Shown here: piece after piece, positions 1-64,000 of the stretch | Position numbering within the stretch: position 1 is the stretch's first letter | Layout of the letters: the number at the start of each line of letters is the position of its first letter | DNA from: an uncultured Lachnospiraceae bacterium | Lineage (GTDB): Bacteria > Bacillota > Clostridia > Christensenellales > Pumilibacteraceae | Length of the DNA: 64,000 nt | Direction: 5' to 3' | Assembly: GCA_964591125.1 (NCBI GenBank) | Contig: CAZQAC010000001.1 | Span: 24,674 to 88,673, forward strand | Made by a program: the position numbers and the translations under genes | The notes under the pieces: model-generated | Seen by the model: only the letters and a program-made list of their open reading frames with translations | Told to the model about the DNA's origin: nothing | Databases searched by the model: none

Positions 1-607
1 GGCTTTGTACGGCATAACGGGCAAAAAATTTGCCGAAAGACTGAACGAACTCGCCGATTTATTAGATTTTAAGGCTTTATTAAAAAGACAGGTCGGAAAA
101 CTTTCGGGCGGACAAAGACGACGCGTAGACATTGCTCGAGCATTGATTCACAAACCGAAAATACTTATTCTGGACGAACCGACCACCGGTCTCGATCCGC
201 AAACTCGAAAACTGTTGTGGAACGTGGTATCGAACTTACAAAAAGATACGGGAATTACCGTTTTTTTGACCACTCATTATATGGAAGAAGCAGCCGCCGC
301 AGATTTCGTAACCATAATAGATCAAGGAAAAATAATAGCCGAAGGCTCTCCTTTGACTCTTAAAAACACTTATACCGGCGATTATATCACATTATACGGC
401 GTTTCGGAACAAGAAATAAAAAAACTCGGAAAGCCGTATACGAATTATAGCGAAGCGTTCCGAATCGAAGTGGAAAATACTGCGGAAGCAACGTCGCTGA
501 TTATTGCTCACCCCGAAATTTTTAACGATTACGAAATTACAAAAGGCAATATGGACGACGTATTCTTAGCCGCAACGGGAAAAATTCTGGGAGGAGAAAC
601 GAAATGA
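1..607 (+). CDS. ABC transporter ATP-binding protein (5' end cut by window edge)
   Basis: ORF 5..607. ABC signature LSGGQRRRV followed by Walker B ILILDEPTTGLD. Stop overlaps the start of the next gene (ATGA at 604-607). Confidence 0.9.
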   Translation, partial: ALYGITGKKFAERLNELADLLDFKALLKRQVGKLSGGQRRRVDIARALIHKPKILILDEPTTGLDPQTRKLLWNVVSNLQKDTGITVFLTTHYMEEAAAADFVTIIDQGKIIAEGSPLTLKNTYTGDYITLYGVSEQEIKKLGKPYTNYSEAFRIEVENTAEATSLIIAHPEIFNDYEITKGNMDDVFLAATGKILGGETK

Positions 608-1503
608 AAACTTTTTTACTCATGACAAAACGAAATATTAAACTGTTTCTGAAAGACAAAGGATTATTTTTCGTATCGCTTATAACGCCGTGTATTCTGT
701 TATTGCTATTCGTTACCTTTCTCGGCAACGTATACCGTTCTACATTCACGTCCGTTATTCCCGATGAAGCGGGTGTGCCCGAAAAACTGATTAACGGCTT
801 GGTCGGCGGACAGTTGATAAGCTCTTTGCTTGCCGTTTCGTGCATAACGGTCGCATTTTGTTCCAATATGATTATGGTTCAAGACAAAATAAACGGCGCG
901 TTCAAAGATATTTGCATGACTCCGATAAAAAAATCAACCTTATCGATGAGTTATTTCGTCGCAACAATGATCAGTTCGCTGTGCATATGTCTTGTTGCGT
1001 TTGCCGTTTCGCTTATTTATCTCGCGTGTACGGGTTGGTATTTGACCGTAGCAGATATTGTTTTTATAATATTCGATATAATAATTCTCGTTACTTTCGG
1101 CACCGCACTCTCATCCATCGTTAATTTCTTTCTGTCGACGCAAGGACAATGTTCCGCCGTAGGCTCTCTCGTCAGTTCGGTTTACGGATTCATATGCGGT
1201 GCGTATATGCCGATTTCTAATTTCCCGGCCTTTTTGCAAAGTTTACTTTCCTTCTTACCGGGAACTTACGGCACCGTTCTTTTGCGCAATCACTGCATGG
1301 GCAACGCAATCGAACAATTATCATCGTACGGCGTTCCCGAACAATTTGTCAATCAGCTGAAAGACAGCATCGACTGCAACATATACTTTTTCGACAATTC
1401 CGTTCCCGTCTACATGATGTTTACGATCATTACAGCAACAACCGCTTTGCTTATAATCGCCTATATTGTCATAAACATTTTTGCAAAACGTAAAAATCGC
1501 TAA
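604..1503 (+). CDS. ABC-2 type transporter permease
   Basis: 299-aa polytopic hydrophobic ORF, translationally coupled to the upstream ATPase. Typical ABC-2 exporter pair arrangement. Confidence 0.8.
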   Translation: MKTFLLMTKRNIKLFLKDKGLFFVSLITPCILLLLFVTFLGNVYRSTFTSVIPDEAGVPEKLINGLVGGQLISSLLAVSCITVAFCSNMIMVQDKINGAFKDICMTPIKKSTLSMSYFVATMISSLCICLVAFAVSLIYLACTGWYLTVADIVFIIFDIIILVTFGTALSSIVNFFLSTQGQCSAVGSLVSSVYGFICGAYMPISNFPAFLQSLLSFLPGTYGTVLLRNHCMGNAIEQLSSYGVPEQFVNQLKDSIDCNIYFFDNSVPVYMMFTIITATTALLIIAYIVINIFAKRKNR

Positions 1504-1523
1504 TTTCGGTACTTTATATAAAA

Positions 1524-1566
1524 GCAACACGCCAAGAATTTTACTTCTAAGCGTGCTGTTTTTTAT
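1524..1566. terminator. Weak bidirectional stem-loop between convergent genes
   Basis: caacacgc (1525-1532) pairs with gcgtgctg (1551-1558) with one mismatch and an 18-nt loop. It is followed by a run of 6 T on the + strand. The reverse strand is also T-rich after the stem. Confidence 0.4.
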
Positions 1567-1622
1567 ATATCGGGTTTATTTTCCGAGTTCTAATTATTTT
1601 AAGCATATAAATAAACGCAGAC

Positions 1623-2510
1623 TCAGTGTCGCAACCTCATTACTTTTGCGATAACAAGCCAAATCAGATTTGCGATAACAATAGGAACATAACATAGCGT
1701 CGATATAACAGCCAATATAATAGCCCACAAAATCGAAATCAAAGGCAAAGCCAAAAGAGTCGAAAAGAGAAAAACATATTGAGGTTGATATATTTTGTAA
1801 TTAGAAGCATAACTTTTATTGCTTTTTCCTATTTCAAGATTTTCATTGAAAATATCAAAAATCATATTCCAAAGACCGATATAATATTGTTTTGCCGCAT
1901 AAGAAAACTGCGATAATTCCACAGACGCGGTAAAATCAAAAGCGAACATCTCGCCTATATAATCTTTTTTCGTGTTTTTGACCGACCAAAAAACGGAATA
2001 AAAACAAGCAAACAAAAATGCTATTGTAAAATATGCAAGCAAAGCGCCGACAATGATTTGAGCAAAGAATAAAAAAATCATAATTTGCAAACCGATAACG
2101 CCGATTACAATCGCCGTACCCAAAACAACTACCGCGACAGCAACCATAAACCACATCCAACGCTTAGGCGACAACAGCCTGTATTGCCCCGATTTTGCCA
2201 ATGCATTCGAAGCAACCGACATATTTTCTTTAAACGAATATTTCGACGCAACCAAAATAATCGTTACCCAACGTTTTAATAAAGCCCAAAACGAATGAAT
2301 TTCGCATCCGCTTAATTCCCTTACTGCAACGACAAAAGACTTTACATAAACAATGAGCGCGTAAATTGCGGCGATTCCTACTCCCACCGCAAGAAATACG
2401 CTCAAGACCATCAAGCCTATAGAAGAAAATATAGCCGATACAAAAATTAATATAATGATGGTAACTAATATACTGGATAAAATATTTCCGAATAGTTTTC
2501 TGCCAAACAT
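1623..2510 (-). CDS. Polytopic membrane protein (about 6-8 TM); last gene of the Hsp70/GTPase operon
   Basis: ORF 1623..2522 begins at a TTG. The ATG at 2510 (MFGRKLF) has GAGG 6 nt upstream and lies 8 nt after the stop of the 89-aa gene. Long hydrophobic segments throughout. No family motif recognised. Confidence 0.75.
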   Translation of the reverse strand: MFGRKLFGNILSSILVTIIILIFVSAIFSSIGLMVLSVFLAVGVGIAAIYALIVYVKSFVVAVRELSGCEIHSFWALLKRWVTIILVASKYSFKENMSVASNALAKSGQYRLLSPKRWMWFMVAVAVVVLGTAIVIGVIGLQIMIFLFFAQIIVGALLAYFTIAFLFACFYSVFWSVKNTKKDYIGEMFAFDFTASVELSQFSYAAKQYYIGLWNMIFDIFNENLEIGKSNKSYASNYKIYQPQYVFLFSTLLALPLISILWAIILAVISTLCYVPIVIANLIWLVIAKVMRLRH

Positions 2511-2518
2511 TTTTCGCC

Positions 2519-2788
2519 TCAATATAATAATTGCAACAGTTTATTCCAAAACTTTTCATTTGCTTCGATAAGAGCTTTTTTACCGCTTTTCAAAACAATG
2601 GAAATAATATACTTACTTTTCATAATGCCGGAAGTTTGATTAACGATTTCATATTTCGAAACCGTATCTTTACTTATTTCTTCACGATTTAGGATATTCG
2701 TAAAATACAATCGCGGTTTATGCAATAAATTAAAGCTTTCGACAATATCCCAGCCCTTAAAATCTCCGGCAATTATTTTACTTTTCAT
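2519..2788 (-). CDS. Small soluble protein of unknown function (89 aa), operon member
   Basis: RBS GGAGGTG directly upstream of the ATG. Non-hydrophobic sequence that looks beta-rich. Tightly coupled to the downstream membrane protein. Confidence 0.7.
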   Translation of the reverse strand: MKSKIIAGDFKGWDIVESFNLLHKPRLYFTNILNREEISKDTVSKYEIVNQTSGIMKSKYIISIVLKSGKKALIEANEKFWNKLLQLLY

Positions 2789-2930
2789 TTTTCACCTCCG
2801 CAACGAAAACAATTCGACTCTTAAGCAATTCCTTACAATTAATCGTCGGACTCGCAACAAATTGCTAATTAATAATTCTTTGATGCACATTTCCATAAAA
2901 ATGCGGTCTTTAAGCACTATAAAATCAAAT

Positions 2931-4442
2931 TTATATACTTTTGCCCCACTTTTTTTTCAAATCTATCGATGGGCATACTTTATCGATTATCCAAAGAGCG
3001 GGCTCATAAACTCCGTTCGGAGAAAACGGAGTTCCGTCTTCGTTGTGTCCCAGCGCACTACACGTAAAGAATTGTACGCTTTTGAACTTGGACTTCAGAT
3101 TATTTAGGAAATTCTCTTCTTCATAATCTTGCAAGAATTTTTCGCAAACAACGTTCTTTGCCGCAAATTTATCCTTTATTTTTCCATCTTTCAAAAGATT
3201 TTGAACGGCTTTTTCGCCGATTAGTTCATCTATTCCGGGAATATCGCATTTATTGAATACAAGCAAAACGTCCGTTTTTAACATATCTTTTGAATTGAGG
3301 TTATACATATTCTGCAATGTGTTTACGAGAGAACTTAACACTTCGTCCATGGATTTTTGGCTAATCGTGTACGCGGTTAAATCCACGGATTTTTCTATGG
3401 ATTTTCTGTACGCGTTAATGGACAGCGGATCGACGACCATAATAAATGCTGAGGCATAACGGAAGCCGAGCTGATGCTCCAACGCAGAATTGTTATCGTA
3501 AGCTTCACCTGCCACATCACAAAAAGATATTAAATTGCGAACTTTGACTTTTTTGGGGGTTAGATAAAACTGATAATATTTTAATTTTTGATTATCCGTT
3601 TTGGGAAGACGGTGTCCTTGCTCCAATGCCATTTTGTTATCGGCGTAATCGTCATCGAGCAAATCGTTATTAATGTATTCAAAAACAAGATCGTTTTCGG
3701 AAGCTTTTTTTTCGAGCTCGCTAATAGCCATATTAATGAAGCATGATTTACCCGAACCCGTTCCGCCGACTACCGGAATACACCTGTCTACTTGCAAACC
3801 GTTAGAATGAAGTTCGTATTCACAATGCGGGCAAATCCATTTACCGGGCAACTTATGACGTCCGTTAAGAAAGGTCGTCGGCAATACTCTGCCGCATTCG
3901 CATTTTCGATGCATTATTCCGTAGCGACTCGGAACAAGATTCGTATGAATCGCGCCGCACTCGCATACATATGCCGGCAACGCGTATTTTCTTTGACAAT
4001 TCGGACAACTGGTAGATATGTTTTTAATATGATTATATAAAAAGTCGATAAATTTAACGATAACAAAGTATATATATGTAAACAAAAAGAAAACACTTAA
4101 AATTATCGTATGCAATACCGACATAATCGCCGTAACGACAATGGTTATCAAAGTTCCGCCAACCAATTTAAATAGAAAAAACGAAAATTTTATAAGAGAC
4201 CAAATGCCGCTAAAAAATTCCGACCATTCGAAATCGTCTCCGCTTAGACCGAAAGAAATGCATTTTTGGAACAAATACCCGACATGCTTTAATTTTTGCA
4301 AGCCCAACAACGCAAGCCCCAATTGAGCCGCAGAAGTTTTCATATGCCCTACGCATCTTTGAAAAGCATTTTTTATTGTGTTTACAAATTCAACATATCC
4401 GCCTTTAAAGAAATAATTTATAAATGCAGGTTGTTTTTTCAT
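2931..4442 (-). CDS. Membrane-anchored zinc-ribbon P-loop GTPase (TRAFAC-type motifs)
   Basis: 503 aa with RBS AGGAGA. N-terminal ~130 aa is hydrophobic (2-4 TM). Cysteine pairs CPNC..CECG..CECG..CPHC indicate two zinc ribbons. GTPase motifs: G1 GGTGSGKS, G3 DVAG, G4 NKCD, G5 CSALG. Confidence 0.85.
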   Translation of the reverse strand: MKKQPAFINYFFKGGYVEFVNTIKNAFQRCVGHMKTSAAQLGLALLGLQKLKHVGYLFQKCISFGLSGDDFEWSEFFSGIWSLIKFSFFLFKLVGGTLITIVVTAIMSVLHTIILSVFFLFTYIYFVIVKFIDFLYNHIKNISTSCPNCQRKYALPAYVCECGAIHTNLVPSRYGIMHRKCECGRVLPTTFLNGRHKLPGKWICPHCEYELHSNGLQVDRCIPVVGGTGSGKSCFINMAISELEKKASENDLVFEYINNDLLDDDYADNKMALEQGHRLPKTDNQKLKYYQFYLTPKKVKVRNLISFCDVAGEAYDNNSALEHQLGFRYASAFIMVVDPLSINAYRKSIEKSVDLTAYTISQKSMDEVLSSLVNTLQNMYNLNSKDMLKTDVLLVFNKCDIPGIDELIGEKAVQNLLKDGKIKDKFAAKNVVCEKFLQDYEEENFLNNLKSKFKSVQFFTCSALGHNEDGTPFSPNGVYEPALWIIDKVCPSIDLKKKWGKSI

Positions 4443-4458
4443 TGATTTTTTCTCCTAA

Positions 4459-4662
4459 CTACTGTCTGAGTTTAACTTGCGAGAACAATGCGGCAAAATA
4501 GTTTTTAACACCCATAACAGCTCCCAAAAACATGCCGATAATCGCCCCGCCGACAAAAGTCAAAAAACAAATATACAATACTATACAAAAACCGGCTATT
4601 ACCGCCGCAATATATAATAACGTAAATGCAATTTGAAATAACGAATCTAAAAAACCTTCCAT
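4459..4662 (-). CDS. Small two-TM membrane protein (67 aa), operon member
   Basis: RBS GGAGGTG upstream. Almost entirely hydrophobic (two helices). Gaps of 16-18 nt to both neighbours. Confidence 0.7.
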   Translation of the reverse strand: MEGFLDSLFQIAFTLLYIAAVIAGFCIVLYICFLTFVGGAIIGMFLGAVMGVKNYFAALFSQVKLRQ

Positions 4663-4680
4663 CTTTCACCTCCAATAATA

Positions 4681-7449
4681 TTAATCGTCGTCTTTATTTG
4701 TTTTATCTTTTTTTCCGAATCCGAAAATCTGAGAGAAAAAGCCTCCGCCTTCCTTTTTGTCTTTCTCTTTCTTATCGTTGTTTTTCTTTTTTTCTTCTTT
4801 TTTATTGACAAAACCTAACTGTTCCGTGAAAATTTGTATATTTTGCTTAAATTGTTCCGGAACCGACGAAAGAATATCGCCAATTAATCTCTCTGCCTTT
4901 TTTCTGTTGGAAAAACTGCCTATATAATAATTAAGAAGCCCCCTCAAATCATCGGCAAAGCTATAATGATAATTGCAAGCAAATACAAACATATCGGATA
5001 ACAAAATCATACTGTTCTTCGTATTAGATTTTGCCATTACATTCATAAATTCGCTTTTGAAATACCTACTTTTTATAAGTTCGCTAAATAATAAAGTCAA
5101 AACCCTCATATTATTATTGCAAATATAGTCATCGTTTTTTTCATTGGAGTTTTGCACGGTGCGATAATTTAAATAAATGTTAACTATAACGCAAAGATAA
5201 TTTGCGACCAATTCGTCTATTTGCCTTTCGTTAAGAATCGGAGTTACGAACGAATTGTATTGTATTAACTTTTCAACGAACCAGACGGTAGCCTCTTTGC
5301 TCCCCTCAGCCGTCTTTAGATTTTGTATTAAATCGACATAATTTCTTTTCGGATCGAGTTCGATGCGGTTATTATATAATTTACTGTCTAAATCCTTTCT
5401 AAGCGACGTTTCTTGCGCGGAATATTGAAGTATGTATTCCGCAGACGGCTCATACATTTTTTTGTGAATGTAAAGCAATACGTCTTTCATATCTCCCCGA
5501 TTAATATCCACGCCGGTACGACATATATCCGAATATATTTCAAAACAACTTTTTTCGTTAGGAGAATGTGCCAAATAGTACTTAAGCTTTTCTAAATACA
5601 ACCCTCTATCAAAGCCTTTAAGATAATAATTATTAAAATAATTATTTAAATCGGATCTGACGATATTGTTATTTACGCTGAACGCATATGTTTCGCGAAT
5701 TATTTTGAAATTAGAAAATCTCTGCTCTCGTATAAGTTCGTTTTCGAGCGCCGAATAAAGCGAAGGGTTGTTGTTATAATATTTCGTATACTCCGAAATA
5801 AAATGCGAAGATTGCTCATTCATTTCAACCACTCGTTTAAGTATTTCAAGCTGTAACGATTGAGATTTTACCGCTTCTATAAAAAAGAACATCATACGAT
5901 TATTATTTTCGGCGTTATCGAATCGACATATCGTGTCCAAAATTAGTTTTTCTGCAAGCTTGCCCGAAACCGAATACGCTTCGGAAAGAAGTGTATTAAC
6001 TTCTTTAACTGTCTTTTCATTTGAATAAAAGACAAAAATATACAGCATAACCGAATAAATTTTATCAGAACCCGAGTGCGATAATTCTTTAAGAAGAGTC
6101 ACATAAATCAAATTATTCCATCTAAAATCGTTTTGACTCGCAAAACCCGCAGCAAAACTGTTTTGCGCTACAAGATATTGTAAAAATTCGCTTGCAGAAA
6201 ACGGTGCAGCCGAAAAAAACGATTCGACATATTCCAAAGCGTCCGCCGATGACGACGCATAATTTTCAATATGCGAAATATAATAATCTATTAGATTTTT
6301 TCTTATCGCCGTATCTCCGTATCGATACATCCGTTTAAGAAGAGCCGCCGAAATCGTCACATCATTCCATTTTTTCTGAACAAAATACGAACTATAAATG
6401 TTGCTAACCGCATCATTGGGCGTTAAAATGTTATATTTTTCGGCAATATTGTTAGTTTCGATAAATTCATCGAAATTCGAAAACCACTGAACTCGATTAT
6501 TTTTAAGCATAAACAACGGAACTGCCTGCTCACGATTGCAATCGTATGCGTTACAGAGATTATCGATTTCGTTAACGTATTCCAACGCTTCGAGAAGACT
6601 TTTACCGAGAGCGTCGCGAATTCCGGCAATATACGCATCTAAAGAAATGCTTGCGATTATGTTTTTTGTTAAGTCAAAAATCGGTTGGCTTGTCGAAAAC
6701 GACGACACGGCTACATTTCGAATTGTAAGAGGTTTTGCTCCGGATAACCCGCTCGACGCATTAAAATTATTAACCGCGGCTATCTTAGAACCGAACGTTA
6801 CTTTTTCGCGCAACTGAGGAGGAAGAAACAATCCTATTGCGGTATACCATAATTCCAAATTGGCGTCGGTGTCGATCAAAACAACGGAACTGTCAGTATT
6901 CGCCGCATTTATAACAGCCTGCAACAATATAGGAAAACTCTGTTTTCTTTCGGCTGTCAAAAAAGCTTCGACTTCCCGAAAGTTCAACGCGTCGGGTTGA
7001 ATATCTATTTGCGGAAGCGTTTCCGGACAAGGGTTGTCATGCCATTCGACAAATTCCAACTTACTTTTAAATTTATTTTTGTTTAAAAACGACATCGGAA
7101 ACATTTCGCCCAAACTGTCGAAAACATAAGCATGTATAAAAAAGTTGCCCCATCGCGTATCCTGACCGTATTCCGTTTTGCCGCTATAAACCCTACCTAT
7201 GAAATTTGATTCCGCCAAAACTTTTTTGCCCGTTGACAACACAAAATAAGCGTATTTCGTCGGACACGCTTTTTTTATTTCTTCTTCTGACGCCTCGTAA
7301 AGATTAACACCCGAAGGGTTCTTATACGTCATAAGTTGATGAATTTCTTCACCTTCCGCATCGGTAATATCCGCCGTTTTCGACCAAACGGTAAAATCGC
7401 CGTTTTTTTGTTTTCCGCATGCCGTAAATATATACTGAGAAACTAACAT
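4681..7449 (-). CDS. Large (922 aa) alpha-helical protein of unknown function with a Lys/Glu/Asp-rich C-terminal tail
   Basis: Uninterrupted 922-aa ORF with RBS GGAGGAGGA. I recognise no catalytic motif. C-terminus is KKEEKKKNNDKKEKDKKEGGGFFSQIFGFGKKDKTNKDDD. Confidence 0.85.
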   Translation of the reverse strand: MLVSQYIFTACGKQKNGDFTVWSKTADITDAEGEEIHQLMTYKNPSGVNLYEASEEEIKKACPTKYAYFVLSTGKKVLAESNFIGRVYSGKTEYGQDTRWGNFFIHAYVFDSLGEMFPMSFLNKNKFKSKLEFVEWHDNPCPETLPQIDIQPDALNFREVEAFLTAERKQSFPILLQAVINAANTDSSVVLIDTDANLELWYTAIGLFLPPQLREKVTFGSKIAAVNNFNASSGLSGAKPLTIRNVAVSSFSTSQPIFDLTKNIIASISLDAYIAGIRDALGKSLLEALEYVNEIDNLCNAYDCNREQAVPLFMLKNNRVQWFSNFDEFIETNNIAEKYNILTPNDAVSNIYSSYFVQKKWNDVTISAALLKRMYRYGDTAIRKNLIDYYISHIENYASSSADALEYVESFFSAAPFSASEFLQYLVAQNSFAAGFASQNDFRWNNLIYVTLLKELSHSGSDKIYSVMLYIFVFYSNEKTVKEVNTLLSEAYSVSGKLAEKLILDTICRFDNAENNNRMMFFFIEAVKSQSLQLEILKRVVEMNEQSSHFISEYTKYYNNNPSLYSALENELIREQRFSNFKIIRETYAFSVNNNIVRSDLNNYFNNYYLKGFDRGLYLEKLKYYLAHSPNEKSCFEIYSDICRTGVDINRGDMKDVLLYIHKKMYEPSAEYILQYSAQETSLRKDLDSKLYNNRIELDPKRNYVDLIQNLKTAEGSKEATVWFVEKLIQYNSFVTPILNERQIDELVANYLCVIVNIYLNYRTVQNSNEKNDDYICNNNMRVLTLLFSELIKSRYFKSEFMNVMAKSNTKNSMILLSDMFVFACNYHYSFADDLRGLLNYYIGSFSNRKKAERLIGDILSSVPEQFKQNIQIFTEQLGFVNKKEEKKKNNDKKEKDKKEGGGFFSQIFGFGKKDKTNKDDD

Positions 7450-7465
7450 GGTATCCTCCTCCCCT

Positions 7466-8596
7466 TTATCTTTTAACTTTCTTTATATAATTTTTTTCCG
7501 CAAACAACCACAATAGCGGATCCAAAACGCGATGCGGCTGTATTTGAGAACCGGAAATTTTCATATCGTTAGGAACATCACCTAATGCGCTTACACCGAA
7601 TAGCGAATATTTCTCAAAATTTTTCATACATTGAAGCACTTCGCCCTCAAGCCAATGCGAAAGCAAATCTTCAAGCTCGGTATTGACGCTTTCTTGATCT
7701 TGAAGAACGAAAACTCCGCGTTTTAAATGTTCGGATTCGCTTGCGACCGCATAATCGTTTCTGATTACGCCATATTTAATAAGCGCGTCTATTTTTGTGA
7801 AAACGACAGCTAACGGCGTTTTTATGTTGCCCTTTGTCTTTTTGACGTTTTTAATGTTGGTCACTATTCGATTTAATATTTCTACAACGTCGGTATTTTG
7901 CGGCGGTAAATTCATTTTTCCTTTAAGTTTTTCTCTAACCGGAGGTAATTGTAAAGGATCCAAAAGTAAAATAATACCGTCGGCATTAGGTATATAACGA
8001 TTAAAATGTATCATATTTTCCGCGTTGTCAAGATTTTCTCCCGCGGTATCGTAAAATGTAAGCGAAGCGGTATTTTTAATTCTGTTTTTATTATCCATAA
8101 AATTAATGGGAAACAGTAACGGCGGTATAACTCCGCTATCCGTTGCGGAAATGACATATCCGTCTACAAATAACGGTTTATAATAGTTTTCGTCATAATA
8201 ACGTTTAGATTCTTCGCTACAACAAATATTCAGCGAGCAATTAAAACTGTGCGACATTTTACGCTTGATTTCGTTTACGAGCACGCCTATGTAATTGGAT
8301 TTTCCCGAAGCTTTTGCTCCGACAAGCGCAATGGTCATACCGTTATTGGTTAAATAATCTCTCGGAATAACTTTTTCACTTTCTTTAAATTCGGGACAAT
8401 AGATATATAAGCTGGCTTCTTTGCAATTAAGGCATTTGCTTTTGCTTGTTTTTGGGATATACATCGACGGAATCTCTTTTTTTACTCCGGATGCGCAGAC
8501 TTCACGCGTTTGTCCGTTCATGTTATCGGAACATCTCATGTCACATTCCAATAATTCGTGTTTTCCGTAGCAATAAGGGCAAGTAAATTTGGGCAT
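7466..8596 (-). CDS. Soluble zinc-ribbon P-loop GTPase, paralog of 2931..4442
   Basis: Start placed at ATG 8596 (MPKFTCPYC, RBS AAGGAGA) instead of the ORF-track 8650. N-terminal CPYC..C..C and CLNC..C cysteines. GTPase motifs: G1 GAKASGKS, G3 DTAG, G4 TKID, G5 VSALG. Confidence 0.85.
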   Translation of the reverse strand: MPKFTCPYCYGKHELLECDMRCSDNMNGQTREVCASGVKKEIPSMYIPKTSKSKCLNCKEASLYIYCPEFKESEKVIPRDYLTNNGMTIALVGAKASGKSNYIGVLVNEIKRKMSHSFNCSLNICCSEESKRYYDENYYKPLFVDGYVISATDSGVIPPLLFPINFMDNKNRIKNTASLTFYDTAGENLDNAENMIHFNRYIPNADGIILLLDPLQLPPVREKLKGKMNLPPQNTDVVEILNRIVTNIKNVKKTKGNIKTPLAVVFTKIDALIKYGVIRNDYAVASESEHLKRGVFVLQDQESVNTELEDLLSHWLEGEVLQCMKNFEKYSLFGVSALGDVPNDMKISGSQIQPHRVLDPLLWLFAEKNYIKKVKR

Positions 8597-8613
8597 ATAA
8601 AATTCTCCTTTCT

Positions 8614-11600
8614 TTAAAGTGTATTGACTTCTCGAAGTCTTACGTCGCATTTCTCGTCGGATACAAATATATTAAATTTCATATTCTTTGCAGTCGGAGC
8701 GAGCTTAACCGTATATTTTCCCGTATATTTATTTGAGAAAAAGCCTTTCTTCAACTGTATCGGCTCGATACGTTCAACAAGTTCTCCTTCCGTTTTATCG
8801 ATCGGACGAGGATATCCTTTTATTAAAAGCAAAGAAGGTATCGTAACTTCGGAATTTGCTTCGAATAAAATATTTAATTTAAATTGTTTTAACGCCGAAA
8901 CAGAATAATCGAGTTTATAATGAACGAATACTTTTTCTCTTTCGCCCAAAACTTCATCTATCACAAACGGCTGAGAATAAGATAAAATTCCGTTTAATCT
9001 AAATTCAGAAAAAACCGAAACGTAACTCAGCGTATTTGCTTTTAGTTTTAATTCAGCTTTGCCGTCTCGAACAAAATCGACGCGTTTATATCTAAAACAT
9101 TCGCCGTCATCCTCCATCGTTTTCGGGAAAGCTTTGTTGCTCACTTTCAAAACTAAATTTTCGGCTTTTTCGTTTATATTGCCCTTAACAACAAGCGAAC
9201 CCGACAGCAACTCGTATTCGAGCGCCTGACCTTTTATTGTATTGAAAACAATCGGCTCCGAAATTATAAATAATTGCTCGTTTTGAGCAACCGGATACAA
9301 CCAACCGATTTTTCCTTCGGGCAGATTAACAAGAGTATTTCCTTCTATATCCACAGACGTAGATAATTTCGTTAAACCTTTCGCCACCGTGCCAAAATCC
9401 GCAAGCCTCTGCGTTTTATTATACGGTAACGGTTGTTTGCTCTCGGAATAAAACATGCTTATCGCGTTAGCATTTTCGTCGCTGTTAAAAATATACTGGT
9501 TTCCGTGTGCAAATGTAATTCTTGCGTTTGTAATTTTATTTAATACTTTAAACGGGGTAAATACCGATCTGATACCTCGCGACAATATCTCATTTCCGTC
9601 GACGACGTATTCGCAAACAATTAAATATGCCGCTTCTCCCGAAACGTCGTAATCGGCAAAACCGGACAAATCGCAAGAAACAGATTCGCCGTCACCGATC
9701 TTCTCGGGGGCGATATTGCCTCTCTTCTTAAACACTTTGACAGCCTTGACGTTTTGCGGAGCTTTCCAGGTAACTTTTATACAATCATTAACTATTTCTT
9801 GATGGATCTGAGTAACCTCGGCGTAAATAATCGGCGCTTGAGTTGTAACTAATTTAGATTTAATTCCGCAACGATCGGCAAAAACCGCATAATAATATTT
9901 AGTCGCCGGAACGACTGCGAGATCTTCATAAAACATGATCGACAAATTTTCGGCAACAATCGATCCGTCATCCGGTCCGGTCGGACATACGCCTATTTTT
10001 TTAATTATCGTAAAACTTACGTTTTCCTGCGCAGCCGTAACCGACCATTCTATTTTCATGGAATTGCCGGAAATAAAAGTTCGCACTGAAGTCGGCGCAT
10101 TAGGAGGATATTTCTTTAAGATTGCTCTCGATTCTTCACAATCTTCGCATAATTCGTTAACTTTTACAGCATTCGCGATTGCCGTTTTAGAATCGTTTTT
10201 TTCCGCAGCCCCTTTTGCTATAGTAAGAAATTGACGAATCTTGCTCAGTTCCGTAGAAATCGAAGAAAGAAAAGCTGCCGTGCTGTTTGCATTATAGGTC
10301 AAATATTTTTGTTTTAACGTTTTTGCCAAAGCTTCCGCCGAAAAAAGCTTTTTTTCGGCAATGAGCTTCTTCAATTTTGCTTCGTCTTCTCGATAAGATT
10401 TACCTAGTTTTTCCTCTACCGCTTTAAGATTTTTAATCGAGTCTTCATAGCTTTTTATTTTCTTGCTTACAACCGAATTGGGCTTTGACAAATAATCGGG
10501 AAGAATATTACACAATTCAAGAAACGCGTTATCGAGTTTGGAAATATTCGGTTGCGATTGACTTAATAAAGCATCGATTTCGCTTGATTTTTGCTGCAAT
10601 TTTTCTTCCGTTTGCTTGGCGGCTCCGCAACTCGGACAAGTTTGCTTGTCTTTGGAATAAGCCATTCTTTCACCGCAATTCCAGCAAATGATTTCAAGAG
10701 GTTTACCGCAGTGAGGACAGCTTTTTGCGCCTTTTTTATAAATTTTGTTACAGTACGGACATGTATCGAAATTGCTCTCGTCTTCCTTGCCACTTACAAA
10801 CAACTTATAATAATTACAACCTACGGAAAGTATTTTTTCGGCTTCGTCAACGGTTACGCCAAGCGCGTCCACGGCAACCTGAACAAACTCCTCGTATTCT
10901 TCCATGGAAAGATTAAGACCGTAAACGTTTTTAAGTTTAAACTTTTCCCATATACTGTCTTTTAATTTTAAATAATAATCATAATTAGACCGATATTTTG
11001 CATCTTTATTTAGCAACAATTGCGTCATACTTCCGCACAGTCCGCTTATAGCTTGTTTTAATTTTAAATCGGCTGTTTTTGAAGCATTCGAATTCGCGGT
11101 TTTTATGGCAGCGGATATTTCGTCGCTTGTGGCATTAGCTTTAACCCCCAAAAACTCATATAAATCTCGCTTCTTTACCACTTTTAACATGTCTTCAACT
11201 TCTTTATATTTATTAAAAGGCATGCTTTTATCGATATTATCTATTATTTTAATACCTTGCTGCTGCAAATAATCGATTTTTGTTTTCAGCTCATCTAACG
11301 TAAAATAATTATTGGCTGCATGGCGAATGTTTTCCAAATCGCTAACCAAAATAAACTTTCGATTGGATTTCGTGCACATATCCTGAATTATTTCCACCGC
11401 TTCCGAAAGCTTGAATTCTTTTGCACGAGCAGCTTCCTCTTTACGAGCGCCTTTTTTCGGTTCGTAAACTTCACCGTTTAATTTAGCGTCGTTGCACATT
11501 ACTTCAAGAATATTTTCTCTAAGCTCCAAAAGTCGTTTTTTGTGCAAGTTAGTACCGCTGGCATCCCCAAGTATTGTTTTTACTTTTTGCTCGATATTCT

Positions 11601-11697
11601 TCGAATTGGTTTCAGTAATATCGAAAGCAAATGCAATAAAATAATTAAACTTCGGATCTTTTAATTCTTCCGCAGTTCTTTGTGCATGAACAGCCAT
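8614..11697 (-). CDS. 1027-aa multidomain protein: J-domain-like segment (no HPD), double zinc ribbon, coiled-coil region, beta-rich (Ig/FN3-like) C-terminal half
   Basis: RBS AGAGGAG. Residues ~177-240 (KKRDLYEFLGVKANATSDEISAAIK...) resemble J-domain helices I-II. Residues 313-357 are CPYC..CPHC..CWNC..CPSC. The C-terminal ~480 aa is rich in short beta-strand patterns. Confidence 0.8.
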   Translation of the reverse strand: MAVHAQRTAEELKDPKFNYFIAFAFDITETNSKNIEQKVKTILGDASGTNLHKKRLLELRENILEVMCNDAKLNGEVYEPKKGARKEEAARAKEFKLSEAVEIIQDMCTKSNRKFILVSDLENIRHAANNYFTLDELKTKIDYLQQQGIKIIDNIDKSMPFNKYKEVEDMLKVVKKRDLYEFLGVKANATSDEISAAIKTANSNASKTADLKLKQAISGLCGSMTQLLLNKDAKYRSNYDYYLKLKDSIWEKFKLKNVYGLNLSMEEYEEFVQVAVDALGVTVDEAEKILSVGCNYYKLFVSGKEDESNFDTCPYCNKIYKKGAKSCPHCGKPLEIICWNCGERMAYSKDKQTCPSCGAAKQTEEKLQQKSSEIDALLSQSQPNISKLDNAFLELCNILPDYLSKPNSVVSKKIKSYEDSIKNLKAVEEKLGKSYREDEAKLKKLIAEKKLFSAEALAKTLKQKYLTYNANSTAAFLSSISTELSKIRQFLTIAKGAAEKNDSKTAIANAVKVNELCEDCEESRAILKKYPPNAPTSVRTFISGNSMKIEWSVTAAQENVSFTIIKKIGVCPTGPDDGSIVAENLSIMFYEDLAVVPATKYYYAVFADRCGIKSKLVTTQAPIIYAEVTQIHQEIVNDCIKVTWKAPQNVKAVKVFKKRGNIAPEKIGDGESVSCDLSGFADYDVSGEAAYLIVCEYVVDGNEILSRGIRSVFTPFKVLNKITNARITFAHGNQYIFNSDENANAISMFYSESKQPLPYNKTQRLADFGTVAKGLTKLSTSVDIEGNTLVNLPEGKIGWLYPVAQNEQLFIISEPIVFNTIKGQALEYELLSGSLVVKGNINEKAENLVLKVSNKAFPKTMEDDGECFRYKRVDFVRDGKAELKLKANTLSYVSVFSEFRLNGILSYSQPFVIDEVLGEREKVFVHYKLDYSVSALKQFKLNILFEANSEVTIPSLLLIKGYPRPIDKTEGELVERIEPIQLKKGFFSNKYTGKYTVKLAPTAKNMKFNIFVSDEKCDVRLREVNTL

Positions 11698-11740
11698 GTT
11701 TTAACTCCTCTTTTGTATTTTGATTGTTTTTGGGGTTCGT

Positions 11741-14131
11741 TTAGAATTTAAATTTATTACCCAAAAAATTAGAATTCTTCAATTTTTGTTCTTTATGATA
11801 ACCAAATCTTTCAACGTTTGCAAGCCAAGCCGCAGCATTAACGACATATCTGTCCGTCCCCGCACTCTCCCATTTGCAATAAAGTCGAGTATAACCGCCA
11901 TCCGCCAACACGCGTCTTCCGTTATCGTCGCAACAAGCCGTAACTACGCCCAGATCGGAGCCGTATACCAAAGGCTTTAATATGCTTGTCGTATGCACGT
12001 CCGCGATTGTTTCTCCTTCATAAAAGTTTACCAATCCCGTTGTTATCGGATGATTTTCTATAATTCCGGGTTGTCCCGCCGTGTGCTGTATCGATATAAC
12101 CTTGCATCCGTGTAAATTACCGTCCATATATGTTCCGAACAATCTATCCAAAATAGCATTTGCATCCACATACCACGGATCATTGTCGCCCCACAAGTAA
12201 ATGCCGTGACCTTTTTGATAATAATCGTAAATAAGCTCTAAACATCTGTCGTCAATGTGACGCTTTACTCCGGAGATTACCCATAATTGAGAATCAGGTT
12301 CCGACAAAATACTTTTCAAAGACAAATACGATGGCGTTTCGCTATATTCTTGCACTTCAAAGCCTTTTCTTGCCAATGCAACTTTGGGCTTTCCCATAAT
12401 ATCATCATAAGTTCCGCTTGTTCCGTCATTGCCGAAATTCAAAACGATAATTTTATAGCCCTTAAACGCTCCGTCTTTCGCAAGATCGAATTCTCCGCCT
12501 TGCGGATTGCCGTATCGGTCGGTTGTAGTCGAAGGTATGTTGCTGATTCCCGCCCATTGAGTGTACGGGGTATTCATCGCTTGTTTATATTCTGCTTCCA
12601 ATTTATCGCAAATAGAATCCAAAGATTCCGTAATACTTACTCTTTGCACAGGCAAAGGGTTTCCGTTAGAATCTTTGGCGGTAACTTCCACAACGCCGTT
12701 TTGGTTGTATAAAAACGCAACCGAAAAATCATTTTGAACCCCTTTTTTCAGGTTGCTTAAGACATATTTATCCAAAAGCAAACATTCGTAAGGATTTTCG
12801 GATTCGCCTTGCAAAACATAAATCTCGGTAGAATCACTTTTGACGTTATACTTCTTTTCTTTTGCAATGCCGATTTTACTGTTTTTTTCAAGTATAATGC
12901 TGTTTATAAATTTAACACTCGTTTCGCTTATAGCCGAAGTAGCAAGCAATCCGAGACTGTGCGCGGTTATGTCTTTAATGTCGGAATTGTGAATAGTCAA
13001 AGCCATCGGTTGACTGCTTCCGTTTTTGGACGGTCCCATCAAAGTAATTACGTTGTTTACGCAAAGTTCGGCTTGCATTGCCGCACCGGTCGCAACAATC
13101 GTATCAACGTTTATATCTTTGGTTACAGGCGCTTTTCCGTATTCTTTTATAATCCTTTCTTTTACTTGCGGCATTCTCGTCGAACCGCCCACAAGCACGA
13201 CTTCGTCGATGTCTTTCCAACCGAAAGGACGTTGTTGTTGAACACTAATTTCTTCGAAACACCTATCTATAAGCAAAAAGGTTTCGTTTAATAAGCTTTC
13301 CGTTCTTTCTTCGAACATTTCCTTCGTAACTTCGTATTTTCCGCTACAACCTTCGCACGATGCCTGTATCAACGTTGTTGCAACCGACGAAAGTCTTTTT
13401 TTGGCATCTTCGCATTTAACCTGTAACTCTTTGAAATCATCCGAATGAGAACGAATGTCGATGCCGAACTCCGAATAAAATTGATCAATAACTTCGTTGA
13501 TCAAAACATCGTCCCAATTCATTCCGCCCAATTGATGATTACCGTTGGTTGCCGTTACGTTTATACCTGTTCCTTCAACGTGCGCGATAGTTACGTCAAA
13601 CGTACCTCCGCCGAGATCGTATACCATTACGTTTTTATTTTTATCGCCTGTCAAACCGTACGCGATTATTGCCGAAGTAGGTTCGTTGATAATTTTCAAC
13701 ACGTTCAATCCCGCTTTTTGAGCCGCACGCATTGTTGCTTCTCTTTGCTTATTGTCAAAATAAGCCGGAACGGTTATTACGGCGTTTTCGATCGTCACAT
13801 CGTTTGTTTGTTCGATATCCTTCTTCAATTCAGAAAGAAAAAGTCCTGACAAATCTTCTGCAGAATATTCCGTATCTTCCAAATATGCGCTATAACACGG
13901 GTTACACATCATGCTCTTATAAAAAGCAGCTGTATTTATATTACCGGATTTCTGTTCGTTTTTTGCGTCTTCACCAATCAACACGTTTCCGTTATCTAAG
14001 CACACAACAGACGGCGTTGTTTCTTTGCCCAAACTGTTTTTTAATACTTCGACACGATTATTTTGTTTAGAAAATACCGCTACAGCCGAATAAGTTGTTC
14101 CGAGATCTATTCCGACGTTTATTTTTTTCAT
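11741..14131 (-). CDS. Hsp70/DnaK-family ATPase with a ~260-aa non-canonical C-terminal extension
   Basis: Start at ATG 14131 ([24 protein letters not shown]); the ORF-track start 14143 is a TTG. Hsp70 signatures present: [30 protein letters not shown]. The C-terminal ~260 aa is unlike an Hsp70 lid. Confidence 0.9.
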   Translation of the reverse strand: MKKINVGIDLGTTYSAVAVFSKQNNRVEVLKNSLGKETTPSVVCLDNGNVLIGEDAKNEQKSGNINTAAFYKSMMCNPCYSAYLEDTEYSAEDLSGLFLSELKKDIEQTNDVTIENAVITVPAYFDNKQREATMRAAQKAGLNVLKIINEPTSAIIAYGLTGDKNKNVMVYDLGGGTFDVTIAHVEGTGINVTATNGNHQLGGMNWDDVLINEVIDQFYSEFGIDIRSHSDDFKELQVKCEDAKKRLSSVATTLIQASCEGCSGKYEVTKEMFEERTESLLNETFLLIDRCFEEISVQQQRPFGWKDIDEVVLVGGSTRMPQVKERIIKEYGKAPVTKDINVDTIVATGAAMQAELCVNNVITLMGPSKNGSSQPMALTIHNSDIKDITAHSLGLLATSAISETSVKFINSIILEKNSKIGIAKEKKYNVKSDSTEIYVLQGESENPYECLLLDKYVLSNLKKGVQNDFSVAFLYNQNGVVEVTAKDSNGNPLPVQRVSITESLDSICDKLEAEYKQAMNTPYTQWAGISNIPSTTTDRYGNPQGGEFDLAKDGAFKGYKIIVLNFGNDGTSGTYDDIMGKPKVALARKGFEVQEYSETPSYLSLKSILSEPDSQLWVISGVKRHIDDRCLELIYDYYQKGHGIYLWGDNDPWYVDANAILDRLFGTYMDGNLHGCKVISIQHTAGQPGIIENHPITTGLVNFYEGETIADVHTTSILKPLVYGSDLGVVTACCDDNGRRVLADGGYTRLYCKWESAGTDRYVVNAAAWLANVERFGYHKEQKLKNSNFLGNKFKF

Positions 14132-14162
14132 TTTTTTCTCCAATGTTTTTAACTAAAAGAGC

Positions 14163-14221
14163 AGGCTGCAAAACGATTTTACGATGATTACGATAATTCG
14201 GTAAAATATTTTTTGCAGCCT
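14163..14221 (-). promoter_or_regulatory. Intra-operon stem-loop in the 212-nt gap between the two Hsp70 genes (possible attenuator, partial terminator or processing site)
   Basis: aggctgcaaaa (14163-14173) pairs perfectly with ttttgcagcct (14211-14221), with a 37-nt loop. On the minus strand the stem is followed by gctcttttag. No classic U-run. Confidence 0.3.
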
Positions 14222-14343
14222 TGCCGATTTTAGTACGACTTTTTATTGTTAAGGTTAAAAAGATAAATAATTATAACTTTTTTCGATACATTACAAAACC
14301 GATAGCCGACGTCACGATTTTCACCGCAACGAAAATTATCAAA

Positions 14344-16002
14344 TTATTTTAATGTCATAGCGGAAACCGCAGCCATACCTTCTTGATTAGACTCTTCGCT
14401 CTTAAGTCTCGGATGCATTTCATATGTTTTATTGTTTTTCAAATCCGTCAATTTAAGAGTAATCAAACTATTTGCGTCAACATTCATCTCTATCGAAACC
14501 GGCGTATTTCCGGGAACCGAATTTTCAAGCTTAATAGGCTCTTCCGCATAAATCTCATTACATATATCAAGTTCCACAACTCTTTCGAGACTATCGCTTT
14601 CAAGAACAAGGATTTCTATCGAATCGATAGGCGTAGGGTCATTGGAAAACACCAACGAAAAATAATCCGCAGATGCACCGTAGGCCGGTTTTTGCGTATC
14701 TTTTATAATCAAATTGAGAACTTTATTCCTTTGAGCTTTTTGATCAAAAAAACGGAATCCGTAAGATTTTGTTACGTTTTCTATGAATTCGGTGTTTCCG
14801 ATTTTCGTTCCGCCGTTTTCGGTAGTCTCTATCAAAGAAAGAACGTTCGATAACGCGGAACCGGATTCCTGCGAAAGCGATTCGAGTATTTCTCCGTTTT
14901 CGTTTTGGAAAGAATATTCGTTGGCAACAAGAGCCGCGCCCATCGCAACAGCTTTATTGGGTTCGTACTGAGCAAGCGGTTTACCATATTCTTGTTCAAG
15001 CTTTTTCGATACCTGCGGCATATAAGTAGAACCGCCTACAAGAATAATTTCGTCGATATCGTTTATGCTCATGCTTTTTGCCGCTAACATTTCATTCACA
15101 AGCAATATGGTTTCTTCAAGCTTGCCGGATGTAACCTCGTCGAATTCTTGACGGGTTACCTCTATTTTCTGTCTTTGACCGTCGAAACTCGGAGTTAAAG
15201 ACGTCGATTCGCGGCTCGTAAGCATCTTCTTTGCTTTTTCGATATTTTCCGAAAACCAAGCGACGCACTCCGGATCGTTTTTCATTTCTGTCTCATCGCA
15301 ACCGGTTTCTTCGCAGAATTTTTCTCGAACGAGGTTTGCAAAAGCTTCGTCCCAATCCTTTCCGCCAAGCTGATGATTTCCGCCGGTCGTAATAACGCTG
15401 ACCGTTTTTTCTCCGCTCGCGATTTTAAGCTTCATAACCGTACAGTCGAACGTACCGCCGCCGAGATCGTATATAAGAACAGTTTTGTCCATGTCCTCCT
15501 TTCTCGAATCGGCATATGCGATTGCAGCCGAAGTCGGCTCGTCCAATATTCTGAGTACGTTTAATTTTTTTCCGTTTGAAAGTTCGACGTTTTCGCCGGC
15601 GAATTTAGTAGCGTTCTTTGCTTCGACTCCGAAATAAGCAGGAACTGTTATTACGGCACCGTCAATCTCTTCGCCTATGGCACTTTCCGCATCGGCAATC
15701 AACTTCTTCAAAATCAATGTCGAAACAGCCGCAGACGAATATTCCGTTCCGTTTGCAAAGAAACGATAATCAGCATTACCCATAAAGTTTTTTACTCTTT
15801 CGCAAAGACAGTCAGGATTCATTGCGCCTTCCGCTCTTGCCGTAGAACCAACAACCGCGCTTCCGTCCGGATCGAAATAAACGACCGAAGGAGTAGTTTG
15901 CTCGCCCTCCATATTGTCCACTATTCTTAAAACTCCGTTGTCATCGACATAGCTTACGCAAGAATACGTAGTTCCCAAATCTATTCCTATTTTCTTACTC
16001 AT
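14344..16002 (-). CDS. Hsp70/DnaK-family ATPase (552 aa, truncated substrate-binding region)
   Basis: RBS AAGGAGA. Signatures [31 protein letters not shown]. About 60-90 aa shorter than canonical DnaK and lacks the helical lid and EEVD-type tail. Confidence 0.9.
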
Positions 16003-16034
16003 AAATTTTTTCTCCTTATGAAATAATTAACTTT

Positions 16035-16322
16035 TTAACTTTTGTTTGCTTCGTTCCAAAGCTTATCGTATTCGTCAAACACCGCATCTATTACGGCATC
16101 GTCAAGCTCTATTTCAAAACTACTTTCGCCGTTTTTCTGCGTTACTTTAAAAACCAACGCTTCGTCTTCGTCCATGCCTTCAAGTAGTTCTACAGGTTGC
16201 AATATAGCATAAAAATCGCCTCGATATTGTATCCCGGCAATCTCTATAAAATCTATATCTTCGCCATTTGCACTTTTTAACGTAACAATATCGTCTTCAC
16301 AATAATCATGATCAGCAATCAT
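16035..16322 (-). CDS. DUF1292-like small acidic protein (95 aa)
   Basis: Start at ATG 16322 (MIADHDY, RBS GGAGAAGG); the ORF-track start 16343 is a TTG. Pattern IVTL..NGEDIDFIEIAGIQY..FYAILQPV...ALVFKV is typical of DUF1292. Confidence 0.75.
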   Translation of the reverse strand: MIADHDYCEDDIVTLKSANGEDIDFIEIAGIQYRGDFYAILQPVELLEGMDEDEALVFKVTQKNGESSFEIELDDAVIDAVFDEYDKLWNEANKS

Positions 16323-16355
16323 TGTCCTTCTCCTATTTTCCAAACCGTTTAGTCG

Positions 16356-16868
16356 TCATTTTTTCCAAGTTTTTTTAATTTTCCTAAAAACTCGCCGCAT
16401 TATAAGGAACGAAATCAATCCGCCTACTGCGCTAAACAAAGCAATACCGATCCCGCCAGAGACAAGAAGAACTATTGCCGAAACAGAATTAAAAACAAAA
16501 AAAACCGCGCTGATTATTAATATTACGCTCAAAAAAATGGTTTTTAAGCCTTTCCCAGCTGTTTTCGTGGCAACATGAGCTGTTTCTGCAAACGTGTTTT
16601 GCTCATTTTTAATTTTCTTGTTACCCGACTGATTTATAAGTTTATCATATTCTAAGAACACTGCGTCCAAAACGTTTTCGTCGCGTTCGAGCAGATAATT
16701 ATTTTTTCCGTTTTCATACAATACTTTGTAAACCGAAATTTTCTCGTCTCCGTTTACAGATCTTAATATTGCATAAAATTCGTCTCGATATTGTATCCAA
16801 GCTAACTTTACAAAATCGACCGATTCGCCGTATTCGTTTTTTATTGTAATAATATCATCATCAGCCAT
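16356..16868 (-). CDS. DUF1292-like domain fused to a C-terminal two-TM anchor (170 aa)
   Basis: RBS AGGTGA. N-terminal IITIKNEYGESVDFVKLAWIQYRDEFYAILRSV. The C-terminal 60 aa is hydrophobic, followed by a basic tail (RRVFRKIKKTWKK). Confidence 0.75.
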   Translation of the reverse strand: MADDDIITIKNEYGESVDFVKLAWIQYRDEFYAILRSVNGDEKISVYKVLYENGKNNYLLERDENVLDAVFLEYDKLINQSGNKKIKNEQNTFAETAHVATKTAGKGLKTIFLSVILIISAVFFVFNSVSAIVLLVSGGIGIALFSAVGGLISFLIMRRVFRKIKKTWKK

Positions 16869-16914
16869 TATTTTTCACCTAAAATTGATAAAGTTTAAAT
16901 TGATGTTACTAAAA

Positions 16915-17457
16915 TTATTTTTTCGATATAGTCTTAATAAACTTTTTAAGCGACCAACGTCCGACTAAAAACGAAATTACTCCGAAAATCGCGCAACCGA
17001 GCAATTGCGAAAAATCAAACGGATCGCATCCGTCTTGTACCGAAACGCATGCCGCAATAAAAACGACGGCGCATTGGAATGTAATTGCGCCCCATAAAAC
17101 AGCCATAACGATTTTCGAAGTTTTCTTTGCCGCCGCTTGAATATTATTAAAGGCGTTTCCCTTGCCTTGCGATTTTTTGACTTTGCCGCCGTTGTTAGAT
17201 GCGTTCCAAAGCTTATCGTATTCCTTGAACACCGCATCTATCACGCTATCGTCAAGCTCTATTTCAAAACTCTCTTCGCCGTTTTTCTGCGTTACTTTAA
17301 AAACCAACGCCTCGTCGTCTCCCATGCCTTCAAGAAGCTTGACGGGTTGCAATATAGCGTAAATATTGCCTTTGTATTGTATTGCGGCTATTTTTTCAAA
17401 ATCGATATTTTCGCCGTTCGCGCTTACTAAAGTGATTATGTTATCGTTATTTGCCAT
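16915..17457 (-). CDS. DUF1292-like domain fused to a C-terminal two-TM anchor (180 aa)
   Basis: RBS GGAGAA. N-terminal IITLVSANGENIDFEKIAAIQYKGNIYAILQPV. Hydrophobic C-terminus with a basic tail. About 165 bp of its DNA is ~89% identical to 16035..16322. Confidence 0.75.
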   Translation of the reverse strand: MANNDNIITLVSANGENIDFEKIAAIQYKGNIYAILQPVKLLEGMGDDEALVFKVTQKNGEESFEIELDDSVIDAVFKEYDKLWNASNNGGKVKKSQGKGNAFNNIQAAAKKTSKIVMAVLWGAITFQCAVVFIAACVSVQDGCDPFDFSQLLGCAIFGVISFLVGRWSLKKFIKTISKK

Positions 17458-17490
17458 CTTTCCAATTCTCCAAAATATTTTTAATTTTTA

Positions 17491-18552
17491 TTATCCTCGC
17501 ACTTTACAAACATCTACTTTTGCAGGATAAATCACTTTATCGTCCGATTTGTACAAATCGGTATAAACCTTAACAATCTTTCCGTTCTTTTCTGCTTCGT
17601 CGGAAGAAATCGGAATAAACTTCATTATCCGATGCAGTTTCGGCTCATAAGTATCTCCCGCGGCAAGCGCGTGTTCTACAGTAACTTGGCATAAATTCAA
17701 AACCGTTTCGGTTTGATCTAAAACCATACGAAGAATGTTTTTATACATTTCCGTCAGTTCGGACAAATCCGCTTCGTCGGACCGAGCGACAATCGCGTCT
17801 ATATCGTTTTTTGTTTTAATATAATATCCTACAAGTTGTCTGATAACCGGATAAAGCACGACTTGCTGTATATTACGCTCGGTGAGCGAGGATAGCTTAA
17901 TATACTCCCCAACTACAATATCAAGCATCGCGTTATCTTTTAAAAGAGATTTTATTTCTTCCGTCTTTTTATCAAATAAAGAAATGACGTCGCTCTGAGA
18001 ATAGCTTACGTTTTCCGAAATAGGTGCGACGTCTTCGTTCTGGGTTTCAGGAATAGGAGCAGAAAACGGTTGCACTCCGACGATCTCCGTCGCATTTATA
18101 TCGACGCCGTTTAAAATAACGGAACTTTCATTTACTTCTACGCCGATATTTTGCAATAACATCTCGTATTCGTCGGGAATATACAACAAATATTTCACGA
18201 TAGATTCTTTTTTTAATTCATATTGACCTGCATCTCTTAACGATTTAGCGCAATCTTCACGAAAATTAATAATATTCTGCGCAATCGATTTAAACAACTG
18301 CTTGCTGTAATCGTTTCTGTATTTTTGCAATTCGCTGTTCATTTTATAAAGATTCGCGTCTTTTTCTTTTACGATTTTTATAACGTTGCGAATATTAACA
18401 AACCAACCGTTAATAAGCTTTGCGAGATCTTCGTTCGGTATTTGTTGCACGCAAGAAGAATTTTTTTCGACGTTTGCAGTTTCATTCGAATTTACCGAAT
18501 CTTTTTCGTTTAAATCAAGCGATTCCTCTTGATTGATATCCGTATTTTCCAT
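17491..18552 (-). CDS. GrpE-like nucleotide exchange factor with a long acidic/coiled-coil N-terminal extension; first gene of the operon
   Basis: RBS GGAGGA. The C-terminal segment GDTYEPKLHRIMKFIP...GKIVKVYTDLYKSDDKVIYPAKVDVCKV matches the GrpE beta-domain pattern (G..FDP..H.A...V...GY....V.RPA.V.V.K). Confidence 0.7.
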   Translation of the reverse strand: MENTDINQEESLDLNEKDSVNSNETANVEKNSSCVQQIPNEDLAKLINGWFVNIRNVIKIVKEKDANLYKMNSELQKYRNDYSKQLFKSIAQNIINFREDCAKSLRDAGQYELKKESIVKYLLYIPDEYEMLLQNIGVEVNESSVILNGVDINATEIVGVQPFSAPIPETQNEDVAPISENVSYSQSDVISLFDKKTEEIKSLLKDNAMLDIVVGEYIKLSSLTERNIQQVVLYPVIRQLVGYYIKTKNDIDAIVARSDEADLSELTEMYKNILRMVLDQTETVLNLCQVTVEHALAAGDTYEPKLHRIMKFIPISSDEAEKNGKIVKVYTDLYKSDDKVIYPAKVDVCKVRG

Positions 18553-18582
18553 TTATTCCTCCACAATAAACATAATCAAGTA

Positions 18583-18651
18583 AATAAATCGAAATAGATT
18601 TATTGTTTCCCCTTATAAGTTCACACAAATTTCAGCCGTTAATCTTATAAG
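18583..18651. promoter_or_regulatory. Candidate operators in the divergent promoter region between the operon and the XRE gene
   Basis: Perfect inverted repeat AATAAATC-N6-GATTTATT (18583-18604). Two copies of the palindrome CTTATAAG (18612-18619 and 18644-18651) lie 32 bp apart. An extended -10 TGTTATAAT for the minus-strand operon sits at 18659-18667. Confidence 0.3.
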
Positions 18652-18755
18652 CATAATAATTATAACACTAAAAGACTGACAAAGCAAGCTTTTAGGACTA
18701 ATTTTTCGACAAAATTTTCGTAAAATTAAAACTATAAGCATATTGGAGAAAAAAC

Positions 18756-19037
18756 ATGAACGTTGGCGACAGAATTAAAGAACTTAGAGAATGCGCAGGA
18801 TTTACACAAAACCGTCTAGCCGAATGGTCCGGCATTTCACAGACGCATTTACGTCGTGTAGAGTTAGGGCAACAAGATATAACCGTCGGTCAACTTCAAA
18901 TGGTGTGCGACGGATTGGGAATCACTCTCGCAGAATTTTTCGACGTAAGCGAAGAAAACGAAAATTTAGCGGACACCATTTCCAAATTGACACCGAAACA
19001 AAAACAACTTTTAATAGATTTTCTAAAAAGCATATAG
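18756..19037 (+). CDS. XRE-family helix-turn-helix transcriptional regulator (93 aa)
   Basis: IKELRECAGFTQNRLAEWSGISQTHLRRVELGQ is a typical Cro/C1-type HTH. RBS GGAGAA. Divergent from the 13-gene operon. Confidence 0.85.
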   Translation: MNVGDRIKELRECAGFTQNRLAEWSGISQTHLRRVELGQQDITVGQLQMVCDGLGITLAEFFDVSEENENLADTISKLTPKQKQLLIDFLKSI

Positions 19038-19291
19038 CCTTAAAAATCTATTGTTTATACATTCAAAGAACATTCAAAAGAAAAAAGCAGACAATACATA
19101 AAAATTTATTAAACTCCTTATTATCAAATAATCGTTTCAATTATCTTTCGGTAATATGCTTCAATCGATTGATTTTTCAACGCATGCCGTTTGCTTTTTA
19201 AAACCTCATACATGCGATTATGTTTTAAAATAAAAAAACAAACCGACGCGGATTACGTCAGAATGTTTTATTCTAAAATTATAATATTGAA

Positions 19292-20143
19292 TTATAGATT
19301 ATTAAACTGATTTTTTAAAAATCCTATTGCACCCTTAATATCTTCGAACGGATCGGGACCGGCTTCGCGCTCTATCGTCACATAACCGTCATAACCGATT
19401 TTTTTGAGTGCGCCGAGATACTCGTGCCAATTAACGTCGCCCTGTCCTATCGGCAATTCTATATAACTTTTATGTGCGCGTTCGGCAAGTTCTTTATCGT
19501 AGTGAGCATTGTGATAAACATCTTCGGGAGTAATCGATTTATCCAGTTTTTTACCGTCTTTTGCGTGAGTATGAACAATGTAATTGCTCAAAATTTCGAC
19601 CGCTTGTGCAGCGTCTTGTTCGGTAACCATCGTAAAATTAGCCGGATCGAGATTAACGCCTACGCCACCCTTCGTTTTGTCGAGGAAACCTTTCAATACG
19701 ACGGCGGTTTCGGGACCGGTTTCGATAGCTAAAGTAACGCCCTGACTCTTCGCATAAATTCCGCATTCGGTCAAAGCTTCGAGCATAACGCCATAGCGTT
19801 CGTTTTGAGGATCTTCGGGTATGCAACCTATATGGGTAGTAACGACGTTCGTTTCGAAGAAAACAGCCAAATCGATTATTCTTTTGGTCTTTTCGATGCG
19901 CAAAGCGTTATCTTCTTTCTTTTCGAATCCGGCACCGCCCATATCACCGCACAACGCGCTCACTTTCAATCCGTTATCGGCGATTATTTTTTTGAAATAT
20001 TTCTTTTTTTCAAGCGAAATATCCGGGCAAAAAACGCCGCTTGTAGCATAAATCTGCACTGCCGACACACCCAATTCCGCAGCTTTAACGATAGCCTGTT
20101 CGAGCGGAAGTTTCGTGCAATCGGTAATCAATCCCAATTTCAT
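19292..20143 (-). CDS. Sugar phosphate isomerase/epimerase (xylose isomerase-like TIM barrel)
   Basis: Start at ATG 20143 (MKLGLITD, RBS GGAGGA). Family-typical layout with HTH.KD and IE.E motifs. Confidence 0.75.
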   Translation of the reverse strand: MKLGLITDCTKLPLEQAIVKAAELGVSAVQIYATSGVFCPDISLEKKKYFKKIIADNGLKVSALCGDMGGAGFEKKEDNALRIEKTKRIIDLAVFFETNVVTTHIGCIPEDPQNERYGVMLEALTECGIYAKSQGVTLAIETGPETAVVLKGFLDKTKGGVGVNLDPANFTMVTEQDAAQAVEILSNYIVHTHAKDGKKLDKSITPEDVYHNAHYDKELAERAHKSYIELPIGQGDVNWHEYLGALKKIGYDGYVTIEREAGPDPFEDIKGAIGFLKNQFNNL

Positions 20144-20259
20144 TATTAAATTCCTCCGAAAAATATTCGATTTCTCCAACATCTTCAATAATAACATAAA
20201 AGCCGCATATTGTCAAGAATATACGACCTTTTATGTTTTATAAATATTTCATGTCCCTA

Positions 20260-20841
20260 TCAATCGGCGTTTTCTTCGGAAACTATAGTCGAATGTTCTT
20301 CGGAAGAAATCGATACGTTGAGCGAACGAGCGATTTTAAGATCGGCGTCTTCGTCGCAACCGACGGGCAAATCGACAATAATCGCGACATATGCGGCGGC
20401 TCCGACTTTCAGCGTTCCGGTCGAAATCTGCAACGCTGTTTCTCCGACAGAACCGAAGCTTTCGAATTCGCCGTTCTTTACAGCGTCCGAAACCAATTGA
20501 GGCGCGGTTAAAAATTCCGCTACGTAAACGTTCATGTTCTTTGTGTCTATTTCACTCGGCAAAGAATCAACCGAAACAGCCAATTCGTAATCGCAAATAA
20601 GCGATCCCGTGTTTTTTACTTGCAAAACGGCGACAAGCTCGTTTTTTCCGGACACGTAATAAAAATCGAAAATAGGCGTTTCGTCTTCTTTTTCGACATA
20701 ATCGCCGTTAACCAACGAAAACACCTCGACTTTTACTTTACCTTTCGGCGGCGTAGTCTGCTGCGGAGAATTATCGCACCCGACGACAAACAAAATTATT
20801 GCGGTTAAAAGAATATATAGAATTGTCGACGTCTTTTTCAA
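20260..20841 (-). CDS. Lipoprotein of unknown function
   Basis: Signal peptide with lipobox LFVVGC at the N-terminus. 193 aa. Confidence 0.7.
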   Translation of the reverse strand: MKKTSTILYILLTAIILFVVGCDNSPQQTTPPKGKVKVEVFSLVNGDYVEKEDETPIFDFYYVSGKNELVAVLQVKNTGSLICDYELAVSVDSLPSEIDTKNMNVYVAEFLTAPQLVSDAVKNGEFESFGSVGETALQISTGTLKVGAAAYVAIIVDLPVGCDEDADLKIARSLNVSISSEEHSTIVSEENAD

Positions 20842-20951
20842 AAACGCACCTCCGAATCCACAAACGCAGCTTCTACTGCAACGCGTTTGTTTTTATATAA
20901 TACCACCTCGTCGGCGTTTTGTCAACAATTTGAACAATCTGTCGGCGTTTT

Positions 20952-21713
20952 TTACTTGCCTATTTTATCGAAATCGAAAAAATAATCGACTTTTTCCAAT
21001 GTCAGCGCTTTCGCGGGCGCGGTTATTCCGGAATTATCTCGATGTCCGCATTTCATAATTTCGCACACGCGTTCGGGCGGTATCTCGCCTTTTCCGACCG
21101 CAATCACCGTGCCGGCGATTATACGCGCCATATTATACAAAAATCCGTCACCTGTCAGCGTTAATTCGTAAAAATCGCTTTGTCGCGCGACAAAAACTTC
21201 GTATAACGTTTTTATATCGCTCGAATTGCTGTCGCTTTTCGTTTTAAAAGAAGAAAAATCGTGTTTCCCTACAAACAGAGCGCAAGCTTGATTCATCTTA
21301 TCGAAATCCAATCGCCCCTTAACGAAATAACAATCGCGGTTAAGTAAAGGTTTAACGTGATCGCCGTCGTAAAACTTATAGGTATACGTTTTCTGTTTCA
21401 CGTCTTTCCGAGCATGAAACGACAACGGAACTTCCACGCTGTTTTGAGCCTGAATGTCCTTCGGTAAAAATCGATTAAGCTTAAAACAAACGCGTTCGGC
21501 GGGCAATTTCGTTTCGGCGTCGAAATGAAAATAGTAGTTTTTCGCGCTCACTCCTGCATCCGTTCGAGAACAACCCTCTGCCACGATTTCGCTACCGAAT
21601 AACGCATGCAACGCGCGTTCCGTTTCACCTTGTATCGTTTTGAATTTATCTAGACGTTGCCAGCCGGAATATGCTTTTCCGTTATATTGCAATTGCACTA
21701 AAAATCTTCTCAA
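20952..21713 (-). CDS. truA: tRNA pseudouridine(38-40) synthase TruA
   Basis: Begins with MRRFLVQLQYNGKAYSGWQR, followed by RTDAGVSA containing the catalytic Asp. Length (253 aa) fits TruA. Confidence 0.9.
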   Translation of the reverse strand: MRRFLVQLQYNGKAYSGWQRLDKFKTIQGETERALHALFGSEIVAEGCSRTDAGVSAKNYYFHFDAETKLPAERVCFKLNRFLPKDIQAQNSVEVPLSFHARKDVKQKTYTYKFYDGDHVKPLLNRDCYFVKGRLDFDKMNQACALFVGKHDFSSFKTKSDSNSSDIKTLYEVFVARQSDFYELTLTGDGFLYNMARIIAGTVIAVGKGEIPPERVCEIMKCGHRDNSGITAPAKALTLEKVDYFFDFDKIGK

Positions 21714-21734
21714 TCTTAATTATCTTCCCGAAAA

Positions 21735-23018
21735 TTATTTTGCAAGCGAATTGATATACTGCTTAAACTCTCCGAGCAAGCGATCGACAAGCGTCGCGTC
21801 CTCGCTTTCGACCATAACGCGCACTTTGGGTTCCGTTCCCGACATACGTACAATGATGCGTCCGTTCCCGGCAAGAAGCCGTTCGCTTTCGTCTATCATA
21901 TTAATCAAACCTTTATCGTATATAACAGACGGATCGGCATATTCGGCTATAGCTTTTTGCGGAACAAGCGTAAGCTTTTCCATTTTTCCGAGTTCACCGT
22001 TTTTGAATAACGCTTTAGTCAGAAACAACGCGCTCAAAATTCCGTCGCCCGTAGTAGCGGCAGGATAGACTATGTAATGCCCCGATTGTTCTCCGCCCAA
22101 ATTATATCCGTTTCTGTAAAGCAAATCGCATATATGTTTATCTCCGACGGGAGTACGAAGAAGTTTTTTTCCGTTCTGAAGTAATTTTTTCTCCAAAGCA
22201 AGATTATTGAGAATGGTTCCGACAACAACGTTGCCTTTTAGTTCTATGCTTTTGCTTATATTATAAAGAACAGTATCTCCGTCGATAACGTCGCCGTCCA
22301 TTACGACCGCTAATCTATCCGCGTCGCCGTCGAACGCAAATCCGAGTCGATAATCCGTACCCTCCATGCTTCTCAAAACGTAATCGGGATGCAGAGCTCC
22401 GCAACCGCTGTTTATTTTTTCGCCGCGTAAGGAACAATTATCGACTTTAACCTCGGCGCCAAGCGATTCGAAAACCTGTTTTGCAACCGGTGCCGAAGCC
22501 CCGTAAGCGCAATCGAGCCAAACTTTAAGTCCCGAAAAATCAGCGTCCACAGTCTTGGTCAAAAAATCTATATATTTCTTTTTCGCGCCCACGAATTCCA
22601 CCGTATCGCCCGATATTCCGTGATAAACAGGCGGATTATCGATATAATATTCGACGCTGTTTTCCTGTTCCTGAGTAAGTTTTACGCCGTTGCAGTCAAA
22701 CACTTTAATTCCGTTATATTCGGGCGGATTATGCGAAGCGCTTATCATTATGCCGCACTTTGCATTCGTCGCCACCGTAATATGCGCGACCGCGGGCGTA
22801 GGCAATATTCCTGACAAAACGGCGCGACCGCCCATTTCGTTTATCCCTTTTATAAGCGCAAGTTCGAGAGGCTTGCCCGAAACGCGAGTATCGCGTCCTA
22901 CAACATAATCGCCCTCACCGAAATACTGACAGAGCGCCTTGCCCGTCTTATACGCCAAATCGGCGTCCAATTTTTCTCCGTACTTGCCTCTGATTCCGTC
23001 TGTACCAAAATATTTCAT
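21735..23018 (-). CDS. glmM: Phosphoglucosamine mutase GlmM
   Basis: MKYFGTDGIRG N-terminus. Phosphoserine loop SASHNP. Start chosen at ATG 23018 (GGAG 9 nt upstream) within ORF 21735..23069. Confidence 0.92.
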   Translation of the reverse strand: MKYFGTDGIRGKYGEKLDADLAYKTGKALCQYFGEGDYVVGRDTRVSGKPLELALIKGINEMGGRAVLSGILPTPAVAHITVATNAKCGIMISASHNPPEYNGIKVFDCNGVKLTQEQENSVEYYIDNPPVYHGISGDTVEFVGAKKKYIDFLTKTVDADFSGLKVWLDCAYGASAPVAKQVFESLGAEVKVDNCSLRGEKINSGCGALHPDYVLRSMEGTDYRLGFAFDGDADRLAVVMDGDVIDGDTVLYNISKSIELKGNVVVGTILNNLALEKKLLQNGKKLLRTPVGDKHICDLLYRNGYNLGGEQSGHYIVYPAATTGDGILSALFLTKALFKNGELGKMEKLTLVPQKAIAEYADPSVIYDKGLINMIDESERLLAGNGRIIVRMSGTEPKVRVMVESEDATLVDRLLGEFKQYINSLAK

Positions 23019-23157
23019 AAATTTCATCTCCAACATTTTAATTAAATCACTTTTAAGCTTTATTGTCAACTTAATTTTCCCGATAACGCAAACTATTTGA
23101 CTTTTTCGTTCGAATATACTATAATCTTCGATATAATGCTCGCACTTCGTTTAATCT

Positions 23158-23823
23158 ATGCGAATTTTACATCGTATGTGCGAAAGGAGTATCGTTACGG
23201 ACGGAATAATCGCATTTTTACAACAAATATTGATAAATATATTTTACTATCCGTGGATAGTTGTTTTTTTGCTTGCCGCTTTACCTATAGTCGAAGCCCG
23301 ATTATCCATTCCGATGGCAATCTCGTACGGTTATAAAGGATGGACTCCTTTTCTGCTCGGATTCGCGGGTTCGACCGTAGTCGCGCCGTTTTTGCTGTTA
23401 CTTTTCATTCCGTTTATCAAATGGCTGAGCAAAACAAAACTATTTAAACGATTGGGCAATGTAATTTATGAAAAATTCGAACAAAAATCGAAATCGGTAG
23501 ACGCAAATGCTTCCGACATAAAAAAAATGTTAGGAATCTTTTTTTTCGTAGCAGTTCCGCTTCCGCTTACCGGAGTATGGACAGGTTGCGCCGTGGCGTC
23601 CATAATTAAGCTGAGTTACCCCAAAGCTTTGATAAGCATAACCGCGGGCAACGCCGTCGCATGCGCGATTATTTCGATATTGTGCGCACTTTTTCCACAG
23701 CGAATCATAAACTATATTATAACGGCAATAGGCATTATCGCAATAACGGTGGTTTTATTTATTCTTTATAAAGCTTTTTGGGGAAAATCGAATAAAAATA
23801 AAGAAAAAGATAACGCACGATAG
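23158..23823 (+). CDS. Small multidrug-export-like (COG2426/Sm_multidrug_ex-like) membrane protein
   Basis: The hydrophobic protein with ALPIVEARLSIPMAI and a C-terminal basic tail resembles this family from memory. The exact start is uncertain. Confidence 0.55.
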   Translation: MRILHRMCERSIVTDGIIAFLQQILINIFYYPWIVVFLLAALPIVEARLSIPMAISYGYKGWTPFLLGFAGSTVVAPFLLLLFIPFIKWLSKTKLFKRLGNVIYEKFEQKSKSVDANASDIKKMLGIFFFVAVPLPLTGVWTGCAVASIIKLSYPKALISITAGNAVACAIISILCALFPQRIINYIITAIGIIAITVVLFILYKAFWGKSNKNKEKDNAR

Positions 23824-23896
23824 ACGATATGCGACAAATCATTAAAAATAAATAAAAAACAAAAACATACCGATATTGGTTGGAGAGAAGAAATAT

Positions 23897-25705
23897 ATGT
23901 GTGGAATTGTTGGATATACAGGTAGCGAACAAGCCGCTTCCGTTCTTTTTGACGGACTCGAAAAACTCGAATACAGAGGGTACGACAGCAGCGGCATAGC
24001 CGTAATCGACAAAAAAATTAACGTAGTAAAAACCAAAGGAAGAATTTCTTGCCTTAAAAATTGCGTTAACCGAACGCAATCGGTCGGTACGACGGGAATC
24101 GGTCACACCAGATGGGCGACGCACGGCGTTCCGGCAGATAAAAACGCTCACCCGATGCTTTCGTTCGACGGTAAATTTGCGATTGTACATAACGGAATTA
24201 TCGAAAATTTCGAAATCATAAAAAAACAACTTACAGATAAAGGCATAGTTTTTTCGTCCGATACGGATACGGAAGCCATCGTTCACCTGCTCGCCGTCGA
24301 ATACGAAAAAAGCAAAAATATCTTGTCCTCGATCGTCGCGACCGTAAAAGTTCTGAAAGGTTCGTTCGCGCTCGGAATCATTTGCGAAGACGCGTCCGAA
24401 CGTATTTTTGCCGTAAAAAAAGACTCGCCGTTGATTATAGGTCTCGGGAACGACTGTAATATGATTGCGTCGGACATACCCGCACTCGGAAAAAGAACAA
24501 ACAGATTTATTCTTCCGAACGATTTCGACGTCATAGAATTATCGCCGAACAACGTTTCAATTTACGATTTAACGTTAAAAAAACTATCGCCCGAAATAAT
24601 CTTCGTATCGGACGGAATATGCGAAACGAATAAAAACGGATTCAAGCATTTTATGCTCAAAGAAATTTACGAGCAACCCGAAGCCGTTCGTAATCTCACG
24701 AACAACGATGAAGTTTACGACGATATAAGGAATTTTATTAAATCCGAATTTTCCGCTCTCCCGACAAAAATCGACGTCATAGGTTGCGGTTCTGCATATC
24801 ATGCCGCATTGACGGGAAAATACGTTATCGAAAAAACGGCTCGCATACCGGTCGAAGTTCATCTTGCCGGCGAATATCGATACAAACAACCGATAACGGG
24901 AAAAAACACGCTGTCGGTCATTATAAGCCAAAGCGGAGAAACGGCGGATTCGCTTGCAGCATTGAGAGAAGCAAAATCATTAAATTCACCCGTTTTGTCA
25001 ATAGTAAACAGTAAGTATTCTTCAATTGCGCGCGAAAGCGACGCCGTAATATATACGGCGGCAGGGCCCGAAATCGCCGTTGCGACAACCAAAGGCTATA
25101 CGACTCAATTAGCCGCATTGTTCATGTTGTGCGCCGTTATTACAGAATTTCAAGACAAAACAACAAGCATAGAAATTACGGCAAAAATAAAAAATCTCGA
25201 TAAATCGGTAAATCAAGCATTAAATTCGGTAAAACAAGCGCGCTTGACTGCAAAAAGACTAAAAAATCAAAGCAGCGTGTTTTTTATCGGACGAGGCACG
25301 GATTTCGCTCCGGCATATGAAGGAGCGTTAAAACTTAAAGAAATATCCTACATTCACGCCGAAGCTTACGCTGCTTCCGAACTTAAACACGGCACAATTT
25401 CGCTCATCGGCGACGGCACTCACGTAATCGCACTATCAACAGACGCCGAAATAGAAAACAAATTATTATCGAACATAAAAGAAGTAAAAGCTCGCGGTGC
25501 ATACGTAACCGTTATAACCGATTCGAACAATCGCGAATTCGAACTTAGTTGCGACGAAATTATAAAATTACCTAAATCCGACTCTTTGTTTTCGCCCGTC
25601 ATAATAGCTCCCGTTTTGCAGCTCATAAGCTATTATACCGCACTCGAACTCGGTTCCGACATAGATAAACCGCGCAATTTGGCAAAATCCGTTACAGTAG
25701 AATAA
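23897..25705 (+). CDS. glmS: Glutamine--fructose-6-phosphate aminotransferase GlmS
   Basis: MCGIVGY N-terminal nucleophile start at 23897 (RBS GGAGAG). Two SIS domains. C-terminal KSVTVE. Confidence 0.95.
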   Translation: MCGIVGYTGSEQAASVLFDGLEKLEYRGYDSSGIAVIDKKINVVKTKGRISCLKNCVNRTQSVGTTGIGHTRWATHGVPADKNAHPMLSFDGKFAIVHNGIIENFEIIKKQLTDKGIVFSSDTDTEAIVHLLAVEYEKSKNILSSIVATVKVLKGSFALGIICEDASERIFAVKKDSPLIIGLGNDCNMIASDIPALGKRTNRFILPNDFDVIELSPNNVSIYDLTLKKLSPEIIFVSDGICETNKNGFKHFMLKEIYEQPEAVRNLTNNDEVYDDIRNFIKSEFSALPTKIDVIGCGSAYHAALTGKYVIEKTARIPVEVHLAGEYRYKQPITGKNTLSVIISQSGETADSLAALREAKSLNSPVLSIVNSKYSSIARESDAVIYTAAGPEIAVATTKGYTTQLAALFMLCAVITEFQDKTTSIEITAKIKNLDKSVNQALNSVKQARLTAKRLKNQSSVFFIGRGTDFAPAYEGALKLKEISYIHAEAYAASELKHGTISLIGDGTHVIALSTDAEIENKLLSNIKEVKARGAYVTVITDSNNREFELSCDEIIKLPKSDSLFSPVIIAPVLQLISYYTALELGSDIDKPRNLAKSVTVE

Positions 25706-25791
25706 AGGCAAAATAATTTTTATTATTTTATTGACAACCTTCTGCGTTATATGTTAGAATTTAGTCATAAAACGCAATCGAGGGTGTAAAA

Positions 25792-26904
25792 ATGAACATA
25801 TTGATTTTAAGCTGCTCTACGGGAGAAGGACACAACAGCGCGGCTTACGCTCTGAAAGAAGCGTTTGAACGTTACGGAGCAAACTGTTCGGTTGTCGATC
25901 CGATTTCTTTCAAAAGCGCCAAATCGAGAAAAACGGTATCGAATTTATACAACGGATTAATTCGCAAATCGCCAAAAGCTTTCGGCATGGTTTATAAAGT
26001 AGGTTCGATATACAGTAAAACGGGAATTTTATCGCCTGTTTATTTATACAACGCAAGCTATTCGAAAAAATTAACCGACTATATAATCGAAACCCAAACA
26101 GACGCGGTCGTTTGCACTCACCTATACGGAATGGAAGCGATGCATGCCGCAAAAAAACGCCACGGAAACACAACTCCGACTTTCGGAGTTTTTACCGATT
26201 ACACTTGTATTCCTTTCATAAAAGAATCGCGATGCGATAAATATTTCGTGCCTCACGAATGTATAAAAACCCAATTGGCAAATTCCGGCGTAGACGAAAA
26301 CATCATTGAAGCAAGCGGGATTCCCGTGTCCGAAAAATTTCGCGAACATACGGACAAGCTTAGCGCAAGAAAAATTTTAAACATTCCAGAAAACAAAAAG
26401 ATTTATTTGTTAATGTCGGGCGGAGTCGGTTGCGAAAACATATTACAACTATGCGAAAAACTTTCGAAGGACGCGCGCGATTGTTCGGTTTACGTCATCA
26501 CCGGACACAATAATGCTTTATGCGACAAAATTAAAGAAAATTTTCCGAATTCCAATCTAGTCCCCGTTCGTTTTACGGATAAAATTAATCTTTACATGCG
26601 AGCGGCAGACGTTATGATATCCAAAGCGGGCGGATTATCCAGCACGGAAGCGGCAGTCGCGAACGTCCCCCTTATTCATTTTAATTCTATACCGGGCTGC
26701 GAAAGCAAAAATACCGAATTCTTTTCTCGAAACAATTTATCGATAAGCGCTAAAAACGACGAAGAAGTAGTTTCTTTCGCCTATCTGTTATCGCACAATC
26801 AATCGACGGCAGAAAATATGATCAAAAATCAAAAAAGATTAATCAACGCATATGCGGCGGAACAAATCGTCGAATCCGTATTAAAGGATATATCGAAATG
26901 CTGA
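25792..26904 (+). CDS. MGDG-synthase/GT28-like glycolipid glycosyltransferase (UgtP-like)
   Basis: N-terminal MNILILSCSTGEGHNSAA motif is typical of diacylglycerol glycosyltransferases. The C-terminal GT28-like half contains KAGGLSSTEA. Confidence 0.75.
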   Translation: MNILILSCSTGEGHNSAAYALKEAFERYGANCSVVDPISFKSAKSRKTVSNLYNGLIRKSPKAFGMVYKVGSIYSKTGILSPVYLYNASYSKKLTDYIIETQTDAVVCTHLYGMEAMHAAKKRHGNTTPTFGVFTDYTCIPFIKESRCDKYFVPHECIKTQLANSGVDENIIEASGIPVSEKFREHTDKLSARKILNIPENKKIYLLMSGGVGCENILQLCEKLSKDARDCSVYVITGHNNALCDKIKENFPNSNLVPVRFTDKINLYMRAADVMISKAGGLSSTEAAVANVPLIHFNSIPGCESKNTEFFSRNNLSISAKNDEEVVSFAYLLSHNQSTAENMIKNQKRLINAYAAEQIVESVLKDISKC

Positions 26905-27482
26905 AATTTTTATTTTTTTCGTTAATAGGTTATCTTTGCGGCTCAATGTTGTTCTGTCAATGGGTACCAGAAAAATTCATGAAAAAAGATATATGTTCGT
27001 TAAGTGACGACGGGAATCCCGGCGCGTCGAACGTATTTATCAATTGCGGCGTTCCGATGGGCATGCTGTGTCTTATCCTCGACATGTTAAAAGGTTTACT
27101 GCCGATCGCATTGGCGTTAAAATATCTTGATTGGCGTAACATCGCGTTTGCCCTGACGTTATCGGCACCCGTATTCGGACACGCTTTTTCTTTGTATCAC
27201 AAATTTAGAGGCGGAAAATGTATAGCTACGGGGTTCGGCGTCATGATCGGACTGTTTCCGGTAACTTATACGGGTTTTATTTTGGCAGGACTCTATATTA
27301 TGTTTTCCACCGTAATCAAAATTAACCCACATAGAATGAGAAGCATCTGCGCATACGCGTTGTTCGCTCTCATTGCTACTCCGATATTGATAATCGAACG
27401 AAAAACAGCAATAGCGCTCGGCTTTTTGTTAATAGACGCAATAGCCGTTTATAAACACGTCAAAGCTCCTCGCCAGTCATGA
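26898..27482 (+). CDS. plsY: Glycerol-3-phosphate acyltransferase PlsY
   Basis: 194-aa membrane protein with DGNPGASNV (compare the PlsY motif GSGN.GATN) and HAFS..HKFRGGK. Overlaps the upstream gene by 7 nt. Confidence 0.85.
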   Translation: MLKFLFFSLIGYLCGSMLFCQWVPEKFMKKDICSLSDDGNPGASNVFINCGVPMGMLCLILDMLKGLLPIALALKYLDWRNIAFALTLSAPVFGHAFSLYHKFRGGKCIATGFGVMIGLFPVTYTGFILAGLYIMFSTVIKINPHRMRSICAYALFALIATPILIIERKTAIALGFLLIDAIAVYKHVKAPRQS

Positions 27483-27647
27483 TTTCCGACGTTTTTAACC
27501 GTTTTTATAACGCAAACTCATAAACACCGAAATTTTACAGCCGCGAATAACGGTTTTTTATTTTGAAAACTTTAAGATTTTTCGCTTAACCGCACCGATC
27601 TCAATATACCTAAAAGCATGATTTTTCAAAACGCAGCTTATGGAAGA

Positions 27648-27689
27648 ACAAATAAAAACGCAGACTCTTTATCCGAAATAAGAATCTGC
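27648..27689 (-). terminator. Rho-independent terminator downstream of the ThuA-like gene
   Basis: gcagactctt (27660-27669) pairs with aagaatctgc (27680-27689) with one mismatch. On the minus strand it is followed by GTTTTTATTT. Confidence 0.6.
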
Positions 27690-27717
27690 GCAATTATTTA
27701 ATTTAACCGACTACTCG

Positions 27718-28455
27718 TTAATCTTTAATGACAATCTCGCCTTCAGGCGGATTCGGTCTGTGATCGGGAGCGTAATCGGAAATACGAACGACCGGTTTTA
27801 AGTATTCGACGGCGTTTTTCATAATGAGCTGAACTTCCTTTTGTTTGTAAGTAGGATTGGTTTCGTGTCCGCAACGCAAGAAAAACACCTTACCTCTGCC
27901 ACGCTGCCAAACGCAACCGCTACGCATAACTTCTCCGCCTTGGAACCAACTGATAAAAACCAGCTCGTCGGGAGTCGGTATATCGAATTTTTCGCCGTAC
28001 ATTTCTTCGTGCGGTATTTCGAAATACGGTTCCAGTCCTTGTGCTATAGGATGAGTATCGTCTATAACCCAAATACGTTCTTTCTCATTGATTTCGCGCC
28101 AAATAAGATTACAAGACGTTCCCATAAGTCTGCGGAACGGCTTCGAATGATGCGCCGAATGTAAAACCGTTAATCCCATGCCTTTATTGACTTTATCGGC
28201 AACCATAGCGGCAGTTTCGTCCGATATGTGCTGATGATACCAATGTCCCCACCAAACGAGAACGTCGGTATTATCCAAAAGTTCGCTCGTAAGTTCTTTG
28301 GCATGACGTTTATCGTCATAAGTAATAAGCGTAGTTTCGTGTCCGAAACTTTCGTAAAGACTTTTTAAATAATTTCCGAGTCCTTCAGGATAAGCCTTAA
28401 CGCCTTCTTCGCCGGACATACTCGCATTATATTCGCAAACAACAGTTACTTTCAT
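27718..28455 (-). CDS. ThuA-like (trehalose-utilisation-like) domain protein
   Basis: 245 aa. The MKVTVV...YPEG...VLVWWGH pattern is typical of ThuA-domain proteins. Confidence 0.7.
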   Translation of the reverse strand: MKVTVVCEYNASMSGEEGVKAYPEGLGNYLKSLYESFGHETTLITYDDKRHAKELTSELLDNTDVLVWWGHWYHQHISDETAAMVADKVNKGMGLTVLHSAHHSKPFRRLMGTSCNLIWREINEKERIWVIDDTHPIAQGLEPYFEIPHEEMYGEKFDIPTPDELVFISWFQGGEVMRSGCVWQRGRGKVFFLRCGHETNPTYKQKEVQLIMKNAVEYLKPVVRISDYAPDHRPNPPEGEIVIKD

Positions 28456-28457
28456 AA

Positions 28458-29546
28458 TCAGTCCTCAAAATAGAAAGGTTTGCCTGTTTCGTGAGATTTA
28501 TAAATACCCTCGAGAATTCTAGTAACGCATGCAGCTTGTTCGGGCTTAACGTTCAATTCCGCTCCGTCAAGAATAGCCGCGGTAAAGTTAGCGGCTTCGA
28601 GATCGGCAGGTTCCTTTCCGCCTGCGCCGTCGAAGAACGCTACGCCGCCCGCTTTGAAATCAGGCTTAAGCATATACTGTCTTCCATCCATAACTCCGTT
28701 AATGCGCAAACCGTCGAGCATGTCCGCTCCGGCTTTATCTCCGCAAATGGTGGTAATTGCTTCTCTCGGATCGGCAATATTAAGCGCCCAGCTGCTCTTC
28801 AAATAAATTACCGCGCCGTTTTTCATTACGATAAAACCGAAAGCAGCGTCTTCCGCCGTAAATTTATCTACGTCCCAATCGCCCCAAGCATTACCCGTTT
28901 CGGTGTTTTTATTGAGTTTATGGAAAGTCTTTCCTACGCAATAAGCCGGTTCGTAGTTATTCATCATATGGAGAGTCAAATCGAGAGCGTGCGTTCCGAT
29001 ATCGATAAGCGGACCGCCGCCTTGCTTTTCTTCGTCGATGAACACGCCCCAGGTCGGAACGGCTCTTCTTCTGATTGCAATAGCTTCGGCGTAATATATA
29101 TCTCCGAAAAGACCTTTATCCGCTTCTTTTTTCATATACATACTGTCGTCGCGCCATCTGCTCTGATAACCGACCGTCAAAACTTTATTGTTTTTCTTAG
29201 CGGCGTCGAGCATCTGCAAAGCTTCTTCATAAGTCGTAGCCATAGGCTTCTCGCAAAGAACGTGCTTACCTGCGTTAAGCGCGGCAACCGTAATCTCGCA
29301 ATGCGCTTTATTGTGCGTAAGAACCAATACCGCGTCGATACTTTCGTCTTTAAGCAATTCCTTGTAATCTACATATACCTTGCTGTTTTCAGTACCGAAA
29401 TCTTTTTTAGCTTTCTCTGCGCGTTCTACGATAATATCGCAAAACGCAACCATTTCAGCTCTCGGATTTTTCTTTTCGGCGGGCATATGTTTACCGTTTG
29501 CGATTCCGCCGCAACCGATAACTCCGATTTTAATCTTCTTTTCCAT
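28458..29546 (-). CDS. Gfo/Idh/MocA family oxidoreductase
   Basis: N-terminal Rossmann motif IGVIGCGGIA. EKP motif (VLCEKPMA). Confidence 0.88.
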   Translation of the reverse strand: MEKKIKIGVIGCGGIANGKHMPAEKKNPRAEMVAFCDIIVERAEKAKKDFGTENSKVYVDYKELLKDESIDAVLVLTHNKAHCEITVAALNAGKHVLCEKPMATTYEEALQMLDAAKKNNKVLTVGYQSRWRDDSMYMKKEADKGLFGDIYYAEAIAIRRRAVPTWGVFIDEEKQGGGPLIDIGTHALDLTLHMMNNYEPAYCVGKTFHKLNKNTETGNAWGDWDVDKFTAEDAAFGFIVMKNGAVIYLKSSWALNIADPREAITTICGDKAGADMLDGLRINGVMDGRQYMLKPDFKAGGVAFFDGAGGKEPADLEAANFTAAILDGAELNVKPEQAACVTRILEGIYKSHETGKPFYFED

Positions 29547-29566
29547 TTTAAATTCTCCTGTAACTA

Positions 29567-30292
29567 TTATTTAAGCTCCGAAAACTTTTTCATGTTCTCG
29601 TAACTGCGTTTCAAATATTCTGCCGGCTCGCACGGGAAACCTTCTACTTCCAAAATAGCCAAATTTATTCCCATCTGATTGCCGAGTTTGAAAACTTTAT
29701 CGAATCCTACGCAACCTTCGCCTACGACGGGATTGATAAGCAAATCATCGGAATTGAGTTCTTTTATGTGCAAGCAACTCAATCTGTCGGAATATTTTTT
29801 CATCATTTCGACCGGTTCGAGACCTGCTCTCTTTACCCAATACGTATCGATTTCGCTGTGGAAATCAACCGTTTTATCAAGTAATTCACGGATAAGATCG
29901 TTGCCGCCTTCGTATTCATGCGCATGATTGTGGTAACCGAACACAACTCCTCTCTTATCGAGTTCGGGCTTAATTTTGTTGATTTTTTCTACTATTTCAT
30001 CCATTTTATTTTGCAAATCTTCTTTGCTTACCCAAGGGATATAAACGGATTTTATGCCTATTGTATCGATATAATCAAGTTGCTCCATAATAGCGTCGAT
30101 GCCGATATGTGCGGAAATACCCTCGAGATTGTATTTATCCAAAAGGTTCTTCATTTCCTGCGGCGTAAGTCCGTAAAACCCTGCGAATTCGACGCAGTCG
30201 AAACCTGCTTCCGCTACCATCTTAAATACTTCTTCGACGCCCATTTCTTTTATTTGATTGCGCAAAGAATAAAGCTGAACACCTATTTTCAT
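29567..30292 (-). CDS. Sugar phosphate isomerase/epimerase (xylose isomerase-like TIM barrel)
   Basis: Start at ATG 30292 (MKIGVQLYSL, RBS GAGG) within ORF 29567..30349. Family-typical YHNH and LE.E patterns. Confidence 0.8.
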   Translation of the reverse strand: MKIGVQLYSLRNQIKEMGVEEVFKMVAEAGFDCVEFAGFYGLTPQEMKNLLDKYNLEGISAHIGIDAIMEQLDYIDTIGIKSVYIPWVSKEDLQNKMDEIVEKINKIKPELDKRGVVFGYHNHAHEYEGGNDLIRELLDKTVDFHSEIDTYWVKRAGLEPVEMMKKYSDRLSCLHIKELNSDDLLINPVVGEGCVGFDKVFKLGNQMGINLAILEVEGFPCEPAEYLKRSYENMKKFSELK

Positions 30293-30356
30293 AATTCTTA
30301 CCTCATTTAAATTTAATTTTAATAGTCTGCGTTTTTTTGCTCTTAACAAACTTTAA

Positions 30357-31325
30357 TTATGCCCACCACATTTCGCCGGCTTTGCCTTCGATAATCATTC
30401 CCTTCAAATAATCGATCGCTTTTTCCAATCCTTCCAACGGCGCCATCAAGCTGTCTTCGTGCTCGATCGAAATGCTGTCGTCGTATCCGACAACTTTAAG
30501 CGCGGAAATGATGCGTTTCCAATTATCCGTACCGTATCCCATCGTACGGAATACCCAAGAACGATTCGCGACGTCACCGTAATGTTTCGTATCCAACACG
30601 CCGTTCTTACGAACGTTGCTCATATTCATTTCGGTATCTTTCGCATGGAAATAATAAATCGCGTCGCCGAGATAATAAATGACGTCTACGATATCCATTC
30701 CCTGCCAGATCAAATGAGAAGGATCGAGATTTGCTCCGATCATAGGACCTACGGCAGCGCGTAATTTCAACAAAGTTTCGGGATTGTAAACGCAAAAACC
30801 GGGATGCATTTCGAGCGCGATTTTTTCGACACCGTGTTTAGCAGCGAATTTAACTGCGTCTTTCCAATAGGGGATAAGAACATCGTTCCATTGATAATCG
30901 AGTATATCCAGATATTCCGGCGGCCACGCACAAGTAACCCAGTTCGGTTGCTGTGCCGCGGGATCGCTTCCGGGACAACCCGAAAAAGTTACGATACGCT
31001 TAATTCCGATTTGACCGGCAAGAATACAAGCCGCTTCGAAATCTTCTTCGAATTTAGCCGCGATTTCCTTATTCGGATGCACGCAGTTACCGTGAACCGC
31101 TATTGCCGAAATAGTCGAATCGTACTTCTTGAACGTTTCGAGAAGCGCGGTTCTGCCCGCTTCGTCATGAATAAGCTTTTTTGCGTCGGCATGAACCGTT
31201 CCGGGATAACCGCCTACGCCGAGGTCGAGTTGATGAACTCCGTGTTCAGCCAAAAATTTCAAGCTCTCGTCAAGAGTCATTCCGCCGAAAACTCCGTTTA
31301 CAACACTTAATTGCATAATTTTCAC
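30357..31325 (-). CDS. Sugar phosphate isomerase/epimerase (xylose isomerase-like TIM barrel)
   Basis: 322 aa. Contains IALEMHPG, HAKD and SIEHED motifs typical of the AP-endonuclease-2/xylose-isomerase-like fold. Confidence 0.8.
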   Translation of the reverse strand: MKIMQLSVVNGVFGGMTLDESLKFLAEHGVHQLDLGVGGYPGTVHADAKKLIHDEAGRTALLETFKKYDSTISAIAVHGNCVHPNKEIAAKFEEDFEAACILAGQIGIKRIVTFSGCPGSDPAAQQPNWVTCAWPPEYLDILDYQWNDVLIPYWKDAVKFAAKHGVEKIALEMHPGFCVYNPETLLKLRAAVGPMIGANLDPSHLIWQGMDIVDVIYYLGDAIYYFHAKDTEMNMSNVRKNGVLDTKHYGDVANRSWVFRTMGYGTDNWKRIISALKVVGYDDSISIEHEDSLMAPLEGLEKAIDYLKGMIIEGKAGEMWWA

Positions 31326-31353
31326 TCCTTAAAATTTATTAATTAAACTATCG

Positions 31354-32424
31354 TCAGATAATTTTTTCGATAACCTTATTGGTAAGCGCGCTTTCCTTAG
31401 CCGCTTCCATAACCGCAAACACTCTCAAAACCTGCTCTTGCGTAACGATTGTGTCGTCGCCTTTGATTACAGCGTCCATAAAATTGCGGTAATAAGCGTT
31501 TTTATCGCCTCTTACGATTTCGATAGGCGTTTCGACGTAAGTTTCGGCACGTCTTGCCGCCATGGTCTTGGTAAAACCGTTTCCTGCGTTCACGCCTTCG
31601 AGCTTATCGTCCACTCTCTGAGTGACGCGAATAACTCTGCCCTCAACGTTATCGCGACGCCAATTGGTAACGGTCCCCGTTCCGTCCATGCCGTAAATCT
31701 GCCAACGCGGAAGTTCGATAAAGCTGTTGGTGTCGACGATTATACGGTATTCCAAACCGCTTTCGAACTTAATCAGCAAATCGAATCCGTCGTCCACGTC
31801 CTCTCCCAAAACATACGAATAATTACAATAAACGGAAATAATCCGTTCGTCGATCATCTGCAAAGCTTGGTCTATCAAGTGAACGCCCCAATCGAGCATC
31901 ATTCCGCCGCCGCGCTTGGCTTCTTTTCTCCATGCTCCCGGAATACCGTTACTGCCCATGACTCTGCTTTCGATGCGGTAAACCTTGCCGATCGAACCGT
32001 TGTCGTAAATATTTTTTATCGAAAGATAATCGTCGTCCCAACGTCTGTTTTGATGAACGGCAAAAACCTTTCCGTATCTTTTTGCCGCGGCATACATTTC
32101 TTTTACTTCTTCGGAATCCATCGCCATAGGCTTTTCGACGATAACGTTTTTACCGCGCGACAAAGCTTCTATAACGTATTCTTTGTGCAAATCGTTGGGA
32201 GTTGCGACCAAAACGATTTTAATGTCGTCGTCGGAATAAATTTCCTCGGCGCTGTTAAAACAATGCAAACCGAGTTCGGTAGCGAACGCTCTTCTCTCTT
32301 CGCTAATATCGTAAATGCCCGCAATTTCCAACTTTTCGGGATAATCGCTGTCGTTCAATCTTTGAATAATATATTTTTTATGGTTGTTTCCCATTCCGCC
32401 GTAGCCGATAATAGCAATTTTCAT
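31354..32424 (-). CDS. Gfo/Idh/MocA family oxidoreductase
   Basis: MKIAIIGYGGMG Rossmann start. VIVEKPMA motif. Confidence 0.88.
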   Translation of the reverse strand: MKIAIIGYGGMGNNHKKYIIQRLNDSDYPEKLEIAGIYDISEERRAFATELGLHCFNSAEEIYSDDDIKIVLVATPNDLHKEYVIEALSRGKNVIVEKPMAMDSEEVKEMYAAAKRYGKVFAVHQNRRWDDDYLSIKNIYDNGSIGKVYRIESRVMGSNGIPGAWRKEAKRGGGMMLDWGVHLIDQALQMIDERIISVYCNYSYVLGEDVDDGFDLLIKFESGLEYRIIVDTNSFIELPRWQIYGMDGTGTVTNWRRDNVEGRVIRVTQRVDDKLEGVNAGNGFTKTMAARRAETYVETPIEIVRGDKNAYYRNFMDAVIKGDDTIVTQEQVLRVFAVMEAAKESALTNKVIEKII

Positions 32425-32555
32425 TTTCTATCTCCTTTATGGCTCGAAGCCGTTGACTTTTGTATTGGTTAATGATATAATAACATTAAATATTGATAAT
32501 TTCCTATCATATATAGCTTAATTTATCCCAAATAGTGACATAGTAGGCAAAAAGC

Positions 32556-33350
32556 ATGAAAAACATAACATACGAGAGTTTTACGGATAAAAATATCGAT
32601 TTAAGAATTTTTAAAAGCCATAACACGTACAGCCCGTTACATTTCCACCGAAGTTTCGAAATGATATACGTTTTGAACGGAAGAATTCGCACGACGGTCG
32701 GCAATACGGAATTCGACGCGGAAACGGACGACATTATCTTCGTGCAAAAATACTATCCGCACGCCTATCAAGATATAGAAGATTACGACAAATACGTGCT
32801 TATAATTCCGCCCGATTTGTACAACGATTTCGAAAAAAATCTCGAACAAAATACGCTGCCGTCAGTCATGACGGATAAAATTTTTAATCGAGAGCTGCTA
32901 CCGACAATAGAAAAATTGTGCGAAAAACATGAAGAAAAATCCATTCTGATAAAAAAAGGTTACGTAAACGTCATTATCGGCGAACTTATCTCGCATTATC
33001 CGTTAGAACCGATTATAAAAAACAACAACGTCGAACTGCTCGTAAAAATATTGGACTATATCGACGAGAATTATTACAAAGAATTATCGCTTGACTCGAT
33101 ATCCGCACAATTCGGTTATAATAAATATTATTTTTCGAAATTATTCAACCGGTTTATCGGGCAAAATATAAATAGTTATATAAATATCGTTCGTCTGCAG
33201 CAAATGATGAAAAAAGCCAAGCAAAGCGACAAAATCAATATAACCGAGCTTGCTTACGAATGTGGCTTTGACAGCTTGTCCACTTTTTATCGTTATTTCA
33301 ATAAAGTTTACGGAATCAGTCCCAAAAATGTTTTAAGTTCGCAAAAATAA
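32556..33350 (+). CDS. AraC-family transcriptional regulator
   Basis: N-terminal cupin-like sensor and a C-terminal double HTH (ITELAYECGFDSLSTFYRYFNKVYGISP). Divergent from the sugar cluster. Confidence 0.88.
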   Translation: MKNITYESFTDKNIDLRIFKSHNTYSPLHFHRSFEMIYVLNGRIRTTVGNTEFDAETDDIIFVQKYYPHAYQDIEDYDKYVLIIPPDLYNDFEKNLEQNTLPSVMTDKIFNRELLPTIEKLCEKHEEKSILIKKGYVNVIIGELISHYPLEPIIKNNNVELLVKILDYIDENYYKELSLDSISAQFGYNKYYFSKLFNRFIGQNINSYINIVRLQQMMKKAKQSDKINITELAYECGFDSLSTFYRYFNKVYGISPKNVLSSQK

Positions 33351-33703
33351 TCGAATTGATTTATTTTTGATCAAAATTTCTCACAAGTTTTAATATTTAC
33401 GGCTCAAAGGTTTGTAATTTACTTGCCTTTGAGTTTTTTGTTTGCTTTTTAATCGACAATGTCATAAAAAATCCGAAAATTCTTGCTCGTTTTTATTGAA
33501 AAATTTCTAAAAAACGCTTAATGTATAAGCAAATAGAAGAAAAAGGTTAGACGTTTAAGACGGACGAAGAAGGAAACAATCTCCGGAAAGGTTCAAGAGT
33601 ATCTATCGAATACTTTGACCTTATAGATAAACAAACGAGAAAGAGATTGGATATTATGAAATACTCAAAAGTCTTTCGCTTGCTATTTTTGAAAAAATAA
33701 GCA

Positions 33704-33750
33704 AACACCTCGTAAGGAGAATAATCGTCCCGTACGAGGTGTTTTATTGT
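33704..33750. terminator. Bidirectional rho-independent terminator
   Basis: aacacctcgta (33704-33714) pairs with tacgaggtgtt (33733-33743). T-run TTTTATT follows on the + strand and TTGCTTATTTTTT follows on the - strand. It lies 57 nt downstream of the 1829-aa gene. Confidence 0.7.
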
Positions 33751-33799
33751 CGAATCGTCGGAAAAGAATTGCTAACGCAAATCAATCCGCCCGTTCAAA

Positions 33800-36700
33800 T
33801 TATTCGTTTGTTTCTCTGTCGGTGATATTGAACCAGAGATCGGAGAACTTAACTGCGTCGAAGTTTATTATTTCGTTATCTCTTCTTGCCGAAGGTCCGA
33901 AGTAGCAAGGCTGATCGAGCTTATACAACGTATTGAGATAATCCTTTCCCGATCCTACCTGTGCACCAACATCGATGTTATAACGATCGTAAATGTTGAG
34001 GTTCTCAAAGCAGCATACCCATTCGTCCGAACTCCAAAGCTGATCTTGGTTGTAAGCTCTGTACTTGTTAGAGCCCTTGATCCACATGCTCAAGTTGTAA
34101 CCGTCGATCTTGAACTTGAACGTAATGTTCGTGTATGCCTGATTCCAATATATACCTACAGCACCGAGTTGTTCTTGACCGCGAGTATCCTGTCCGGGGA
34201 TAAAACCGCCCTTCCAAAGTTCCCGAGCCGAATCGCTTGCACTAAGTCTCGAATCGTAATCGTTCTTAGCAATAAAGAAGATTTGATCGCCGCTGTTGCC
34301 GCCGGTGTAAACCATTCTGCCCACGTTGCCGTCGTTACTCTTTACGAATATTCCGTAGAACGGATATTTCGAGTTGGATAAGTTACCCTTAAGCGTATAA
34401 CCGAATTCTACAATCTGCTCATTCGGAACAAAAGTCATGTTGAACGCCGATTCCTGAGTACTACCGCTGTACGGCGAGGAAAGAACGCCGTCTTTGTACT
34501 GCAATCCGTCGCCAGCAACCTTAACGAACATATCCTGATCGAACTGATTAAGAACAACGTTTTCGGTAGCGGCAGCGGTCAACTCGATTTCTTTTTCGAA
34601 ACAAAGTTTGCCGTTTGAATATTTAGCGGTGTATTTGCCTGCAGGAGCAGAAACGGTATAGTTGCCGTTTTGAATAAATCCTACGAACTTGCCGTTTTCG
34701 CCCGTCAAAGTTACGGAACCTTCGTTAGCGTTCAAAAGACTTGCATACTGTTCGGTAACGGTAACCGTTCCGGTAAGAGCCAACAAATCGGATTCTTTTA
34801 CGGTCGTAACAACAACGTCCGAAGAAAGCGTACCGAATACTTTTGCGTCGACCGAAGCGGTCTTAGCTGCGGCAACTTGGTATTTAGAAGCGCCGATAGT
34901 AATCGAAGTTACAAGATATCCTTCGCCTGCGGTAGCGGTTAAGGCAACTTCTTCGCCGTTCTTAGCCGTCGTCTTGCTTGTCGTAACGGTAGCGTTTTTG
35001 CTTGCATTAGCTACGTCTACGGAGATACTCGTCGATTCGTCGTATTTCCAATTCTTAATCGTATAGCTGATGTTAGCAGCGTCTTCATTACTTCTCGAGC
35101 TGTTGTACATCTTGAAGTAAACCACGCCGTCTTCCGAAAGTTTCTGTTCGTTGCATCCGGCATAAATCCATTCCGCGTCGTCATGATACTTAGCGTACTT
35201 AGAAATCTTCTTGCCTTCTCTTACGAGCATGAAGTCAACCGCTCTTACGTCGCCGACCGACCACTGCATCTTAAGTCCGCCCATCATACCGTATGCGGCT
35301 TCGCTATCGCTCCAACCGTCAAACGGATTATTATCGCCGCCGGAAATATCGTCGAATTTACCGCCGTTGCTGTTCATACCGACGTTAACGGTGTTATCGG
35401 AAGTTCCGACATACCAACGCCAATACATATCCTGATCGTAATAAGTACCGTTTGTCGCATGGCTGATGTTTTCATCGAAGTCGATGGTAAAGCTCCAAAC
35501 CGCGTTGGTCGCGATAGGCTGAGCCCAAGCGATCGTCTGGTTGAATTTGCTGACTTTGATTTCGAGATCGTCGTACGGATTAACCGATTTATCATAATCG
35601 AACTCTACAGCCGCGCTAGTCGTCTTTTCGCCGATGCCGAATCCGGTCAATTCTTCGCCGTTGAAGCCGTAACGCAAATTGCCTTCGTCCAAATCGGTAG
35701 TGTCTGCGGTAAGCTCGAGCTCGACTTCCTGAGTGAACGCTCCGACCGCGCTTACGGTAAGAGTATATTTACCGGGTTCGAGTTCTATCGACCAACTGCC
35801 GTCTGCAGCCGTTTCGGTAGCGAACTGAACGCCTTTTTCGTTAGTGAACGTAACAGACGCGGTTTTTTCGAAAATGAACTTACCGTGATAAGTTGCGGTT
35901 ACGCTGACGTCTTCGGTTGTAACGTTAACGGTATGATTGCCTACTTGCCACATTGCAGGCAAATTGTAAGTAAACTTACCGTTTACAAGCGAACCGTCGC
36001 TCATAACGTTTTTGCCGTCGTAAGTAACTGCCGAAATTGCCTTGCCTTTAACGGTAGAAACGGTAAGAACGCCGTTTTCGATCGTGGCGGTTGCGCCTTC
36101 GCCTGCCGTTACTGTTACGTTATCCTGCTTTTCGTTGTCGAGTTCTGCGATATAGAAATCGGAGAAAGTCATGTTGGGACAAACGTTACTCGTTTCGACA
36201 ATAGCAACAGCAACTTTGCCGCTTAAGTCTCCGTGACTCGGCATTTTGCCTTCGTAATACAAATACCATTTATCGGGATCGGGGAATTGCTGATTCTTTA
36301 CATAGAACTTAACGTTGCCGTTATCGTATTCCATTGCGATATAAATCTTACCCGCTCCGACAATCTTGTCTGCGTTTCCGTTCCAATCGTATCCGGGAGC
36401 GTCCTTGGCTGTGCCGCTGCCCCATCCGCTTATTAACGTAGAGCTATATTTGTTTCCATAAAGACCTATCATTCCAATATTACCGGCTGCGTCTGCAACG
36501 GTAAAGCCGATTCTCGGCCACTTATCATTTATAGTATCGTACTTAAGGGCTGCCATAGCCACGAATTTATCCGAAGCGAAGTTATTATACAAAACGACCG
36601 ATCTTGCCGAATCACCCGCTTTTGCGGTAACGATTTCGTTATCGTTCTCGTCAAGTCCTACGGTATAAGGCTTACTCATCGCACCGTTTACCCAATGCTC

Positions 36701-39289
36701 GTTTTTCTCATCGTTATGATAATAAAGCGCTGTATCGGCACCATGAACGTAAGTCAATTCGCCTACGGTGGTCGAGCCGCCCATCAAGTATTCGGAAAGT
36801 TGGATATCCGCAGCTGCGGTCAAATCGGTTACCGTGATAGTTTTCGGAACGTAATTGTCTGCGCTTGCCTTTATTGTATAACTTGCGGCTGCGGCTGTTT
36901 TGAGCGTATAAGCGCCGTTCGCGTCGGTATAGGTATAAACCTTTCCGTCGGATACTTTCGCGCCTACGACAGCAACGCCGTTAATAGTAACCGTTCCTTT
37001 GATCTCGGCAGTGTACGCACCGTCCGTCAATTTGATCTCGGCAGTATATGCGCCGCCTTCGAAAGCTACGTCTAAATAGAATTCGATTCCGTTGTCGGTT
37101 ACTTTGAAATCGACTGTTTTGCCGTTAACGGTAAGAGTATCGACTACTTTGCCTTCGGCGATTTCGAGTTCGACTTTGTTGGTCTTTGCTACTGCGAGTT
37201 CGATTTCCTTAGCGATGTCACCCGTTAAGGTAAGTTTCGCGCTTACTACGTCGGCATAAGAAGAAATTACGTCAGCGTCGTAGGTGTAGCCGAATCCGTA
37301 TACGTTAACCCAGTCATTTTTAGTCTGCTGGTTATGCATCTGAACCTTGGTTATATTTCCGGTTACGAGAGCTTTGCACTGATTTGCGCAATCGGTATAA
37401 GTATCACCGTTGCAGAGATACAAACCGTTTTCGTCCATAACGGCGATAAGTTTGTTTTCGGTCTTTTTGATGTTATCGTTGCCTACTTTTTCGCCGGTGT
37501 AATACATGTATAATTTGCCTGCTTTACGAACGGTAACCAACGTTACTTTGTCGTAAGCGGTTTCGGATTTACCCAACGCGTAGCCTGCGTCCGCGATCAA
37601 TCCGCCGACGTCGTTTATTCCGCTGAATCCTCTGAAACGCATACCGTTCTTGTTATAGAAAGGACTGATATCGCTATTTCCGACCGTAAAACAGAATCCG
37701 TAGGTAGGATCGCTTTCTTCGGTGGTTTTGCTCGTATCGCGCTGCCAAGTAGCGGTCAACGCAAAGTCTTCTGTTCCCGGAGCGAAATCGGCAAACGTAG
37801 CCACCAAATGATGATTCGACGTCTGATCGTTTACTACGTTGGTAATTACGCCGTTCTGAACTTCGTAAGCGTCGTCGATATTAACCTCATGAACGCCGAC
37901 CGAAACGGCTTTATCCGAAGTAAACGTATAAACGAGATTTTCGTCTGCAAGAGAAGCTTTAACTTCGAAATCCAAGTCTTCGGAAAGTTCCTCGTATCCG
38001 CCGTTTTCGAGTTCTTTTACGAACGTCAACGTATAAACGCCGGCTTTGATTCCGCTAAGAGTAGCTTTGCCTTCGCCGATTACGTTTTCGTGATATGAAT
38101 CTTTTCCGCTCTTATCCGTAAGTCGAGCCATTATGTCGGACTGTTTAACTTTCGCAGCCCATTCCAACGGGAATTCGGGCATTTCGACTTCGACGTTAAC
38201 GGTGTACGTTTTCTGAGCCAAGCCGGTTATTTCGAGTTTGGAATCGGCGTCTATCGTGAACGTGTAGAATCCGCCCTCGTCGGCGGTAAGTTCCGCGCTC
38301 GATTTTTCGGTGCCGTCGTCGTTATACTTAGTAACTTTTACGACGGGAGTTCCGATTACTTCGTCGCCTTCGAAATCGATTTTGAATGCGAATTCGGTAT
38401 TATATACGACAGAGCTCTGGTCGAAATCTTCTTTTTCGTCCCAGCCGTTTCCGTCAGCGTCGTAAGAAAGCCAATACATGCCGCTTACAGACAAATCGCC
38501 TTCGAGTTCGTAATGTCTTGCCGTCTTTTTATAAACTGCTATAAGAGCGATATCGCCTTCTACGGGCTTACTGAAATCGTAAGCGGGACCGTCTTCGGTC
38601 AAAGACCAATGCGAAAGCGAATATTCTTCGGATTCGGTCTTATCTTTTGCCGGTACGGGTTTTGTTGTTTCCGAAACGGTTGCTCCGTAACGAATTTCCT
38701 GCGTGTCGATGAGCTGTCCGTTTGCGGTAAAGGTAACCGTCTTTCTTTCTCTTGCGTAATATACCTTAAGAGTAAGCGTTCCGTCGCCTTTAATCGTTCC
38801 CGAAAGAACTTCGCCGGCGCCTTCCGCCTGAGTATAATGCTCGAGCGTCTTTACGGTTGCGTTAACCGTCGTATCGGTCGTACCTTTCAAACTTTCGGTA
38901 GAGTCGAGCGTATATTTTCCGTCTACGCCCTCGAGGTAATGTTCGACCGTGTAAGCGGTATCGGTTTTAGCCGTATACTTCAACGTAAACGTTACGTCTG
39001 CGGTGATGCTGTCCAAATTTGCAGCAGCGCCGTTCTCGTCTACCCAAGCCCAAGTATAACCGGCTTTTTCGGTTACGGTCGGTGCCGTTGCCGCATTGCC
39101 GTGCTTTACTTTGGCAGACGAAAGTTCCGCGCCCGTATCGGACTTAAACTTTACCGTGTACTCGTTGCTTTGCGTAGTTCCCGGATTATTCTCGTCAGGT
39201 TTTTCGTTGTCGCAAGCGGTCATCGCCGCTCCGCCGCCTACAGCCATTACCAAAGCGAGCAGGACTAACGCCAATTTTTTCTTTTTCAT
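33800..39289 (-). CDS. Giant (1829 aa) cell-surface lipoprotein with Listeria-Bacteroides (InlB B-type) repeats and many beta-sandwich modules
   Basis: Signal peptide plus lipobox (AMTAC). Repeats such as YTVKFKSDTGAELSSAKVKHGNAATAP..KAGYTWAWVDENG. Beta-rich throughout, with LamG/CBM-like stretches. Confidence 0.85.
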   Translation of the reverse strand: MKKKKLALVLLALVMAVGGGAAMTACDNEKPDENNPGTTQSNEYTVKFKSDTGAELSSAKVKHGNAATAPTVTEKAGYTWAWVDENGAAANLDSITADVTFTLKYTAKTDTAYTVEHYLEGVDGKYTLDSTESLKGTTDTTVNATVKTLEHYTQAEGAGEVLSGTIKGDGTLTLKVYYARERKTVTFTANGQLIDTQEIRYGATVSETTKPVPAKDKTESEEYSLSHWSLTEDGPAYDFSKPVEGDIALIAVYKKTARHYELEGDLSVSGMYWLSYDADGNGWDEKEDFDQSSVVYNTEFAFKIDFEGDEVIGTPVVKVTKYNDDGTEKSSAELTADEGGFYTFTIDADSKLEITGLAQKTYTVNVEVEMPEFPLEWAAKVKQSDIMARLTDKSGKDSYHENVIGEGKATLSGIKAGVYTLTFVKELENGGYEELSEDLDFEVKASLADENLVYTFTSDKAVSVGVHEVNIDDAYEVQNGVITNVVNDQTSNHHLVATFADFAPGTEDFALTATWQRDTSKTTEESDPTYGFCFTVGNSDISPFYNKNGMRFRGFSGINDVGGLIADAGYALGKSETAYDKVTLVTVRKAGKLYMYYTGEKVGNDNIKKTENKLIAVMDENGLYLCNGDTYTDCANQCKALVTGNITKVQMHNQQTKNDWVNVYGFGYTYDADVISSYADVVSAKLTLTGDIAKEIELAVAKTNKVELEIAEGKVVDTLTVNGKTVDFKVTDNGIEFYLDVAFEGGAYTAEIKLTDGAYTAEIKGTVTINGVAVVGAKVSDGKVYTYTDANGAYTLKTAAAASYTIKASADNYVPKTITVTDLTAAADIQLSEYLMGGSTTVGELTYVHGADTALYYHNDEKNEHWVNGAMSKPYTVGLDENDNEIVTAKAGDSARSVVLYNNFASDKFVAMAALKYDTINDKWPRIGFTVADAAGNIGMIGLYGNKYSSTLISGWGSGTAKDAPGYDWNGNADKIVGAGKIYIAMEYDNGNVKFYVKNQQFPDPDKWYLYYEGKMPSHGDLSGKVAVAIVETSNVCPNMTFSDFYIAELDNEKQDNVTVTAGEGATATIENGVLTVSTVKGKAISAVTYDGKNVMSDGSLVNGKFTYNLPAMWQVGNHTVNVTTEDVSVTATYHGKFIFEKTASVTFTNEKGVQFATETAADGSWSIELEPGKYTLTVSAVGAFTQEVELELTADTTDLDEGNLRYGFNGEELTGFGIGEKTTSAAVEFDYDKSVNPYDDLEIKVSKFNQTIAWAQPIATNAVWSFTIDFDENISHATNGTYYDQDMYWRWYVGTSDNTVNVGMNSNGGKFDDISGGDNNPFDGWSDSEAAYGMMGGLKMQWSVGDVRAVDFMLVREGKKISKYAKYHDDAEWIYAGCNEQKLSEDGVVYFKMYNSSRSNEDAANISYTIKNWKYDESTSISVDVANASKNATVTTSKTTAKNGEEVALTATAGEGYLVTSITIGASKYQVAAAKTASVDAKVFGTLSSDVVVTTVKESDLLALTGTVTVTEQYASLLNANEGSVTLTGENGKFVGFIQNGNYTVSAPAGKYTAKYSNGKLCFEKEIELTAAATENVVLNQFDQDMFVKVAGDGLQYKDGVLSSPYSGSTQESAFNMTFVPNEQIVEFGYTLKGNLSNSKYPFYGIFVKSNDGNVGRMVYTGGNSGDQIFFIAKNDYDSRLSASDSARELWKGGFIPGQDTRGQEQLGAVGIYWNQAYTNITFKFKIDGYNLSMWIKGSNKYRAYNQDQLWSSDEWVCCFENLNIYDRYNIDVGAQVGSGKDYLNTLYKLDQPCYFGPSARRDNEIINFDAVKFSDLWFNITDRETNE

Positions 39290-39600
39290 AAAACCTCCTA
39301 TAGATAAACACTATAAAAATTTGCTCTCAGAGCATTAACTATTAATCGTTATGAAAGCGGCAAACCGAGCTCGGCTCATCATTTTCTTCGCGATTATAAT
39401 TTTCTTACGATTATTATATCACATATATTTCATAAAAGTCAATATATTTTTTAAAATTTTTATTAACTTTTTCAAATTCTTCGAATTCGTTTACCGGCCG
39501 AGCATAATTTTTTTCGATTACAAGCCGCCGACCTTTCTTTCGACTTTTCGCAAAAATACGTCAACCTTATTGTATGCCGTCGTTACGAATAAATTCCGAA

Positions 39601-39628
39601 GCGCGGATCGAGATTTTTACGTCCGCGC
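39601..39628 (-). terminator. Possible terminator hairpin after the CotH-like gene
   Basis: GCGCGGA (39601-39607) pairs with TCCGCGC (39622-39628), with a 14-nt loop. The trailing sequence on the minus strand is only moderately T-rich. Confidence 0.35.
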
Positions 39629-39676
39629 CTCATATTATTCTATTTATATGTCTTTATTATTATACTTAAAATCCGT

Positions 39677-42600
39677 CTAAATCTTTTTCAGGACGAAATT
39701 TCGGTAAATCATATTCGCGTTATGCTGATAAATATCCATACCTATAAGCGTTCGGTCGGGAATCGCCACCGAATATTTTTTAATTCCGTCCACGTAAACG
39801 GTAAGCGTCGAACCTTGCTTTATCATTTTTATTTTATGCACGCCTTCGTATATTTTGTCGACGGTCGCCGTTTCGGACGAATTCATTCCTTTGACGTCGG
39901 TAAACACGATCGATTCGAGATTATTTCGCATAAACCGCGTCACGTAGTTATCGTTTCCGCCGCTACCGTAAATGAACTTCACATGGAATTGCGCGCTCAT
40001 GTCGCGTATTCCGTTGTTTATCATCGTATAACTAAGCTCGAAATCGTCTACCGATAAACCGCGTATTTCTTTCCGTCCCGTACCCTCCAAACTTCCGTTG
40101 CCTTGCCAGAACTGATTTACGCGGAATTCGCGTTCGCCGTAAACTATATTTTCGCCTTCGAGCTCAGTCGTTTCGTCTTTATCGTAAATAGCCATCGCGT
40201 TTTTGAGCGATTTCAGGAACAAAGCGGGACGACGACTAATCCAATCGTAAGCGGAATTAATTTGATTTTCCCAAGCCGATACGTTTTGGTCTTGAGCCCA
40301 TCTTACCACGTTGTAATTTACAAGAGGACGAACGGATTCCGCTAATCTGCTCAAAACCGACGAAGCTTTTTCGTAAGAGAACGTCGTTTGCATAAGTTCC
40401 TGTGCTCTGGCATAAAGTCTTTCACGGAATCCTTCGTTGGCAAGGGCACGATTCATTAAATTATATTTGCGATACGTATATCTGCTCGAATAAGAAAGAT
40501 TGTTTTCGTATTCACCGTCCAGAGTACCTTTCAGTAATCCCATATCCAAGTCATGCAGAACGAATCTTAATTTTCCGTCGGTATAAACGTTTCCTTTCGC
40601 AGGTTTGCTCACTCTCCAACATCTGTGGTTGTTCGAGTTACCGACGAAATCCCAATTACCCGAATACGCCTGGACTATCATTAAATCGATAAGACTCGCT
40701 TCGTCCACGTATTTGCCGAAAAATTCATCGAATACCGCGTCGTCTGCAAAATTCTTTTCGGGATTATTCAAAAACGCATTCATTTCTTCGATAAAAGCCG
40801 TAGCGCTCTCTTCGTCGCCGTCCGAAACGTTATACGTATTTCCTGTATAATCGAAATATTGAACGTCGCCTTTCTTTACTTTATAATTGTCCTTGAAATA
40901 AACGTCGCTGTAATGTTCGCGCAAATAATACATACCCCAAAATTCGCCGTTAAGATAAACTATCGCAGGTCTTGCCGCAGTCGTTCCGACATTCAGCTCT
41001 TCGGCAAGCGATTGGAAAAACGCGTCGTTGAATCTGATCGAGGAATCGTAGCTACTGCCGCCGTTCCACAAACGGAAACGAGTGAATTCGTCCAGCTTTT
41101 CGTCTACTCCGGCGCAATTTCTGTCGCCGAATATTTCGAATTGCACCGCATCTTGCTTTTTACCGTTTTCGTCTTTATTGAAATTCAAATGCAACGTTCT
41201 TTGCGGACGTCCTCTGGACCAACCGCCGCCCACTTTTATTTGCGTGTTGACTGAAAAACTTCCGTCGACGTCGAAAAATTCCAGATTCGCGCGAGCTTTA
41301 TTGTCCGCCGCACTGTTGCCGCCGCCCGGCAAATATACGTTATTGTAAATAGACGTTCCTTCGCCGTTCGGAATTCCGTCAAACCAATTTTCTTCCGGCA
41401 TTGAAATGGAAAGTATAGGCACGTCGTCGAAATCATCGGTATCGAAAACAATATACGACTGTATCGCTCTTTGAATTACCGTACCGTATTCGTCCACCAA
41501 CGCTACGTTATATACGTATCCGAGATTTATCAGCGGATAATTTTTCCCGTTTTGTATTTTTTGAACGTAACTCGACGAATAGTTTTTATTCGAACCTGCC
41601 CACGCCAACTCTCCGTCTACCTGTTGCATCAACGAATAATCGCCCAAAGAACCCGTTCTTTCCTTTACGACGCGCGACGCATTCCATACTTTCGCGTTTT
41701 TAAGATCGTCCGCGACAGGACTGCAATCGGTCGTATAATATATTTTTGCTCTCTTGACGTCGGTAAAATAATTAACGGTTTGTGAGGTCTTATATCGTCC
41801 TCCTACAACGGAAGCGTAAATTCCGTCCGCTATTTTCGTATATAATTCCGGAACTTCAAGATTAACAGTTTTTACCGTTACCGCAAAATCGCAATGAACG
41901 CCGAGCGCTTCGACTTCGCATCTCACCACCGCAACTCCGTCCGCAACGCCTTTAACCGTTCCGTCCTCGATTTCGATATAATCCGCGCCCGACAAAACGG
42001 AATAAGTAAATTCGACGTCTTTTTGAGACGGATACAGCACGGGTTCGACGCGGACGATTTCGGTAGGTTCGAGCGTTATTCCCGATACGGTCAGCTTATA
42101 ACTGATTTTTTCGATCGTAACGAGAAATTCGATTGCCGAATTTTCGTAACCTTCGATTTTACACTCGACCGTCGCCGTTCCTGCTTTAAGACCGTAAATT
42201 CTACCGTCCTTTATCAAAACGCACGATTGTCCCGATTTAACGGAATAAACCACTTTCGCATTTGATTCTGCGTTCTCGATAACAGGATTTATCAACTGAC
42301 TTTCGCCCTCTGCCAAAAGAATATCCGACACCGAAACCTCCGGGGCTTTTGCCAAAACTGTTATTTTGATCCGCGCAGTTTTGCCGGATAATTCGTCGCT
42401 ACAAACAAGAACGGCTTCGCCCGATTTAACGCCTAACACCTCGTTCCCGTCCAAAATCGCACAAACGCCCTCTATTTCGAATTTATAATCGGCTTGAGCT
42501 CCGACCGGTTCGCTTTTAACGTTCGGAACGACGCTCTCTCCGACATAAACGGTTATGTCCTCCGCCACGATGCTCCAATCGGTGACTTTTACGCTAAAAC

Positions 42601-43336
42601 GATATTCTTCGCTTCCCGAAACAGCCGAAACGACTGCGTCGCCTGTTTTTTTACCGACAAATTCGTATCCGTTTATTTCGACGACGTCCTCTCCCGAAAC
42701 AACTTTAAAAACCAATTCTCTGTCTATTCCGTCCGAAAATATCGGTTGCACCGTTATTTTTCCTCCAACGGGAATAACGTTCGACGCAAGCGTCACGTCG
42801 ACCGAATGATTTTCCACCGTTATTTCCGCAAAAGTCGCCTTTCCGCTCGTTTTGTCACGGCATAAAATTTCGCTCGTGCCGATTTTTTTCGCGACGAAAC
42901 GATTTCCGGTCAATTCAATCGAATCGCCGAATATGATTTCGTATGTAAAATCGCCTTTTTTATCCGATTGCGAAAAAGTCGCGTTTAATTCTCCGTACTC
43001 GCCGACGTAAGTCCTTACCGAATCGAGCATCAAAGTATAATCGGCTTGCGTTACGATAAACGTCTTTTCTTCTGTTTTCTCGCCAAGAACCGCCTTCACA
43101 ACCGCTTTTCCTTCGGCTATGGCTATTATTTCGTTACCGATCAGTCTAATTTTGTCTTTTCCCGTCGTTATTTCGATATCGCAGTCGTCCGAACGATCGA
43201 ACGGCGCGTATTCGTACGTTTCTCCGACGGCTATTCTTATTCCGTCATCCGTATTCGCGTCGTTATCGCAACCGACAAACGTGCACCCGAAAATAACTAA
43301 CGTTACACACAGTAATGTTGTTAAAAGTCTCCTCAT
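39677..43336 (-). CDS. 1219-aa lipoprotein: Big_2-type Ig-like repeats + CotH kinase-like domain + C-terminal jelly-roll-like domain
   Basis: Lipobox (IFGCTFVGC). About 6 repeats of ~85 aa of the Big_2 type. The central RLWNGGSSYDSS...IVYLNGEFWGMYYLREHY resembles the CotH core. Confidence 0.75.
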   Translation of the reverse strand: MRRLLTTLLCVTLVIFGCTFVGCDNDANTDDGIRIAVGETYEYAPFDRSDDCDIEITTGKDKIRLIGNEIIAIAEGKAVVKAVLGEKTEEKTFIVTQADYTLMLDSVRTYVGEYGELNATFSQSDKKGDFTYEIIFGDSIELTGNRFVAKKIGTSEILCRDKTSGKATFAEITVENHSVDVTLASNVIPVGGKITVQPIFSDGIDRELVFKVVSGEDVVEINGYEFVGKKTGDAVVSAVSGSEEYRFSVKVTDWSIVAEDITVYVGESVVPNVKSEPVGAQADYKFEIEGVCAILDGNEVLGVKSGEAVLVCSDELSGKTARIKITVLAKAPEVSVSDILLAEGESQLINPVIENAESNAKVVYSVKSGQSCVLIKDGRIYGLKAGTATVECKIEGYENSAIEFLVTIEKISYKLTVSGITLEPTEIVRVEPVLYPSQKDVEFTYSVLSGADYIEIEDGTVKGVADGVAVVRCEVEALGVHCDFAVTVKTVNLEVPELYTKIADGIYASVVGGRYKTSQTVNYFTDVKRAKIYYTTDCSPVADDLKNAKVWNASRVVKERTGSLGDYSLMQQVDGELAWAGSNKNYSSSYVQKIQNGKNYPLINLGYVYNVALVDEYGTVIQRAIQSYIVFDTDDFDDVPILSISMPEENWFDGIPNGEGTSIYNNVYLPGGGNSAADNKARANLEFFDVDGSFSVNTQIKVGGGWSRGRPQRTLHLNFNKDENGKKQDAVQFEIFGDRNCAGVDEKLDEFTRFRLWNGGSSYDSSIRFNDAFFQSLAEELNVGTTAARPAIVYLNGEFWGMYYLREHYSDVYFKDNYKVKKGDVQYFDYTGNTYNVSDGDEESATAFIEEMNAFLNNPEKNFADDAVFDEFFGKYVDEASLIDLMIVQAYSGNWDFVGNSNNHRCWRVSKPAKGNVYTDGKLRFVLHDLDMGLLKGTLDGEYENNLSYSSRYTYRKYNLMNRALANEGFRERLYARAQELMQTTFSYEKASSVLSRLAESVRPLVNYNVVRWAQDQNVSAWENQINSAYDWISRRPALFLKSLKNAMAIYDKDETTELEGENIVYGEREFRVNQFWQGNGSLEGTGRKEIRGLSVDDFELSYTMINNGIRDMSAQFHVKFIYGSGGNDNYVTRFMRNNLESIVFTDVKGMNSSETATVDKIYEGVHKIKMIKQGSTLTVYVDGIKKYSVAIPDRTLIGMDIYQHNANMIYRNFVLKKI

Positions 43337-43363
43337 AATCTCTCCTTACCGATATATGATAAT

Positions 43364-44425
43364 TTATATTTTACAGCCGTCAAGCTGATAAACCGAAGTA
43401 ACTATCTTCTTTTCTCCGCCTTTAATCGCTCTTTCGAGATCGGCGGAGGTGTTTACTCTAAACAGTATTTCAGTTCGTTCGTCCGACACGACAAAATCGC
43501 GAGTCACGTCGTCGTTAGAATAATAATCCGATATATAAACCGATTGCGAATCGGGCAACGCTTTTTTAATTTTTTCGGCGGAAATCGATTGCGAAGCCAT
43601 AATCTTCACCGCGCCGAACCCGAATTCCTTATACATGTTTTCAAGCGTTTCGAAAGGAAAATTCAAGCCGTGCGCGCAGACTATCGGAATAGATCCGGCG
43701 CTTTGCATTTGCATGAAAACGTCGCTTAGCGAAGATATTCTGGTGTTTTTGTAAAAATCGCCCGAAAACATTCCGAAATCGTACGTTTTAAGTTTTTCGT
43801 ATTCGGTTTCCTCTATAAGTCCTTCGCCGTCCGAACATCCCGAAAGCGCGCTGCCGTCGTGCGCGACGATAACGCCGTCAGAAGTCGCCGCAGCGTCCAC
43901 TACGATTCGCTTATACCCCGCTCTCAACGCCGCCAAAACCGCCGACATCGAATTTTTCGGCGCATAGGAAGACAAACCTCCCTCAGCTACACACTCGATT
44001 CCTCCGCCGAAATTTCCGAATCCGAAATTTACTTCCGCATCGAGCGCCAATATCGAAATCCCCGCGCCGCCCTCGGAATAAAAACTTACGAACGCCTCGT
44101 CCACGCCGAAAGGAATAAAATAATGCAACTTATATTCTTTGTAATTGTCTCCGCAAAGTTCTATTCTGCCCTTTGTTCCCGACGGACCGAAAATATTTCC
44201 GCGTCTTAAAAAAGTTACGCCGACTGTCGCAGAACCCGTCTTTTCGAGCGTCTTTTTTGCCACAACGGTCAGCGAAATCGTTTTATAACAAGAAAAAGAC
44301 AGCGGAAAAGACAAGCTTGCCTTGCCGTTATCCGTCGGAAATACGGTAAGTTTCCCCGGAGAATACTCCGTTTTGGCTGCGGATTTATCAGCTTTTCCCA
44401 TTGCGGACTTTGTTAAAAGATTCAT
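43364..44425 (-). CDS. GDPD-like (glycerophosphodiester phosphodiesterase fold) protein with a degenerate catalytic motif and an N-terminal beta-rich domain
   Basis: Residues 145-190 (VAEGGLSSYAPKNS...IVVDAAATSDGVIVAHD) align with the GDPD pattern aHRG....PENT...iE.DV..T.DG..V..HD. His, Arg and two Glu are substituted. Confidence 0.6.
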   Translation of the reverse strand: MNLLTKSAMGKADKSAAKTEYSPGKLTVFPTDNGKASLSFPLSFSCYKTISLTVVAKKTLEKTGSATVGVTFLRRGNIFGPSGTKGRIELCGDNYKEYKLHYFIPFGVDEAFVSFYSEGGAGISILALDAEVNFGFGNFGGGIECVAEGGLSSYAPKNSMSAVLAALRAGYKRIVVDAAATSDGVIVAHDGSALSGCSDGEGLIEETEYEKLKTYDFGMFSGDFYKNTRISSLSDVFMQMQSAGSIPIVCAHGLNFPFETLENMYKEFGFGAVKIMASQSISAEKIKKALPDSQSVYISDYYSNDDVTRDFVVSDERTEILFRVNTSADLERAIKGGEKKIVTSVYQLDGCKI

Positions 44426-44613
44426 TTTTCCTCGTCCTCCGTCTTTTTTACTCCGTAACTGTCGTTTTTGTACAATACCGATCTTTTTTATTTATTTTAC
44501 CACATTCGAGCCGTTTAGTCAAGAAGCTAAAACAAAATCGACAAAATACTCGAATATTTTCCTCAATAATGCTTTTTACGGCAATATTCGCAAAAAAGCC
44601 GACGTCAAAGACG

Positions 44614-44643
44614 TTGCTTTATTATATACAAAAGTGATAGAAT
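44614..44643 (+). promoter_or_regulatory. Candidate sigma-A-type promoter of spo0A
   Basis: TTGCTT (44614-44619), an 18-nt spacer, then TAGAAT (44638-44643) preceded by TG (extended -10 TGATAGAAT). Confidence 0.4.
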
Positions 44644-44698
44644 ATACCTGATAAAAATATACTTTCAGACGATATTTTTAATTATTTTGGAGGATTTT

Positions 44699-45439
44699 AT
44701 GAAAAACGGTATTCTTTTGATCGATGATAACACCGAATTCACCGCGTCGTTATCTTCACTGCTTCGTGCCGAAAAAGATTTTTCGGTCGCGGGTATTGCC
44801 TCGGACGGCGAAAACGGAATTAAATTATTTCGCGAACTCCGCCCGGACGTCGTTATCCTCGATCTCGTCATGCCAAAGAAAGACGGATTCGGATTCCTAC
44901 AAGAGATAGAAAAAGGCGACGCCAAAATACTCGTGCTGTCGGCACTGAACAAAGACGCGTTCGTAAGCAAAGCGATCGACCTAGGCGCAGATTATTACAT
45001 GCGCAAACCTTGCTCCTTTTCGGAGCTTGCCGAACGTATACGCGAACTGACGGGTTCGAGCAATTTAAGCGTCAAGCCTACAAAGAAAAACAAAGACATG
45101 GACGAACGCATCTCCAACATTTTTATTACAGTGGGCATTCCGGCTCACATTAAAGGCTATCAATTCCTTCGCGAAGCCATTAAAATGGCTGTGGAAAACC
45201 CGGATATAATCAATTCCATAACCAAACGCCTTTATCCCGAAGTCGCCAAAAAATTTTCGACGAGTGCAAGCAAAGTCGAAAGAGCTATAAGGCACGCGAT
45301 AGAAGTCGCCTGGAATCGCGGTAAAATCGAAAACATCAATTCGCTTTTCGGCGTTAAGGTTTATTCTCACAACGAAAAACCGACGAACGGCGAATTCATC
45401 GCGCTCGTAGCGGACAAAATGATTTTGGAAAGCGTATAA
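44699..45439 (+). CDS. spo0A: Sporulation master regulator Spo0A
   Basis: Start at ATG 44699 (RBS GGAGGA). Receiver domain ILLIDDN...VVILDLVMPKKDG. C-terminal Spo0A-specific region ITVGIPAHIKGYQFLREAI...SKVERAIRHAIEVAW. Confidence 0.95.
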   Translation: MKNGILLIDDNTEFTASLSSLLRAEKDFSVAGIASDGENGIKLFRELRPDVVILDLVMPKKDGFGFLQEIEKGDAKILVLSALNKDAFVSKAIDLGADYYMRKPCSFSELAERIRELTGSSNLSVKPTKKNKDMDERISNIFITVGIPAHIKGYQFLREAIKMAVENPDIINSITKRLYPEVAKKFSTSASKVERAIRHAIEVAWNRGKIENINSLFGVKVYSHNEKPTNGEFIALVADKMILESV

Positions 45440-45493
45440 GCCCTTTTATTCAATCGATTGTTTTACTCCTATAAGATTACTCCGAGATAAAAA

Positions 45494-45528
45494 CCGTTCG
45501 CGCGATAAACGCGGACGGTTTGATTTTT
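45494..45528. terminator. Bidirectional terminator between spo0A and the MATE gene
   Basis: ccgttcgcg (45494-45502) pairs with cgcggacgg (45510-45518) with one G-U pair. It is followed by TTTGATTTTT and preceded by AAAAA. Confidence 0.65.
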
Positions 45529-45605
45529 AACTACGAAGTCGAATTGCCAATATATAATAATAAGAATAAGATTTCTTGTTTCGGAAATTCTATTATTTAT
45601 CTTTC

Positions 45606-47000
45606 TTAAGCTTCCGAAAGTTTCTCGCCGAGACTATCTATTTTTATTTTCGTTACATGTTTCAAAATAAAGATTGAAATTACCGCGGTTATCGCTTCGG
45701 CTATCGGAAAACTCCACCAGACAGTATCGACCGCGGAGGAAGTCAACGTTAAAAAATACGCCGTCGGAAACACAAAAACGACCAGCCTGCAAAGTGCGGT
45801 CAAAAAAGGCAAGAAAGCATATCTTAACGCTTGAAGCACTCCTTGAACGGCAACAGTAAAACCCATAAAAACATAACCCGTCGCGGCTATCGCGGTCGCT
45901 TTTTCGCAAACGTCGATAAGTTCGCTTGTGGAACCGCCCGAAAGAGAGAATAAGCAAGCCAACGGTCTTGCGATTATTTCGAACAAAACGGTAATCGCAA
46001 CCGTTACCGTCAACGTATCGACGATGCCGTATTTTACGCAATCTTTCGATCGCGCCTTATCTTTCATTCCGTAATTAAACGAAAGAAGGGTTATGATCGT
46101 ATTGGACAATCCGAAACACGAAAACAGTGCGATTTGCTGTATTTTATAATAAATGCCGAATGCGCCCACGAGAACGGTCGGATTTTCGTCCGCGGAACCC
46201 AAAATAATATTCATTCCCGCCATCATAACAGACAGCAATCCTTGCATCAAAGCCGCCGAAACGCCTACAGAATAAATTTCTTTTATGATTTCTTTTTCCG
46301 GTCTAACGTATTTCAATTTTCCGCTGACTTCTTTATTTTTCGTATAATGAAAAATCATCGCGACTGTTAGTGATACAAATTGACCAAAAACGGTTGCCCA
46401 TGCGGCTCCGCTCACGCCGGCATTCAACGGAAAAATAAAAATATAATCGAATACGATATTTACTACAGCGCCCGAAATCTGCGCAATTGTCGAATACATC
46501 GTTTTACCCGTAGCCTGTAAAAATCTTTCGTATACGGTAAAACCGATCGAGCCTAAAGACAGAGCGGAACAAACGGTCAAATATTCCGTTCCCATCGCGA
46601 TAACCTGTTCGTCTTGAGTAAAAATCGAAATAAAACCTTTTGAGCCGAAAATTCCGAACAGCAAAAACACAGAATAAATAACTATCGACAAAAATATTCC
46701 GTTCCCAGCCGTCCTATTTGCCTTCTCACGGTCTTTTTCGCCCAAACTCTTGGAAAGTAAAGCGTTTAATCCGACGCCCGTTCCGACGCCTATCGCGATA
46801 ATCAAAATCTGCACGGGAAAAGCATATGTCAAAGCTTCGTTGGCTATTGCTCCGACGTCTTGAATGTTAGCAACAAACACGCTGTCCACGACGTTGTACA
46901 AAGCTTGCAGAATCATCGATATCATCATGGGCAACCCCATCTTCCAAAGCAGTTTTTTAATCGGTTCCGTTCCCATTTTATTCTGTTTTATTTCTTTCAT
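45606..47000 (-). CDS. MATE family efflux transporter
   Basis: 464 aa with about 12 TM segments. The N-terminal PIKKLLWKMGLPMMISMILQALYNVVDSVFV is typical of MATE/NorM proteins. Confidence 0.88.
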   Translation of the reverse strand: MKEIKQNKMGTEPIKKLLWKMGLPMMISMILQALYNVVDSVFVANIQDVGAIANEALTYAFPVQILIIAIGVGTGVGLNALLSKSLGEKDREKANRTAGNGIFLSIVIYSVFLLFGIFGSKGFISIFTQDEQVIAMGTEYLTVCSALSLGSIGFTVYERFLQATGKTMYSTIAQISGAVVNIVFDYIFIFPLNAGVSGAAWATVFGQFVSLTVAMIFHYTKNKEVSGKLKYVRPEKEIIKEIYSVGVSAALMQGLLSVMMAGMNIILGSADENPTVLVGAFGIYYKIQQIALFSCFGLSNTIITLLSFNYGMKDKARSKDCVKYGIVDTLTVTVAITVLFEIIARPLACLFSLSGGSTSELIDVCEKATAIAATGYVFMGFTVAVQGVLQALRYAFLPFLTALCRLVVFVFPTAYFLTLTSSAVDTVWWSFPIAEAITAVISIFILKHVTKIKIDSLGEKLSEA

Positions 47001-47510
47001 GTTTATCTCCTAAACGCAAAAAGCGCGCAAGCCCGAATCAATCGGACTTACACGCTTTGGTTGCTCATTGATATTATCATTTTAGCAAATTTTATTAAAT
47101 TTTTCAAGCAAAAAATCGCTTTTTTCGAAAAATAATTCAAATATGTCGTTATTCGCAAACAACGGACAATCGCAAAGCGAACAACAAATCTTTGATTTTT
47201 AAGCGAATTTACGCAATCGTTTTTTGTTACGGGCATAATTTATCCGTAAACTTTCAAAAATTTTAAGCGTTAATCTTCTACGCTTTCTTTGCAATGTCTT
47301 TTATTAAATAAATCTCCGCAAATAAAAACTTTATTTATCATTTACCGCAACGATATTCGAACACATGAAACAAAATATTTTTCCGTTGCTCGATACGCTT
47401 ACAAAATTCCCTACCGTCGAAATTAACATCCGACTATTTCTTTATTTCGCGACAAAGACTTTAAAAAGTCTTCGCCCAAACGACATCTCAAAATCGACAA
47501 AGCTTAATTT

Positions 47511-49841
47511 CTATTGAATTTCTTGCGAAAACAAAGCGGAAATCAGATTCTCGCTTGTCGCGATGAGTTTAAGTTCTCCTGCTTTTTTACCGAGTTTTAC
47601 GGCAACGCCGATACGTCCGGCGCGCATTTTTCGAACGCTTTTGAAAATAGTATCGTGTTCGGTTATGTCCGATCCGGTCGAATAAACTTTACCCGCACCG
47701 CTCGCGATAAAAGAAACGATAGGTTCGGCGTCAGGAACTTCCAAGCCGTTTTCGTCCACGCAATAACAGCTGAATATCGCGATGTCTTTTCCGTTCGCGC
47801 GAACGTCGGGAGTTTCCGAATTCAAAACCAATTTAACCGCTTTTCCCGTCGTAACGCGTTTATCGCTCGCTACGGCTTGTCCGTCGTTATAACCTATAGC
47901 TTCTATATAACCCGATTCGTACGGAACGCTCCACTCGCCGTGTCCGTATTTTTCTATTTCTTTAATTCCCAAACTTTTGCCGTTCAAAAACAATTCGAGC
48001 CGACTGCAATTCGTATACGCAACCACTCTTACGGGCATGCCTTCCATTCCGCCGAAATTCCAATGAGGAAGCAAATGAACCATAGGTTCGGTCGTCCAAT
48101 GCGATTTATTTTGATAAAAAGCGTCCTTTTTCTGTAAAAACAAATCTATCGCGCCGCTTTGAGAACATAATCTCGGCCAAACGGCTTCTCCGCGATGTTC
48201 GAAAGCTATCCACTGGTAACCGCCGAGCAACCACTCGTTTTCGGCGATAAATTTCCAAGTAAACTCTCTGCCTTTGAAATCCACGCTCGAATCTCTATCG
48301 TAAGCGGGAAGGAAAGCTTTGTTGTCGTCCTGTTCGAAATACCAACCGCGCGTCGTTCCCGTTGCGCAACATTCGGAAGAAAAAACAGCCTTGTCGGGAT
48401 ACTTTTTATGTACGGTTTCGTACATATTCCAATTGTAATTAATTCCTATCGCTTCCAATTCGTCGTATACTGTCGCTTTATCCGGCGAATGACAAACAGC
48501 TGTCATAATTATTCGCGAATCGTCTAATTTGTGTGCCAACGACATGAGCGAACGACAAATTCGACGACCTTCTTCGGTCACGTGATGAGGTTCTTCGTTT
48601 CCAACGGACCAGAAAAACACGCTCGGACGGTTACGATCGCGTTTCATCAGCATTTCAAGCTGAGCTTTACCTTCGTCTGTCGATTCGAACCAACGCGTTT
48701 CGTCCATTACGATAAAACCGTTTTCGTCCAAAGCGTCCATTAACGCTTCAGCCTGAGGATAATGACTGGTCCGATATCCGTTCGCCCCCATTTCTTTCAT
48801 GAGTCTCACTTTATATCTGTGAATATTGTCCGACACGGCTTTACCCGTTAATCCGCAATCCGCGTGTCCGCAAAGCCCTTTTATTTTATAATGCTTATCG
48901 TTTATAAACAAACCTTTGTTCGGATCCAATCGAAAATAACGAAATCCGAATCTAACGGAATTTTCATCTTTCAAACTTTTTCCGCAATAAACTCTCGCCT
49001 TCATGGTATACAAAACGGGATTGTCCGGAGACCAAAGTTCGGGTTCGATTACCCTGAAAGCATATTTGAGAGTGCTTTTGTCTTTGTCCGATATTGTCGC
49101 GGACGCTTTTGCCGTTGCGACGACATTCCCGTCTCGGTCGAGAATTTCGCCTTCCGTTCTTACCGACTTGCGAACGAATTCGTCGTTCCTTATCGTCGTT
49201 TCGGTAAAAACGGTCCATTCTCCATTTTCCCCTTTTACCGGTTTTGCGTAAATTCCCCAAAGATCAATAGACACCAAATCGGTTTTTATAAGCTTCACGT
49301 GACGATAAATGCCTCCGCCTTCGTACCACCACCCCTCGTGCGACTGTGTATTTACGTAAACGGCAAGGGCGTTTTCGGCGTCGTATTTGACCACGTCGCT
49401 AATATCGACCTCAAACGTATTGTAACCGCAAAAATTATGCTTCATAAGGCAACCGTTTAGATATACGGTCGCATGTGTGGCTACGCCTTCGAAAAGCAAC
49501 GTAATACGCTTGTTTCGGTCGCAATTCTCCAATCTGAATCTCTTTAAATACCAAGCGTTGTCATACGGTAAAAAACCGAGCGCGCTGTTATAACGTTTTT
49601 CTGGAATTCCTTCTATAACAAAATCATGAGGCAAATCCACTTTCCGCCACAACTCGCTCTTATGTTCGACGTTACTGTCATAACTATCGGGAACGGCATA
49701 ATAATCTTTAGAAGCCGGTCCCATATGGTAACGTTCTGTTTTCGCGCCAATGTAAGCAAACCCCTTCGTCGTCGGGAATTCGTTTTGTATGTCGCCAAGA
49801 TGAAACAACCAATTTTCGTCAAAATCCACTACTTCTCGCAT
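47511..49841 (-). CDS. Glycoside hydrolase family 2 enzyme (beta-galactosidase/beta-glucuronidase-like)
   Basis: 776 aa. Contains NGYRTSHYPQ and WSVGNEE (acid/base Glu region). The preceding beta-sandwich domains fit the GH2 architecture. Confidence 0.85.
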   Translation of the reverse strand: MREVVDFDENWLFHLGDIQNEFPTTKGFAYIGAKTERYHMGPASKDYYAVPDSYDSNVEHKSELWRKVDLPHDFVIEGIPEKRYNSALGFLPYDNAWYLKRFRLENCDRNKRITLLFEGVATHATVYLNGCLMKHNFCGYNTFEVDISDVVKYDAENALAVYVNTQSHEGWWYEGGGIYRHVKLIKTDLVSIDLWGIYAKPVKGENGEWTVFTETTIRNDEFVRKSVRTEGEILDRDGNVVATAKASATISDKDKSTLKYAFRVIEPELWSPDNPVLYTMKARVYCGKSLKDENSVRFGFRYFRLDPNKGLFINDKHYKIKGLCGHADCGLTGKAVSDNIHRYKVRLMKEMGANGYRTSHYPQAEALMDALDENGFIVMDETRWFESTDEGKAQLEMLMKRDRNRPSVFFWSVGNEEPHHVTEEGRRICRSLMSLAHKLDDSRIIMTAVCHSPDKATVYDELEAIGINYNWNMYETVHKKYPDKAVFSSECCATGTTRGWYFEQDDNKAFLPAYDRDSSVDFKGREFTWKFIAENEWLLGGYQWIAFEHRGEAVWPRLCSQSGAIDLFLQKKDAFYQNKSHWTTEPMVHLLPHWNFGGMEGMPVRVVAYTNCSRLELFLNGKSLGIKEIEKYGHGEWSVPYESGYIEAIGYNDGQAVASDKRVTTGKAVKLVLNSETPDVRANGKDIAIFSCYCVDENGLEVPDAEPIVSFIASGAGKVYSTGSDITEHDTIFKSVRKMRAGRIGVAVKLGKKAGELKLIATSENLISALFSQEIQ

Positions 49842-50241
49842 AAATTTCTCCTTAATTATTATCTTTTATTTTTCCATGAACGCCGATTTATTAGAAACCC
49901 GATAAAAAAACAGATCGAATCGCACGCATATACCGAATTTCATCAACCGCCCGTTCTCACCCGTCCAAATAACGAAATTTAAACGTACGCACCGTTTCGC
50001 CAAAATCGACCGAATCAATTCTTTTTACGCCAAAATCGTAACATCTCGAAAAAGTTTAAAAAGATTTTTTCTAACCGTTAACGATTTTCGTTTTTGCTAA
50101 TTTCGCTCGACTTCGACACTTATTCTCCAATCGTTTCCGCTTTACGATTCTCGGCGCAACGAAAATAATTCGCATCTATAAAATCCGATAACGGATATAT
50201 TAGATATATCAGTTAAATAATATCGTAAAATTTCTCGGCTG

Positions 50242-50258
50242 TCAATATTTTATATTGA
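50242..50258. promoter_or_regulatory. Perfect palindrome TCAATAT-TTT-ATATTGA in the GH2/AraC divergent intergenic region
   Basis: Read directly from the sequence. Additional AATATTGA copies lie at about 50270 and 50322. Confidence 0.3.
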
Positions 50259-50360
50259 TAATTATGGACAATATTGATATTTATTTTAGTTTTTACTTCA
50301 TTTTTATGAAAATATATGATAAAATATTGACAAACTTATAGACAAAACGGCGGAATAAAC

Positions 50361-51152
50361 ATGAATATTTTATTTGCTAAAGGCAAATCGGAAACCAACA
50401 AAGTCAGCAACGAACGGCTTTACGTTAATAATTGCGGTTACTATCGCGATATAAAAGAAAAAATAAACACTCGACGAACGGACGGCAGAGTCGATTATCA
50501 CCTGATATTCGTCGGAAACGGGAAATTGCATTACGCCGACGCCGATCACGAAAACGGCAGCGTCGTTCTTTTTTTACCGGGCGATAAACAAGAATATTCT
50601 TATCTCCCGGAAGACAAGTGTCTTTATTATTGGGTTCATTTTTCCGGAACGGATGCTCGAGCCGTAGTCGAATCGTTCGGACTGCGCAGAGGAATTTTTC
50701 GCGTCGAAGCAAATAGAACGCAAATAGAAACGTTATTCCGAATGATGATCGATTCCTATACCGACAACCTTGAATTCAAGGAGCAAAACGCAGCGGCTTT
50801 ATTATACAGTATTCTTGCGCTGACCGCCGAAAAGAAACAACATCGCTCATCATTCGGGCGTGCCGTCAAGCTTGTGGAAAATTTCGAAGAGCCTTTATCC
50901 GTCGAACAGCTGGCTCAATCGTTCAACATGAGCGAAGGACATTTTATTCGCGCGTTCAAGCAAGCCACCGGTTATCCGCCATATGCATACAGACTTCGTT
51001 GCCAAACGGAGTATGCACGCGCGCTACTTACAAACACGACTCTATCGGTTTCGAAAATTGCGAAATTGAGCGGATTCGACGACCCTCTGTATTTTAGCCG
51101 AATATTCAAAAAACGCGTAGGATATTCACCGACGAAATATCGCGTTTTATAG
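50361..51152 (+). CDS. AraC-family transcriptional regulator
   Basis: Cupin-like N-terminal half. C-terminal HTH pair (ISKIAKLSGFDDPLYFSRIFKKRVGYSP). Confidence 0.88.
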   Translation: MNILFAKGKSETNKVSNERLYVNNCGYYRDIKEKINTRRTDGRVDYHLIFVGNGKLHYADADHENGSVVLFLPGDKQEYSYLPEDKCLYYWVHFSGTDARAVVESFGLRRGIFRVEANRTQIETLFRMMIDSYTDNLEFKEQNAAALLYSILALTAEKKQHRSSFGRAVKLVENFEEPLSVEQLAQSFNMSEGHFIRAFKQATGYPPYAYRLRCQTEYARALLTNTTLSVSKIAKLSGFDDPLYFSRIFKKRVGYSPTKYRVL

Positions 51153-51931
51153 TCAAACAAACGGCTTGTAACGTAATTTTATCAATTCGAAACACAAAGC
51201 AATTTTGTCCTGTTTTTAAATATTTTCGATTGTCGATCACGTAAAAAAATTTCTGCCAAACTTCCGTTTGCACGATATAAAATATAGACGTAAACCAAAC
51301 CTCTCGAAATGCATCGTTACGCCGCTGAAAACGCCCGTTCGAAATCACGCATACAGAATCACAAAAAAGCAAGTTAAAAAATCAAATTCTACGTTGCGAA
51401 TTATAAAAATTAAAGCACTTTGTTTTTACGCGAAACAAAAGGAAAAATTCAAAATCTCCGCACCAATGCGACTTGAAAAATTTTTTGCAGTTAACAACTC
51501 ACATAAAACATTTTTCATTTTCACAAACACAATCGCAGACAAAGCGTTCGAACTACAGATAAATAATTCTCGAGGCTTTTTAATAATACATTGGACAATC
51601 TCAGTAAAACATTCTTTGCTCGTCGTTTTCCCATTCATGTAAATTCGACATAAAAACAATGCAATATAATTTTAGTATTCTCGACAGTGGTCGTCTACAA
51701 TCATTTTAGGTCTAAAAAATATCATATCTATTCTCAATAGCAAAAACCAAACAACAGTTATTTATTTTATAAAAACAAAATAACGACTATCTCCAAACAG
51801 ATTTAACAAACACGTCGGCAAATATAATTCTCCAACAAACAAACGCAGAGTAGTAGCGCAAACTGACAATCGAGCTACGAAATCAAAATTTTTAACGCCG
51901 AATAAATCTTAAATTGCTTTTTTTTGGTATT

Positions 51932-52624
51932 TACGAATTTTTTTCGTATATATTATTATATTTCCTATCATTTATACGCGACATAAAGCATTTAATAATC
52001 ATTTTTCTATTTACTGTATACTATCGTTATCAAAAATAAGGTAGATTATTACCGAAACGATTTACGAACTTTTTTCGTAAATCAAAATACTATCAAAATT
52101 TGAAATTTTATTATACGATTATGCATTATTTGTTGTTTATATTTAATTCTGCGACTTGATTTTGATGTGGTCAATTCTTTATTTTACGAATTTTTTTCGT
52201 ATGGATTTCGATCTCTAATGGAGAGGATTAATATATTATTATACAGGTTTTCTTTTACTGTATCATTACAAACTCAAATACACAAATTTTGATTGTTTAA
52301 TATCATAAAAAAAGAAAGCCGATTATTAAGTTTGCCTTCTTCGAAATCATAAATTATTTACGAATTTTCTTCGTAAAAACATATAATTAATTAAAATAAT
52401 CAATTTACTATACACATAACAATAATATGTATTTAAATTATTGCTAAATAATCGACATTTTATCTTGTTCGTTTATTGATGTTTACGAATTTTTTTCGTA
52501 TAATGTAAATATTACCAAAATCCACCTATTTATTGTACAATTAATATTATGTTTGTTGTTTATATTTAATTTTACAACTTAATTTTAATTTGTCCGAATA
52601 ATTGTATTACGAACATTTTTCGTA
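51932..52624. repeat. Left array: six copies of the 17-bp palindrome TACGAA-N5-TTCGTA in ORF-free DNA
   Basis: Copies at 51932-51948, 52063-52079, 52185-52201, 52359-52375, 52484-52500 and 52608-52624. Spacings are 131, 122, 174, 125 and 124 bp. The copy at 52063 extends to 10-bp arms (GATTTACGAA/TTCGTAAATC). Confidence 0.85.
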
Positions 52625-53582
52625 AGCCATTACAACATTTCAGTAGAAACAGAAACATGTTAAAATATAAATCGATATTCTCAAACAAAAAAAACGATAT
52701 TTCAACACAAACTTTTCTTATGTTTTTTTTGGAAAAAATTTTCCCCTCAAATCATTTTAAAAATATTTTCTAATATAATCATCATAACGCTACAAATATA
52801 TAATCAAATTTTTTCAGCGACATTTTAACAATATAAAAATTAAACCGCAACGAAAATTCAGTAGAAAATTTAAATTATATTCGTCACAAAATTCATACGA
52901 ATTTACAGAATTTTAAAACAGCAACACATGTAAAAATTATATAAAAAACATAATTGCGGCAACACAACAGCATATCTTTTCAATCGATTTACCAAAGTAC
53001 AAACGATTTTAACCGCGCAAATTTAACGAAATCAGCCGACAATATCACTCTTGTGCCGGTCAAATACTTTCACACAAAAAAACAGCAGCGAAAATATCGA
53101 ATTTGATAAAAGTCCAAGATGCAACAAAAATTTCCTTAAATTTCAAGCTAAATCACTCTTTCTCACACGATTTATATGCCCCAAAATATCACATTAATTA
53201 TTTACATTTATTCAACCATAAAATGAAAACAAAACCCAAATAAAAAGTCCCAAAAGAGAGTGGGCATAATATTATAAATCGAACAAGAAAATCCTATTTT
53301 TATTTCTAAATTACCATTATACTTATTATATCATAACTACTGTGTAATGATTTAAGTATACAAATTATATATAAAATTTTTCAAAACTTATTTTTACTTA
53401 TTTTTCAACATTTTACAACTTAAACAATAGCTAAAACACAAAGAAATCCGGTTGTTTTGTTATTATATCATAACTGTTTATGTAAAATATATAACAAATA
53501 TTCAGTATTAAAACATATATAATATCGTTTTTTATTCTTATTATATATTCTTTTCTGTAATAAGACTTAATCAGTGGGGGAC

Positions 53583-53688
53583 TTATCCACATTTTATCAA
53601 CATTTATCATTTAATTGTGGATAAAACTCTTTCAATCGACTAGTTTTGTATTTTACTTATCCACATAACATTAGTACAATGTGGATAA
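53583..53688. promoter_or_regulatory. Cluster of four perfect DnaA boxes (oriC core candidate)
   Basis: TTATCCACA at 53583-53591 and 53657-53665. The complement TGTGGATAA at 53626-53634 and 53680-53688. A very AT-rich tract lies immediately upstream (53490-53570), and a GTGGGGG cluster abuts box 1. Confidence 0.8.
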
Positions 53689-53918
53689 CACAATTATATT
53701 ATTTCCAAAAGAATTGCACAATTATTAACTAATTTTTAAACGAATCGTTTCTTCGAATAATTTTTCTTTTCTAAATTCCGTTGAAAAACTTCAAGATTTC
53801 AACTAAATTAGCCAATCATCTAACTTTTTTGTTGTTTCAATCGAAAACTTAATAATATAATTATAAGTTTTCGATTGCACTGTTTTTATAGTTAAACTAT
53901 ATAAATCTTTTATCTTCT

Positions 53919-53934
53919 TGTTTCACGTGAAACA
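53919..53934. promoter_or_regulatory. parS site (perfect 16-bp palindrome)
   Basis: TGTTTCACGTGAAACA matches the Firmicute parS consensus TGTTNCACGTGAAACA. Confidence 0.85.
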
Positions 53935-54045
53935 TATGTTTTCCTTATTAAAAACACAACGATTATCATATCATAACTATTTTTATTTTAAATGAATAAT
54001 TGGTCGACTCGATATTTGATTCATTATCCTTATTTGTCGCCATAA

Positions 54046-54061
54046 TGTTTCACGTGAAACA
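54046..54061. promoter_or_regulatory. parS site (perfect 16-bp palindrome)
   Basis: Second identical TGTTTCACGTGAAACA, 127 bp from the first and about 360 bp downstream of the parB stop. Confidence 0.85.
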
Positions 54062-54358
54062 ATTTTTATATAATGTAACCGAATATATTTACACTTTAAA
54101 CTATAAACCTACTCTAATAACTAAACAGACCCATTATTTCCTCATAAAACCCGCTTAAATTGATTTAAGTCTGATAAAAACACCCTATAATAATATTTGC
54201 ACTGTGAATAAAAACAATATGCTAATATTATTAAAATGAATGCATATAATTTGACAAGAATATAACCAAACGTATAAATATCAAAACCTTTGAGAATAAC
54301 AAGGAAAATGATCGCAAAACAGTGTAAATAGATAATCTACAAAAGAACTAAAAATATA

Positions 54359-54419
54359 TAAGCACATAATAAAAGAACAGAACGCTTTTTTAACGTTCTG
54401 TTCTTTTATTATGTGCTTA
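54359..54419 (-). terminator. Very long perfect hairpin terminator directly after parB
   Basis: A 26-bp perfect stem (54359-54384 pairs with 54394-54419) with a 9-nt loop, starting 3 nt after the parB stop. A T-rich tail follows on the minus strand. Confidence 0.8.
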
Positions 54420-54422
54420 CCT

Positions 54423-55331
54423 TTAATCTTTATTTCTTTCTAAAAACTCAAGAATTTCTACTATCCTATCTAAATCATCACGATTATAATAATCAATGTA
54501 TATGCGTCCTTTGTTGTCATTACCAAGCGCCGAAACTTTTGTTGCAAATACTCTTTGCATTCTACTTATCATATCTTTCAATTCCAAGCTTTGTTCAGGC
54601 TTAACTTTATCTGCATGTGAATTTAACGTTTTCTTTATGAGTTTTTCAAAATCACGAACAGACAAATTTTTAACAATGGCTTCATTTGCAAGCTGCAACT
54701 GCAACAACGTATCGCTTACAACAACTAAACATCTTGCGTGTCCCGCCGATAATTGATTTCGCGCAACCAAATCCATGACAGCAGGTGAAAGAGAGAGCAG
54801 ACGCAACGTATTTGCGACAGCCGGTCTACTTTTACCTATACGATCGGCGACTTGTTCTTGCGTATAATGATATTCATCCATCAACTGTTTAATTGCCTGC
54901 GCAGTCTCAATCGGATTTAAATCTTCGCGTTGCAAGTTATCGATTAATGAAATTTCCTTAACTTGCTGCGGCGTGTAATCTCTAACAATTGCAGGAACGC
55001 TCAATAAACCGGCACGTTTTGCAGCACGCCATCTGCGCTCACCCGCTATAATCATGTATTTACCGTTAGGTTGTTTTACTAAAATCAATGGCGAAATAAT
55101 ACCATGCAACCTAATGCTGTTCGCCAATTCAACTAAAGAAGCTTCGTCAAACGACTTACGCGGCTGATTAATGTTCGGTTCTATCAACGCAAGACTGATT
55201 TCCGTTGCCGCATTTGTTTCTTCTGTGGATTTTTCTTTAGACGTCTCATCTAAAATATCCAAATCGTATTCTTGTTCAGAATCCGATAATAAAGCTCCTA
55301 AACCACGCCCTAAACCTTTTTTTATTGCCAT
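54423..55331 (-). CDS. parB: Chromosome partitioning protein ParB/Spo0J
   Basis: MAIKKGLGRGLGALL N-terminus. ParB box IIAGERRWRAAKRAGL. HTH region. 302 aa. Confidence 0.93.
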   Translation of the reverse strand: MAIKKGLGRGLGALLSDSEQEYDLDILDETSKEKSTEETNAATEISLALIEPNINQPRKSFDEASLVELANSIRLHGIISPLILVKQPNGKYMIIAGERRWRAAKRAGLLSVPAIVRDYTPQQVKEISLIDNLQREDLNPIETAQAIKQLMDEYHYTQEQVADRIGKSRPAVANTLRLLSLSPAVMDLVARNQLSAGHARCLVVVSDTLLQLQLANEAIVKNLSVRDFEKLIKKTLNSHADKVKPEQSLELKDMISRMQRVFATKVSALGNDNKGRIYIDYYNRDDLDRIVEILEFLERNKD

Positions 55332-55466
55332 AATTCCTCCGAATTTTAGTTATGTTTTAATAACTAAATATATTTAATAGTAAAATTTTTAAAAAGTCGA
55401 ATTTTATACACTATTTAAAGATAATTAACACAAAAAAATAAGCTGGAACCGAAAAAATAAACTAAA

Positions 55467-55694
55467 TCAGTTATCAACATTGTTTTTTAAGCCCAGCAAA
55501 TAGTCACTAGAAGTTCGAAAAAGCTTAGCCAAGCGCACAATATTAACTGCATCGGGGTAACTTTTGCCCAATTCCCAAAGCGATATCGTATCCTGAGTCG
55601 TTTTCATAAGATTAGCAAGCTGGCTTTGCGTTAAATTATTCTGTTTTCTAAATTGCTTTATCTTGCTACCGATTTCCAACATAGTTTTACACAC
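55467..55694 (-). CDS. Small XRE-family HTH protein (71-75 aa)
   Basis: IKQFRKQNNLTQSQLANLMKTTQDTISLWELGK is a Cro/C1-type HTH. The ORF-track start 55694 is a GTG. The ATG at 55682 (MLEIGS) is the likelier start. Confidence 0.8.
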   Translation of the reverse strand: MCKTMLEIGSKIKQFRKQNNLTQSQLANLMKTTQDTISLWELGKSYPDAVNIVRLAKLFRTSSDYLLGLKNNVDN

Positions 55695-55717
55695 CCATGA
55701 AGATGAATTTCATATAT

Positions 55718-55746
55718 ATTATACGATATTTTTTCGTAAAAATCAA
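55718..55746 (-). promoter_or_regulatory. Near-consensus promoter of the XRE HTH gene with the 17-bp palindrome filling the spacer
   Basis: The minus strand reads TTGATT (55746-55741), a 17-nt spacer, then TATAAT (55723-55718). The palindrome TACGAAAAAATATCGTA (55738-55722) occupies the spacer and overlaps the -10 by 2 nt. Confidence 0.65.
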
Positions 55747-57219
55747 GTCTTTTGAAGCAACTTTCGTTCAATTCTCAAGTAAAAATTCAAATCCGTAATT
55801 ATGCGTCGACAACAGTATCGTAATAACAACTTCAAAGCTCAAAACAAGCAAACGCAATAAATTTTTCGGCACAAATAAAAATTATCATAGTATCGTAAAA
55901 AATAAAACAGGACATTTTTGCTTTTTAAATCAAGCATTATCAAAAAATACATTGACAAAAACTAATGCAAAATTACACATGCTCAAACACATTGAAACGC
56001 TATAAACATGTAATATATTGAAAATAATTTTGGGTTAATAAAATCACAAAAATTAATCTGCACAATTATTTCGGACAGAAAATAAATCGTACGCCCCAAA
56101 CCGAGCCGCATGCCTTCGTTAATATAAGTAGTTCTCGTGCATTTACGATTGCATTTTAAGATACGTTAATGTCAAGAGTAGCACTGCCAAAAAAGCCACA
56201 AATATTGCGAATATTTTACGTAATACTTTCATCTGTGGAAACCAAAAAACACAATTATTCCCGAAAAAAACACGAAACTCACAACAATATAAATTGCTCT
56301 TGTCGGCTCGTTAACGTGAAAAATACCCAATAAAACTTGAGGAATAAGCACAATAACAAAGAAAAAACAGAAAGAAATTAAAAAAACAACTCCAAAAATA
56401 ATGTTTGTACCTTTCTTAAATTGTCGTAAGTTTATAACACGAAAAATCGCCGGATTTTATTACGAATATTTTTCGTATCGATAAAAAAGCAACTATTTTT
56501 AAGCATTTTTTAGACTTTTTGCTCTTTTTTCGAACAAAGCGTTATATAGAGCAAAACATGTTTTACGAATATTTTTCGTACAGTTTTATTTTCGAAGCAT
56601 ATAAAGCCGAATAATTCTTAACCTTAAAACTTCGAAACGCTCAATGCTTTTAACACGCTCTTTTCGGCTACATTGACGCAAAGATTGTTCAATAAATCCG
56701 AGTAATGAGCACAATAGAATAGAAAATAGATGCAAATAAACTACCGCATCAACTCAAAAAACAAAGTATATCCTATTCTCCAAATATCATTAAGTTTATG
56801 ATGCGAAAAGTCGCCGTTTTCTATACGAACATTTTTCGTATATGCAAAAAAATAGCTATTTTTCAAGCGTTTTCAATACTTTTTATGGCATTTTTGAGGA
56901 AAACAAGATAATAAAGAAAAACATATTTACGAATATTTTTCGTGCTATTACAATGAAATCATTGCCAAATTCTTATTTCGAATCAGATAGAATAAAGTAA
57001 ATATACACTTTATTGAAAAATGAATAATTGACTCAAAAAAATATCGAAAAATCTACTCAAAAAACCGAATTTTTTCGCACGAGAATTATTCGTATTGCAC
57101 GATAAATCTTCGTAAATACTAAAAAACAATGCAAAAACGTGTGTTTTTGAATGTTTTTCGGGCTTTATTGCTTAAACCAAATTTACGTTTAAATTACATA
57201 AATACGAATATTATTCGTA
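55722..57219. repeat. Right array: about seven copies of the TACGAA-N5-TTCGTA palindrome in ORF-free DNA
   Basis: Copies at 55722-55738 (TACGAT half-site), 56461-56477, 56564-56580, 56824-56840, 56928-56944 (last base G), 57098-57114 (degenerate) and 57203-57219. A shortened variant lies at 57066-57077. Confidence 0.8.
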
Positions 57220-58169
57220 TAAAAACAACCCGTCAAACGAAACGTCAAAGGTAATTTCATGCTTAAACGAGTACAAAAATCAAAAAATTCGACAATACGT
57301 TTATCCCAAAAACAGACGAACAACTCACGCCTTGATTTCGATATATGCCTATAAGAAATTTTGTCAAAAATTTAAACCGCCGATAGTTCAACCTGCTTCA
57401 TAAACGTCGATTAACATAATCACGACTAAAAATCTCAACAACATGTTTTCGCGAAAATTCAAACTTACATAATTCGGTTAGAAATTTTCGTAGCTGTGAT
57501 TTATACCGTTAATTTAAAAACGACACATTTTAACAAAAGTTCAACTCGCCGAAAATCGATTAGAAATTCACACAACCGCAGCTTCTTTCGTTAATTCAAG
57601 ACAACCGTTTTTAGCAAAATACAAACTAACGCCATTCCGTTAAAAATCACCTCAAGACAATTCCCGTTGTTTTCTTTGCAGAAAATCGGAGCTCGTTGCG
57701 ATTGTATGCAAAAACAGATACGAAATTCAAAAATGCTTTTTGTACTTTTTGAATTAATCGAATTTTCAATGCCGAAAAAAATTTTTATGCCGAAAAATGT
57801 TCAACCGAATTTAAGCGTAATAAAATTTTAACGGCTATCGGTTTTTTATTTACCGCTCAACGTTCCCTTAATCAAAAATATTACGAACAAGACAATTCGA
57901 ACACTCCGACGAAACTCAATTAAACGCAATAAATTTTCCAAAGCCTTTTTCTAATATCCTTCAATAAAAAATCCTCTCGACATTATCGCACCGAGGCGTC
58001 AATCCTGTTAAACTTATTTCGGCACTGTTTGTTTCCGTTTCGTTAATTATAGACGCACGTAAAATTTCTTCTCGATAAGCGGGATTCTAAAAATAATCGC
58101 AGCCGCCCACCAAACGCTTTACTATGATCGACGTCATGATAATCTTACAAAAATCGAACCAAAATCAAT

Positions 58170-58199
58170 TTGACAAAATAAAGTCGGTTATGGTACAAT
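58170..58199 (+). promoter_or_regulatory. Candidate dnaN promoter
   Basis: TTGACA (58170-58175), an 18-nt spacer, then the extended -10 TGGTACAAT (58191-58199). It lies 40 nt upstream of the dnaN ATG, which has RBS AGAGGTG. Confidence 0.55.
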
Positions 58200-58238
58200 T
58201 AATAAGAAAATATTCGATAACCGAAAAAGAGGTGCTAT

Positions 58239-59342
58239 ATGAAATTCAACTGCAACGGCTACGACCTCGCCGACGCCGTAAACAAGGTCATAAAAGCGGT
58301 AGGGGCAAAAACGGTCAATCCCGTACTCGAAGGAATTAAAATACAAACATTGGAGGGTAGCATTAAGCTTACCTCTACCGATCTCGAACTCGCGATAGAA
58401 AAAACGATTCCGGCAGACATAACGGTAGACGGCATCGCCGTTGTTCCCGGAAGACTGTTTGCGGAATTCGTAAAGAAGCTCAATACCGAAAATATAGAGA
58501 TAAGCGTTTTCGGCGATAATAAAATGAAAATACGTTATCGCGATTCGGTCAGCGAAATAAATTGTTTGCCGGCAGACGAATATCCTGAAATCAAACCGTT
58601 AAAAGACGTTACAACCTTTACAATGCTCGGCAAAAATTTGCGCGATCTTATTAATAAAGTTTCGTTCTGTGTCTCATTGGACGAGTCTCGCCCGTTATTG
58701 AAAGGCGTACTGCTAAATGTCGAAGAAGGGGAAATTACCGCAGTGGCAACCGACGGATATCGACTTGCCAAATACGTCAAATCGCTCGAAAAATGCGATT
58801 CGAACATTACCGCAGTCGTTCCGGCACGAAGCCTGAACGAAATATCCAGGCTTATCGAAGACTCGGAACAACCGATAGAAATAGCAATTCAAAAAAGTTA
58901 TCTTGCCGTCGATCTCAAGCACACGGTAATAACGGCAAGAATTCTCGAAGGCAATTATATCAATTACAAACAAATCATTCCGCAATCTTTCGAAACAAGC
59001 GTTACGATTGCCAAAGACAGTTTTGAGGACAGCTTGGAACGTGCTATATTGCTTGCTCGTTCGGATCGCAACAATCTCGTTAAATTCGACGTACATGAAA
59101 ATATTATGGATATTTCGTCCAACAGCGAAATAGGCAACATCAACGAACATATAGACGTTAAACTCAACGGTCGCGATTTAGCCATCGCATTCAATGCAAG
59201 ATATTTTACCGAACTTATTAAATATATAGACACCGAATGTATGACAATCAATTTCAACGATCCCGTCCAACCTTGTACCGTCGTCCCGACCGGCTCGGCA
59301 GAAGATCTTTTGTATCTCGTTCTTCCTGTACGAATGATCTAA
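58239..59342 (+). CDS. dnaN: DNA polymerase III beta sliding clamp DnaN
   Basis: 367 aa. MKFNCNGYDLADAV...VNPVLEGIKI...TDLELAI...ATDGYRLA...PVRM is typical of DnaN along its whole length. Confidence 0.93.
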   Translation: MKFNCNGYDLADAVNKVIKAVGAKTVNPVLEGIKIQTLEGSIKLTSTDLELAIEKTIPADITVDGIAVVPGRLFAEFVKKLNTENIEISVFGDNKMKIRYRDSVSEINCLPADEYPEIKPLKDVTTFTMLGKNLRDLINKVSFCVSLDESRPLLKGVLLNVEEGEITAVATDGYRLAKYVKSLEKCDSNITAVVPARSLNEISRLIEDSEQPIEIAIQKSYLAVDLKHTVITARILEGNYINYKQIIPQSFETSVTIAKDSFEDSLERAILLARSDRNNLVKFDVHENIMDISSNSEIGNINEHIDVKLNGRDLAIAFNARYFTELIKYIDTECMTINFNDPVQPCTVVPTGSAEDLLYLVLPVRMI

Positions 59343-59378
59343 ATTCGTTATCACTTGTCTTGACATAAAAAGCAACAT

Positions 59379-59831
59379 ATGAAAAATCAAACGAATAAGC
59401 TGTTTTACCTCAACGATAATGATTTACGCTTTGTATGTGTGTCGGCTTTATCGGTTGCGATAAATGCGATAAAGAAAAAATACGACGTAAGCATAAAAGC
59501 CGCAAGTAATTTGGGCGGCGAATGGGTATTTACTCCCAACATAGACGAAATAAGCGTCGAAATCCCTTATTCGGGAGACGAAATGCGAGTTTGGATCGAT
59601 TCTTGGAATCTTCCGAATCATCCGCGTTGGGGTAGCGATTGGTTCGAACCCGCCACAAGCGGAGCAAATGTTTTTCATAAAAGAACATTTTATATCGCGC
59701 CCGACGGAAAAAGAGGACCAGGAAGAAACCCGATAAAAGAAAAAGGCGAATACATTATAACTTGTGAAGCCGATTCGACGTCCGATTTGTGGAATTGCAG
59801 ATTCGCTCATTTAATTATAATTATATATTAA
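59379..59831 (+). CDS. Hypothetical 150-aa protein (Trp-rich, no recognised motif)
   Basis: ORF followed by a strong terminator. No clear Shine-Dalgarno sequence. Its composition looks like that of a coding region. Confidence 0.5.
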   Translation: MKNQTNKLFYLNDNDLRFVCVSALSVAINAIKKKYDVSIKAASNLGGEWVFTPNIDEISVEIPYSGDEMRVWIDSWNLPNHPRWGSDWFEPATSGANVFHKRTFYIAPDGKRGPGRNPIKEKGEYIITCEADSTSDLWNCRFAHLIIIIY

Positions 59832-59842
59832 GGAATAAAACG

Positions 59843-59882
59843 CGTCGCGAAGTTCATCCGAAAATTTCGCGACGTTTTTTAT
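59843..59882 (+). terminator. Rho-independent terminator
   Basis: cgtcgcgaa (59843-59851) pairs perfectly with ttcgcgacg (59866-59874). Followed by TTTTTTAT. Confidence 0.8.
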
Positions 59883-59959
59883 ATTAACGGCATTTTTTCT
59901 ACTTCTAAAATAAGACCTAATTTTTCATTTTACATCTTATTAATTTGTAAAAAAATCGC

Positions 59960-59989
59960 TTTACAAACTACGCCGTCATATGCTATAAT
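59960..59989 (+). promoter_or_regulatory. Candidate promoter of the DUF1538/P-II-like/PiT operon
   Basis: TTTACA (59960-59965), an 18-nt spacer, then the extended -10 TGCTATAAT (59981-59989). The 7-bp inverted repeat TTGTAAA/TTTACAA (59945-59966) overlaps the -35. Confidence 0.55.
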
Positions 59990-60035
59990 AATGACATAAT
60001 GAAAAGTTTGTGATACTAAAAATTTTACTTATGGA

Positions 60036-61577
60036 GTGACTCAATTGAAAAAAAAGAAAAAATTTTCGGTATTGAACGACAAGAGCGTGCTCGCAGGACT
60101 ATTCAAACAGTCTTTCAGCTCGGTATTCCCGATCACGGTCATAATCGTTCTGCTATGTTTCAGTATTTGTCCCTTGCCGTCGGGCACTTTTCTCGCGTTT
60201 GTCCTCGGCGCCTTTCTTCTTATCGTGGGAATGAGCGTGTTTACATTGGGCGCGGACACTGCAATGATGCCGATAGGCGACTACATAGGCAGACAAGCGG
60301 TAAGCAAAAAAAAGATGTGGGTAATTGCGCTGGTCAGCTTTATCGTAGGAACGCTTATTACGGTTTCGGAACCGGACCTATCCGTTCTTGCCGGTCAAGT
60401 CGAAGGCGTTCCGAATATCGTTCTTATATTGGCGGTATCGTTGGGCGTGGGCGTATTTCTCGCAATCGCGATGTTGCGTAGCTTTTTGAAAATCCCGCTC
60501 AAAATAATTCTTCTCGTGCTGTACGTAGCCACTTTTACGCTGTCCTTTTTCGTCCCCAAAGAATTCGTACCGGTCGCGTTCGACTCGGGCGGAGTTACCA
60601 CGGGACCGATGAGCGTACCTTTTATAATGGCTCTCGGCGCAGGCGCGGCTTCAATGCGAAGCGATAAAAATTCCGAAAGCGATAGTTTCGGTATAATGGC
60701 GATTTGCTCTATCGGGCCTATACTCGCGGTAATGTTGCTCGGCTTGATATATCGTCCCGAAGAATCGGTTTACACTCCTACGGTTATCACTCCCATCAAC
60801 GATTCGCGCGAACTTATCGTCTCGTTTATTTCGGCTATTCCGGAATATATGGGCGAAGTCGCAAAAGCGCTGTTCCCCGTAATAATATTCTATTTTCTGT
60901 TCATGCTGTTCTGCCACAAGCCTCCGAAATCCGAATTAATAAAAATATTGATAGGAATAGTTTATACCTATTTCGGACTGGTATTGTTCTTGCTCGGCGT
61001 CAACGTCGGATTTTTACCGGCGGGCAGCTTACTCGGTACAGCCATAGCAGAACTCGATTATAATTGGATAATTATTCCGATCGGCATGATAGTAGGTTAC
61101 TTTGTCGTCGCGGCAGAACCTGCCGTCCACGCGCTCAACAAACAAGTAGGCGAAATTACGCAAGGTGCGATTCCCGAAAAAGCTCTCGGCGTTTCGTTGG
61201 GAATAGGCGTAGCGTTATCCATCGGGCTTTCGATGGCAAGAATATATTTTAATTTCAATTTGCTGTACATCTTAATTCCGGGTTACGCGATAGCGCTCGG
61301 CTTGATGTTCTTCGTTCCGGAAATATTCACCTCGATAGCGTTCGACTCAGGCGGAGTAGCGTCGGGAGCGATGACTGCGAGTTTCGTTCTTCCTCTGGCT
61401 ATAGGATACTGTATAGGAATCGGAGGCGACGTAACTCAAAGCGCGTTTGGAGTCGTTGCTATGGTCGCGATGATGCCGATAATCACCATTCAGATTCTCG
61501 GATTGCTGTATAAGCTCAAAATGAAAAAGAACGAAAAGAAAAGCAAAACAAACGAAAAAGAAGATATTATCAGTTAG
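60036..61577 (+). CDS. DUF1538-like polytopic membrane protein (internal two-fold repeat)
   Basis: About 12 TM segments. The motif is duplicated (AFDSGGVTTGPMSVPF and AFDSGGVASGAMTASF). The likely start is TTG 60045, 8 nt after GGAG. The family call is from memory. Confidence 0.6.
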   Translation: MTQLKKKKKFSVLNDKSVLAGLFKQSFSSVFPITVIIVLLCFSICPLPSGTFLAFVLGAFLLIVGMSVFTLGADTAMMPIGDYIGRQAVSKKKMWVIALVSFIVGTLITVSEPDLSVLAGQVEGVPNIVLILAVSLGVGVFLAIAMLRSFLKIPLKIILLVLYVATFTLSFFVPKEFVPVAFDSGGVTTGPMSVPFIMALGAGAASMRSDKNSESDSFGIMAICSIGPILAVMLLGLIYRPEESVYTPTVITPINDSRELIVSFISAIPEYMGEVAKALFPVIIFYFLFMLFCHKPPKSELIKILIGIVYTYFGLVLFLLGVNVGFLPAGSLLGTAIAELDYNWIIIPIGMIVGYFVVAAEPAVHALNKQVGEITQGAIPEKALGVSLGIGVALSIGLSMARIYFNFNLLYILIPGYAIALGLMFFVPEIFTSIAFDSGGVASGAMTASFVLPLAIGYCIGIGGDVTQSAFGVVAMVAMMPIITIQILGLLYKLKMKKNEKKSKTNEKEDIIS

Positions 61578-61585
61578 GAGGCAGA

Positions 61586-62257
61586 ATGAAAGGTTTACGG
61601 TATCTTATTACCATAACGCGCAGGGATTTTGCGCAAGAATACCTCGATTTTTTCGAACGTCATAATATTCAGACCGTAATGGCAACGCAAGGACGCGGTA
61701 CGGCAACGGGAACCATTCTCGAATACATGGGGTTAGAAAAAAGCGATAAAATAATGTTTCAGGCTTTTATTCGACAAAACGAAGTTCACGACTTGCTCGT
61801 CGAAATGATAAAAGACCTGAAAATAGGCGATTACGGCAACGGTATCGCGATTACGCTTCCCGTCGACGGAATGGGCGGCAAGTCCGCGCTTGAATATTTT
61901 GCGGGCAAAGTAGATTTGAATGAGGACGACATTATGAACGAATTTAAATATTCTCTTATTATTTCCGTGGTAAATCACGGTTTTACGGACGATGTTATGA
62001 ATGCGGCGCGCGCGGTAAACGCTCGCGGCGGCACTATAATCAAAGCTAAAGGCACGGGCGCCGATTATGCGAAAAAATTCTTCGGCGTTTCAATTACCGA
62101 AGAAAAAGAAATGGTCTTTATCGTTACAAAACATGAAGACAGAGATACCATTATGCGCGCAATTATGGAAAAAACGGGCAGCGATACAGACGCTCACGGC
62201 GCAGTATTCGCATTGCCGGTCGAAAGCGTCGTAGGTGTTCAAAGTCTACTCGACTAG
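61586..62257 (+). CDS. Tandem (two-domain) P-II-like signalling protein
   Basis: 223 aa made of two ~100-aa halves. Each half has a P-II-like beta-alpha-beta start followed by a G.G(T/A) loop (ITITRR...ATQGRGTATG and LIISVVNH...IKAKGTGADY). The start lies 8 nt after the DUF1538 stop. Confidence 0.5.
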   Translation: MKGLRYLITITRRDFAQEYLDFFERHNIQTVMATQGRGTATGTILEYMGLEKSDKIMFQAFIRQNEVHDLLVEMIKDLKIGDYGNGIAITLPVDGMGGKSALEYFAGKVDLNEDDIMNEFKYSLIISVVNHGFTDDVMNAARAVNARGGTIIKAKGTGADYAKKFFGVSITEEKEMVFIVTKHEDRDTIMRAIMEKTGSDTDAHGAVFALPVESVVGVQSLLD

Positions 62258-62265
62258 GAGAAATT

Positions 62266-63315
62266 ATGCAATTTTCCGAATTTTGGAACGCTTTAATTAC
62301 CCAACCGCTGCTTATTCCCGTCGTTCTGATGGTTTTCGGCGTTTGCATCGTCAACGGTTTTACCGACGCGCCGAACGCAATCGCGACATGTATTTCGACG
62401 CGTTCTCTCGGAGTATGGGCGTCTTTGATATTGGCAATGCTGTTCAACATTATCGGTTTAATCGTCATGGGCTTGGTCGCGCACGAAGTCAGCAATACGA
62501 TTCAGGAAGTCGCTTCTTTCGGCGACGATCCCAAAATCGCGATGCTTGCTCTTATAGGCGCGTTGTCCACAGTCGTGTTTTGGTCTTGCATGGCGCTTAA
62601 ACTCGGTCTTCCCACAAGCGAAAGTCATTCTCTCATAGCCGGATTAACGGGTGCGTCCGTTGCCGTTATGGGAAATTTTTCGAGCGTAAGCGGAGGAGCT
62701 TGGCTTAAAGTAGTATTGGGTTTAGTATTATCCACCTTCCTCGGATTTTTTCTCGGTTACGCGATATGCAAACTAATCGCCCTTATATGTAAAAAATGTG
62801 ACAAACGAAAAACGGACGTTTTTTTCCGTTACGCACAAATAGGCGGAGCTGCCGCTATGGCGTTCATGCACGGCGCGCAAGACGGACTTAAATTTTTGGG
62901 CGTGTTACTGATCGCCGTCGTAATAGTCGATCCTTCGCTGTCCGGCGCGGTAACGAGCGCGCCACCCGTTTGGCTGTTGTGCGTCATTCCCGTTTTCATG
63001 AGCATCGGAACGCTAATCGGCGGCAAAAAAATAATCAAATCGGTCGGCATGGACATGGTCAAATTAGAAAAATATCAAGGAAGTGCAGCGGATATGGCGT
63101 CGGCTTTGGGTTTGCTTTTTTGCTCGCTTACCGGAATACCCGTTTCTACGACGCACATGAAAACGACCGCCATTATGGGCGTCGGCGCAACAAAAAGATT
63201 TTCCGCAATCAATCTCGGAGTAGTTCGCCGAATGGTAACGAATTGGCTTTTGGTTTTTCCGGGTTGCGGACTAATTGCTTTCGGAATAACCAAACTGCTT
63301 TTATTATTTGTTTAA
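62266..63315 (+). CDS. PiT-family inorganic phosphate transporter
   Basis: 349-aa membrane protein with the N- and C-terminal PiT signatures NGFTDAPNAIAT and GIPVSTTH. Confidence 0.8.
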   Translation: MQFSEFWNALITQPLLIPVVLMVFGVCIVNGFTDAPNAIATCISTRSLGVWASLILAMLFNIIGLIVMGLVAHEVSNTIQEVASFGDDPKIAMLALIGALSTVVFWSCMALKLGLPTSESHSLIAGLTGASVAVMGNFSSVSGGAWLKVVLGLVLSTFLGFFLGYAICKLIALICKKCDKRKTDVFFRYAQIGGAAAMAFMHGAQDGLKFLGVLLIAVVIVDPSLSGAVTSAPPVWLLCVIPVFMSIGTLIGGKKIIKSVGMDMVKLEKYQGSAADMASALGLLFCSLTGIPVSTTHMKTTAIMGVGATKRFSAINLGVVRRMVTNWLLVFPGCGLIAFGITKLLLLFV

Positions 63316-63353
63316 CACATACGTAACAGCCGCGAAAGCGGAAGGAGCCAACA

Positions 63354-63974
63354 ATGGGAAAAAAAGATACTTACTATTTCGATAATTTCGTTTTATGCGC
63401 GGATTGCGCCTTACGTGCCGCGCAAATGCTCGAAAAAACGCTCGAAAATTATAACCCCGACGCCGTACTCGAACAAATGAATAAAATTCACGAAATCGAA
63501 CACGAAGGCGACGGAATCAAACACGAAACCATGAGTAAATTGGTAAAAGAATTTTTACCGCCTATCGAACGCGAAGACATAATAGAAATAAGTCAGCACA
63601 TAGACGACGTTATAGACATGATAGACGACGTTTTTATGCGGTTTTATACCTACGACGTAAAAACCGTTCGCGAAGACGCAATTGCGTTTACCAATATCAT
63701 AGTAAAATGTTGCGAAACGCTTAAAGAAATCATGGAAGAATTCGTTAACTTCAAAAAATCAAGCAAGCTTCGCGAAAAAATAATCGAAATTAACAATTAC
63801 GAAGACGAAGGCGACAGAATGTACATCGCAAACATGCACAAACTTTTCGAAACCGTTACCGATACGAAAGAGCTTATCGCTTGGCGCGAAATTTACAATT
63901 ATATGGAAAAATGTGCCGATTCGTGCGAAGACGTCGCAGACGCCATCGAATCCGTCGTTCTCAAAAACGCATAA
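63354..63974 (+). CDS. DUF47/PhoU-like phosphate transport regulator
   Basis: 206-aa helical protein. Contains IHEIEHEGD and EDEGD motifs typical of the DUF47 partner of PiT. Confidence 0.7.
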   Translation: MGKKDTYYFDNFVLCADCALRAAQMLEKTLENYNPDAVLEQMNKIHEIEHEGDGIKHETMSKLVKEFLPPIEREDIIEISQHIDDVIDMIDDVFMRFYTYDVKTVREDAIAFTNIIVKCCETLKEIMEEFVNFKKSSKLREKIIEINNYEDEGDRMYIANMHKLFETVTDTKELIAWREIYNYMEKCADSCEDVADAIESVVLKNA

Positions 63975-64000
63975 ACTGTATAAACAACGAATTAAAGCAA

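Follow-up and report, generated by a model that had tools for sequence, protein, structure and literature searches.

A chromosomal Hsp70-GrpE operon with paired zinc-ribbon GTPases, a new example of a predicted GAP1-N2 system theme

GTPase-centric bacterial systems built around GAP1-N2 proteins were described computationally by Kaur, Burroughs, Iyer and Aravind (eLife 2020, PMC7159879), who proposed that they act against invaders such as viruses. Their themes (tubulin, HSP70, and kinase/PP2C/vWA) do not overlap, and the "second theme" groups HSP70 and GrpE with another HSP70 that has no peptide-binding domain, and with a protein in which FNIII is fused to a DnaJ domain. This HSP70-GrpE theme makes up about 14% of GAP1-N2 neighbourhoods, found in firmicutes and actinobacteria, and the same authors remarked on a likeness to the regulated assembly of cytoskeleton-like complexes.

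The operon analyzed here, carried on a 64,000-nucleotide stretch of DNA (the window), is a new example of the HSP70-theme system predicted in 2020, and its assignment as a chromosomal GAP1-N2-type GTPase-centric (DO-GTPase) system of that theme is made with high confidence. The initial annotation had offered it as a candidate undescribed system, a label that gives way to the feature-by-feature description of the HSP70-GrpE theme by Kaur et al. (PMC7159879). Profile searches thus place the cassette in a system that is already described, although computationally only.

Layout of the operon and its conservation

The description that follows rests on domain identities, catalytic motifs, transmembrane (TM) segments and gene order, all observed directly. 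In the six-frame ORF list, 13 same-direction ORFs run on the minus strand from 18552 to 1623, forming an operon of about 17 kb, and competing long ORFs are absent from the plus strand of this interval. Four starts were shifted to internal ATGs that agree with homolog starts, namely those of the long Hsp70 (14131), the soluble GTPase (8596), DUF1292 protein c (16322) and the polytopic membrane protein (2510). With these starts, a GGAGG/AGGAG-type Shine-Dalgarno sequence lies 5-12 nt 5' of the ATG in 13/13 genes, exemplified by AGGAGAAGG before ATG 16322, and the gaps measure 8-46 nt with two exceptions of 212 and 142 nt. The layout first reported (13 co-directional genes, a Shine-Dalgarno sequence for each, and exactly these gaps) therefore stands. 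The features are as follows.

18653..18682, minus strand: candidate sigma-70-like promoter 5' of the first gene, TTGTCA-18-TATTAT, 10/12 matches, weak
17491..18552, minus strand: GrpE-like nucleotide-exchange factor, 353 aa, long N-terminal extension and C-terminal GrpE domain
16915..17457, minus strand: DUF1292 protein a, 180 aa, C-terminal 2-TM hairpin, Pfam DUF1292 36.6 bits (cut-off 24)
16356..16868, minus strand: DUF1292-like protein b, 170 aa, C-terminal hydrophobic hairpin, Pfam DUF1292 16.6 bits, below the cut-off of 24
16035..16322, minus strand: soluble DUF1292 protein c, 95 aa from ATG 16322, Pfam DUF1292 31.9 bits
14344..16002, minus strand: short Hsp70, 552 aa, complete nucleotide-binding domain (NBD) and about 190 C-terminal aa without an assigned domain
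14132..14343, no strand: 212-nt intergenic gap between the two Hsp70 genes
11741..14131, minus strand: long Hsp70 (Hsp70L), 796 aa, NBD, SBD-beta without helical lid, C-terminal GATase1/GIFT-like domain
11744..12553, minus strand: class-I glutamine-amidotransferase-like / GIFT-like domain without Cys nucleophile (AF2 and Foldseek)
8614..11697, minus strand: putative scaffold/sensor protein, 1027 aa, Pfam DZR 30.3 bits and Zn_ribbon_3; AF2, Foldseek, hhalign
7466..8596, minus strand: soluble DO-GTPase2, 376 aa, two N-terminal Cys clusters (zinc ribbons), Pfam 30.0 bits (cut-off 27)
4681..7449, minus strand: GAP1, 922 aa, GAP1-N2, weak GAP1-M, divergent helical remainder and lysine-rich polar tail (Pfam)
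4459..4662, minus strand: 67-aa 2-TM glycine-zipper protein, hydrophobic stretch 3-53
2931..4442, minus strand: membrane-anchored DO-GTPase2, 503 aa, N-terminal TM region, two zinc ribbons, GTPase domain, Pfam 41.5 bits
2789..2930, no strand: 142-nt intergenic gap where relatives have a transglutaminase-core gene
2519..2788, minus strand: 89-aa soluble protein, clade-specific, no Pfam match
1623..2510, minus strand: polytopic membrane protein, 295 aa, about 6 TM in three hairpins, closing the block, no Pfam match

Hydrophobicity places TM segments in 6/13 products. Upstream, a terminator-like hairpin at 19261-19243 ends the preceding gene; promoter-like sites in the region do not exceed shuffle expectation. 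The 212-nt gap, which has a counterpart of similar size in the related locus L001, contains no Rfam family and a single weak promoter-like match (14205-14176).

The core order GrpE–Hsp70–Hsp70–FNIII–GTPase–GAP1/small TM protein–TM-GTPase is repeated in about 50 metagenomic or genomic loci (L001-L054). Because the matching order recurs in that many independent loci, the arrangement lies far beyond chance, which upholds the earlier reading of these genes as one cassette.

Chaperones, scaffold and GTPases

By Pfam, the original gene-by-gene calls are right overall, with corrections needed for Hsp70 completeness and for the 922-aa protein. The GrpE call holds through a C-terminal match at residues 251-350 (1.9e-10, 41.1 bits, cut-off 25.8), and this gene opens the block in the 9 related loci that extend so far. 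Three DUF1292-like proteins, two of them TM-anchored, had been proposed; the hairpins are present in two, at residues 115-141 and 147-170 of protein a and within 103-161 of protein b, and two of the three pass the Pfam cut-off. Protein b is a paralog of a and c (tblastn), homologs of a occur in L001 and L004 only, and no PDB relatives were found for c.

Both Hsp70s, previously called complete ATPases, keep intact ATPase motifs, but neither is complete, one being NBD-only and the other lid-less with a foreign domain. The Pfam HSP70 match of the short Hsp70 (2.4e-79) covers residues 5-363 only, PDB DnaK alignments end at about residue 362, and no substrate-binding domain is recognisable in its Pfam or PDB matches. 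The long Hsp70 matches HSP70 over residues 10-507 (7.3e-98), and its residues 4-501 align to DnaK 2v7y. Its C-terminal 270 aa, which hold the foreign 250-aa domain, have no Pfam match; an AF2 model of the domain (pLDDT 89.9, pTM 0.87) retrieves by Foldseek the IFT52 N-terminal domain 5fms_B (2e-6), the GATase 2a9v, OST48/Wbp1 6ezn_G and the ThuA-like 4e5v, with LWGDND at the nucleophile-elbow position. The predicted fold is thus that of the inactive GIFT/ThuA-like class-I glutamine amidotransferases (IFT52 N-terminal domain, OST48/Wbp1, ThuA), from which the domain differs in its 11-15% sequence identity and in lacking a Pfam family match. It forms a family of its own, without a name, with about 800 clusters (796 among 1.8 billion representatives), fused elsewhere to Hsp70, vWA, PP2C, TerY_C zinc ribbons and repeat proteins. 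Among the related loci it is shared with L001 only, and 24 loci carry at the same position a vWA domain whose MIDAS motif (metal-ion-dependent adhesion site, DxSGS) is intact wherever inspected; the GATase1/GIFT-like domain stands in for this vWA.

The 1027-aa protein agrees with its first description (a J-like segment without HPD, a double zinc ribbon and a beta-rich half) in Pfam, hhalign and AF2 alike. A helical N-terminus is followed by the J-like segment (~177-245; hhalign against canonical J domains, probability 94%, E 1e-7), the double zinc ribbon (312-358), about 170 aa of long helices and, in the AF2 model (pLDDT 83), about five FNIII-type beta-sandwiches at residues 537-1023, for which fibronectin FN3(7-10) 3t1w/1fnf is the best Foldseek match (E 5e-9, probability 1.0). 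Identity in the FNIII region is 30-55% within the family, similar to the remaining protein, and the region is not hypervariable. The HPD motif is absent from the J-like domain in 28/28 homologs, which makes a canonical Hsp70 cycle doubtful.

Two zinc-ribbon GTPases, one membrane-anchored, had been recognised, with DO-GTPase and GAP1 families named as a lead, and this lead is correct. Both GTPases exceed the Pfam DO-GTPase2 cut-off, and the 922-aa protein, reported as having no recognised motif, contains GAP1-N2 (51 bits, cut-off 24) and a GAP1-M match of 21.4 bits, below cut-off. The soluble GTPase has the motifs GAKASGKS, DTAGE (Walker B + Glu), TKID and SALG, invariant in 6 homologs. The TM-GTPase has GGTGSGKS, DVAGE, NKCD and SAL, Cys pairs at 146/149, 160/162, 181/183 and 204/207, and an N-terminal hydrophobic stretch (83-136) of about two strongly hydrophobic segments; a C-terminal TM segment is absent by hydrophobicity. 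Across the 922-aa protein's homologs, GAP1-N2 is matched in 9/9 and GAP1-C in 0/9. GAP1 is the fastest-evolving large component, with its divergence outside the N2 domain: the N-domain is 70-76% identical to homologs and the remainder 22-50%. Against L001, GAP1 shows 64% identity versus 85-88% for GTPases and Hsp70s (88% for the soluble GTPase, 87% for the short Hsp70), and against L002, 26% versus 56%.

The 67-aa protein belongs to a family of 44 members (iterative profile search of the fetched loci), and its motif GxxxGxxxGxxxG-[IV]-[KR]-N-Y is kept in 16 aligned sequences. Its gene lies directly upstream of the TM-GTPase gene in all gene maps examined, including duplicates where the pair is doubled or tripled in some related loci, and from this pattern it is taken to be an obligate partner of the membrane GTPase gene. 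A Tim17-family reading of this protein was rejected (E 0.0027, 18 bits against a cut-off of 32.7), the GxxxG-rich composition accounting for the match.

The mitochondrial PAM import motor combines mtHsp70, the GrpE homolog Mge1, the HPD-less J-like Pam16 and a Tim17-family channel. By analogy, the operon might encode a membrane-tethered Hsp70 ratchet that pulls polypeptides through, or extracts them from, the membrane, with the GTPase pair as a gate. The private Hsp70 and GrpE, the consistently HPD-less J-like domain, the TM-anchored GTPase and 6-TM protein, the TraG/VirD4-like coupling ATPase inserted in 11 related loci and the weak Tim17 match all suit this reading, which is nevertheless very unlikely: the two are alike only in their lists of parts, the Tim17 score is a matter of composition, and a signal-bearing substrate gene, a secretin and a channel of known type are all absent. 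Moreover, the closest published relatives have tubulin in place of Hsp70, which does not fit a translocation motor (PMC7159879).

Genomic context and possible role

The 3' end of the operon varies among relatives, which carry transglutaminase-core, BspA-type LRR or TraG/VirD4-like ATPase modules there. A Transglut_core gene occupies the position of the 142-nt gap in L004, L005 and L052-54, and tblastn detects no remnant of it in the gap. The 89-aa protein has homologs (89-131 aa) in L001, L004 and L005 only; those of the polytopic protein, whose hydrophobic blocks span 8-68, 121-182 and 248-298, occur in L001, L004, L005 and L007. At the polytopic-protein position, L052/L053 have a 294-aa ORF, matched by position alone.

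The system is rare and patchy in its spread, with GAP1 clusters that are singletons or nearly so, and its nearest named homolog is in a gut Clostridia MAG. Downstream neighbours all differ between the window and the three close relatives that reach past the block (L001, L005, L052/53), so the block moves as a unit. An accessory module that serves a mobile element and not the immunity of the host, for instance in conjugation, entry exclusion or element maintenance, would fit these differing contexts, the TraG/VirD4-like genes within the 11 related operons and the distant GTPase homologs on two Rhodococcus megaplasmids. This is highly improbable, as the surroundings of the operon in the window are free of integrase, relaxase, transposase and tRNA genes, the TraG-like gene is missing from the window version, a search of IMG/VR viral contigs did not recover the system, and chromosomal housekeeping genes flank the operon (ABC transporter, TruA, GlmM, GlmS).

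PADLOC models matched 0/10 proteins (GrpE, the three DUF1292 proteins, both Hsp70s, the 1027-aa protein, both GTPases and GAP1). Among 110 flanking proteins of related loci, one AbiE pair is the sole clear defence match among the top-25 PADLOC families listed, and the others are mostly ordinary genes; there is therefore no defence-island signal. Such surroundings also suit a constitutive, non-immune membrane or envelope machine made of the Hsp70 pair, GrpE, J-like scaffold and GTPases. This machine would put together specific membrane or surface proteins, insert them or check their quality, or else build a cytoskeleton-like structure on the membrane, and would suit a social organism or one whose cell envelope is complex. 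The many TM products, the absence of a toxin domain, the joining of relatives to surface-type modules (BspA LRR, lectin C, transglutaminase), and the cytoskeleton-like assembly likeness together with the non-overlap of tubulin and HSP70 themes (PMC7159879) point the same way. Nonetheless, this explanation is rather unlikely: patchy spread with near-singleton clusters, unlike neighbours even between close relatives, fast GAP1 divergence and GTPase-module duplication are more in keeping with a mobile, diversifying accessory system than with a core cellular machine. For the related proposal of sporulation or envelope remodelling in the initial annotation, no specific support was found here; its other suggestion, an anti-phage type of conflict system, coincides with that of Kaur et al. 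(2020).

A membrane-proximal, nucleotide (GTP/ATP)-gated conflict, or anti-invader, module has roughly even chances of being the system's role, and as a whole the operon is best explained, by a slight preponderance, as a Kaur HSP70-theme system acting in this way. For the workings of such a module, we infer from the parts every physical contact, the sequence of steps and the biological role itself. The soluble and membrane-anchored GTPases, both keeping G1, G3+Glu, G4 and G5, would form a switch paired with GAP1, whose conserved N2 domain would contact them while its fast-diverging remainder would be lineage-specific. The TM-GTPase, embedded with its glycine-zipper partner, may provide a membrane platform that in this clade would also take in the 6-TM protein and the two TM-anchored DUF1292 proteins. 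The FNIII array and zinc ribbons of the 1027-aa protein would offer an interaction surface as sensor or scaffold, and its J-like domain would dock the Hsp70 pair, probably recruiting Hsp70 rather than triggering its ATPase canonically, because HPD is absent. As an ATP-driven output, the two Hsp70s, recycled by their private GrpE, could bind, unfold or sequester a target or form multimers, and the grasping parts would be SBD-beta, which has no lid, and the GATase1/GIFT-like domain, whose place is taken by vWA in relatives. Since this version has no classical toxin domain or recognisable effector enzyme, the terminal output could lie in sequestering or remodelling proteins, or in a disturbance of the membrane by the glycine-zipper and polytopic proteins.

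Fast GAP1 divergence, a variable 3' end, TM-GTPase duplication, a moving block and rare, patchy spread are typical traits of conflict systems. Against this role stand the housekeeping flanks, the lack of PADLOC and IMG/VR matches, the missing effector, the non-hypervariable FNIII region and the HPD-less J-like domain; additionally, a literature search found no experimental follow-up of GAP1/DO-GTPase systems, which also counts against it.

Comparison with known systems

The housekeeping hrcA-grpE-dnaK-dnaJ set shares with the operon the Hsp70 NBD motifs, SBD-beta in one paralog, a GrpE-type domain and the J-fold. The operon differs in far lower equivalog scores (DnaK 277-307 bits against a cut-off of 648; NCBIfam GrpE 25 against 176), in lacking HPD, the helical lid, HrcA, the Gly/Phe-rich region and the DnaJ C-terminal client-binding domains, and in embedding its chaperones among GTPases and membrane proteins. 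As a conserved separate cassette, it is not the housekeeping layout, in agreement with the initial annotation.

The MoxR-vWA 'ternary' conflict systems (PMC7159879) share the proposed logic of an NTPase switch, a constant adaptor and variable sensor/effector modules, as well as vWA domains, found in relatives of this locus; here the MoxR AAA+ ATPase is absent, GTPases take its place and the vWA itself is swapped out. Hsp70-containing McrBC-type systems (CoCoNuT CnuD, Hsp70-McrB fusions; Bell et al., eLife 2024, PMC11090510) likewise place non-housekeeping Hsp70 NBD/SBD homologs with a GTPase in predicted conflict operons, with TerY-type vWA and zinc ribbons nearby. Their GTPase is McrB (AAA+), they carry HEPN and McrC nucleases and their Hsp70 motifs are degenerate, whereas this operon has TRAFAC DO-GTPases, no nuclease and intact Hsp70 ATPase motifs.

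The tubulin-theme and kinase/PP2C/vWA-theme GAP1-N2 systems (PMC7159879) have the same GTPase-GAP1-FNIII core, and vWA domains recur: relatives of this locus carry one fused to their long Hsp70. In place of the Hsp70/GrpE arm seen here, those themes have tubulin or a kinase triad as the variable arm; Pfam finds no tubulin, kinase or phosphatase in this locus.

The closest likeness is to the HSP70 theme of Kaur et al. (PMC7159879), with which the operon shares paired paralogous DO-GTPases bearing the Walker-B Glu and N-terminal zinc ribbons, one with an N-terminal TM region; a GAP1 protein with an N2 domain, whose gene closely follows that of a GTPase; a protein with FNIII repeats and a DnaJ-type domain; HSP70 and GrpE with a second HSP70 lacking the peptide-binding domain; and a membrane-proximal setting in a Firmicute host. 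It differs in its HPD-less J-like domain, in a TM-GTPase without a C-terminal TM helix and with about two N-terminal segments versus the four stated, and in a sub-threshold GAP1-M and undetected GAP1-C. The main text of that paper does not mention the GATase1/GIFT-like domain on the long Hsp70, the glycine-zipper partner, the 89-aa and 6-TM proteins or the three DUF1292 genes (nor is there a DUF1292 match in one supplementary file), and its text does not mention an HPD-less J-like domain or the absence of a transglutaminase-like gene. Beyond that text, this locus and its few closest relatives thus combine the absence of HPD and of the transglutaminase-like gene with three DUF1292 proteins, two of them membrane-anchored, and a GATase1/GIFT-like domain in place of the usual vWA.

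Operon layout, the GTPase pair and GAP1

The operon comprises 13 co-directional minus-strand ORFs running from 18552 to 1623, an arrangement proposed in the initial annotation and borne out by the ORF list. Inspection of the start regions confirmed that each gene is preceded by its own ribosome-binding site, of the GGAGG/AGGAG type before ATG (13 of 13), and the intergenic gaps are, as described there, 8-46 nt, except for one of 212 nt (14132-14343) and one of 142 nt (2789-2930). These sizes use four mechanical ORF starts reset to internal ATGs (14131, 8596, 16322 and 2510), which are the same positions where homologs begin. Scanning the entire window for Rfam families and for tRNAs gave nothing in either case, so that neither the 212-nt nor the 142-nt gap holds a riboswitch or leader. 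A tblastn search for a transglutaminase remnant came back empty both for the 142-nt gap and for a 438-nt gap in the related locus L001. Consensus scans, in which site counts did not exceed shuffle expectation, mark two signals upstream of the first gene:

18682-18653, minus strand: candidate promoter, TTGTCA-18-TATTAT
19261-19243: terminator-like hairpin ending the upstream gene

The 740-nt stretch that separates the first gene from the upstream AP_endonuc_2-type gene (18553-19291) contains only two ORFs, plus-strand and overlapping, of 93 and 136 aa; a Pfam scan of the 136-aa ORF gave no significant match, and the stretch may be home to a small divergent regulator.

Two genes encode TRAFAC GTPases of the DO-GTPase family:

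7466-8596, minus strand: soluble GTPase (376 aa), Pfam DO-GTPase2 at 30.0 bits, cut-off 27
2931-4442, minus strand: membrane-anchored TM-GTPase (503 aa), Pfam DO-GTPase2 at 41.5 bits, cut-off 27

The two are paralogs, with 24-26% identity across the GTPase domain, and most related loci of sufficient extent contain both. Their motifs, soluble before TM-GTPase, read GAKASGKS/GGTGSGKS, DTAGE/DVAGE, TKID/NKCD and SAL, with G1, G4 and G5 intact and the Walker B Glu present in DTAGE and DVAGE alike. Judging from the Cys clusters, each GTPase has two predicted N-terminal zinc ribbons, the soluble protein displaying invariant Cys at 24, 27, 40, 52, 73, 76 and 85 and the TM-GTPase CxxC/CxC pairs within 146-207. 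A hydropathy scan of the TM-GTPase placed a strong N-terminal hydrophobic block at 83-136 (about two TM segments), with weaker segments before it and no C-terminal TM segment, the C-terminal end being polar.

The 922-aa protein, in which no motif had been recognised, is in fact GAP1, matching Pfam GAP1-N2 at 51 bits (cut-off 24), and the domain is matched in all nine GAP1 homologs. Together with the two DO-GTPase2 matches, this verifies the DO-GTPase/GAP1 lead to Kaur et al. given in the initial annotation. The GAP1 gene begins 16 nt past the soluble GTPase stop. GAP1-M stays below its cut-off of 24, at 21.4 bits, with weak matches in four of the nine homologs, while GAP1-C is matched at E<=1 in none of the nine. 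GAP1 homologs are few, forming only nine clusters, mostly singletons, and GAP1 is the most diverged large component throughout: its identity to the L001 counterpart is 64%, compared with 85-88% for the GTPases and Hsp70s. This divergence lies outside the N2 domain, the part beyond residue 150 being the most divergent.

The 67-aa TM protein belongs to a family of 44 members, gathered by iterative profile search of the fetched loci, whose genes stand directly upstream of the TM-GTPase gene in the gene maps examined, duplicated copies included. The motif GxxxGxxxGxxxG-(I/V)-(K/R)-N-Y is common to the 16 aligned sequences, and this glycine-zipper mini-protein, a constant companion of the TM-GTPase, is a candidate membrane effector.

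The FNIII protein and the chaperone set

The 1027-aa protein carries a double zinc ribbon by Pfam. Its AF2 model, built from 28 homologs (pLDDT 83), consists of a helical N-terminal third, zinc-ribbon strands, long helices over about 170 aa and a stretch of beta-sandwiches from 537 to 1023. In the PDB, that stretch is matched best by 3t1w and 1fnf, fragments of fibronectin with tandem type-III domains (Foldseek E 5e-9, probability 1.0), and on this model the region is predicted to consist of FNIII repeats; no Pfam family, fn3 included, matches the beta-rich half at E<=10. Hypervariability of the FNIII array was not seen in this protein family.

Segment 177-245 aligns with canonical J domains in a profile-profile comparison (hhalign 94%, E 1e-7, against a set of reference J sequences), and the helices of the AF2 model agree with the J fold; Pfam DnaJ scores 13.5-16.5 bits on the segment, with a cut-off of 27.8. 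The HPD position is S-x-S/T in all 28 homologs, and no HP[DE] tripeptide occurs in any of the 13 operon proteins, which makes canonical J-triggered ATP hydrolysis doubtful. Loss of HPD from a J-type domain means that Hsp70 recruitment and ATPase triggering may be uncoupled. Known HPD-less J-like proteins of the Pam16 type act as recruiters, Pam16 itself being the HPD-less J-like component of the mitochondrial PAM motor, and the J-like domain here would more likely serve as a recruiter of Hsp70 than as an ATPase trigger.

Both Hsp70s retain the phosphate-binding, catalytic Lys and hinge motifs. The short one (552 aa) aligns with Pfam HSP70 and DnaK structures over the NBD only, residues 1-362, while the long one (796 aa) aligns over NBD and SBD-beta, ending at about 501-503, with the helical lid absent. 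NCBIfam gave sub-threshold matches only, to DnaK, HscA and GrpE, with DnaK at 277-307 bits (cut-off 648) and GrpE at no more than 25 bits (cut-off at least 137). The first gene of the operon encodes the GrpE-like factor:

17491-18552: GrpE, Pfam GrpE C-terminal domain at 41 bits, preceded by an extension of about 250 aa

The three DUF1292 paralogs score 36.6, 16.6 and 31.9 bits against a Pfam cut-off of 24, the first and second bearing C-terminal hydrophobic hairpins; neither a PDB relative nor functional literature was found for DUF1292.

The long Hsp70 ends in a domain for which Pfam offers no match even at E<=10:

11744-12553, minus strand: GATase1/GIFT-like domain, last 270 residues of the long Hsp70

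The AF2 model of this domain (pLDDT 89.9, pTM 0.87) adopts a class-I glutamine-amidotransferase-like fold, its nearest structures being the IFT52 'GIFT' domain, OST48/Wbp1, ThuA-like proteins and GATase subunits. With LWGDND at the nucleophile elbow, the domain has no catalytic Cys. In a library of 1.8 billion proteins the family amounts to 796 clusters at 50% identity, and elsewhere the domain is partnered with Hsp70, PP2C, vWA, ankyrin/HEAT repeats, alpha-kinase and TerY_C-type zinc ribbons. Most family members (P0039-P0306 among the set) are gut-bacterial proteins of about 360 aa, and in some of them a TerY_C zinc ribbon is present at the N-terminus. With about 800 clusters and no Pfam entry, this GIFT-like family merits its own name and profile.

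Related loci, variable modules and surroundings

Gene order in L001 is kept from the DUF1292 genes onward, for a total of 12 genes; on the other side of the DUF1292 genes, the L001 sequence ends before the GrpE position. The order is also kept in other related loci (L004, L005 and L052-54), with the addition of a transglutaminase-core gene after the TM-GTPase:

L004, 13280-14302: transglutaminase-core gene
L005, 8846-9871: transglutaminase-core gene
L052, 10604-11593: transglutaminase-core gene

A metagenome scan with the soluble GTPase profile yielded 45 further loci, sampled from termite gut, human gut and elsewhere. A phmmer map delineates the recurring core as GrpE, short Hsp70, long Hsp70, FNIII protein and soluble GTPase, followed by the TM-GTPase and GAP1 in either order. 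The DUF1292, 89-aa and 6-TM genes are confined to the immediate clade of the window, and the 89-aa and 6-TM proteins match no Pfam family at E<=10. Downstream neighbours differ in all relatives that reach past the block, indicating that the 6-TM gene is the last of the conserved block and that the block moves as one piece.

Further modules vary around this core. A TraG/VirD4-like ATPase and a 390-aa partner lie between the FNIII and GTPase genes in 11 loci (e.g. L002, 5519-8032), a BspA-type LRR_5 protein follows GAP1 in 12 loci (e.g. L047, 17488-18501), and L012, L025, L036 and L047 carry two or three copies of the pair of TM-GTPase and small TM protein. The gene of about 337 aa after GAP1 in termite-gut loci, considered as a transglutaminase, was rejected as such and encodes a BspA-type LRR protein. 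The window operon is without the TraG/VirD4-like, BspA-type LRR and transglutaminase-core modules. On the long Hsp70, a vWA domain occurs in 24 related loci, its MIDAS intact wherever inspected, while the GATase1-like domain is found in the window and L001 only, both of which are also without the transglutaminase gene. Since the domain at this position is exchangeable, being either vWA or GATase1/GIFT-like, it is marked as the putative target-binding or output end.

The nearest named homolog comes from Candidatus Coproplasma, a Clostridia genus. Scanning GTDB representative genomes with the GAP1 profile returned a single locus, in Candidatus Fibrimonas termitidis (L003, LIUG01000001.1), where a TM-GTPase and GAP1-N2 pair occupies 492-3500 with 40% and 36% identity. 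This genome is a termite-gut Fibrobacterota MAG, a phylum absent from the GAP1-N2 list of the 2020 paper, and Hsp70 and FNIII genes were not detected in the 12.9 kb examined.

Elsewhere in the window, 51700-58200 includes about 5.5 kb of AT-rich (GC 0.23-0.33), nearly ORF-free sequence around a lone ParB-like gene (54423-55331, minus strand). Five DnaA boxes, four perfect (TTATCCACA) and one near-perfect, span 106 bp at 53583-53688, and the sign of the GC skew flips at about 58-60 kb. The region could serve as an oriC or in partition, for which it is unusually large; neither dnaA nor dnaN is among the annotated window ORFs. An alternative genetic code for the ORF-poor 51.7-58.2 kb was rejected, as none restores ORFs. 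Two adjacent very large minus-strand genes, 33800-39289 and 39677-43336, encode proteins of 1829 aa with CarboxypepD_reg-like repeats and of 1219 aa with a CotH kinase domain; both probably have a surface or spore-coat role and no relation to the operon.

Candidate function and comparison with described systems

All four NTPases have intact motifs, and TM segments are found in six products. Following the published model, the two GTPases and GAP1 would constitute a thresholding switch located at the membrane; sensing or binding of the target would fall to the FNIII/zinc-ribbon scaffold, and docking of the Hsp70 pair to its J-like domain. The Hsp70s would provide an ATP-driven output, recycled by their private GrpE, and their putative grasping parts would be the SBD-beta without its lid and the GATase1/GIFT-like domain (vWA in relatives). 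As output, Hsp70 may sequester or remodel proteins, or the glycine-zipper and 6-TM proteins may perturb the membrane; the window version of the system contains no recognisable toxin.

The mobile block, the fast-evolving GAP1 and the variable 3' modules are indirect, sequence-derived pointers that are consistent with action against invasive elements. Counting against an immune role, a PADLOC-DB v2 scan covering ten operon proteins (GrpE, the three DUF1292 proteins, both Hsp70s, the 1027-aa protein, both GTPases and GAP1) gave only two marginal matches (E 6e-4 and 1.3e-3), with none for the GTPases, GAP1 or Hsp70s; the operon is flanked in the window by housekeeping genes; among the matches listed for 110 flanking proteins of relatives (top-25 PADLOC families), one AbiE pair was the sole clear defence match, and enrichment in defence islands was not seen; an IMG/VR scan detected no relative of the system; and the FNIII array shows no hypervariability. 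A non-immune membrane or envelope machine is considered unlikely, and an accessory function for a mobile element very improbable. The plasmid database gave only two distant matches, both on unannotated Rhodococcus megaplasmids.

A specific non-immune reading, rated very improbable, envisages a membrane-tethered Hsp70 ratchet, gated by the GTPase pair, by which polypeptides would be pulled, extracted or inserted at the membrane. The HPD-less J-like scaffold, the private GrpE and the two Hsp70s as motor would supply its working parts, and the glycine-zipper 2-TM protein, TM-GTPase, 6-TM protein and TM-anchored DUF1292 proteins its platform or channel. Against a PAM-like ratchet, the Tim17 similarity of the 67-aa protein (Pfam E 0.0027) is accounted for by composition. 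Within the reading of action against invasive elements, a milder variant would likewise be novel: the two Hsp70s themselves would act as immune effector by unfolding the proteins of an invader or sequestering them, and the GATase1/GIFT-like domain would be an interchangeable 'hand' in place of vWA.

The identity of the operon is settled: among GAP1-N2/DO-GTPase systems it belongs to the HSP70-GrpE theme. The 'GTPase-centric systems' were defined by Kaur, Burroughs, Iyer and Aravind (eLife 2020, PMC7159879); in them, DO-GTPases with a Walker-B Glu, often paired, carry one or two N-terminal zinc ribbons and sometimes TM segments, a GAP1 gene (N, M and C domains) lies downstream of the GTPase, and the GAP1-N2 type additionally encodes a protein with FNIII repeats. 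The 'second theme' of that paper, which occurs in actinobacteria and firmicutes and makes up about 14% of the GAP1-N2 neighbourhoods, brings in HSP70 and GrpE, in a subset a second HSP70 without the peptide-binding domain, and an FNIII protein typically fused to a DnaJ domain. As the operon is this published theme, its earlier designation as a candidate undescribed system fails. The main text of PMC7159879 mentions no DUF1292, GATase-like/GIFT domain or transglutaminase in the HSP70-theme context, and DUF1292 also has no match in one of its supplementary files. A full-text literature search found no experimental follow-up to DO-GTPase/GAP1-N2 systems. Of the conflict systems predicted in prokaryotes, those of the GAP1/DO-GTPase kind rank among the largest; the present operon is a compact and complete example, and with every NTPase motif intact it lends itself to mutation part by part.

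The operon differs from the canonical DnaK/DnaJ/GrpE machine in being without HPD, without the Hsp70 lid and without equivalog-level similarity, and from the CoCoNuT/McrB Hsp70 conflict family, which has other GTPases, nucleases and degenerate Hsp70 motifs. With the HSP70-GrpE theme it shares paired DO-GTPases, a downstream GAP1-N2, FNIII repeats, HSP70 with GrpE and an NBD-only second Hsp70. Particular to its own clade are the HPD-less J-like domain, the DUF1292 triplet, the obligate glycine-zipper partner of the TM-GTPase, and the replacement of vWA by a GIFT-like domain, which goes together with loss of the transglutaminase gene.

Follow-up and report, generated by a model that had tools for sequence, protein, structure and literature searches.

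The closest described counterparts of the locus studied here are the DO-GTPase ("double-GTPase") systems, among which Kaur, Burroughs, Iyer, and Aravind defined a GAP1-N2 GTPase-centric system with an HSP70 theme (eLife 2020, PMC7159879). Such systems, described from Firmicute-like hosts, center on two TRAFAC GTPases that are paralogs; both have a glutamate following DxxG and bear two zinc ribbons at the N terminus. One GTPase is membrane-bound, and GAP1, with its N2 domain, is encoded beside a GTPase. The HSP70 theme adds an Hsp70, an Hsp70 that has the nucleotide-binding domain only, GrpE, and a large protein, encoded upstream, that combines a J-like segment with a C-terminal half rich in beta structure and in which a DnaJ domain is fused to an FNIII protein. 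The paralogous copies were proposed to "function as dimers," to interact with GAP1, and to act near the membrane; two GTPase copies occur in only 38% of DO-GTPase systems (PMC7159879). The same authors regard variable components as a hallmark of conflict systems, and they inferred a conflict (immune) role, proposed as a response to an invader (PMC7159879). The Pfam families of the system are PF19993, PF19975, PF20013, and PF20014 (the GTPases being PF19993/PF19975). Our literature searches retrieved no experimental study of DO-GTPase/GAP1 systems; apart from the comparative-genomics paper of 2020, they gave only a brief mention in another source.

The window, by which we mean the whole stretch of 64,000 nucleotides that was analyzed, almost certainly holds the core of a GAP1-N2-type DO-GTPase system with the Hsp70/GrpE theme. 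The genes form a minus-strand operon of 13 genes on a bacterial chromosome, probably that of a member of the Clostridia (positions 1623 to 18552; Table 1), and match the published "second theme" almost item by item. The paralogous GTPases with their zinc ribbons and DxxG glutamate, the membrane-bound state of one of them, the adjacent GAP1 with an N2 domain, both kinds of Hsp70, GrpE, the large upstream protein with its J-like segment and beta-rich half, and a Firmicute-like host are all common to the two. The operon departs from the description in that the J-like segment lacks HPD, whereas the theme has a DnaJ domain fused to an FNIII protein, and in that Pfam does not detect FNIII repeats in the window copy. 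In GAP1, the GAP1-M match is under the cutoff, the C-terminal region is modeled as a long alpha-solenoid, and the C terminus has an amphipathic motif like that of MinD rather than a transmembrane (TM) helix. An initial annotation of this DNA had singled out the two GTPases and a 922-aa partner. This trio is real, but it is not the system by itself; it is the core of an operon that also encodes GrpE, two Hsp70s, and the large J-like/zinc-ribbon/beta-rich protein. The GTPase pair is not new, as computational work had already described this kind of system in 2020, and the locus is of interest as a compact and complete example rather than as a discovery.

Table 1. Genes of the operon, in order of transcription, and domains of three of the products. 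Positions are those of the window; L numbers denote loci of the metagenome survey described in the text.
Feature	Position (nt)	Strand	Evidence or remark
GrpE-like protein, 353 aa	17491..18552	-	Operon gene 1; GrpE domain at residues 251-350; Pfam GrpE E = 1.9e-10
DUF1292 protein, 180 aa, C-terminal hydrophobic region	16915..17457	-	Pfam DUF1292 E = 8e-9; two hydrophobic segments; L003 ortholog
Small membrane protein, 170 aa	16356..16868	-	Two hydrophobic segments; in Pfam, weak matches to membrane families only
DUF1292 protein, 102 aa	16035..16343	-	Pfam DUF1292 E = 2.5e-7; L003 ortholog 69% identical
Hsp70, nucleotide-binding domain only, 552 aa	14344..16002	-	Pfam HSP70 E = 2.4e-79
Full Hsp70, 796 aa from ATG at 14131	11741..14131	-	Pfam HSP70 E = 7e-98 over residues 10-507
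1027-aa protein	8614..11697	-	Pfam DZR E = 4.6e-7, Zn_ribbon_3 E = 8e-8
Soluble DO-GTPase, 376 aa	7466..8596	-	Pfam DO-GTPase2 E = 5e-7, 30.0 bits (cutoff 27)
Its two zinc ribbons, residues 6-67	8396..8581		
Its G domain, residues 87-366	7499..8338		
GAP1 (GTPase-associated protein 1), 922 aa	4681..7449	-	Pfam GAP1-N2 E = 2e-13, 51 bits (cutoff 24)
Its N2 domain, residues 1-135	7045..7449		
Its alpha-solenoid, residues 290-880	4810..6582		
Its MinD-like tail, residues 903-914	4708..4743		
67-aa membrane protein	4459..4662	-	Hydropathy: two hydrophobic segments and glycine zipper
Membrane-anchored DO-GTPase, 503 aa	2931..4442	-	Pfam DO-GTPase2 E = 1.5e-10, 41.5 bits (cutoff 27)
Its hydrophobic block, residues 76-135	4038..4217		
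Its zinc ribbons, residues 146-207	3822..4007		
Its G domain, residues 217-487	2982..3794		
89-aa protein	2519..2788	-	L001 and L003 orthologs, 59-79% identity
Polytopic membrane protein, 299 aa	1623..2522	-	Last operon gene; multiple hydrophobic segments; orthologs in L001, L003, L007, L009

The Pfam match of the 552-aa Hsp70 spans residues 5 to 363, equivalent to profile positions 2 to 375 of 599, and the protein is without a substrate-binding domain. The 796-aa Hsp70, the length of which agrees with the recorded product, has nucleotide-binding and substrate-binding domains followed by a C-terminal region of about 280 aa that gave no match in a Pfam search. Many related loci also have GrpE-like genes upstream. 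Downstream, the GAP1 gene starts 16 nt past the soluble GTPase gene, and the start of the 299-aa gene overlaps the 89-aa gene by 4 nt. The 89-aa protein, without a match in Pfam, is kept together with the system in its closest relatives. The small protein between GAP1 and the membrane GTPase, previously described as a TM protein, is indeed predicted by hydropathy to have two hydrophobic segments, and it contains a glycine zipper, GGAIIGMFLGAVMG; orthologs occupy the equivalent position in L001 and L003, and L007 has a relative. Scans for promoters and terminators found no more and no fewer than in shuffled sequence, and the limits of the operon were set without them. The core proteins had no informative match in NCBIfam, and searches for Rfam families and tRNAs across the whole window returned nothing.

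Both GTPases carry the motifs that the initial annotation had quoted, with G1 to G5 intact. The membrane-anchored protein has GGTGSGKS at residue 226, DVAGE at 309, NKCD at 397, and SALG at 462, and the soluble protein has GAKASGKS, DTAGE, TKID, and SALG. Each has eight conserved Cys/His ligands in two N-terminal zinc ribbons (C146xxC149...C160xC162 and C181xC183...C204xxC207 in the former; C6xxC9, H13, C22, C34, C55xxC58, and C67, in 376-aa numbering, in the latter), and those of the soluble GTPase are all invariant or nearly so among 57 homologs. The start of this protein at 8596 is sound, given the ribosome-binding site AAAGGAGAA, a 376-aa product identical to the recorded one, and orthologs of 372 to 376 aa. 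Paralogy, previously proposed from shared motifs, is borne out both by pairwise alignment (BLASTP, 26% identity over about 300 aa, E = 6e-10) and by profile-profile comparison of the two family alignments (hhalign, probability 99.4, E = 3.4e-21, 260 columns). Both proteins exceed the cutoff of the single family DO-GTPase2, and homologs carry precomputed PF19993 matches; for the soluble GTPase, 756 homologs were found. Invariant in both families are the P-loop GK[ST], the switch-I Thr (T152 in the soluble and T282 in the membrane GTPase), DxxGE, and [NT]KxD; the D, G, and E of DxxGE are each invariant in both alignments, and the glutamate is a feature of the family. Overall, these are two ancient paralogous TRAFAC GTPases with intact GTP-binding motifs, and, judging from these residues, both are apparently catalytically intact.

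An AlphaFold2 model of the 503-aa protein (mean pLDDT 82) shows small beta-hairpin elements at residues 157 to 203, and Foldseek assigns it the generic TRAFAC GTPase fold, with matches to Ras, Arf, and EF-Tu-like GTPases. When the profiles of the two GTPases were searched against PDB sequences, nothing significant and no close solved relative emerged. Membership in the dynamin-like, septin/GIMAP-like, and translation-factor families was considered and rejected, as the similarity is that of generic G domains (12 to 15% identity, E about 1e-4).

The paired GTPases of the signal recognition particle and its receptor (Ffh-FtsY; SR-alpha/SR-beta) offer a working analogy, namely, two related GTPases, one at the membrane, whose pairing depends on nucleotide. 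The eukaryotic SR-beta, a GTPase with a TM anchor, binds SR-alpha through the longin-like SRX domain of the latter. However, Ffh and FtsY are SIMIBI-class GTPases, whereas those of the window are TRAFAC, the two groups are related neither in sequence nor in any specific feature of the fold, and the SRP/SR proteins are without zinc ribbons, GAP1, or Hsp70 partners.

Only the 503-aa copy has a membrane anchor, and the other GTPase is soluble, as first described. The anchor had been given as about 130 hydrophobic residues. There is an N-terminal extension of about 140 aa, but it is hydrophobic, and conserved as such, only at about residues 76 to 135, a block with room for two or three helices. 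Residues 1 to 75 are polar or amphipathic and include an invariant motif (P5, A6, Y10, and F12). Motif and hydropathy analysis found this single hydrophobic block and no C-terminal TM helix, a further departure from the published description. Distant loci (L059-L066 and L083-L088) have 4 to 6 hydrophobic segments, a trait that is descriptive and does not define the group.

The gene set is conserved over many metagenomic lineages. A metagenome survey yielded 80 loci, and GAP1 and the membrane GTPase are both present in 27 of the 33 informative ones, which upholds the association of the GTPases with the 922-aa partner. The bracketing of GAP1 by the GTPases is not conserved, being found in 13 of these 27 loci; in the other 14 the order is soluble GTPase, membrane GTPase, GAP1. 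In the 28 loci with enough upstream DNA, the soluble GTPase gene is immediately preceded by a homolog of the 1027-aa protein in 25, an Hsp70 is found upstream in 22, and an Hsp70 with the nucleotide-binding domain only is found in 26. Synteny in the orthologous loci L001 and L003 is identical to that of the window operon, and L002, L005, and L007 keep the core at 25 to 30% GAP1 identity. The GTPases and Hsp70s evolve slowly and GAP1 fastest: identity to L003 and L001, respectively, is 89 and 76% for the soluble GTPase, 85 and 70% for the membrane GTPase, and 64 and 47% for GAP1. The number of membrane GTPases per soluble GTPase ranges from 1 to 3, with two or three in some loci, which means that the GTPases need not form a fixed 1:1 heterodimer.

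Conceivably, the two GTPases do not form a pair, and each works alone or forms homodimers. In that case, the membrane copy would be a receptor-like switch, the soluble copy would switch the upstream 1027-aa/Hsp70 module separately, and GAP1 would be a mere scaffold. The fixed place of the soluble GTPase directly after the 1027-aa gene, while the membrane copy varies in position, would fit such a division, as would the two- or three-fold duplication of membrane GTPases; the scarcity of two-copy systems noted above also implies that a single copy can suffice. Yet both types co-occur consistently in this clade, they are similarly conserved, and both keep all catalytic motifs, and we consider independent action very unlikely. 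Heterodimerization at the membrane, already proposed in print, is plausible.

GAP1, for which 588 representative relatives were collected, had been described as a giant helical protein. In its AlphaFold2 model this is true of the alpha-solenoid at residues 290 to 880, but not of residues 1 to 260, an alpha/beta region, or of the disordered, charged tail. GAP1-M reached E = 3e-4 and 21.4 bits against a cutoff of 24, and the C-terminal 700 residues gave no match to any further Pfam family, GAP1-C among them. Foldseek returned only generic alpha-solenoid matches with TM-scores below 0.25 and thus yielded no fold for GAP1. Near its end, GAP1 carries GFFSQIFGFGKK, which is like the membrane-targeting sequence of Escherichia coli MinD (KGFLKRLFGG) in being short, very C-terminal, and composed of alternating hydrophobic and basic residues; GAP1 itself is unrelated to MinD. 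The family commonly ends in (H/K)GFFxKLFGKKK, and the tail motif is found in 74 of 123 representatives versus 4.9% of internal windows. We regard this motif as a new lead: GAP1 probably has a membrane-binding tail of its own, a point absent from the initial annotation. Alternatively, the motif could be a peptide that is bound by the substrate-binding domain of an Hsp70.

The N2 domain provides another lead, though a weak one, as it may have a longin-like fold. Its AlphaFold2 model, of low confidence (pLDDT 45 to 77), has the beta-beta-alpha-beta-beta-beta-alpha order of the longin domain, and the best PDB profile matches are to the longin domain of Ykt6, at a nonsignificant E of 0.24 to 0.28. 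In MglA-MglB and the eukaryotic longin/roadblock platforms (Mon1-Ccz1, DENN, TRAPP, and Ragulator), a Ras-like GTPase is bound at a membrane by a small alpha/beta domain that controls its nucleotide state; GAP1-N2 resembles the longin domain in the order of its elements and in its best match, but that match (Ykt6, E = 0.24) is not significant, and the model is of low confidence. It is unlikely that N2 is a longin-like GTPase-docking platform on a GAP1 that is tethered by a MinD-type amphipathic tail. If it were so, DO-GTPase/GAP1 would be a bacterial counterpart of the eukaryotic membrane switches made of longin-domain regulators and small GTPases, and the switch would control an Hsp70/GrpE machine through paired soluble and membrane-anchored GTPases.

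The 1027-aa protein corresponds to what the published system has as its "FNIII/DnaJ" component. It consists of a helical N-terminal region, a J-like helix, a double zinc ribbon (C313 to C357), and a C-terminal half of about 500 to 520 aa, in which Pfam finds no match and no FNIII repeats; its L003 ortholog (75% identical) has only faint matches to Fn3 and Fn3_SaeA. The J-like helix, DLYEFLGV at residue 178, is without the HPD motif, and the DnaJ match covers 20 positions (E = 0.004), so that only the first helix is J-like. HPD occurs within the first 400 residues in 1 of 48 homologs and in none of the 15 with a recognizable J-like helix. It is therefore doubtful that this protein stimulates Hsp70 in the canonical way, and a canonical J-protein/Hsp70 relationship was rejected on account of the missing HPD.

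We consider the identity of the system, combined with the mechanism proposed for it, to be probably the best explanation of the locus as a whole. The mechanism taken separately is tentative, with somewhat less than an even chance of being right. The soluble GTPase would pair in a GTP-dependent manner with its membrane-fixed paralog or, in some relatives, with one of several membrane paralogs. The conserved N2 domain of GAP1 would dock on or regulate the GTPase pair, while the C-terminal amphipathic motif would hold GAP1 at the inner face of the membrane. The variable GAP1 solenoid and the zinc-ribbon/beta-rich 1027-aa protein may provide a sensing or adaptor surface, and the candidate outputs of the switch at the membrane are the Hsp70/GrpE chaperone pair, the glycine-zipper 67-mer, and the polytopic 299-mer. 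The hydrophobic block of the 503-aa GTPase, the neighboring membrane proteins, and the GAP1 tail motif all point toward proximity to the membrane.

The same parts could instead serve a housekeeping function in certain Clostridia, as a membrane-associated, chaperone-coupled assembly or remodeling machine, for example, in envelope or membrane-protein quality control or in a developmental process, and not as an immune or conflict system. The locus lies among ordinary chromosomal genes (metabolic and transport), about 35 to 50 kb from the probable origin, and neither an integrase nor any other defense gene lies nearby. Eight operon proteins gave no defense model in PADLOC-DB v2, the sole match being a spurious CARF (E = 0.0013), a scan of viral contigs found no relative, and no enzymatic toxin-like effector or toxin domain is recognizable in the operon, in which the outputs would be chaperones and membrane proteins. 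These observations fit a housekeeping role as well as a conflict role, and the conservation of the GTPases (50 to 60% identity across hundreds of clusters) speaks for the former. However, occurrence is patchy. In pattern-limited scans of 185,579 species representatives, a single GAP1 query found nothing in the genome contigs, and a nine-sequence alignment found one fragmentary locus, in "Ca. Fibrimonas termitidis." Single metagenomes, moreover, hold many distinct copies, GAP1 diverges fast, and the accessory genes differ among relatives (a TraG-like ATPase, a transglutaminase-core protein, Hsp70-vWA fusions, and extra membrane GTPases), a variability that is the conflict-system hallmark of Kaur et al. 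(PMC7159879). A housekeeping machine is rather unlikely.

Under the favored reading, a paired GTPase switch would talk to an Hsp70 machine at the membrane, and solving it would open up an uncharacterized class of bacterial regulatory or immune systems. The locus offers experimental handles in the glutamate of DxxGE, the zinc ribbons, the tail by which GAP1 resembles MinD, and the HPD-less J-like segment beside two Hsp70s and GrpE.

We conclude that this locus adds a new member to a system that is already defined computationally and is experimentally untouched. It matches 'GTPase-centric system 2, GAP1-N2 type, second theme' of Kaur et al. 2020 (PMC7159879). That study describes paralogous 'double GTPases' as a new TRAFAC family with a Walker B glutamate and N-terminal zinc ribbons, places transmembrane (TM) helices on one of the two copies, and lists as further components GTPase-associated protein 1 (GAP1), HSP70, GrpE, an HSP70 without the peptide-binding domain and a fusion of an FNIII protein with DnaJ. 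Pfam DO-GTPase2 matches both GTPases (41.5 and 30.0 bits; cut-off, 27), and the 922-aa protein is assigned as GAP1 through its N-terminal domain, GAP1-N2; its GAP1-M match is sub-threshold. The overall observation of the initial annotation, including paralogy, was correct. Its idea of heterodimerisation or membrane recruitment is a reasonable hypothesis and already in the literature, as Kaur et al. (PMC7159879) had proposed a dimer of the two GTPases that contacts GAP1 and operates close to the membrane.

The genes lie in a run of 13 closely packed minus-strand genes (window 1623-18552), four of which fall within 2931-8596. Spacers are mostly 12-46 nt, with a 4-nt overlap at one gene pair; the two longer gaps precede the 89-aa gene (142 nt) and the full Hsp70 gene (about 210 nt). 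The longest open reading frame (ORF) of the soluble GTPase begins at 8650; a start at 8596 is the better choice because of the ribosome-binding site AAAGGAGAA, the exact 376-aa product on record and orthologues of 372-376 aa.

Features of the GTPase operon in the window
Feature	Position	Strand	Remarks
Soluble GTPase, 376 aa	7466-8596	minus	
GAP1, 922 aa	4681-7449	minus	GAP1-N2, 51 bits (Pfam; cut-off, 24)
67-aa membrane protein	4459-4662	minus	
Membrane GTPase, 503 aa	2931-4442	minus	
1027-aa protein	adjoins soluble GTPase gene on its upstream side		double zinc ribbon and J-like helix
Full Hsp70	among the other genes of the 13-gene operon		
Hsp70 with nucleotide-binding domain only	among the other genes of the operon		
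Two DUF1292 proteins and a small membrane protein	among the other genes of the operon		
GrpE-like protein	among the other genes of the operon		
89-aa protein	downstream part of operon		
299-aa polytopic membrane protein	downstream part of operon		

All of the motifs quoted in the initial annotation were found. The membrane GTPase has GGTGSGKS (residue 226), DVAGE (309), NKCD (397) and SALG (462) behind two zinc ribbons (C146xxC149...C160xC162 and C181xC183...C204xxC207), and the soluble GTPase has GAKASGKS, DTAGE, TKID and SALG with eight conserved Cys/His ligands. When 57 soluble-type and 60 membrane-type homologues are aligned, there is little or no variation in the P-loop GK[ST], a switch-I threonine, D..GE, K.D or the zinc ligands, which makes both copies look catalytically competent. 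Their paralogy is established, both by BLASTP (26% identity, E = 6e-10, across the whole G domain) and by profile-profile comparison (probability 99.4, E = 3.4e-21, 260 columns). The membrane GTPase does carry an anchor, but a smaller one than the N-terminal stretch of about 130 aa first described: the conserved hydrophobic block spans only residues ~76-135, and the preceding residues, 1-75, are polar and carry an invariant motif at the N terminus. Its AlphaFold2 model (mean pLDDT 82) places long helices at 10-62 and 73-139, followed by the zinc ribbons and the G domain. No solved structure was detectable by sequence for relatives of either GTPase family. Foldseek matches to the model are generic TRAFAC GTPases (eEFSec, EF-Tu, Ras, Rho, Arf, Rab and G-alpha) at E values of only 1e-4 to 1e-5 and 12-15% identity, an outcome that agrees with the separate family described in the publication.

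Two close orthologous loci, L001 and L003 (GAP1 identity, 47-64%), have an identical gene order, including the 67-aa, 89-aa and ~296-aa genes. Distant loci (L002, L005/6 and L007; GAP1 identity about 26%) retain the core of GTPase, GAP1 and membrane GTPase with different accessory genes, Hsp70-vWA fusions among them. In L002 (5519-6847) and L005/L006 (2567-3901 and 13153-14498), a TraG/VirD4-like coupling ATPase (T4SS-DNA_transf, TrwB_AAD_bind) lies between the 1027-aa homologue and the soluble GTPase, and a transglutaminase-core protein is encoded downstream; the window has neither.

To extend the comparison, the ORFs of 80 metagenome loci were labelled with profiles from our own alignments. 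In 33 loci the DNA extends 5 kb or more beyond the soluble GTPase on its downstream side, and 27 of these contain both membrane GTPase and GAP1. After the soluble GTPase come GAP1 and then the membrane GTPase in 13 of the 27, and the membrane GTPase and then GAP1 in 14, so it is the set of components that is conserved and not the bracketing order initially noted. Upstream, the 1027-aa homologue was found in 25 of 28 loci, Hsp70 in 22 and the Hsp70 with only a nucleotide-binding domain in 26. More than one membrane GTPase is present in 4/27 loci. Two or three tandem membrane paralogues behind a single soluble GTPase occur in L007 (three; 8395-13143), L008, L015, L027, L038 and L051, and these arrangements suggest a common soluble subunit with alternative membrane partners. 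As judged from identity to L003, the GTPases (89 and 85%) and Hsp70s (85-87%) are slow-evolving and GAP1 (64%) is fast-evolving.

A full HMMER scan gave 588 representative GAP1 clusters at E <= 1e-3; the few named homologues are 'Clostridia bacterium' MAGs, and no relatives were found on IMG/VR viral contigs. The sole match in a pattern-limited scan of 185,579 species-representative genomes was L004 (492-3509), from a Ca. Fibrimonas termitidis MAG (LIUG01000001.1; Fibrobacterota-type, termite gut), with a membrane GTPase just upstream of a GAP1 gene whose 510-aa ORF points to truncation or a frameshift. A single metagenome supplied at least 15 distinct loci (L011-L040, records JGI24698J34947_*), in which the soluble GTPases share only 49-55% identity with the query; that community must hold either many lineages or many paralogous systems.

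Two leads absent from the 2020 paper concern GAP1. The tail contains GFFSQIFGFGKK, in which G903, F904 and F909 are invariant among close relatives. A (K/H)GFFxKLFGKKK-type motif occurs within the last 45 residues of 74/123 (60%) full-length GAP1 representatives, compared with 4.9% of internal windows; in another four representatives a TM helix takes its place at the end. There is a close resemblance between this motif and the membrane-targeting sequence of E. coli MinD, KGFLKRLFGG. We infer that GAP1 is probably a peripheral membrane protein; alternatively, the tail may be a peptide bound by the Hsp70 of the system. The GAP1 model, built from nine sequences (mean pLDDT 75), comprises an alpha/beta N-terminal region of low confidence, a confidently modelled alpha-solenoid (290-880) and a disordered Lys/Glu-rich tail; its Foldseek matches are only generic solenoids. 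Within GAP1-N2, the modelled elements, beta(2-9), beta(20-24), alpha(30-41), beta(66-70), beta(76-87), beta(100-110) and alpha(119-129), follow longin order, and the best PDB match of a profile of 22 such domains is the Ykt6 longin domain (beta3 to alpha2) at a non-significant E of 0.24. A longin-like fold is thus a lead, not a result.

This copy differs from the published description in several ways. The J-like segment (DLYEFLGV...) of the 1027-aa protein lacks the HPD tripeptide, which occurs in the first 400 residues of one of 48 homologues and in none of the 15 in which a J-like helix can be recognised; this protein is therefore unlikely to activate Hsp70 as a canonical J domain does. Pfam finds no FNIII repeats in this copy. 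In this clade the anchor of the membrane GTPase is reduced and a C-terminal TM helix is missing, against 4-6 hydrophobic segments in distant loci. The full Hsp70 ends in a region of ~280 aa (residues ~520-796, window 11741-12580) with no Pfam match, where other loci have a vWA domain, as in the corresponding fusions of the more distant L002 and L007.

The paralogous GTPases, one of them membrane-integral, are apparently active, and their linkage with GAP1, the 1027-aa protein, the Hsp70s and GrpE is conserved. We propose that the soluble and membrane GTPases would form a GTP-dependent pair, for which membrane-tethered GAP1 would offer its conserved N2 domain as the docking site. Recognition might be provided by the variable solenoid of GAP1 and the zinc-ribbon/beta-rich 1027-aa protein, and the outputs may be the Hsp70/GrpE pair and the small membrane proteins. 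The purpose proposed in print is defence (Kaur et al. 2020, PMC7159879). A housekeeping membrane process is an unlikely but appreciable alternative, which we retain because the setting is chromosomal and non-mobile, a toxin domain is absent and PADLOC, which has no models for any of the components, gave no matches.

Between GAP1 and the membrane GTPase, the 67-aa protein carries a glycine zipper, GGAIIGMFLGAVMG, in the second of its hydrophobic segments, and it matches the Tim17 family weakly. L001 and L003 conserve this protein and L007 has a relative; it could be a channel- or pore-type output.

Elsewhere in the window, 51700-58200 is a probable replication origin of odd layout. Its DnaA boxes, four perfect (TTATCCACA) and one near-perfect, lie close together at 53583-53688. 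Two stretches without an ORF of at least 70 aa on either strand (51.7-54.4 kb, about 23% GC; 55.7-58.1 kb, about 30% GC) flank parB (54423-55331) and end at dnaN (58239-59342). Neither a dnaA gene nor a DnaA-like P-loop was found at the expected place nearby, and the cumulative GC skew minimum is at about 59 kb. Unrelated to the GTPase locus, the minus strand at 33800-43336 encodes two very large proteins, one of 1829 aa that contains CarboxypepD_reg-like domains and one of 1219 aa that contains a CotH kinase domain.

Follow-up and report, generated by a model that had tools for sequence, protein, structure and literature searches.

A family-wide pseudo-J domain and two lid-less Hsp70s in the probable chaperone arm of a GAP1-N2-type DO-GTPase operon

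Described systems and their relation to the locus

Kaur, Burroughs, Iyer and Aravind (eLife 2020, PMC7159879) defined, by comparative genomics, a “GAP1-N2-type GTPase-centric system, HSP70/GrpE theme.” In the sections of their paper on these systems, the components are given as two HSP70s, one of them with GrpE, a DnaJ-fused FNIII protein, and zinc-ribbon GTPases, one of which has transmembrane helices. The reading of the whole class as putative conflict systems is based on comparative genomics. The 64-kb window, i.e., the whole stretch of DNA analysed here, contains a locus that agrees with these sections in its two paralogous TRAFAC-type zinc-ribbon GTPases (one of them membrane-anchored), its GAP1 protein with an N2-type N-terminal domain, its large repeat protein with a DnaJ-type domain, its two Hsp70 genes and GrpE gene, and in its occurrence in Firmicutes. 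The locus thus appears to be a new member of a catalogued class and not a stand-alone chaperone triad. The earlier note on this DNA had proposed a “private chaperone triad”; this holds in so far as the set is most probably dedicated and not a housekeeping one, but it is not autonomous and forms a fixed module of a DO-GTPase/GAP1-N2 operon of ~17 kb. We consider it likely that region 18552-8614 represents the chaperone arm of a GAP1-N2-type DO-GTPase conflict operon of the HSP70/GrpE theme and that it works along the lines proposed below.

The locus also departs from the published description. A text search of PMC7159879 yielded neither “HPD” nor “J domain,” whereas the DnaJ-type domain of the window lacks HPD, and the three DUF1292 genes of the window have no counterpart in that text (text search). 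In the sections concerned, the second Hsp70 is described as lacking a peptide-binding domain, whereas both Hsp70s of the window possess a substrate-binding beta domain; a C-terminal domain other than vWA, as present on the second Hsp70 of the window, is not described there. The FNIII identity that these sections report did not reach statistical significance for the C-terminal half of the window’s protein. Relative to these parts of the paper, our study adds the family-wide pseudo-J domain, the beta domain on the shorter Hsp70, the replacement of vWA by an alpha/beta domain, and the variable slot.

With the canonical DnaK-DnaJ-GrpE cycle the locus shares the Hsp70 ATPase motifs, the substrate-binding beta domain, the long helix and beta domain of GrpE, and the four-helix J fold. 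However, it has no HPD, basic helix II, G/F region, DnaJ C-terminal domains or Hsp70 lid, its GrpE-like protein is extended by an insertion and an acidic, variable tail, and its genes are linked not to hrcA but to GTPases and GAP1. Hsp70-family proteins in GTPase-containing predicted defence operons also occur in the CoCoNuT type III restriction systems (CnuD/CnuCD; PMC11090510). There, McrB-type GTPases accompany Hsp70-like domains whose ATPase motifs are degenerate and for which RNA binding has been predicted. DnaJ or a J-domain is absent from the main text of PMC11090510 and GrpE was not retrieved by a text search, whereas in the window intact ATPase motifs are accompanied by a GrpE and a J-like partner.

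Organization of the operon and related loci

The minus strand from 18552 to 8614 codes for two divergent Hsp70s that lack the lid, a GrpE homologue, three DUF1292 paralogues and a protein of 1027 aa (Table 1). The operon, 14 genes in all (18552-1623), extends past 8614 down to ~1623; this further part encodes two DO-GTPases, the first with a zinc ribbon and the second anchored in the membrane, as well as a GAP1-N2 protein and small membrane proteins. Pfam assigns every core component (GrpE, HSP70 twice, DZR, DO-GTPase2 twice, GAP1-N2, and GAP1-M), and the PADLOC models of known defence systems gave no matches. The divergently transcribed regulator is 92% identical to one at the equivalent position in the related locus L007.

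Table 1. Features of the operon and its flanking regulator (positions in the window).
Feature	Position	Strand	Evidence
XRE-type helix-turn-helix regulator, 93 aa, divergently transcribed	18756..19037	+	Pfam HTH_31 E=9e-10, HTH_3 E=2e-9
GrpE-like nucleotide-exchange factor, 353 aa	17491..18552	-	Pfam GrpE, Foldseek on model, family alignment, charge profile
DUF1292 protein, 180 aa, two C-terminal hydrophobic segments	16915..17457	-	Pfam DUF1292 E=8e-9; hydrophobic segments from sequence; orthologues in L007
DUF1292-like paralogue, 170 aa, two C-terminal hydrophobic segments	16356..16868	-	Similarity to L007 and L012 DUF1292 genes
Soluble DUF1292 protein, 102 aa, close paralogue of N-terminal half of 180-aa protein	16035..16343	-	Pfam DUF1292 E=2.5e-7
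Hsp70 paralogue 1, 552 aa: nucleotide-binding domain, divergent substrate-binding beta domain, no helical lid	14344..16002	-	Pfam HSP70 E=2e-79, residues 5-363
Hsp70 paralogue 2, 800 aa: nucleotide-binding domain, substrate-binding beta domain, no lid, ~270-aa alpha/beta domain	11741..14143	-	Pfam HSP70 E=7e-98
Sensor/scaffold protein (predicted role), 1027 aa	8614..11697	-	Family alignment, Pfam DZR E=4.6e-7
J-like (pseudo-J) domain, residues ~177-245 of 1027-aa protein	10963..11169	-	Profile vs. PDB, model, Foldseek
Double zinc ribbon, residues 312-365 of 1027-aa protein	10603..10764	-	Pfam DZR, Zn_ribbon_3, TerY_C
DO-GTPase with N-terminal zinc ribbon, 394-aa ORF	7466..8650	-	Pfam DO-GTPase2 30 bits (cutoff 27); DO-GTPase1 weak
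GAP1 protein with GAP1-N2 and GAP1-M domains, lysine-rich polar tail, 922 aa	4681..7449	-	Pfam GAP1-N2 51 bits, E=2e-13; GAP1-M E=3e-4
Small hydrophobic protein, 67 aa	4459..4662	-	ORF; 67-aa gene at equivalent position in L005, L007
Second DO-GTPase, 503 aa, N-terminal hydrophobic segments and zinc ribbons	2931..4442	-	Pfam DO-GTPase2 41.5 bits, E=1.5e-10
Small protein, 89 aa	2519..2788	-	ORF; 89-aa gene at equivalent position in L007
Polytopic membrane protein, 299 aa, last gene of cluster	1623..2522	-	Counterparts in L007, L005, L010

The operon order recurs in 12 other loci, from genomes of uncultured Clostridia, Christensenella, Anaeroplasma and Treponema and from metagenomes. Across phyla the core order is retained, i.e., GrpE-like protein, Hsp70, variable slot, Hsp70 with a variable C-terminal domain, J-like/zinc-ribbon/FNIII-like protein, zinc-ribbon DO-GTPase, GAP1-N2 protein and membrane DO-GTPase. 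The content of the slot following the first Hsp70 gene differs among loci; L006, for example, harbors a gene for an HNH toxin, along with a Syd-like gene, inside the locus, downstream of the first Hsp70 gene. In the clade of the window, DUF1292 membrane proteins are encoded directly upstream of the first Hsp70 gene, and the longer Hsp70 carries its alpha/beta domain where relatives have vWA. A Pfam search with the 170-aa DUF1292-like paralogue gave nothing below E=0.01; by eye, it resembles both neighboring DUF1292 proteins. The second DO-GTPase shows 40-85% identity among relatives. The terminal membrane protein, for which no Pfam family was found, is 67, 54, and 34% identical to its positional equivalents in L007, L005, and L010, respectively. 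Relatives of the zinc-ribbon DO-GTPase align from residue 14-21 onwards, and its real start is likely the Met at 8596, which gives a protein of 376 aa; Hsp70 paralogue 2 probably starts at the Met at 14131.

The J-like domain and its chaperone partners

The 1027-aa protein, for which the representative library contains 2164 relatives (E<=1e-3), consists of a conserved N-terminal region, the J-like domain, a double zinc ribbon with cysteines that are invariant across the family alignment, a helical region, two FNIII-like repeats and a beta-rich C-terminus. A single-sequence Pfam search with the J-like element resulted in E=0.015-0.08 and covered the first 20 profile positions. A profile of 19 family members searched against the PDB retrieved J-domains as 39 of its 41 matches, the best being Tid1 (E=7e-6, over the full J-domain length). 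The structure model (pLDDT 86.9) superposes on stand-alone J-domain entries at 2.0-2.9 Å, and almost all of its best 30 Foldseek matches are J-domains. The J fold that the earlier note placed at residues ~177-240 is upheld, and so is the reported lack of HPD: its position is occupied by S-N-A (residues 203-205), the helix II/III loop has the sequence S-K-T-A-D, and none of 150 diverse, alignable relatives has HPD in this domain. The mean net charge of helix II is -0.27, compared to +2 in two canonical J-domains, whereas that of the helix III region is +2.1, compared to -1 and -2. The absence of HPD from all 150 relatives and the loss of the basic charge of helix II together characterize a family-wide pseudo-J domain; as judged from the aligned sequences, loss of HPD is universal in the family, is accompanied by loss of the basic helix II and is not peculiar to the gene of the window.

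The 353-aa protein can be identified as a GrpE homologue, as had been suggested: its Pfam GrpE match (residues 251-350, E=1.9e-10) scores 41.1 bits vs. a gathering score of 25.8, and the nine best PDB matches of its AlphaFold model (Foldseek) are all GrpE (3a6m: E=3.9e-4, TM 0.63 normalised to target). Its previously claimed acidic, coiled-coil-like N-terminus of ~120 aa was, however, overstated. Acidic, variable and disordered sequence is confined to the first ~40-45 residues (net charge -8; pLDDT <50 for the tail at residues 1-38), whereas residues 40-110 form the usual long GrpE helix with a positive net charge. An insertion modelled with low confidence (residues ~138-185) precedes the helix bundle and beta domain at 251-350.

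Both Hsp70s, which are about 40% identical to each other, keep the ATPase signatures that the earlier note attributed to them; the catalytic motifs, i.e., a stretch of 17 residues and LVGGST(Y/R)MPQV, are intact in each sequence. Paralogue 1 has counterparts in L001, L006, and L011 (59-64% identity), and a profile of its C-terminal 190 aa matches Hsp70 substrate-binding domains in the PDB (best E=1.2e-6). The Pfam HSP70 match of paralogue 2 spans profile positions 2-499 of 599.

Possible function of the chaperone arm

The most probable function of the J-like domain, we infer, is to anchor a dedicated Hsp70 to the putative sensor protein, which agrees with the docking module that the earlier note had offered as one of two readings. 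Similarities exist with mitochondrial Pam16/Tim16, which kept the J fold, lost HPD and serves as a tether or regulator in a dedicated Hsp70 machine, not as an ATPase activator; the window’s domain shares the general J fold with it and no further sequence relationship. Pam16 acts paired with a true J-protein, Pam18, and no HPD-bearing J-protein was found in the window’s operon or in the related loci examined. The J-like fold might also be a purely structural helical module without Hsp70 contact, the Hsp70s being recruited elsewhere, e.g., by vWA, the alpha/beta domain or GAP1. With HPD and the basic helix II, the two canonical contact features have indeed been lost and the remaining conservation resides mainly in the hydrophobic core (L179, Y180, L220, Y239, Y242, L243, W250), but this is unlikely: the J-like gene lies directly downstream of the two Hsp70 genes in all loci with available flanks, and retention of the J fold beside Hsp70 and GrpE genes in more than 2000 relatives is hard to credit to coincidence. 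Activation of Hsp70 via a non-HPD interface, with the conserved basic stretch that opens helix III (close family: K-T-N-D-L-K-K-K-Q) replacing helix II and HPD as contact surface, would fit the relocation of charge away from helix II into the helix III region, the near-invariance of K207, D210, K214, and Q215 after the loop in the close family, and the intact catalytic motifs of the partner Hsp70s, which lead one to expect a hydrolysis trigger. Furthermore, the longer Hsp70 of the window and that of 9 of 10 relatives have a lysine at the position aligned with the arginine of the DnaK RIINEPT motif, which we take to be R167, the residue contacting the aspartate of HPD; this change, present in most loci, would fit co-evolution of the interface. 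We nevertheless regard such activation as quite unlikely, since the wider family has no fixed helix III motif (e.g., K-T-T-P-E-G-T-A and K-T-A-E-N-T-A) and we know of no HPD-less J-domain that stimulates Hsp70 ATPase.

For the operon as a whole, the presence of a TraG/VirD4-like or HerA-like ATPase gene within the operon of some relatives, integrase genes adjoining it in L001 and L006, and the membrane anchoring of many components could point to a membrane-associated machine, e.g., cytoskeleton-like or secretion-related, that belongs to a mobile element, uses actin-fold Hsp70s and GTPases for assembly or transport and has no immune or conflict function. This seems rather improbable, as the window’s copy has no TraG-like gene and no adjoining integrase or other mobility gene was found, and the toxin and Syd-like genes of L006 and the fast swapping of accessory domains are typical conflict-system traits. 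That the genes are the housekeeping DnaK, GrpE and DnaJ of the organism is extremely improbable, even though no further Hsp70, GrpE or J-domain genes were found within the 64-kb window: the Hsp70s lack the lid and score just 240 bits against Firmicute DnaK (longer Hsp70 vs. Geobacillus DnaK), neither hrcA nor a DnaJ with HPD, a zinc-finger domain or a G/F region is present, the genes sit within a DO-GTPase/GAP1 operon, and the distribution of the module is patchy, crosses phyla and includes sites beside integrases.

In the favored reading as the chaperone arm of a conflict operon, the large, beta-rich 1027-aa protein would act as sensor or scaffold, to which the pseudo-J domain would tether one dedicated Hsp70 without canonical HPD-triggered stimulation of its ATPase. 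The GrpE-like factor would reset the nucleotide state of the Hsp70s, and the two GTPases and GAP1 may constitute a membrane switch. Output could proceed via the variable parts, i.e., in the window the alpha/beta domain fused to the second Hsp70 together with the three DUF1292 proteins, of which two are anchored in the membrane, and in relatives a vWA domain, a TraG/HerA-type ATPase or the HNH toxin with the Syd-like gene. The alpha/beta domain (roughly 11744-12556), for which no relatives were found in Pfam and the PDB, is present in more than 300 stand-alone proteins of ~360 aa.

The J-like domain and its chaperone partners

The J-like element of the 1027-aa protein (residues ~177-245) is a family-wide pseudo-J domain, in which the fold has been kept while both HPD and the charge of helix II are gone. 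With a single sequence, the Pfam DnaJ match stays below threshold and covers helix I only; detection of the fold needed a family profile, built from residues 140-310 of 19 homologues. When this profile was compared with the PDB, 39 of the 41 matches at E<=10 were J-domains, the best being Tid1 (E=7e-6, positions 3-71), with the whole J-domain aligned. The AlphaFold model of the domain (pLDDT 86.9) was superimposed with Foldseek on J-domains at an rmsd of 2.0-2.9 Å and a TM-score of up to 0.70 (target-normalised). Profile and superposition together establish the four-helix J fold, which the earlier note had proposed from the sequence alone. The absence of HPD reported there is likewise borne out, since S-N-A stands in its place in the window protein, where the modelled loop reads S-K-T-A-D.

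J-domain proteins stimulate the ATPase of their partner Hsp70, and the HPD tripeptide, which lies in the loop from helix II to helix III, is held to be the only feature without which a J-domain cannot act on Hsp70; in canonical J-domains it is the basic face of helix II that contacts Hsp70. When 1.84 billion representative proteins were searched with a full-length profile, 2164 relatives of the 1027-aa protein were found at E<=1e-3. We examined 176 of these sequences, 150 of which align across the J-like region; HPD occurs in none of the 150, and the tripeptide found at that position is not conserved. What is conserved is the tyrosine just before the HPD position and a hydrophobic core (L-Y-x-F-L-G, Y-D-x-Y-L and a W). 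The mean net charge of helix II is -0.27 (sd 1.46, n=147), compared with +2 in both Tid1 and Sis1 when the same 13 columns are counted.

The two Hsp70s encoded beside this protein do retain their ATPase signatures, as had been noted before and as both the motifs and Pfam (HSP70, E=2e-79 for the 552-aa Hsp70-1 and E=7e-98 for the 800-aa Hsp70-2) now indicate. Each contains GIDLGTTYS, the EPT glutamate, DLGGGTFD and LVGGST(.MPQV), as well as a lysine aligned with the conserved K of the DnaK IKR motif. They share ~40% identity with each other, and the longer one reaches only 240 bits against Geobacillus DnaK, whereas housekeeping DnaK is closely similar among Firmicutes; judged by these comparisons they are divergent paralogues and not standard DnaK. 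In the longer Hsp70 a lysine is aligned with the arginine of the DnaK RIINEPT motif, as it is in nine of ten relatives; we take this arginine to be R167 of DnaK, which pairs with the aspartate of HPD. Since the Pfam alignment of the 800-aa protein extends only to profile position 499 of 599, after which an unrelated domain follows, this Hsp70 has the substrate-binding beta domain but not the lid. In Pfam, the 552-aa protein appeared to consist of the ATPase domain alone. When its last 190 residues were turned into a profile with sequences from ten loci, however, the profile matched the substrate-binding domains of Hsp70s in the PDB (E=1.2e-6 at best), and the protein stops ~25 residues past the beta domain; on this profile evidence it, too, has a divergent substrate-binding beta domain and lacks the alpha-helical lid.

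The second Hsp70 of related loci usually ends in a vWA domain (e.g., in the loci L001, L006, and L020), a position taken in the window's clade by an uncharacterised alpha/beta domain of ~270 aa (11744-12556). Its invariant motifs are G-H-G-x-Y-x-W-G-D-N-D-P and D-G-G-x-T-R-L, and it has no relative in Pfam or the PDB, the sole hint being a designed Rossmann 2x3 fold (E=0.02). A degenerate vWA domain was considered and ruled out, as the DxSxS motif is not conserved. The domain also occurs in more than 300 stand-alone proteins of ~360 aa with an N-terminal zinc ribbon or TerY_C module. The neighbourhoods of these homologues are of a housekeeping type and unrelated and, therefore, genomic context does not give its function.

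The identification of the 353-aa protein as a GrpE homologue is confirmed: its residues 251-350 match Pfam GrpE (PF01025) at 41.1 bits, above the curated gathering cutoff of 25.8, the same family is found in every full-length homologue, and the nine best PDB matches of the AlphaFold monomer model (Foldseek) are all GrpE structures. The overall pLDDT of this model is only 69.5, with a good C-terminal part. GrpE exchange factors, which work as homodimers that bind the nucleotide-binding domain of Hsp70 and speed up the release of ADP, have a long N-terminal helix, a helix bundle and a C-terminal beta domain. The model shows this architecture, with a long helix (40-110), more helices (186-287), and beta strands (290-349), and a poorly modelled insertion at about 138-185. 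The N-terminus had been described as ~120 aa of acidic coiled coil, which overstates it: the first 38 residues are disordered, acidic (net -8 over 45 residues), and of variable length among homologues, whereas residues 40-110, the long helix common to GrpE proteins, have a net positive charge.

Operon layout and system class

The chaperone genes belong to an unbroken run of genes of ~17 kb on the minus strand, from 18552 to 1623 (see table). The stretch 8614-18552 delimited in the earlier note consists of real genes throughout but covers only the first half of this operon. Ordinary genes flank the operon: on one side an ABC transporter, on the other a TIM-barrel protein of the sugar-phosphate isomerase type; two ORFs on the TIM-barrel side, read by eye, are presumably truA and glmM.

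Genes of the operon and the adjacent regulator, in window coordinates
Feature	Length	Position	Strand	Remark
XRE-type regulator (helix-turn-helix)		18756-19037	divergent from operon	
GrpE-like protein	353 aa	18552-17491	minus	
DUF1292 paralogues	180, 170 and 102 aa	16035-17457	minus	first two end in two hydrophobic segments
Hsp70-1	552 aa	16002-14344	minus	
Hsp70-2	800 aa	14143-11741	minus	
J-like/zinc-ribbon protein	1027 aa	11697-8614	minus	
GTPase	394 aa	7466-8650	minus	N-terminal zinc ribbon
GAP1-N2/GAP1-M protein	922 aa	directly downstream of 394-aa GTPase	minus	
Hydrophobic peptide	67 aa	after 922-aa gene	minus	
GTPase	503 aa	after 67-aa gene	minus	hydrophobic segments and zinc ribbons
89-aa protein	89 aa	after 503-aa GTPase gene	minus	
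Polytopic membrane protein	299 aa	last in row, reaching 1623	minus	

Two of the listed starts probably lie too far upstream: relatives of the 394-aa GTPase align from Met19 (8596), a start at which the 37-nt overlap with the upstream gene disappears, and those of the 800-aa Hsp70 from Met5 (14131). Rfam gave no match anywhere in the window, and promoter and terminator scans returned counts no higher than chance; TTGTCA-18-TATTAT, which precedes the GrpE-like gene at 18682-18653, is a consensus match only.

DUF1292 is, to our knowledge, a family without known function. The 102-aa member and the N-terminal half of the 180-aa one are nearly identical across ~80 residues, which points to recent duplication, and two of the three paralogues have gained C-terminal double membrane anchors.

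The remaining genes place the operon in a catalogued system type. Both the 394-aa and the 503-aa ORF match Pfam DO-GTPase2 (30 bits at a cutoff of 27, and 41.5 bits, respectively), the former with an N-terminal CxxC...C zinc ribbon and the latter with hydrophobic segments and CxxC motifs. The 922-aa protein matches GAP1-N2 (PF20013, 51 bits at a cutoff of 24) and GAP1-M (E=3e-4). The GrpE and the two HSP70 genes share strand and operon with these, a linkage kept in 12 related loci. The double-GTPase (DO-GTPase) and GAP1 families were defined by Kaur et al. (eLife 2020, PMC7159879), and the systems have been predicted since then. In the passages of that paper that treat them, GAP1-N2-type systems have one DO-GTPase or two paralogous ones, usually bearing zinc ribbons at the N-terminus and, if there are two, one with transmembrane helices, and the GAP1-N2 protein is encoded downstream of a DO-GTPase. 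The same passages describe an HSP70/GrpE theme with linked HSP70 and GrpE genes, often a second HSP70, and a rapidly evolving FNIII-repeat protein fused to a DnaJ domain or TPR repeats. The window operon matches this theme component by component and is thus an example of the catalogued type (PMC7159879), not a new one, although its FNIII signals are only faint. Fn3_SaeA matches are precomputed for two relatives of the 1027-aa protein, one relative gives fn3 at E=0.98, and a profile of the C-terminal half of the family finds an "Fn3-like protein" (E=0.15) and fibronectin (E=0.67) in the PDB, both non-significant. The 1027-aa protein does contain an FNIII-looking pattern (PP..P..V...V.L.W...YT..KK.G..P...DG...YYYAV.A). 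FNIII was not significant in Pfam for 28 family members, and hhalign against fibronectin FN10 was negative.

A text search of PMC7159879 found mention of neither HPD nor DUF1292, our literature search found no experimental study of double-GTPase/GAP1 systems, and PADLOC gave no meaningful match for 10 operon proteins. New here are the universal loss of HPD and of the helix II charge among the aligned relatives, the beta domain of each of the two Hsp70s, the exchange of vWA for a domain without known relative, and the DUF1292 cassette.

The alternative that these are the housekeeping DnaK, GrpE and DnaJ is very unlikely in view of divergence, architecture and context. The hrcA-grpE-dnaK-dnaJ operon of Firmicutes has hrcA upstream and a full-length HPD-containing DnaJ downstream, whereas the window locus has an XRE-type helix-turn-helix gene at the former position and no J-protein with HPD. 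The earlier note's interpretation is right in part: the chaperone set is very probably a dedicated one. It had missed that the system type was already catalogued.

Related loci were found in metagenomes and in genomes of uncultured Clostridia, Christensenella, Anaeroplasma, and Treponema. All those with sufficiently long flanks have a fixed core order: GrpE-like, 552-type Hsp70, 800-type Hsp70, J-like, zinc-ribbon GTPase, GAP1-N2, and second GTPase. Even the distant relative P0091 (profile E=5e-79) keeps this order up to its contig end, just past the first GTPase. In the window and in locus L007 the DUF1292 genes separate the GrpE-like gene from the first Hsp70, and L012 has a single such gene, upstream of its GrpE-like gene. 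Locus L006 (uncultured Clostridia MAG, GCA_947627955.1) carries between its two Hsp70 genes, at 5254-7548, a Syd-like gene, a Tox-HNH-HHH nuclease toxin, and a third Hsp70 consisting of the ATPase domain only (369 aa), which together look like a polymorphic-toxin-style cassette within the chaperone module. A TraG/VirD4-like or HerA-like ATPase is inserted in many relatives, and integrases flank L001 and L006. The Anaeroplasma MAG locus L015 ends in a second full-length J-like/zinc-ribbon/FNIII-like paralogue (19884-22709), ~32% identical to the window protein.

Possible mode of action

The constant core, the swappable accessories, the patchy spread across phyla, and the mobile-element neighbours fit a conflict system, and from this gene content we infer that the operon is one. 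The same neighbours could instead indicate a role in mobile-element assembly or transport rather than immunity, which we consider rather improbable. In such a conflict system, we think, the 1027-aa protein is a sensor or scaffold. Its pseudo-J domain would dock one or other of the two dedicated Hsp70s in the absence of the canonical HPD trigger, and the nucleotide state of the Hsp70 would be reset by the GrpE-like factor. The GTPase pair and GAP1 would form a membrane-proximal switch, while the variable domains and the DUF1292 membrane proteins would deliver the output.

The J-like domain itself is probably a docking module. An activating interface independent of HPD could lie in the basic start of helix III; the helix III region has a charge of +2.1 in the family, against -1 and -2 in Tid1/Sis1. 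Such an activating interface seems quite unlikely to us. A purely structural role of the fold would accord with the loss of both HPD and the helix II charge; with two catalytically intact Hsp70s and a GrpE encoded alongside, it is somewhat unlikely. Beyond docking, the pseudo-J domain might conceivably run an HPD-independent Hsp70 cycle together with the GrpE-like protein and both lid-less Hsp70s. The double-GTPase/GAP1 switch would gate this cycle, and the immune output would be that Hsp70 clamps onto, or polymerises on, a protein of the invader or the envelope. We regard this extended scheme as a long shot; if true, it would represent a bacterial chaperone-based effector with a J-protein logic unlike that of every characterised Hsp70 system.

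Whatever its role, a J fold without HPD and without a basic helix II is found beside two catalytically intact Hsp70s and a GrpE, in a family of more than 2000 relatives from several phyla. Because such a fold has been kept in this company, it offers a natural test case for J-domains lacking HPD. The main value of the window operon is as an experimentally tractable example: compact, at ~17 kb, and from gut-type Firmicutes, it suits first experiments on double-GTPase/GAP1 systems.

A putative replication origin elsewhere in the window

Two AT-rich stretches of ~2.9 kb each (51650-54420 and 55330-58240; GC 0.23-0.33) are free of open frames longer than 80 aa in all six reading frames, and neither Rfam matches nor large tandem repeats were found in them. 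There is no ORF for dnaA, and close to 6 kb seems to be non-coding. A parB-like gene (54423-55331, minus strand) lies between the two stretches and dnaN (58239-59342) just downstream of them. From its sequence features, the AT-rich region next to dnaN looks like a replication origin; five DnaA boxes, four of them perfect and the fifth with one mismatch, are clustered at 53583-53688, and cumulative GC skew is lowest near 58-60 kb.
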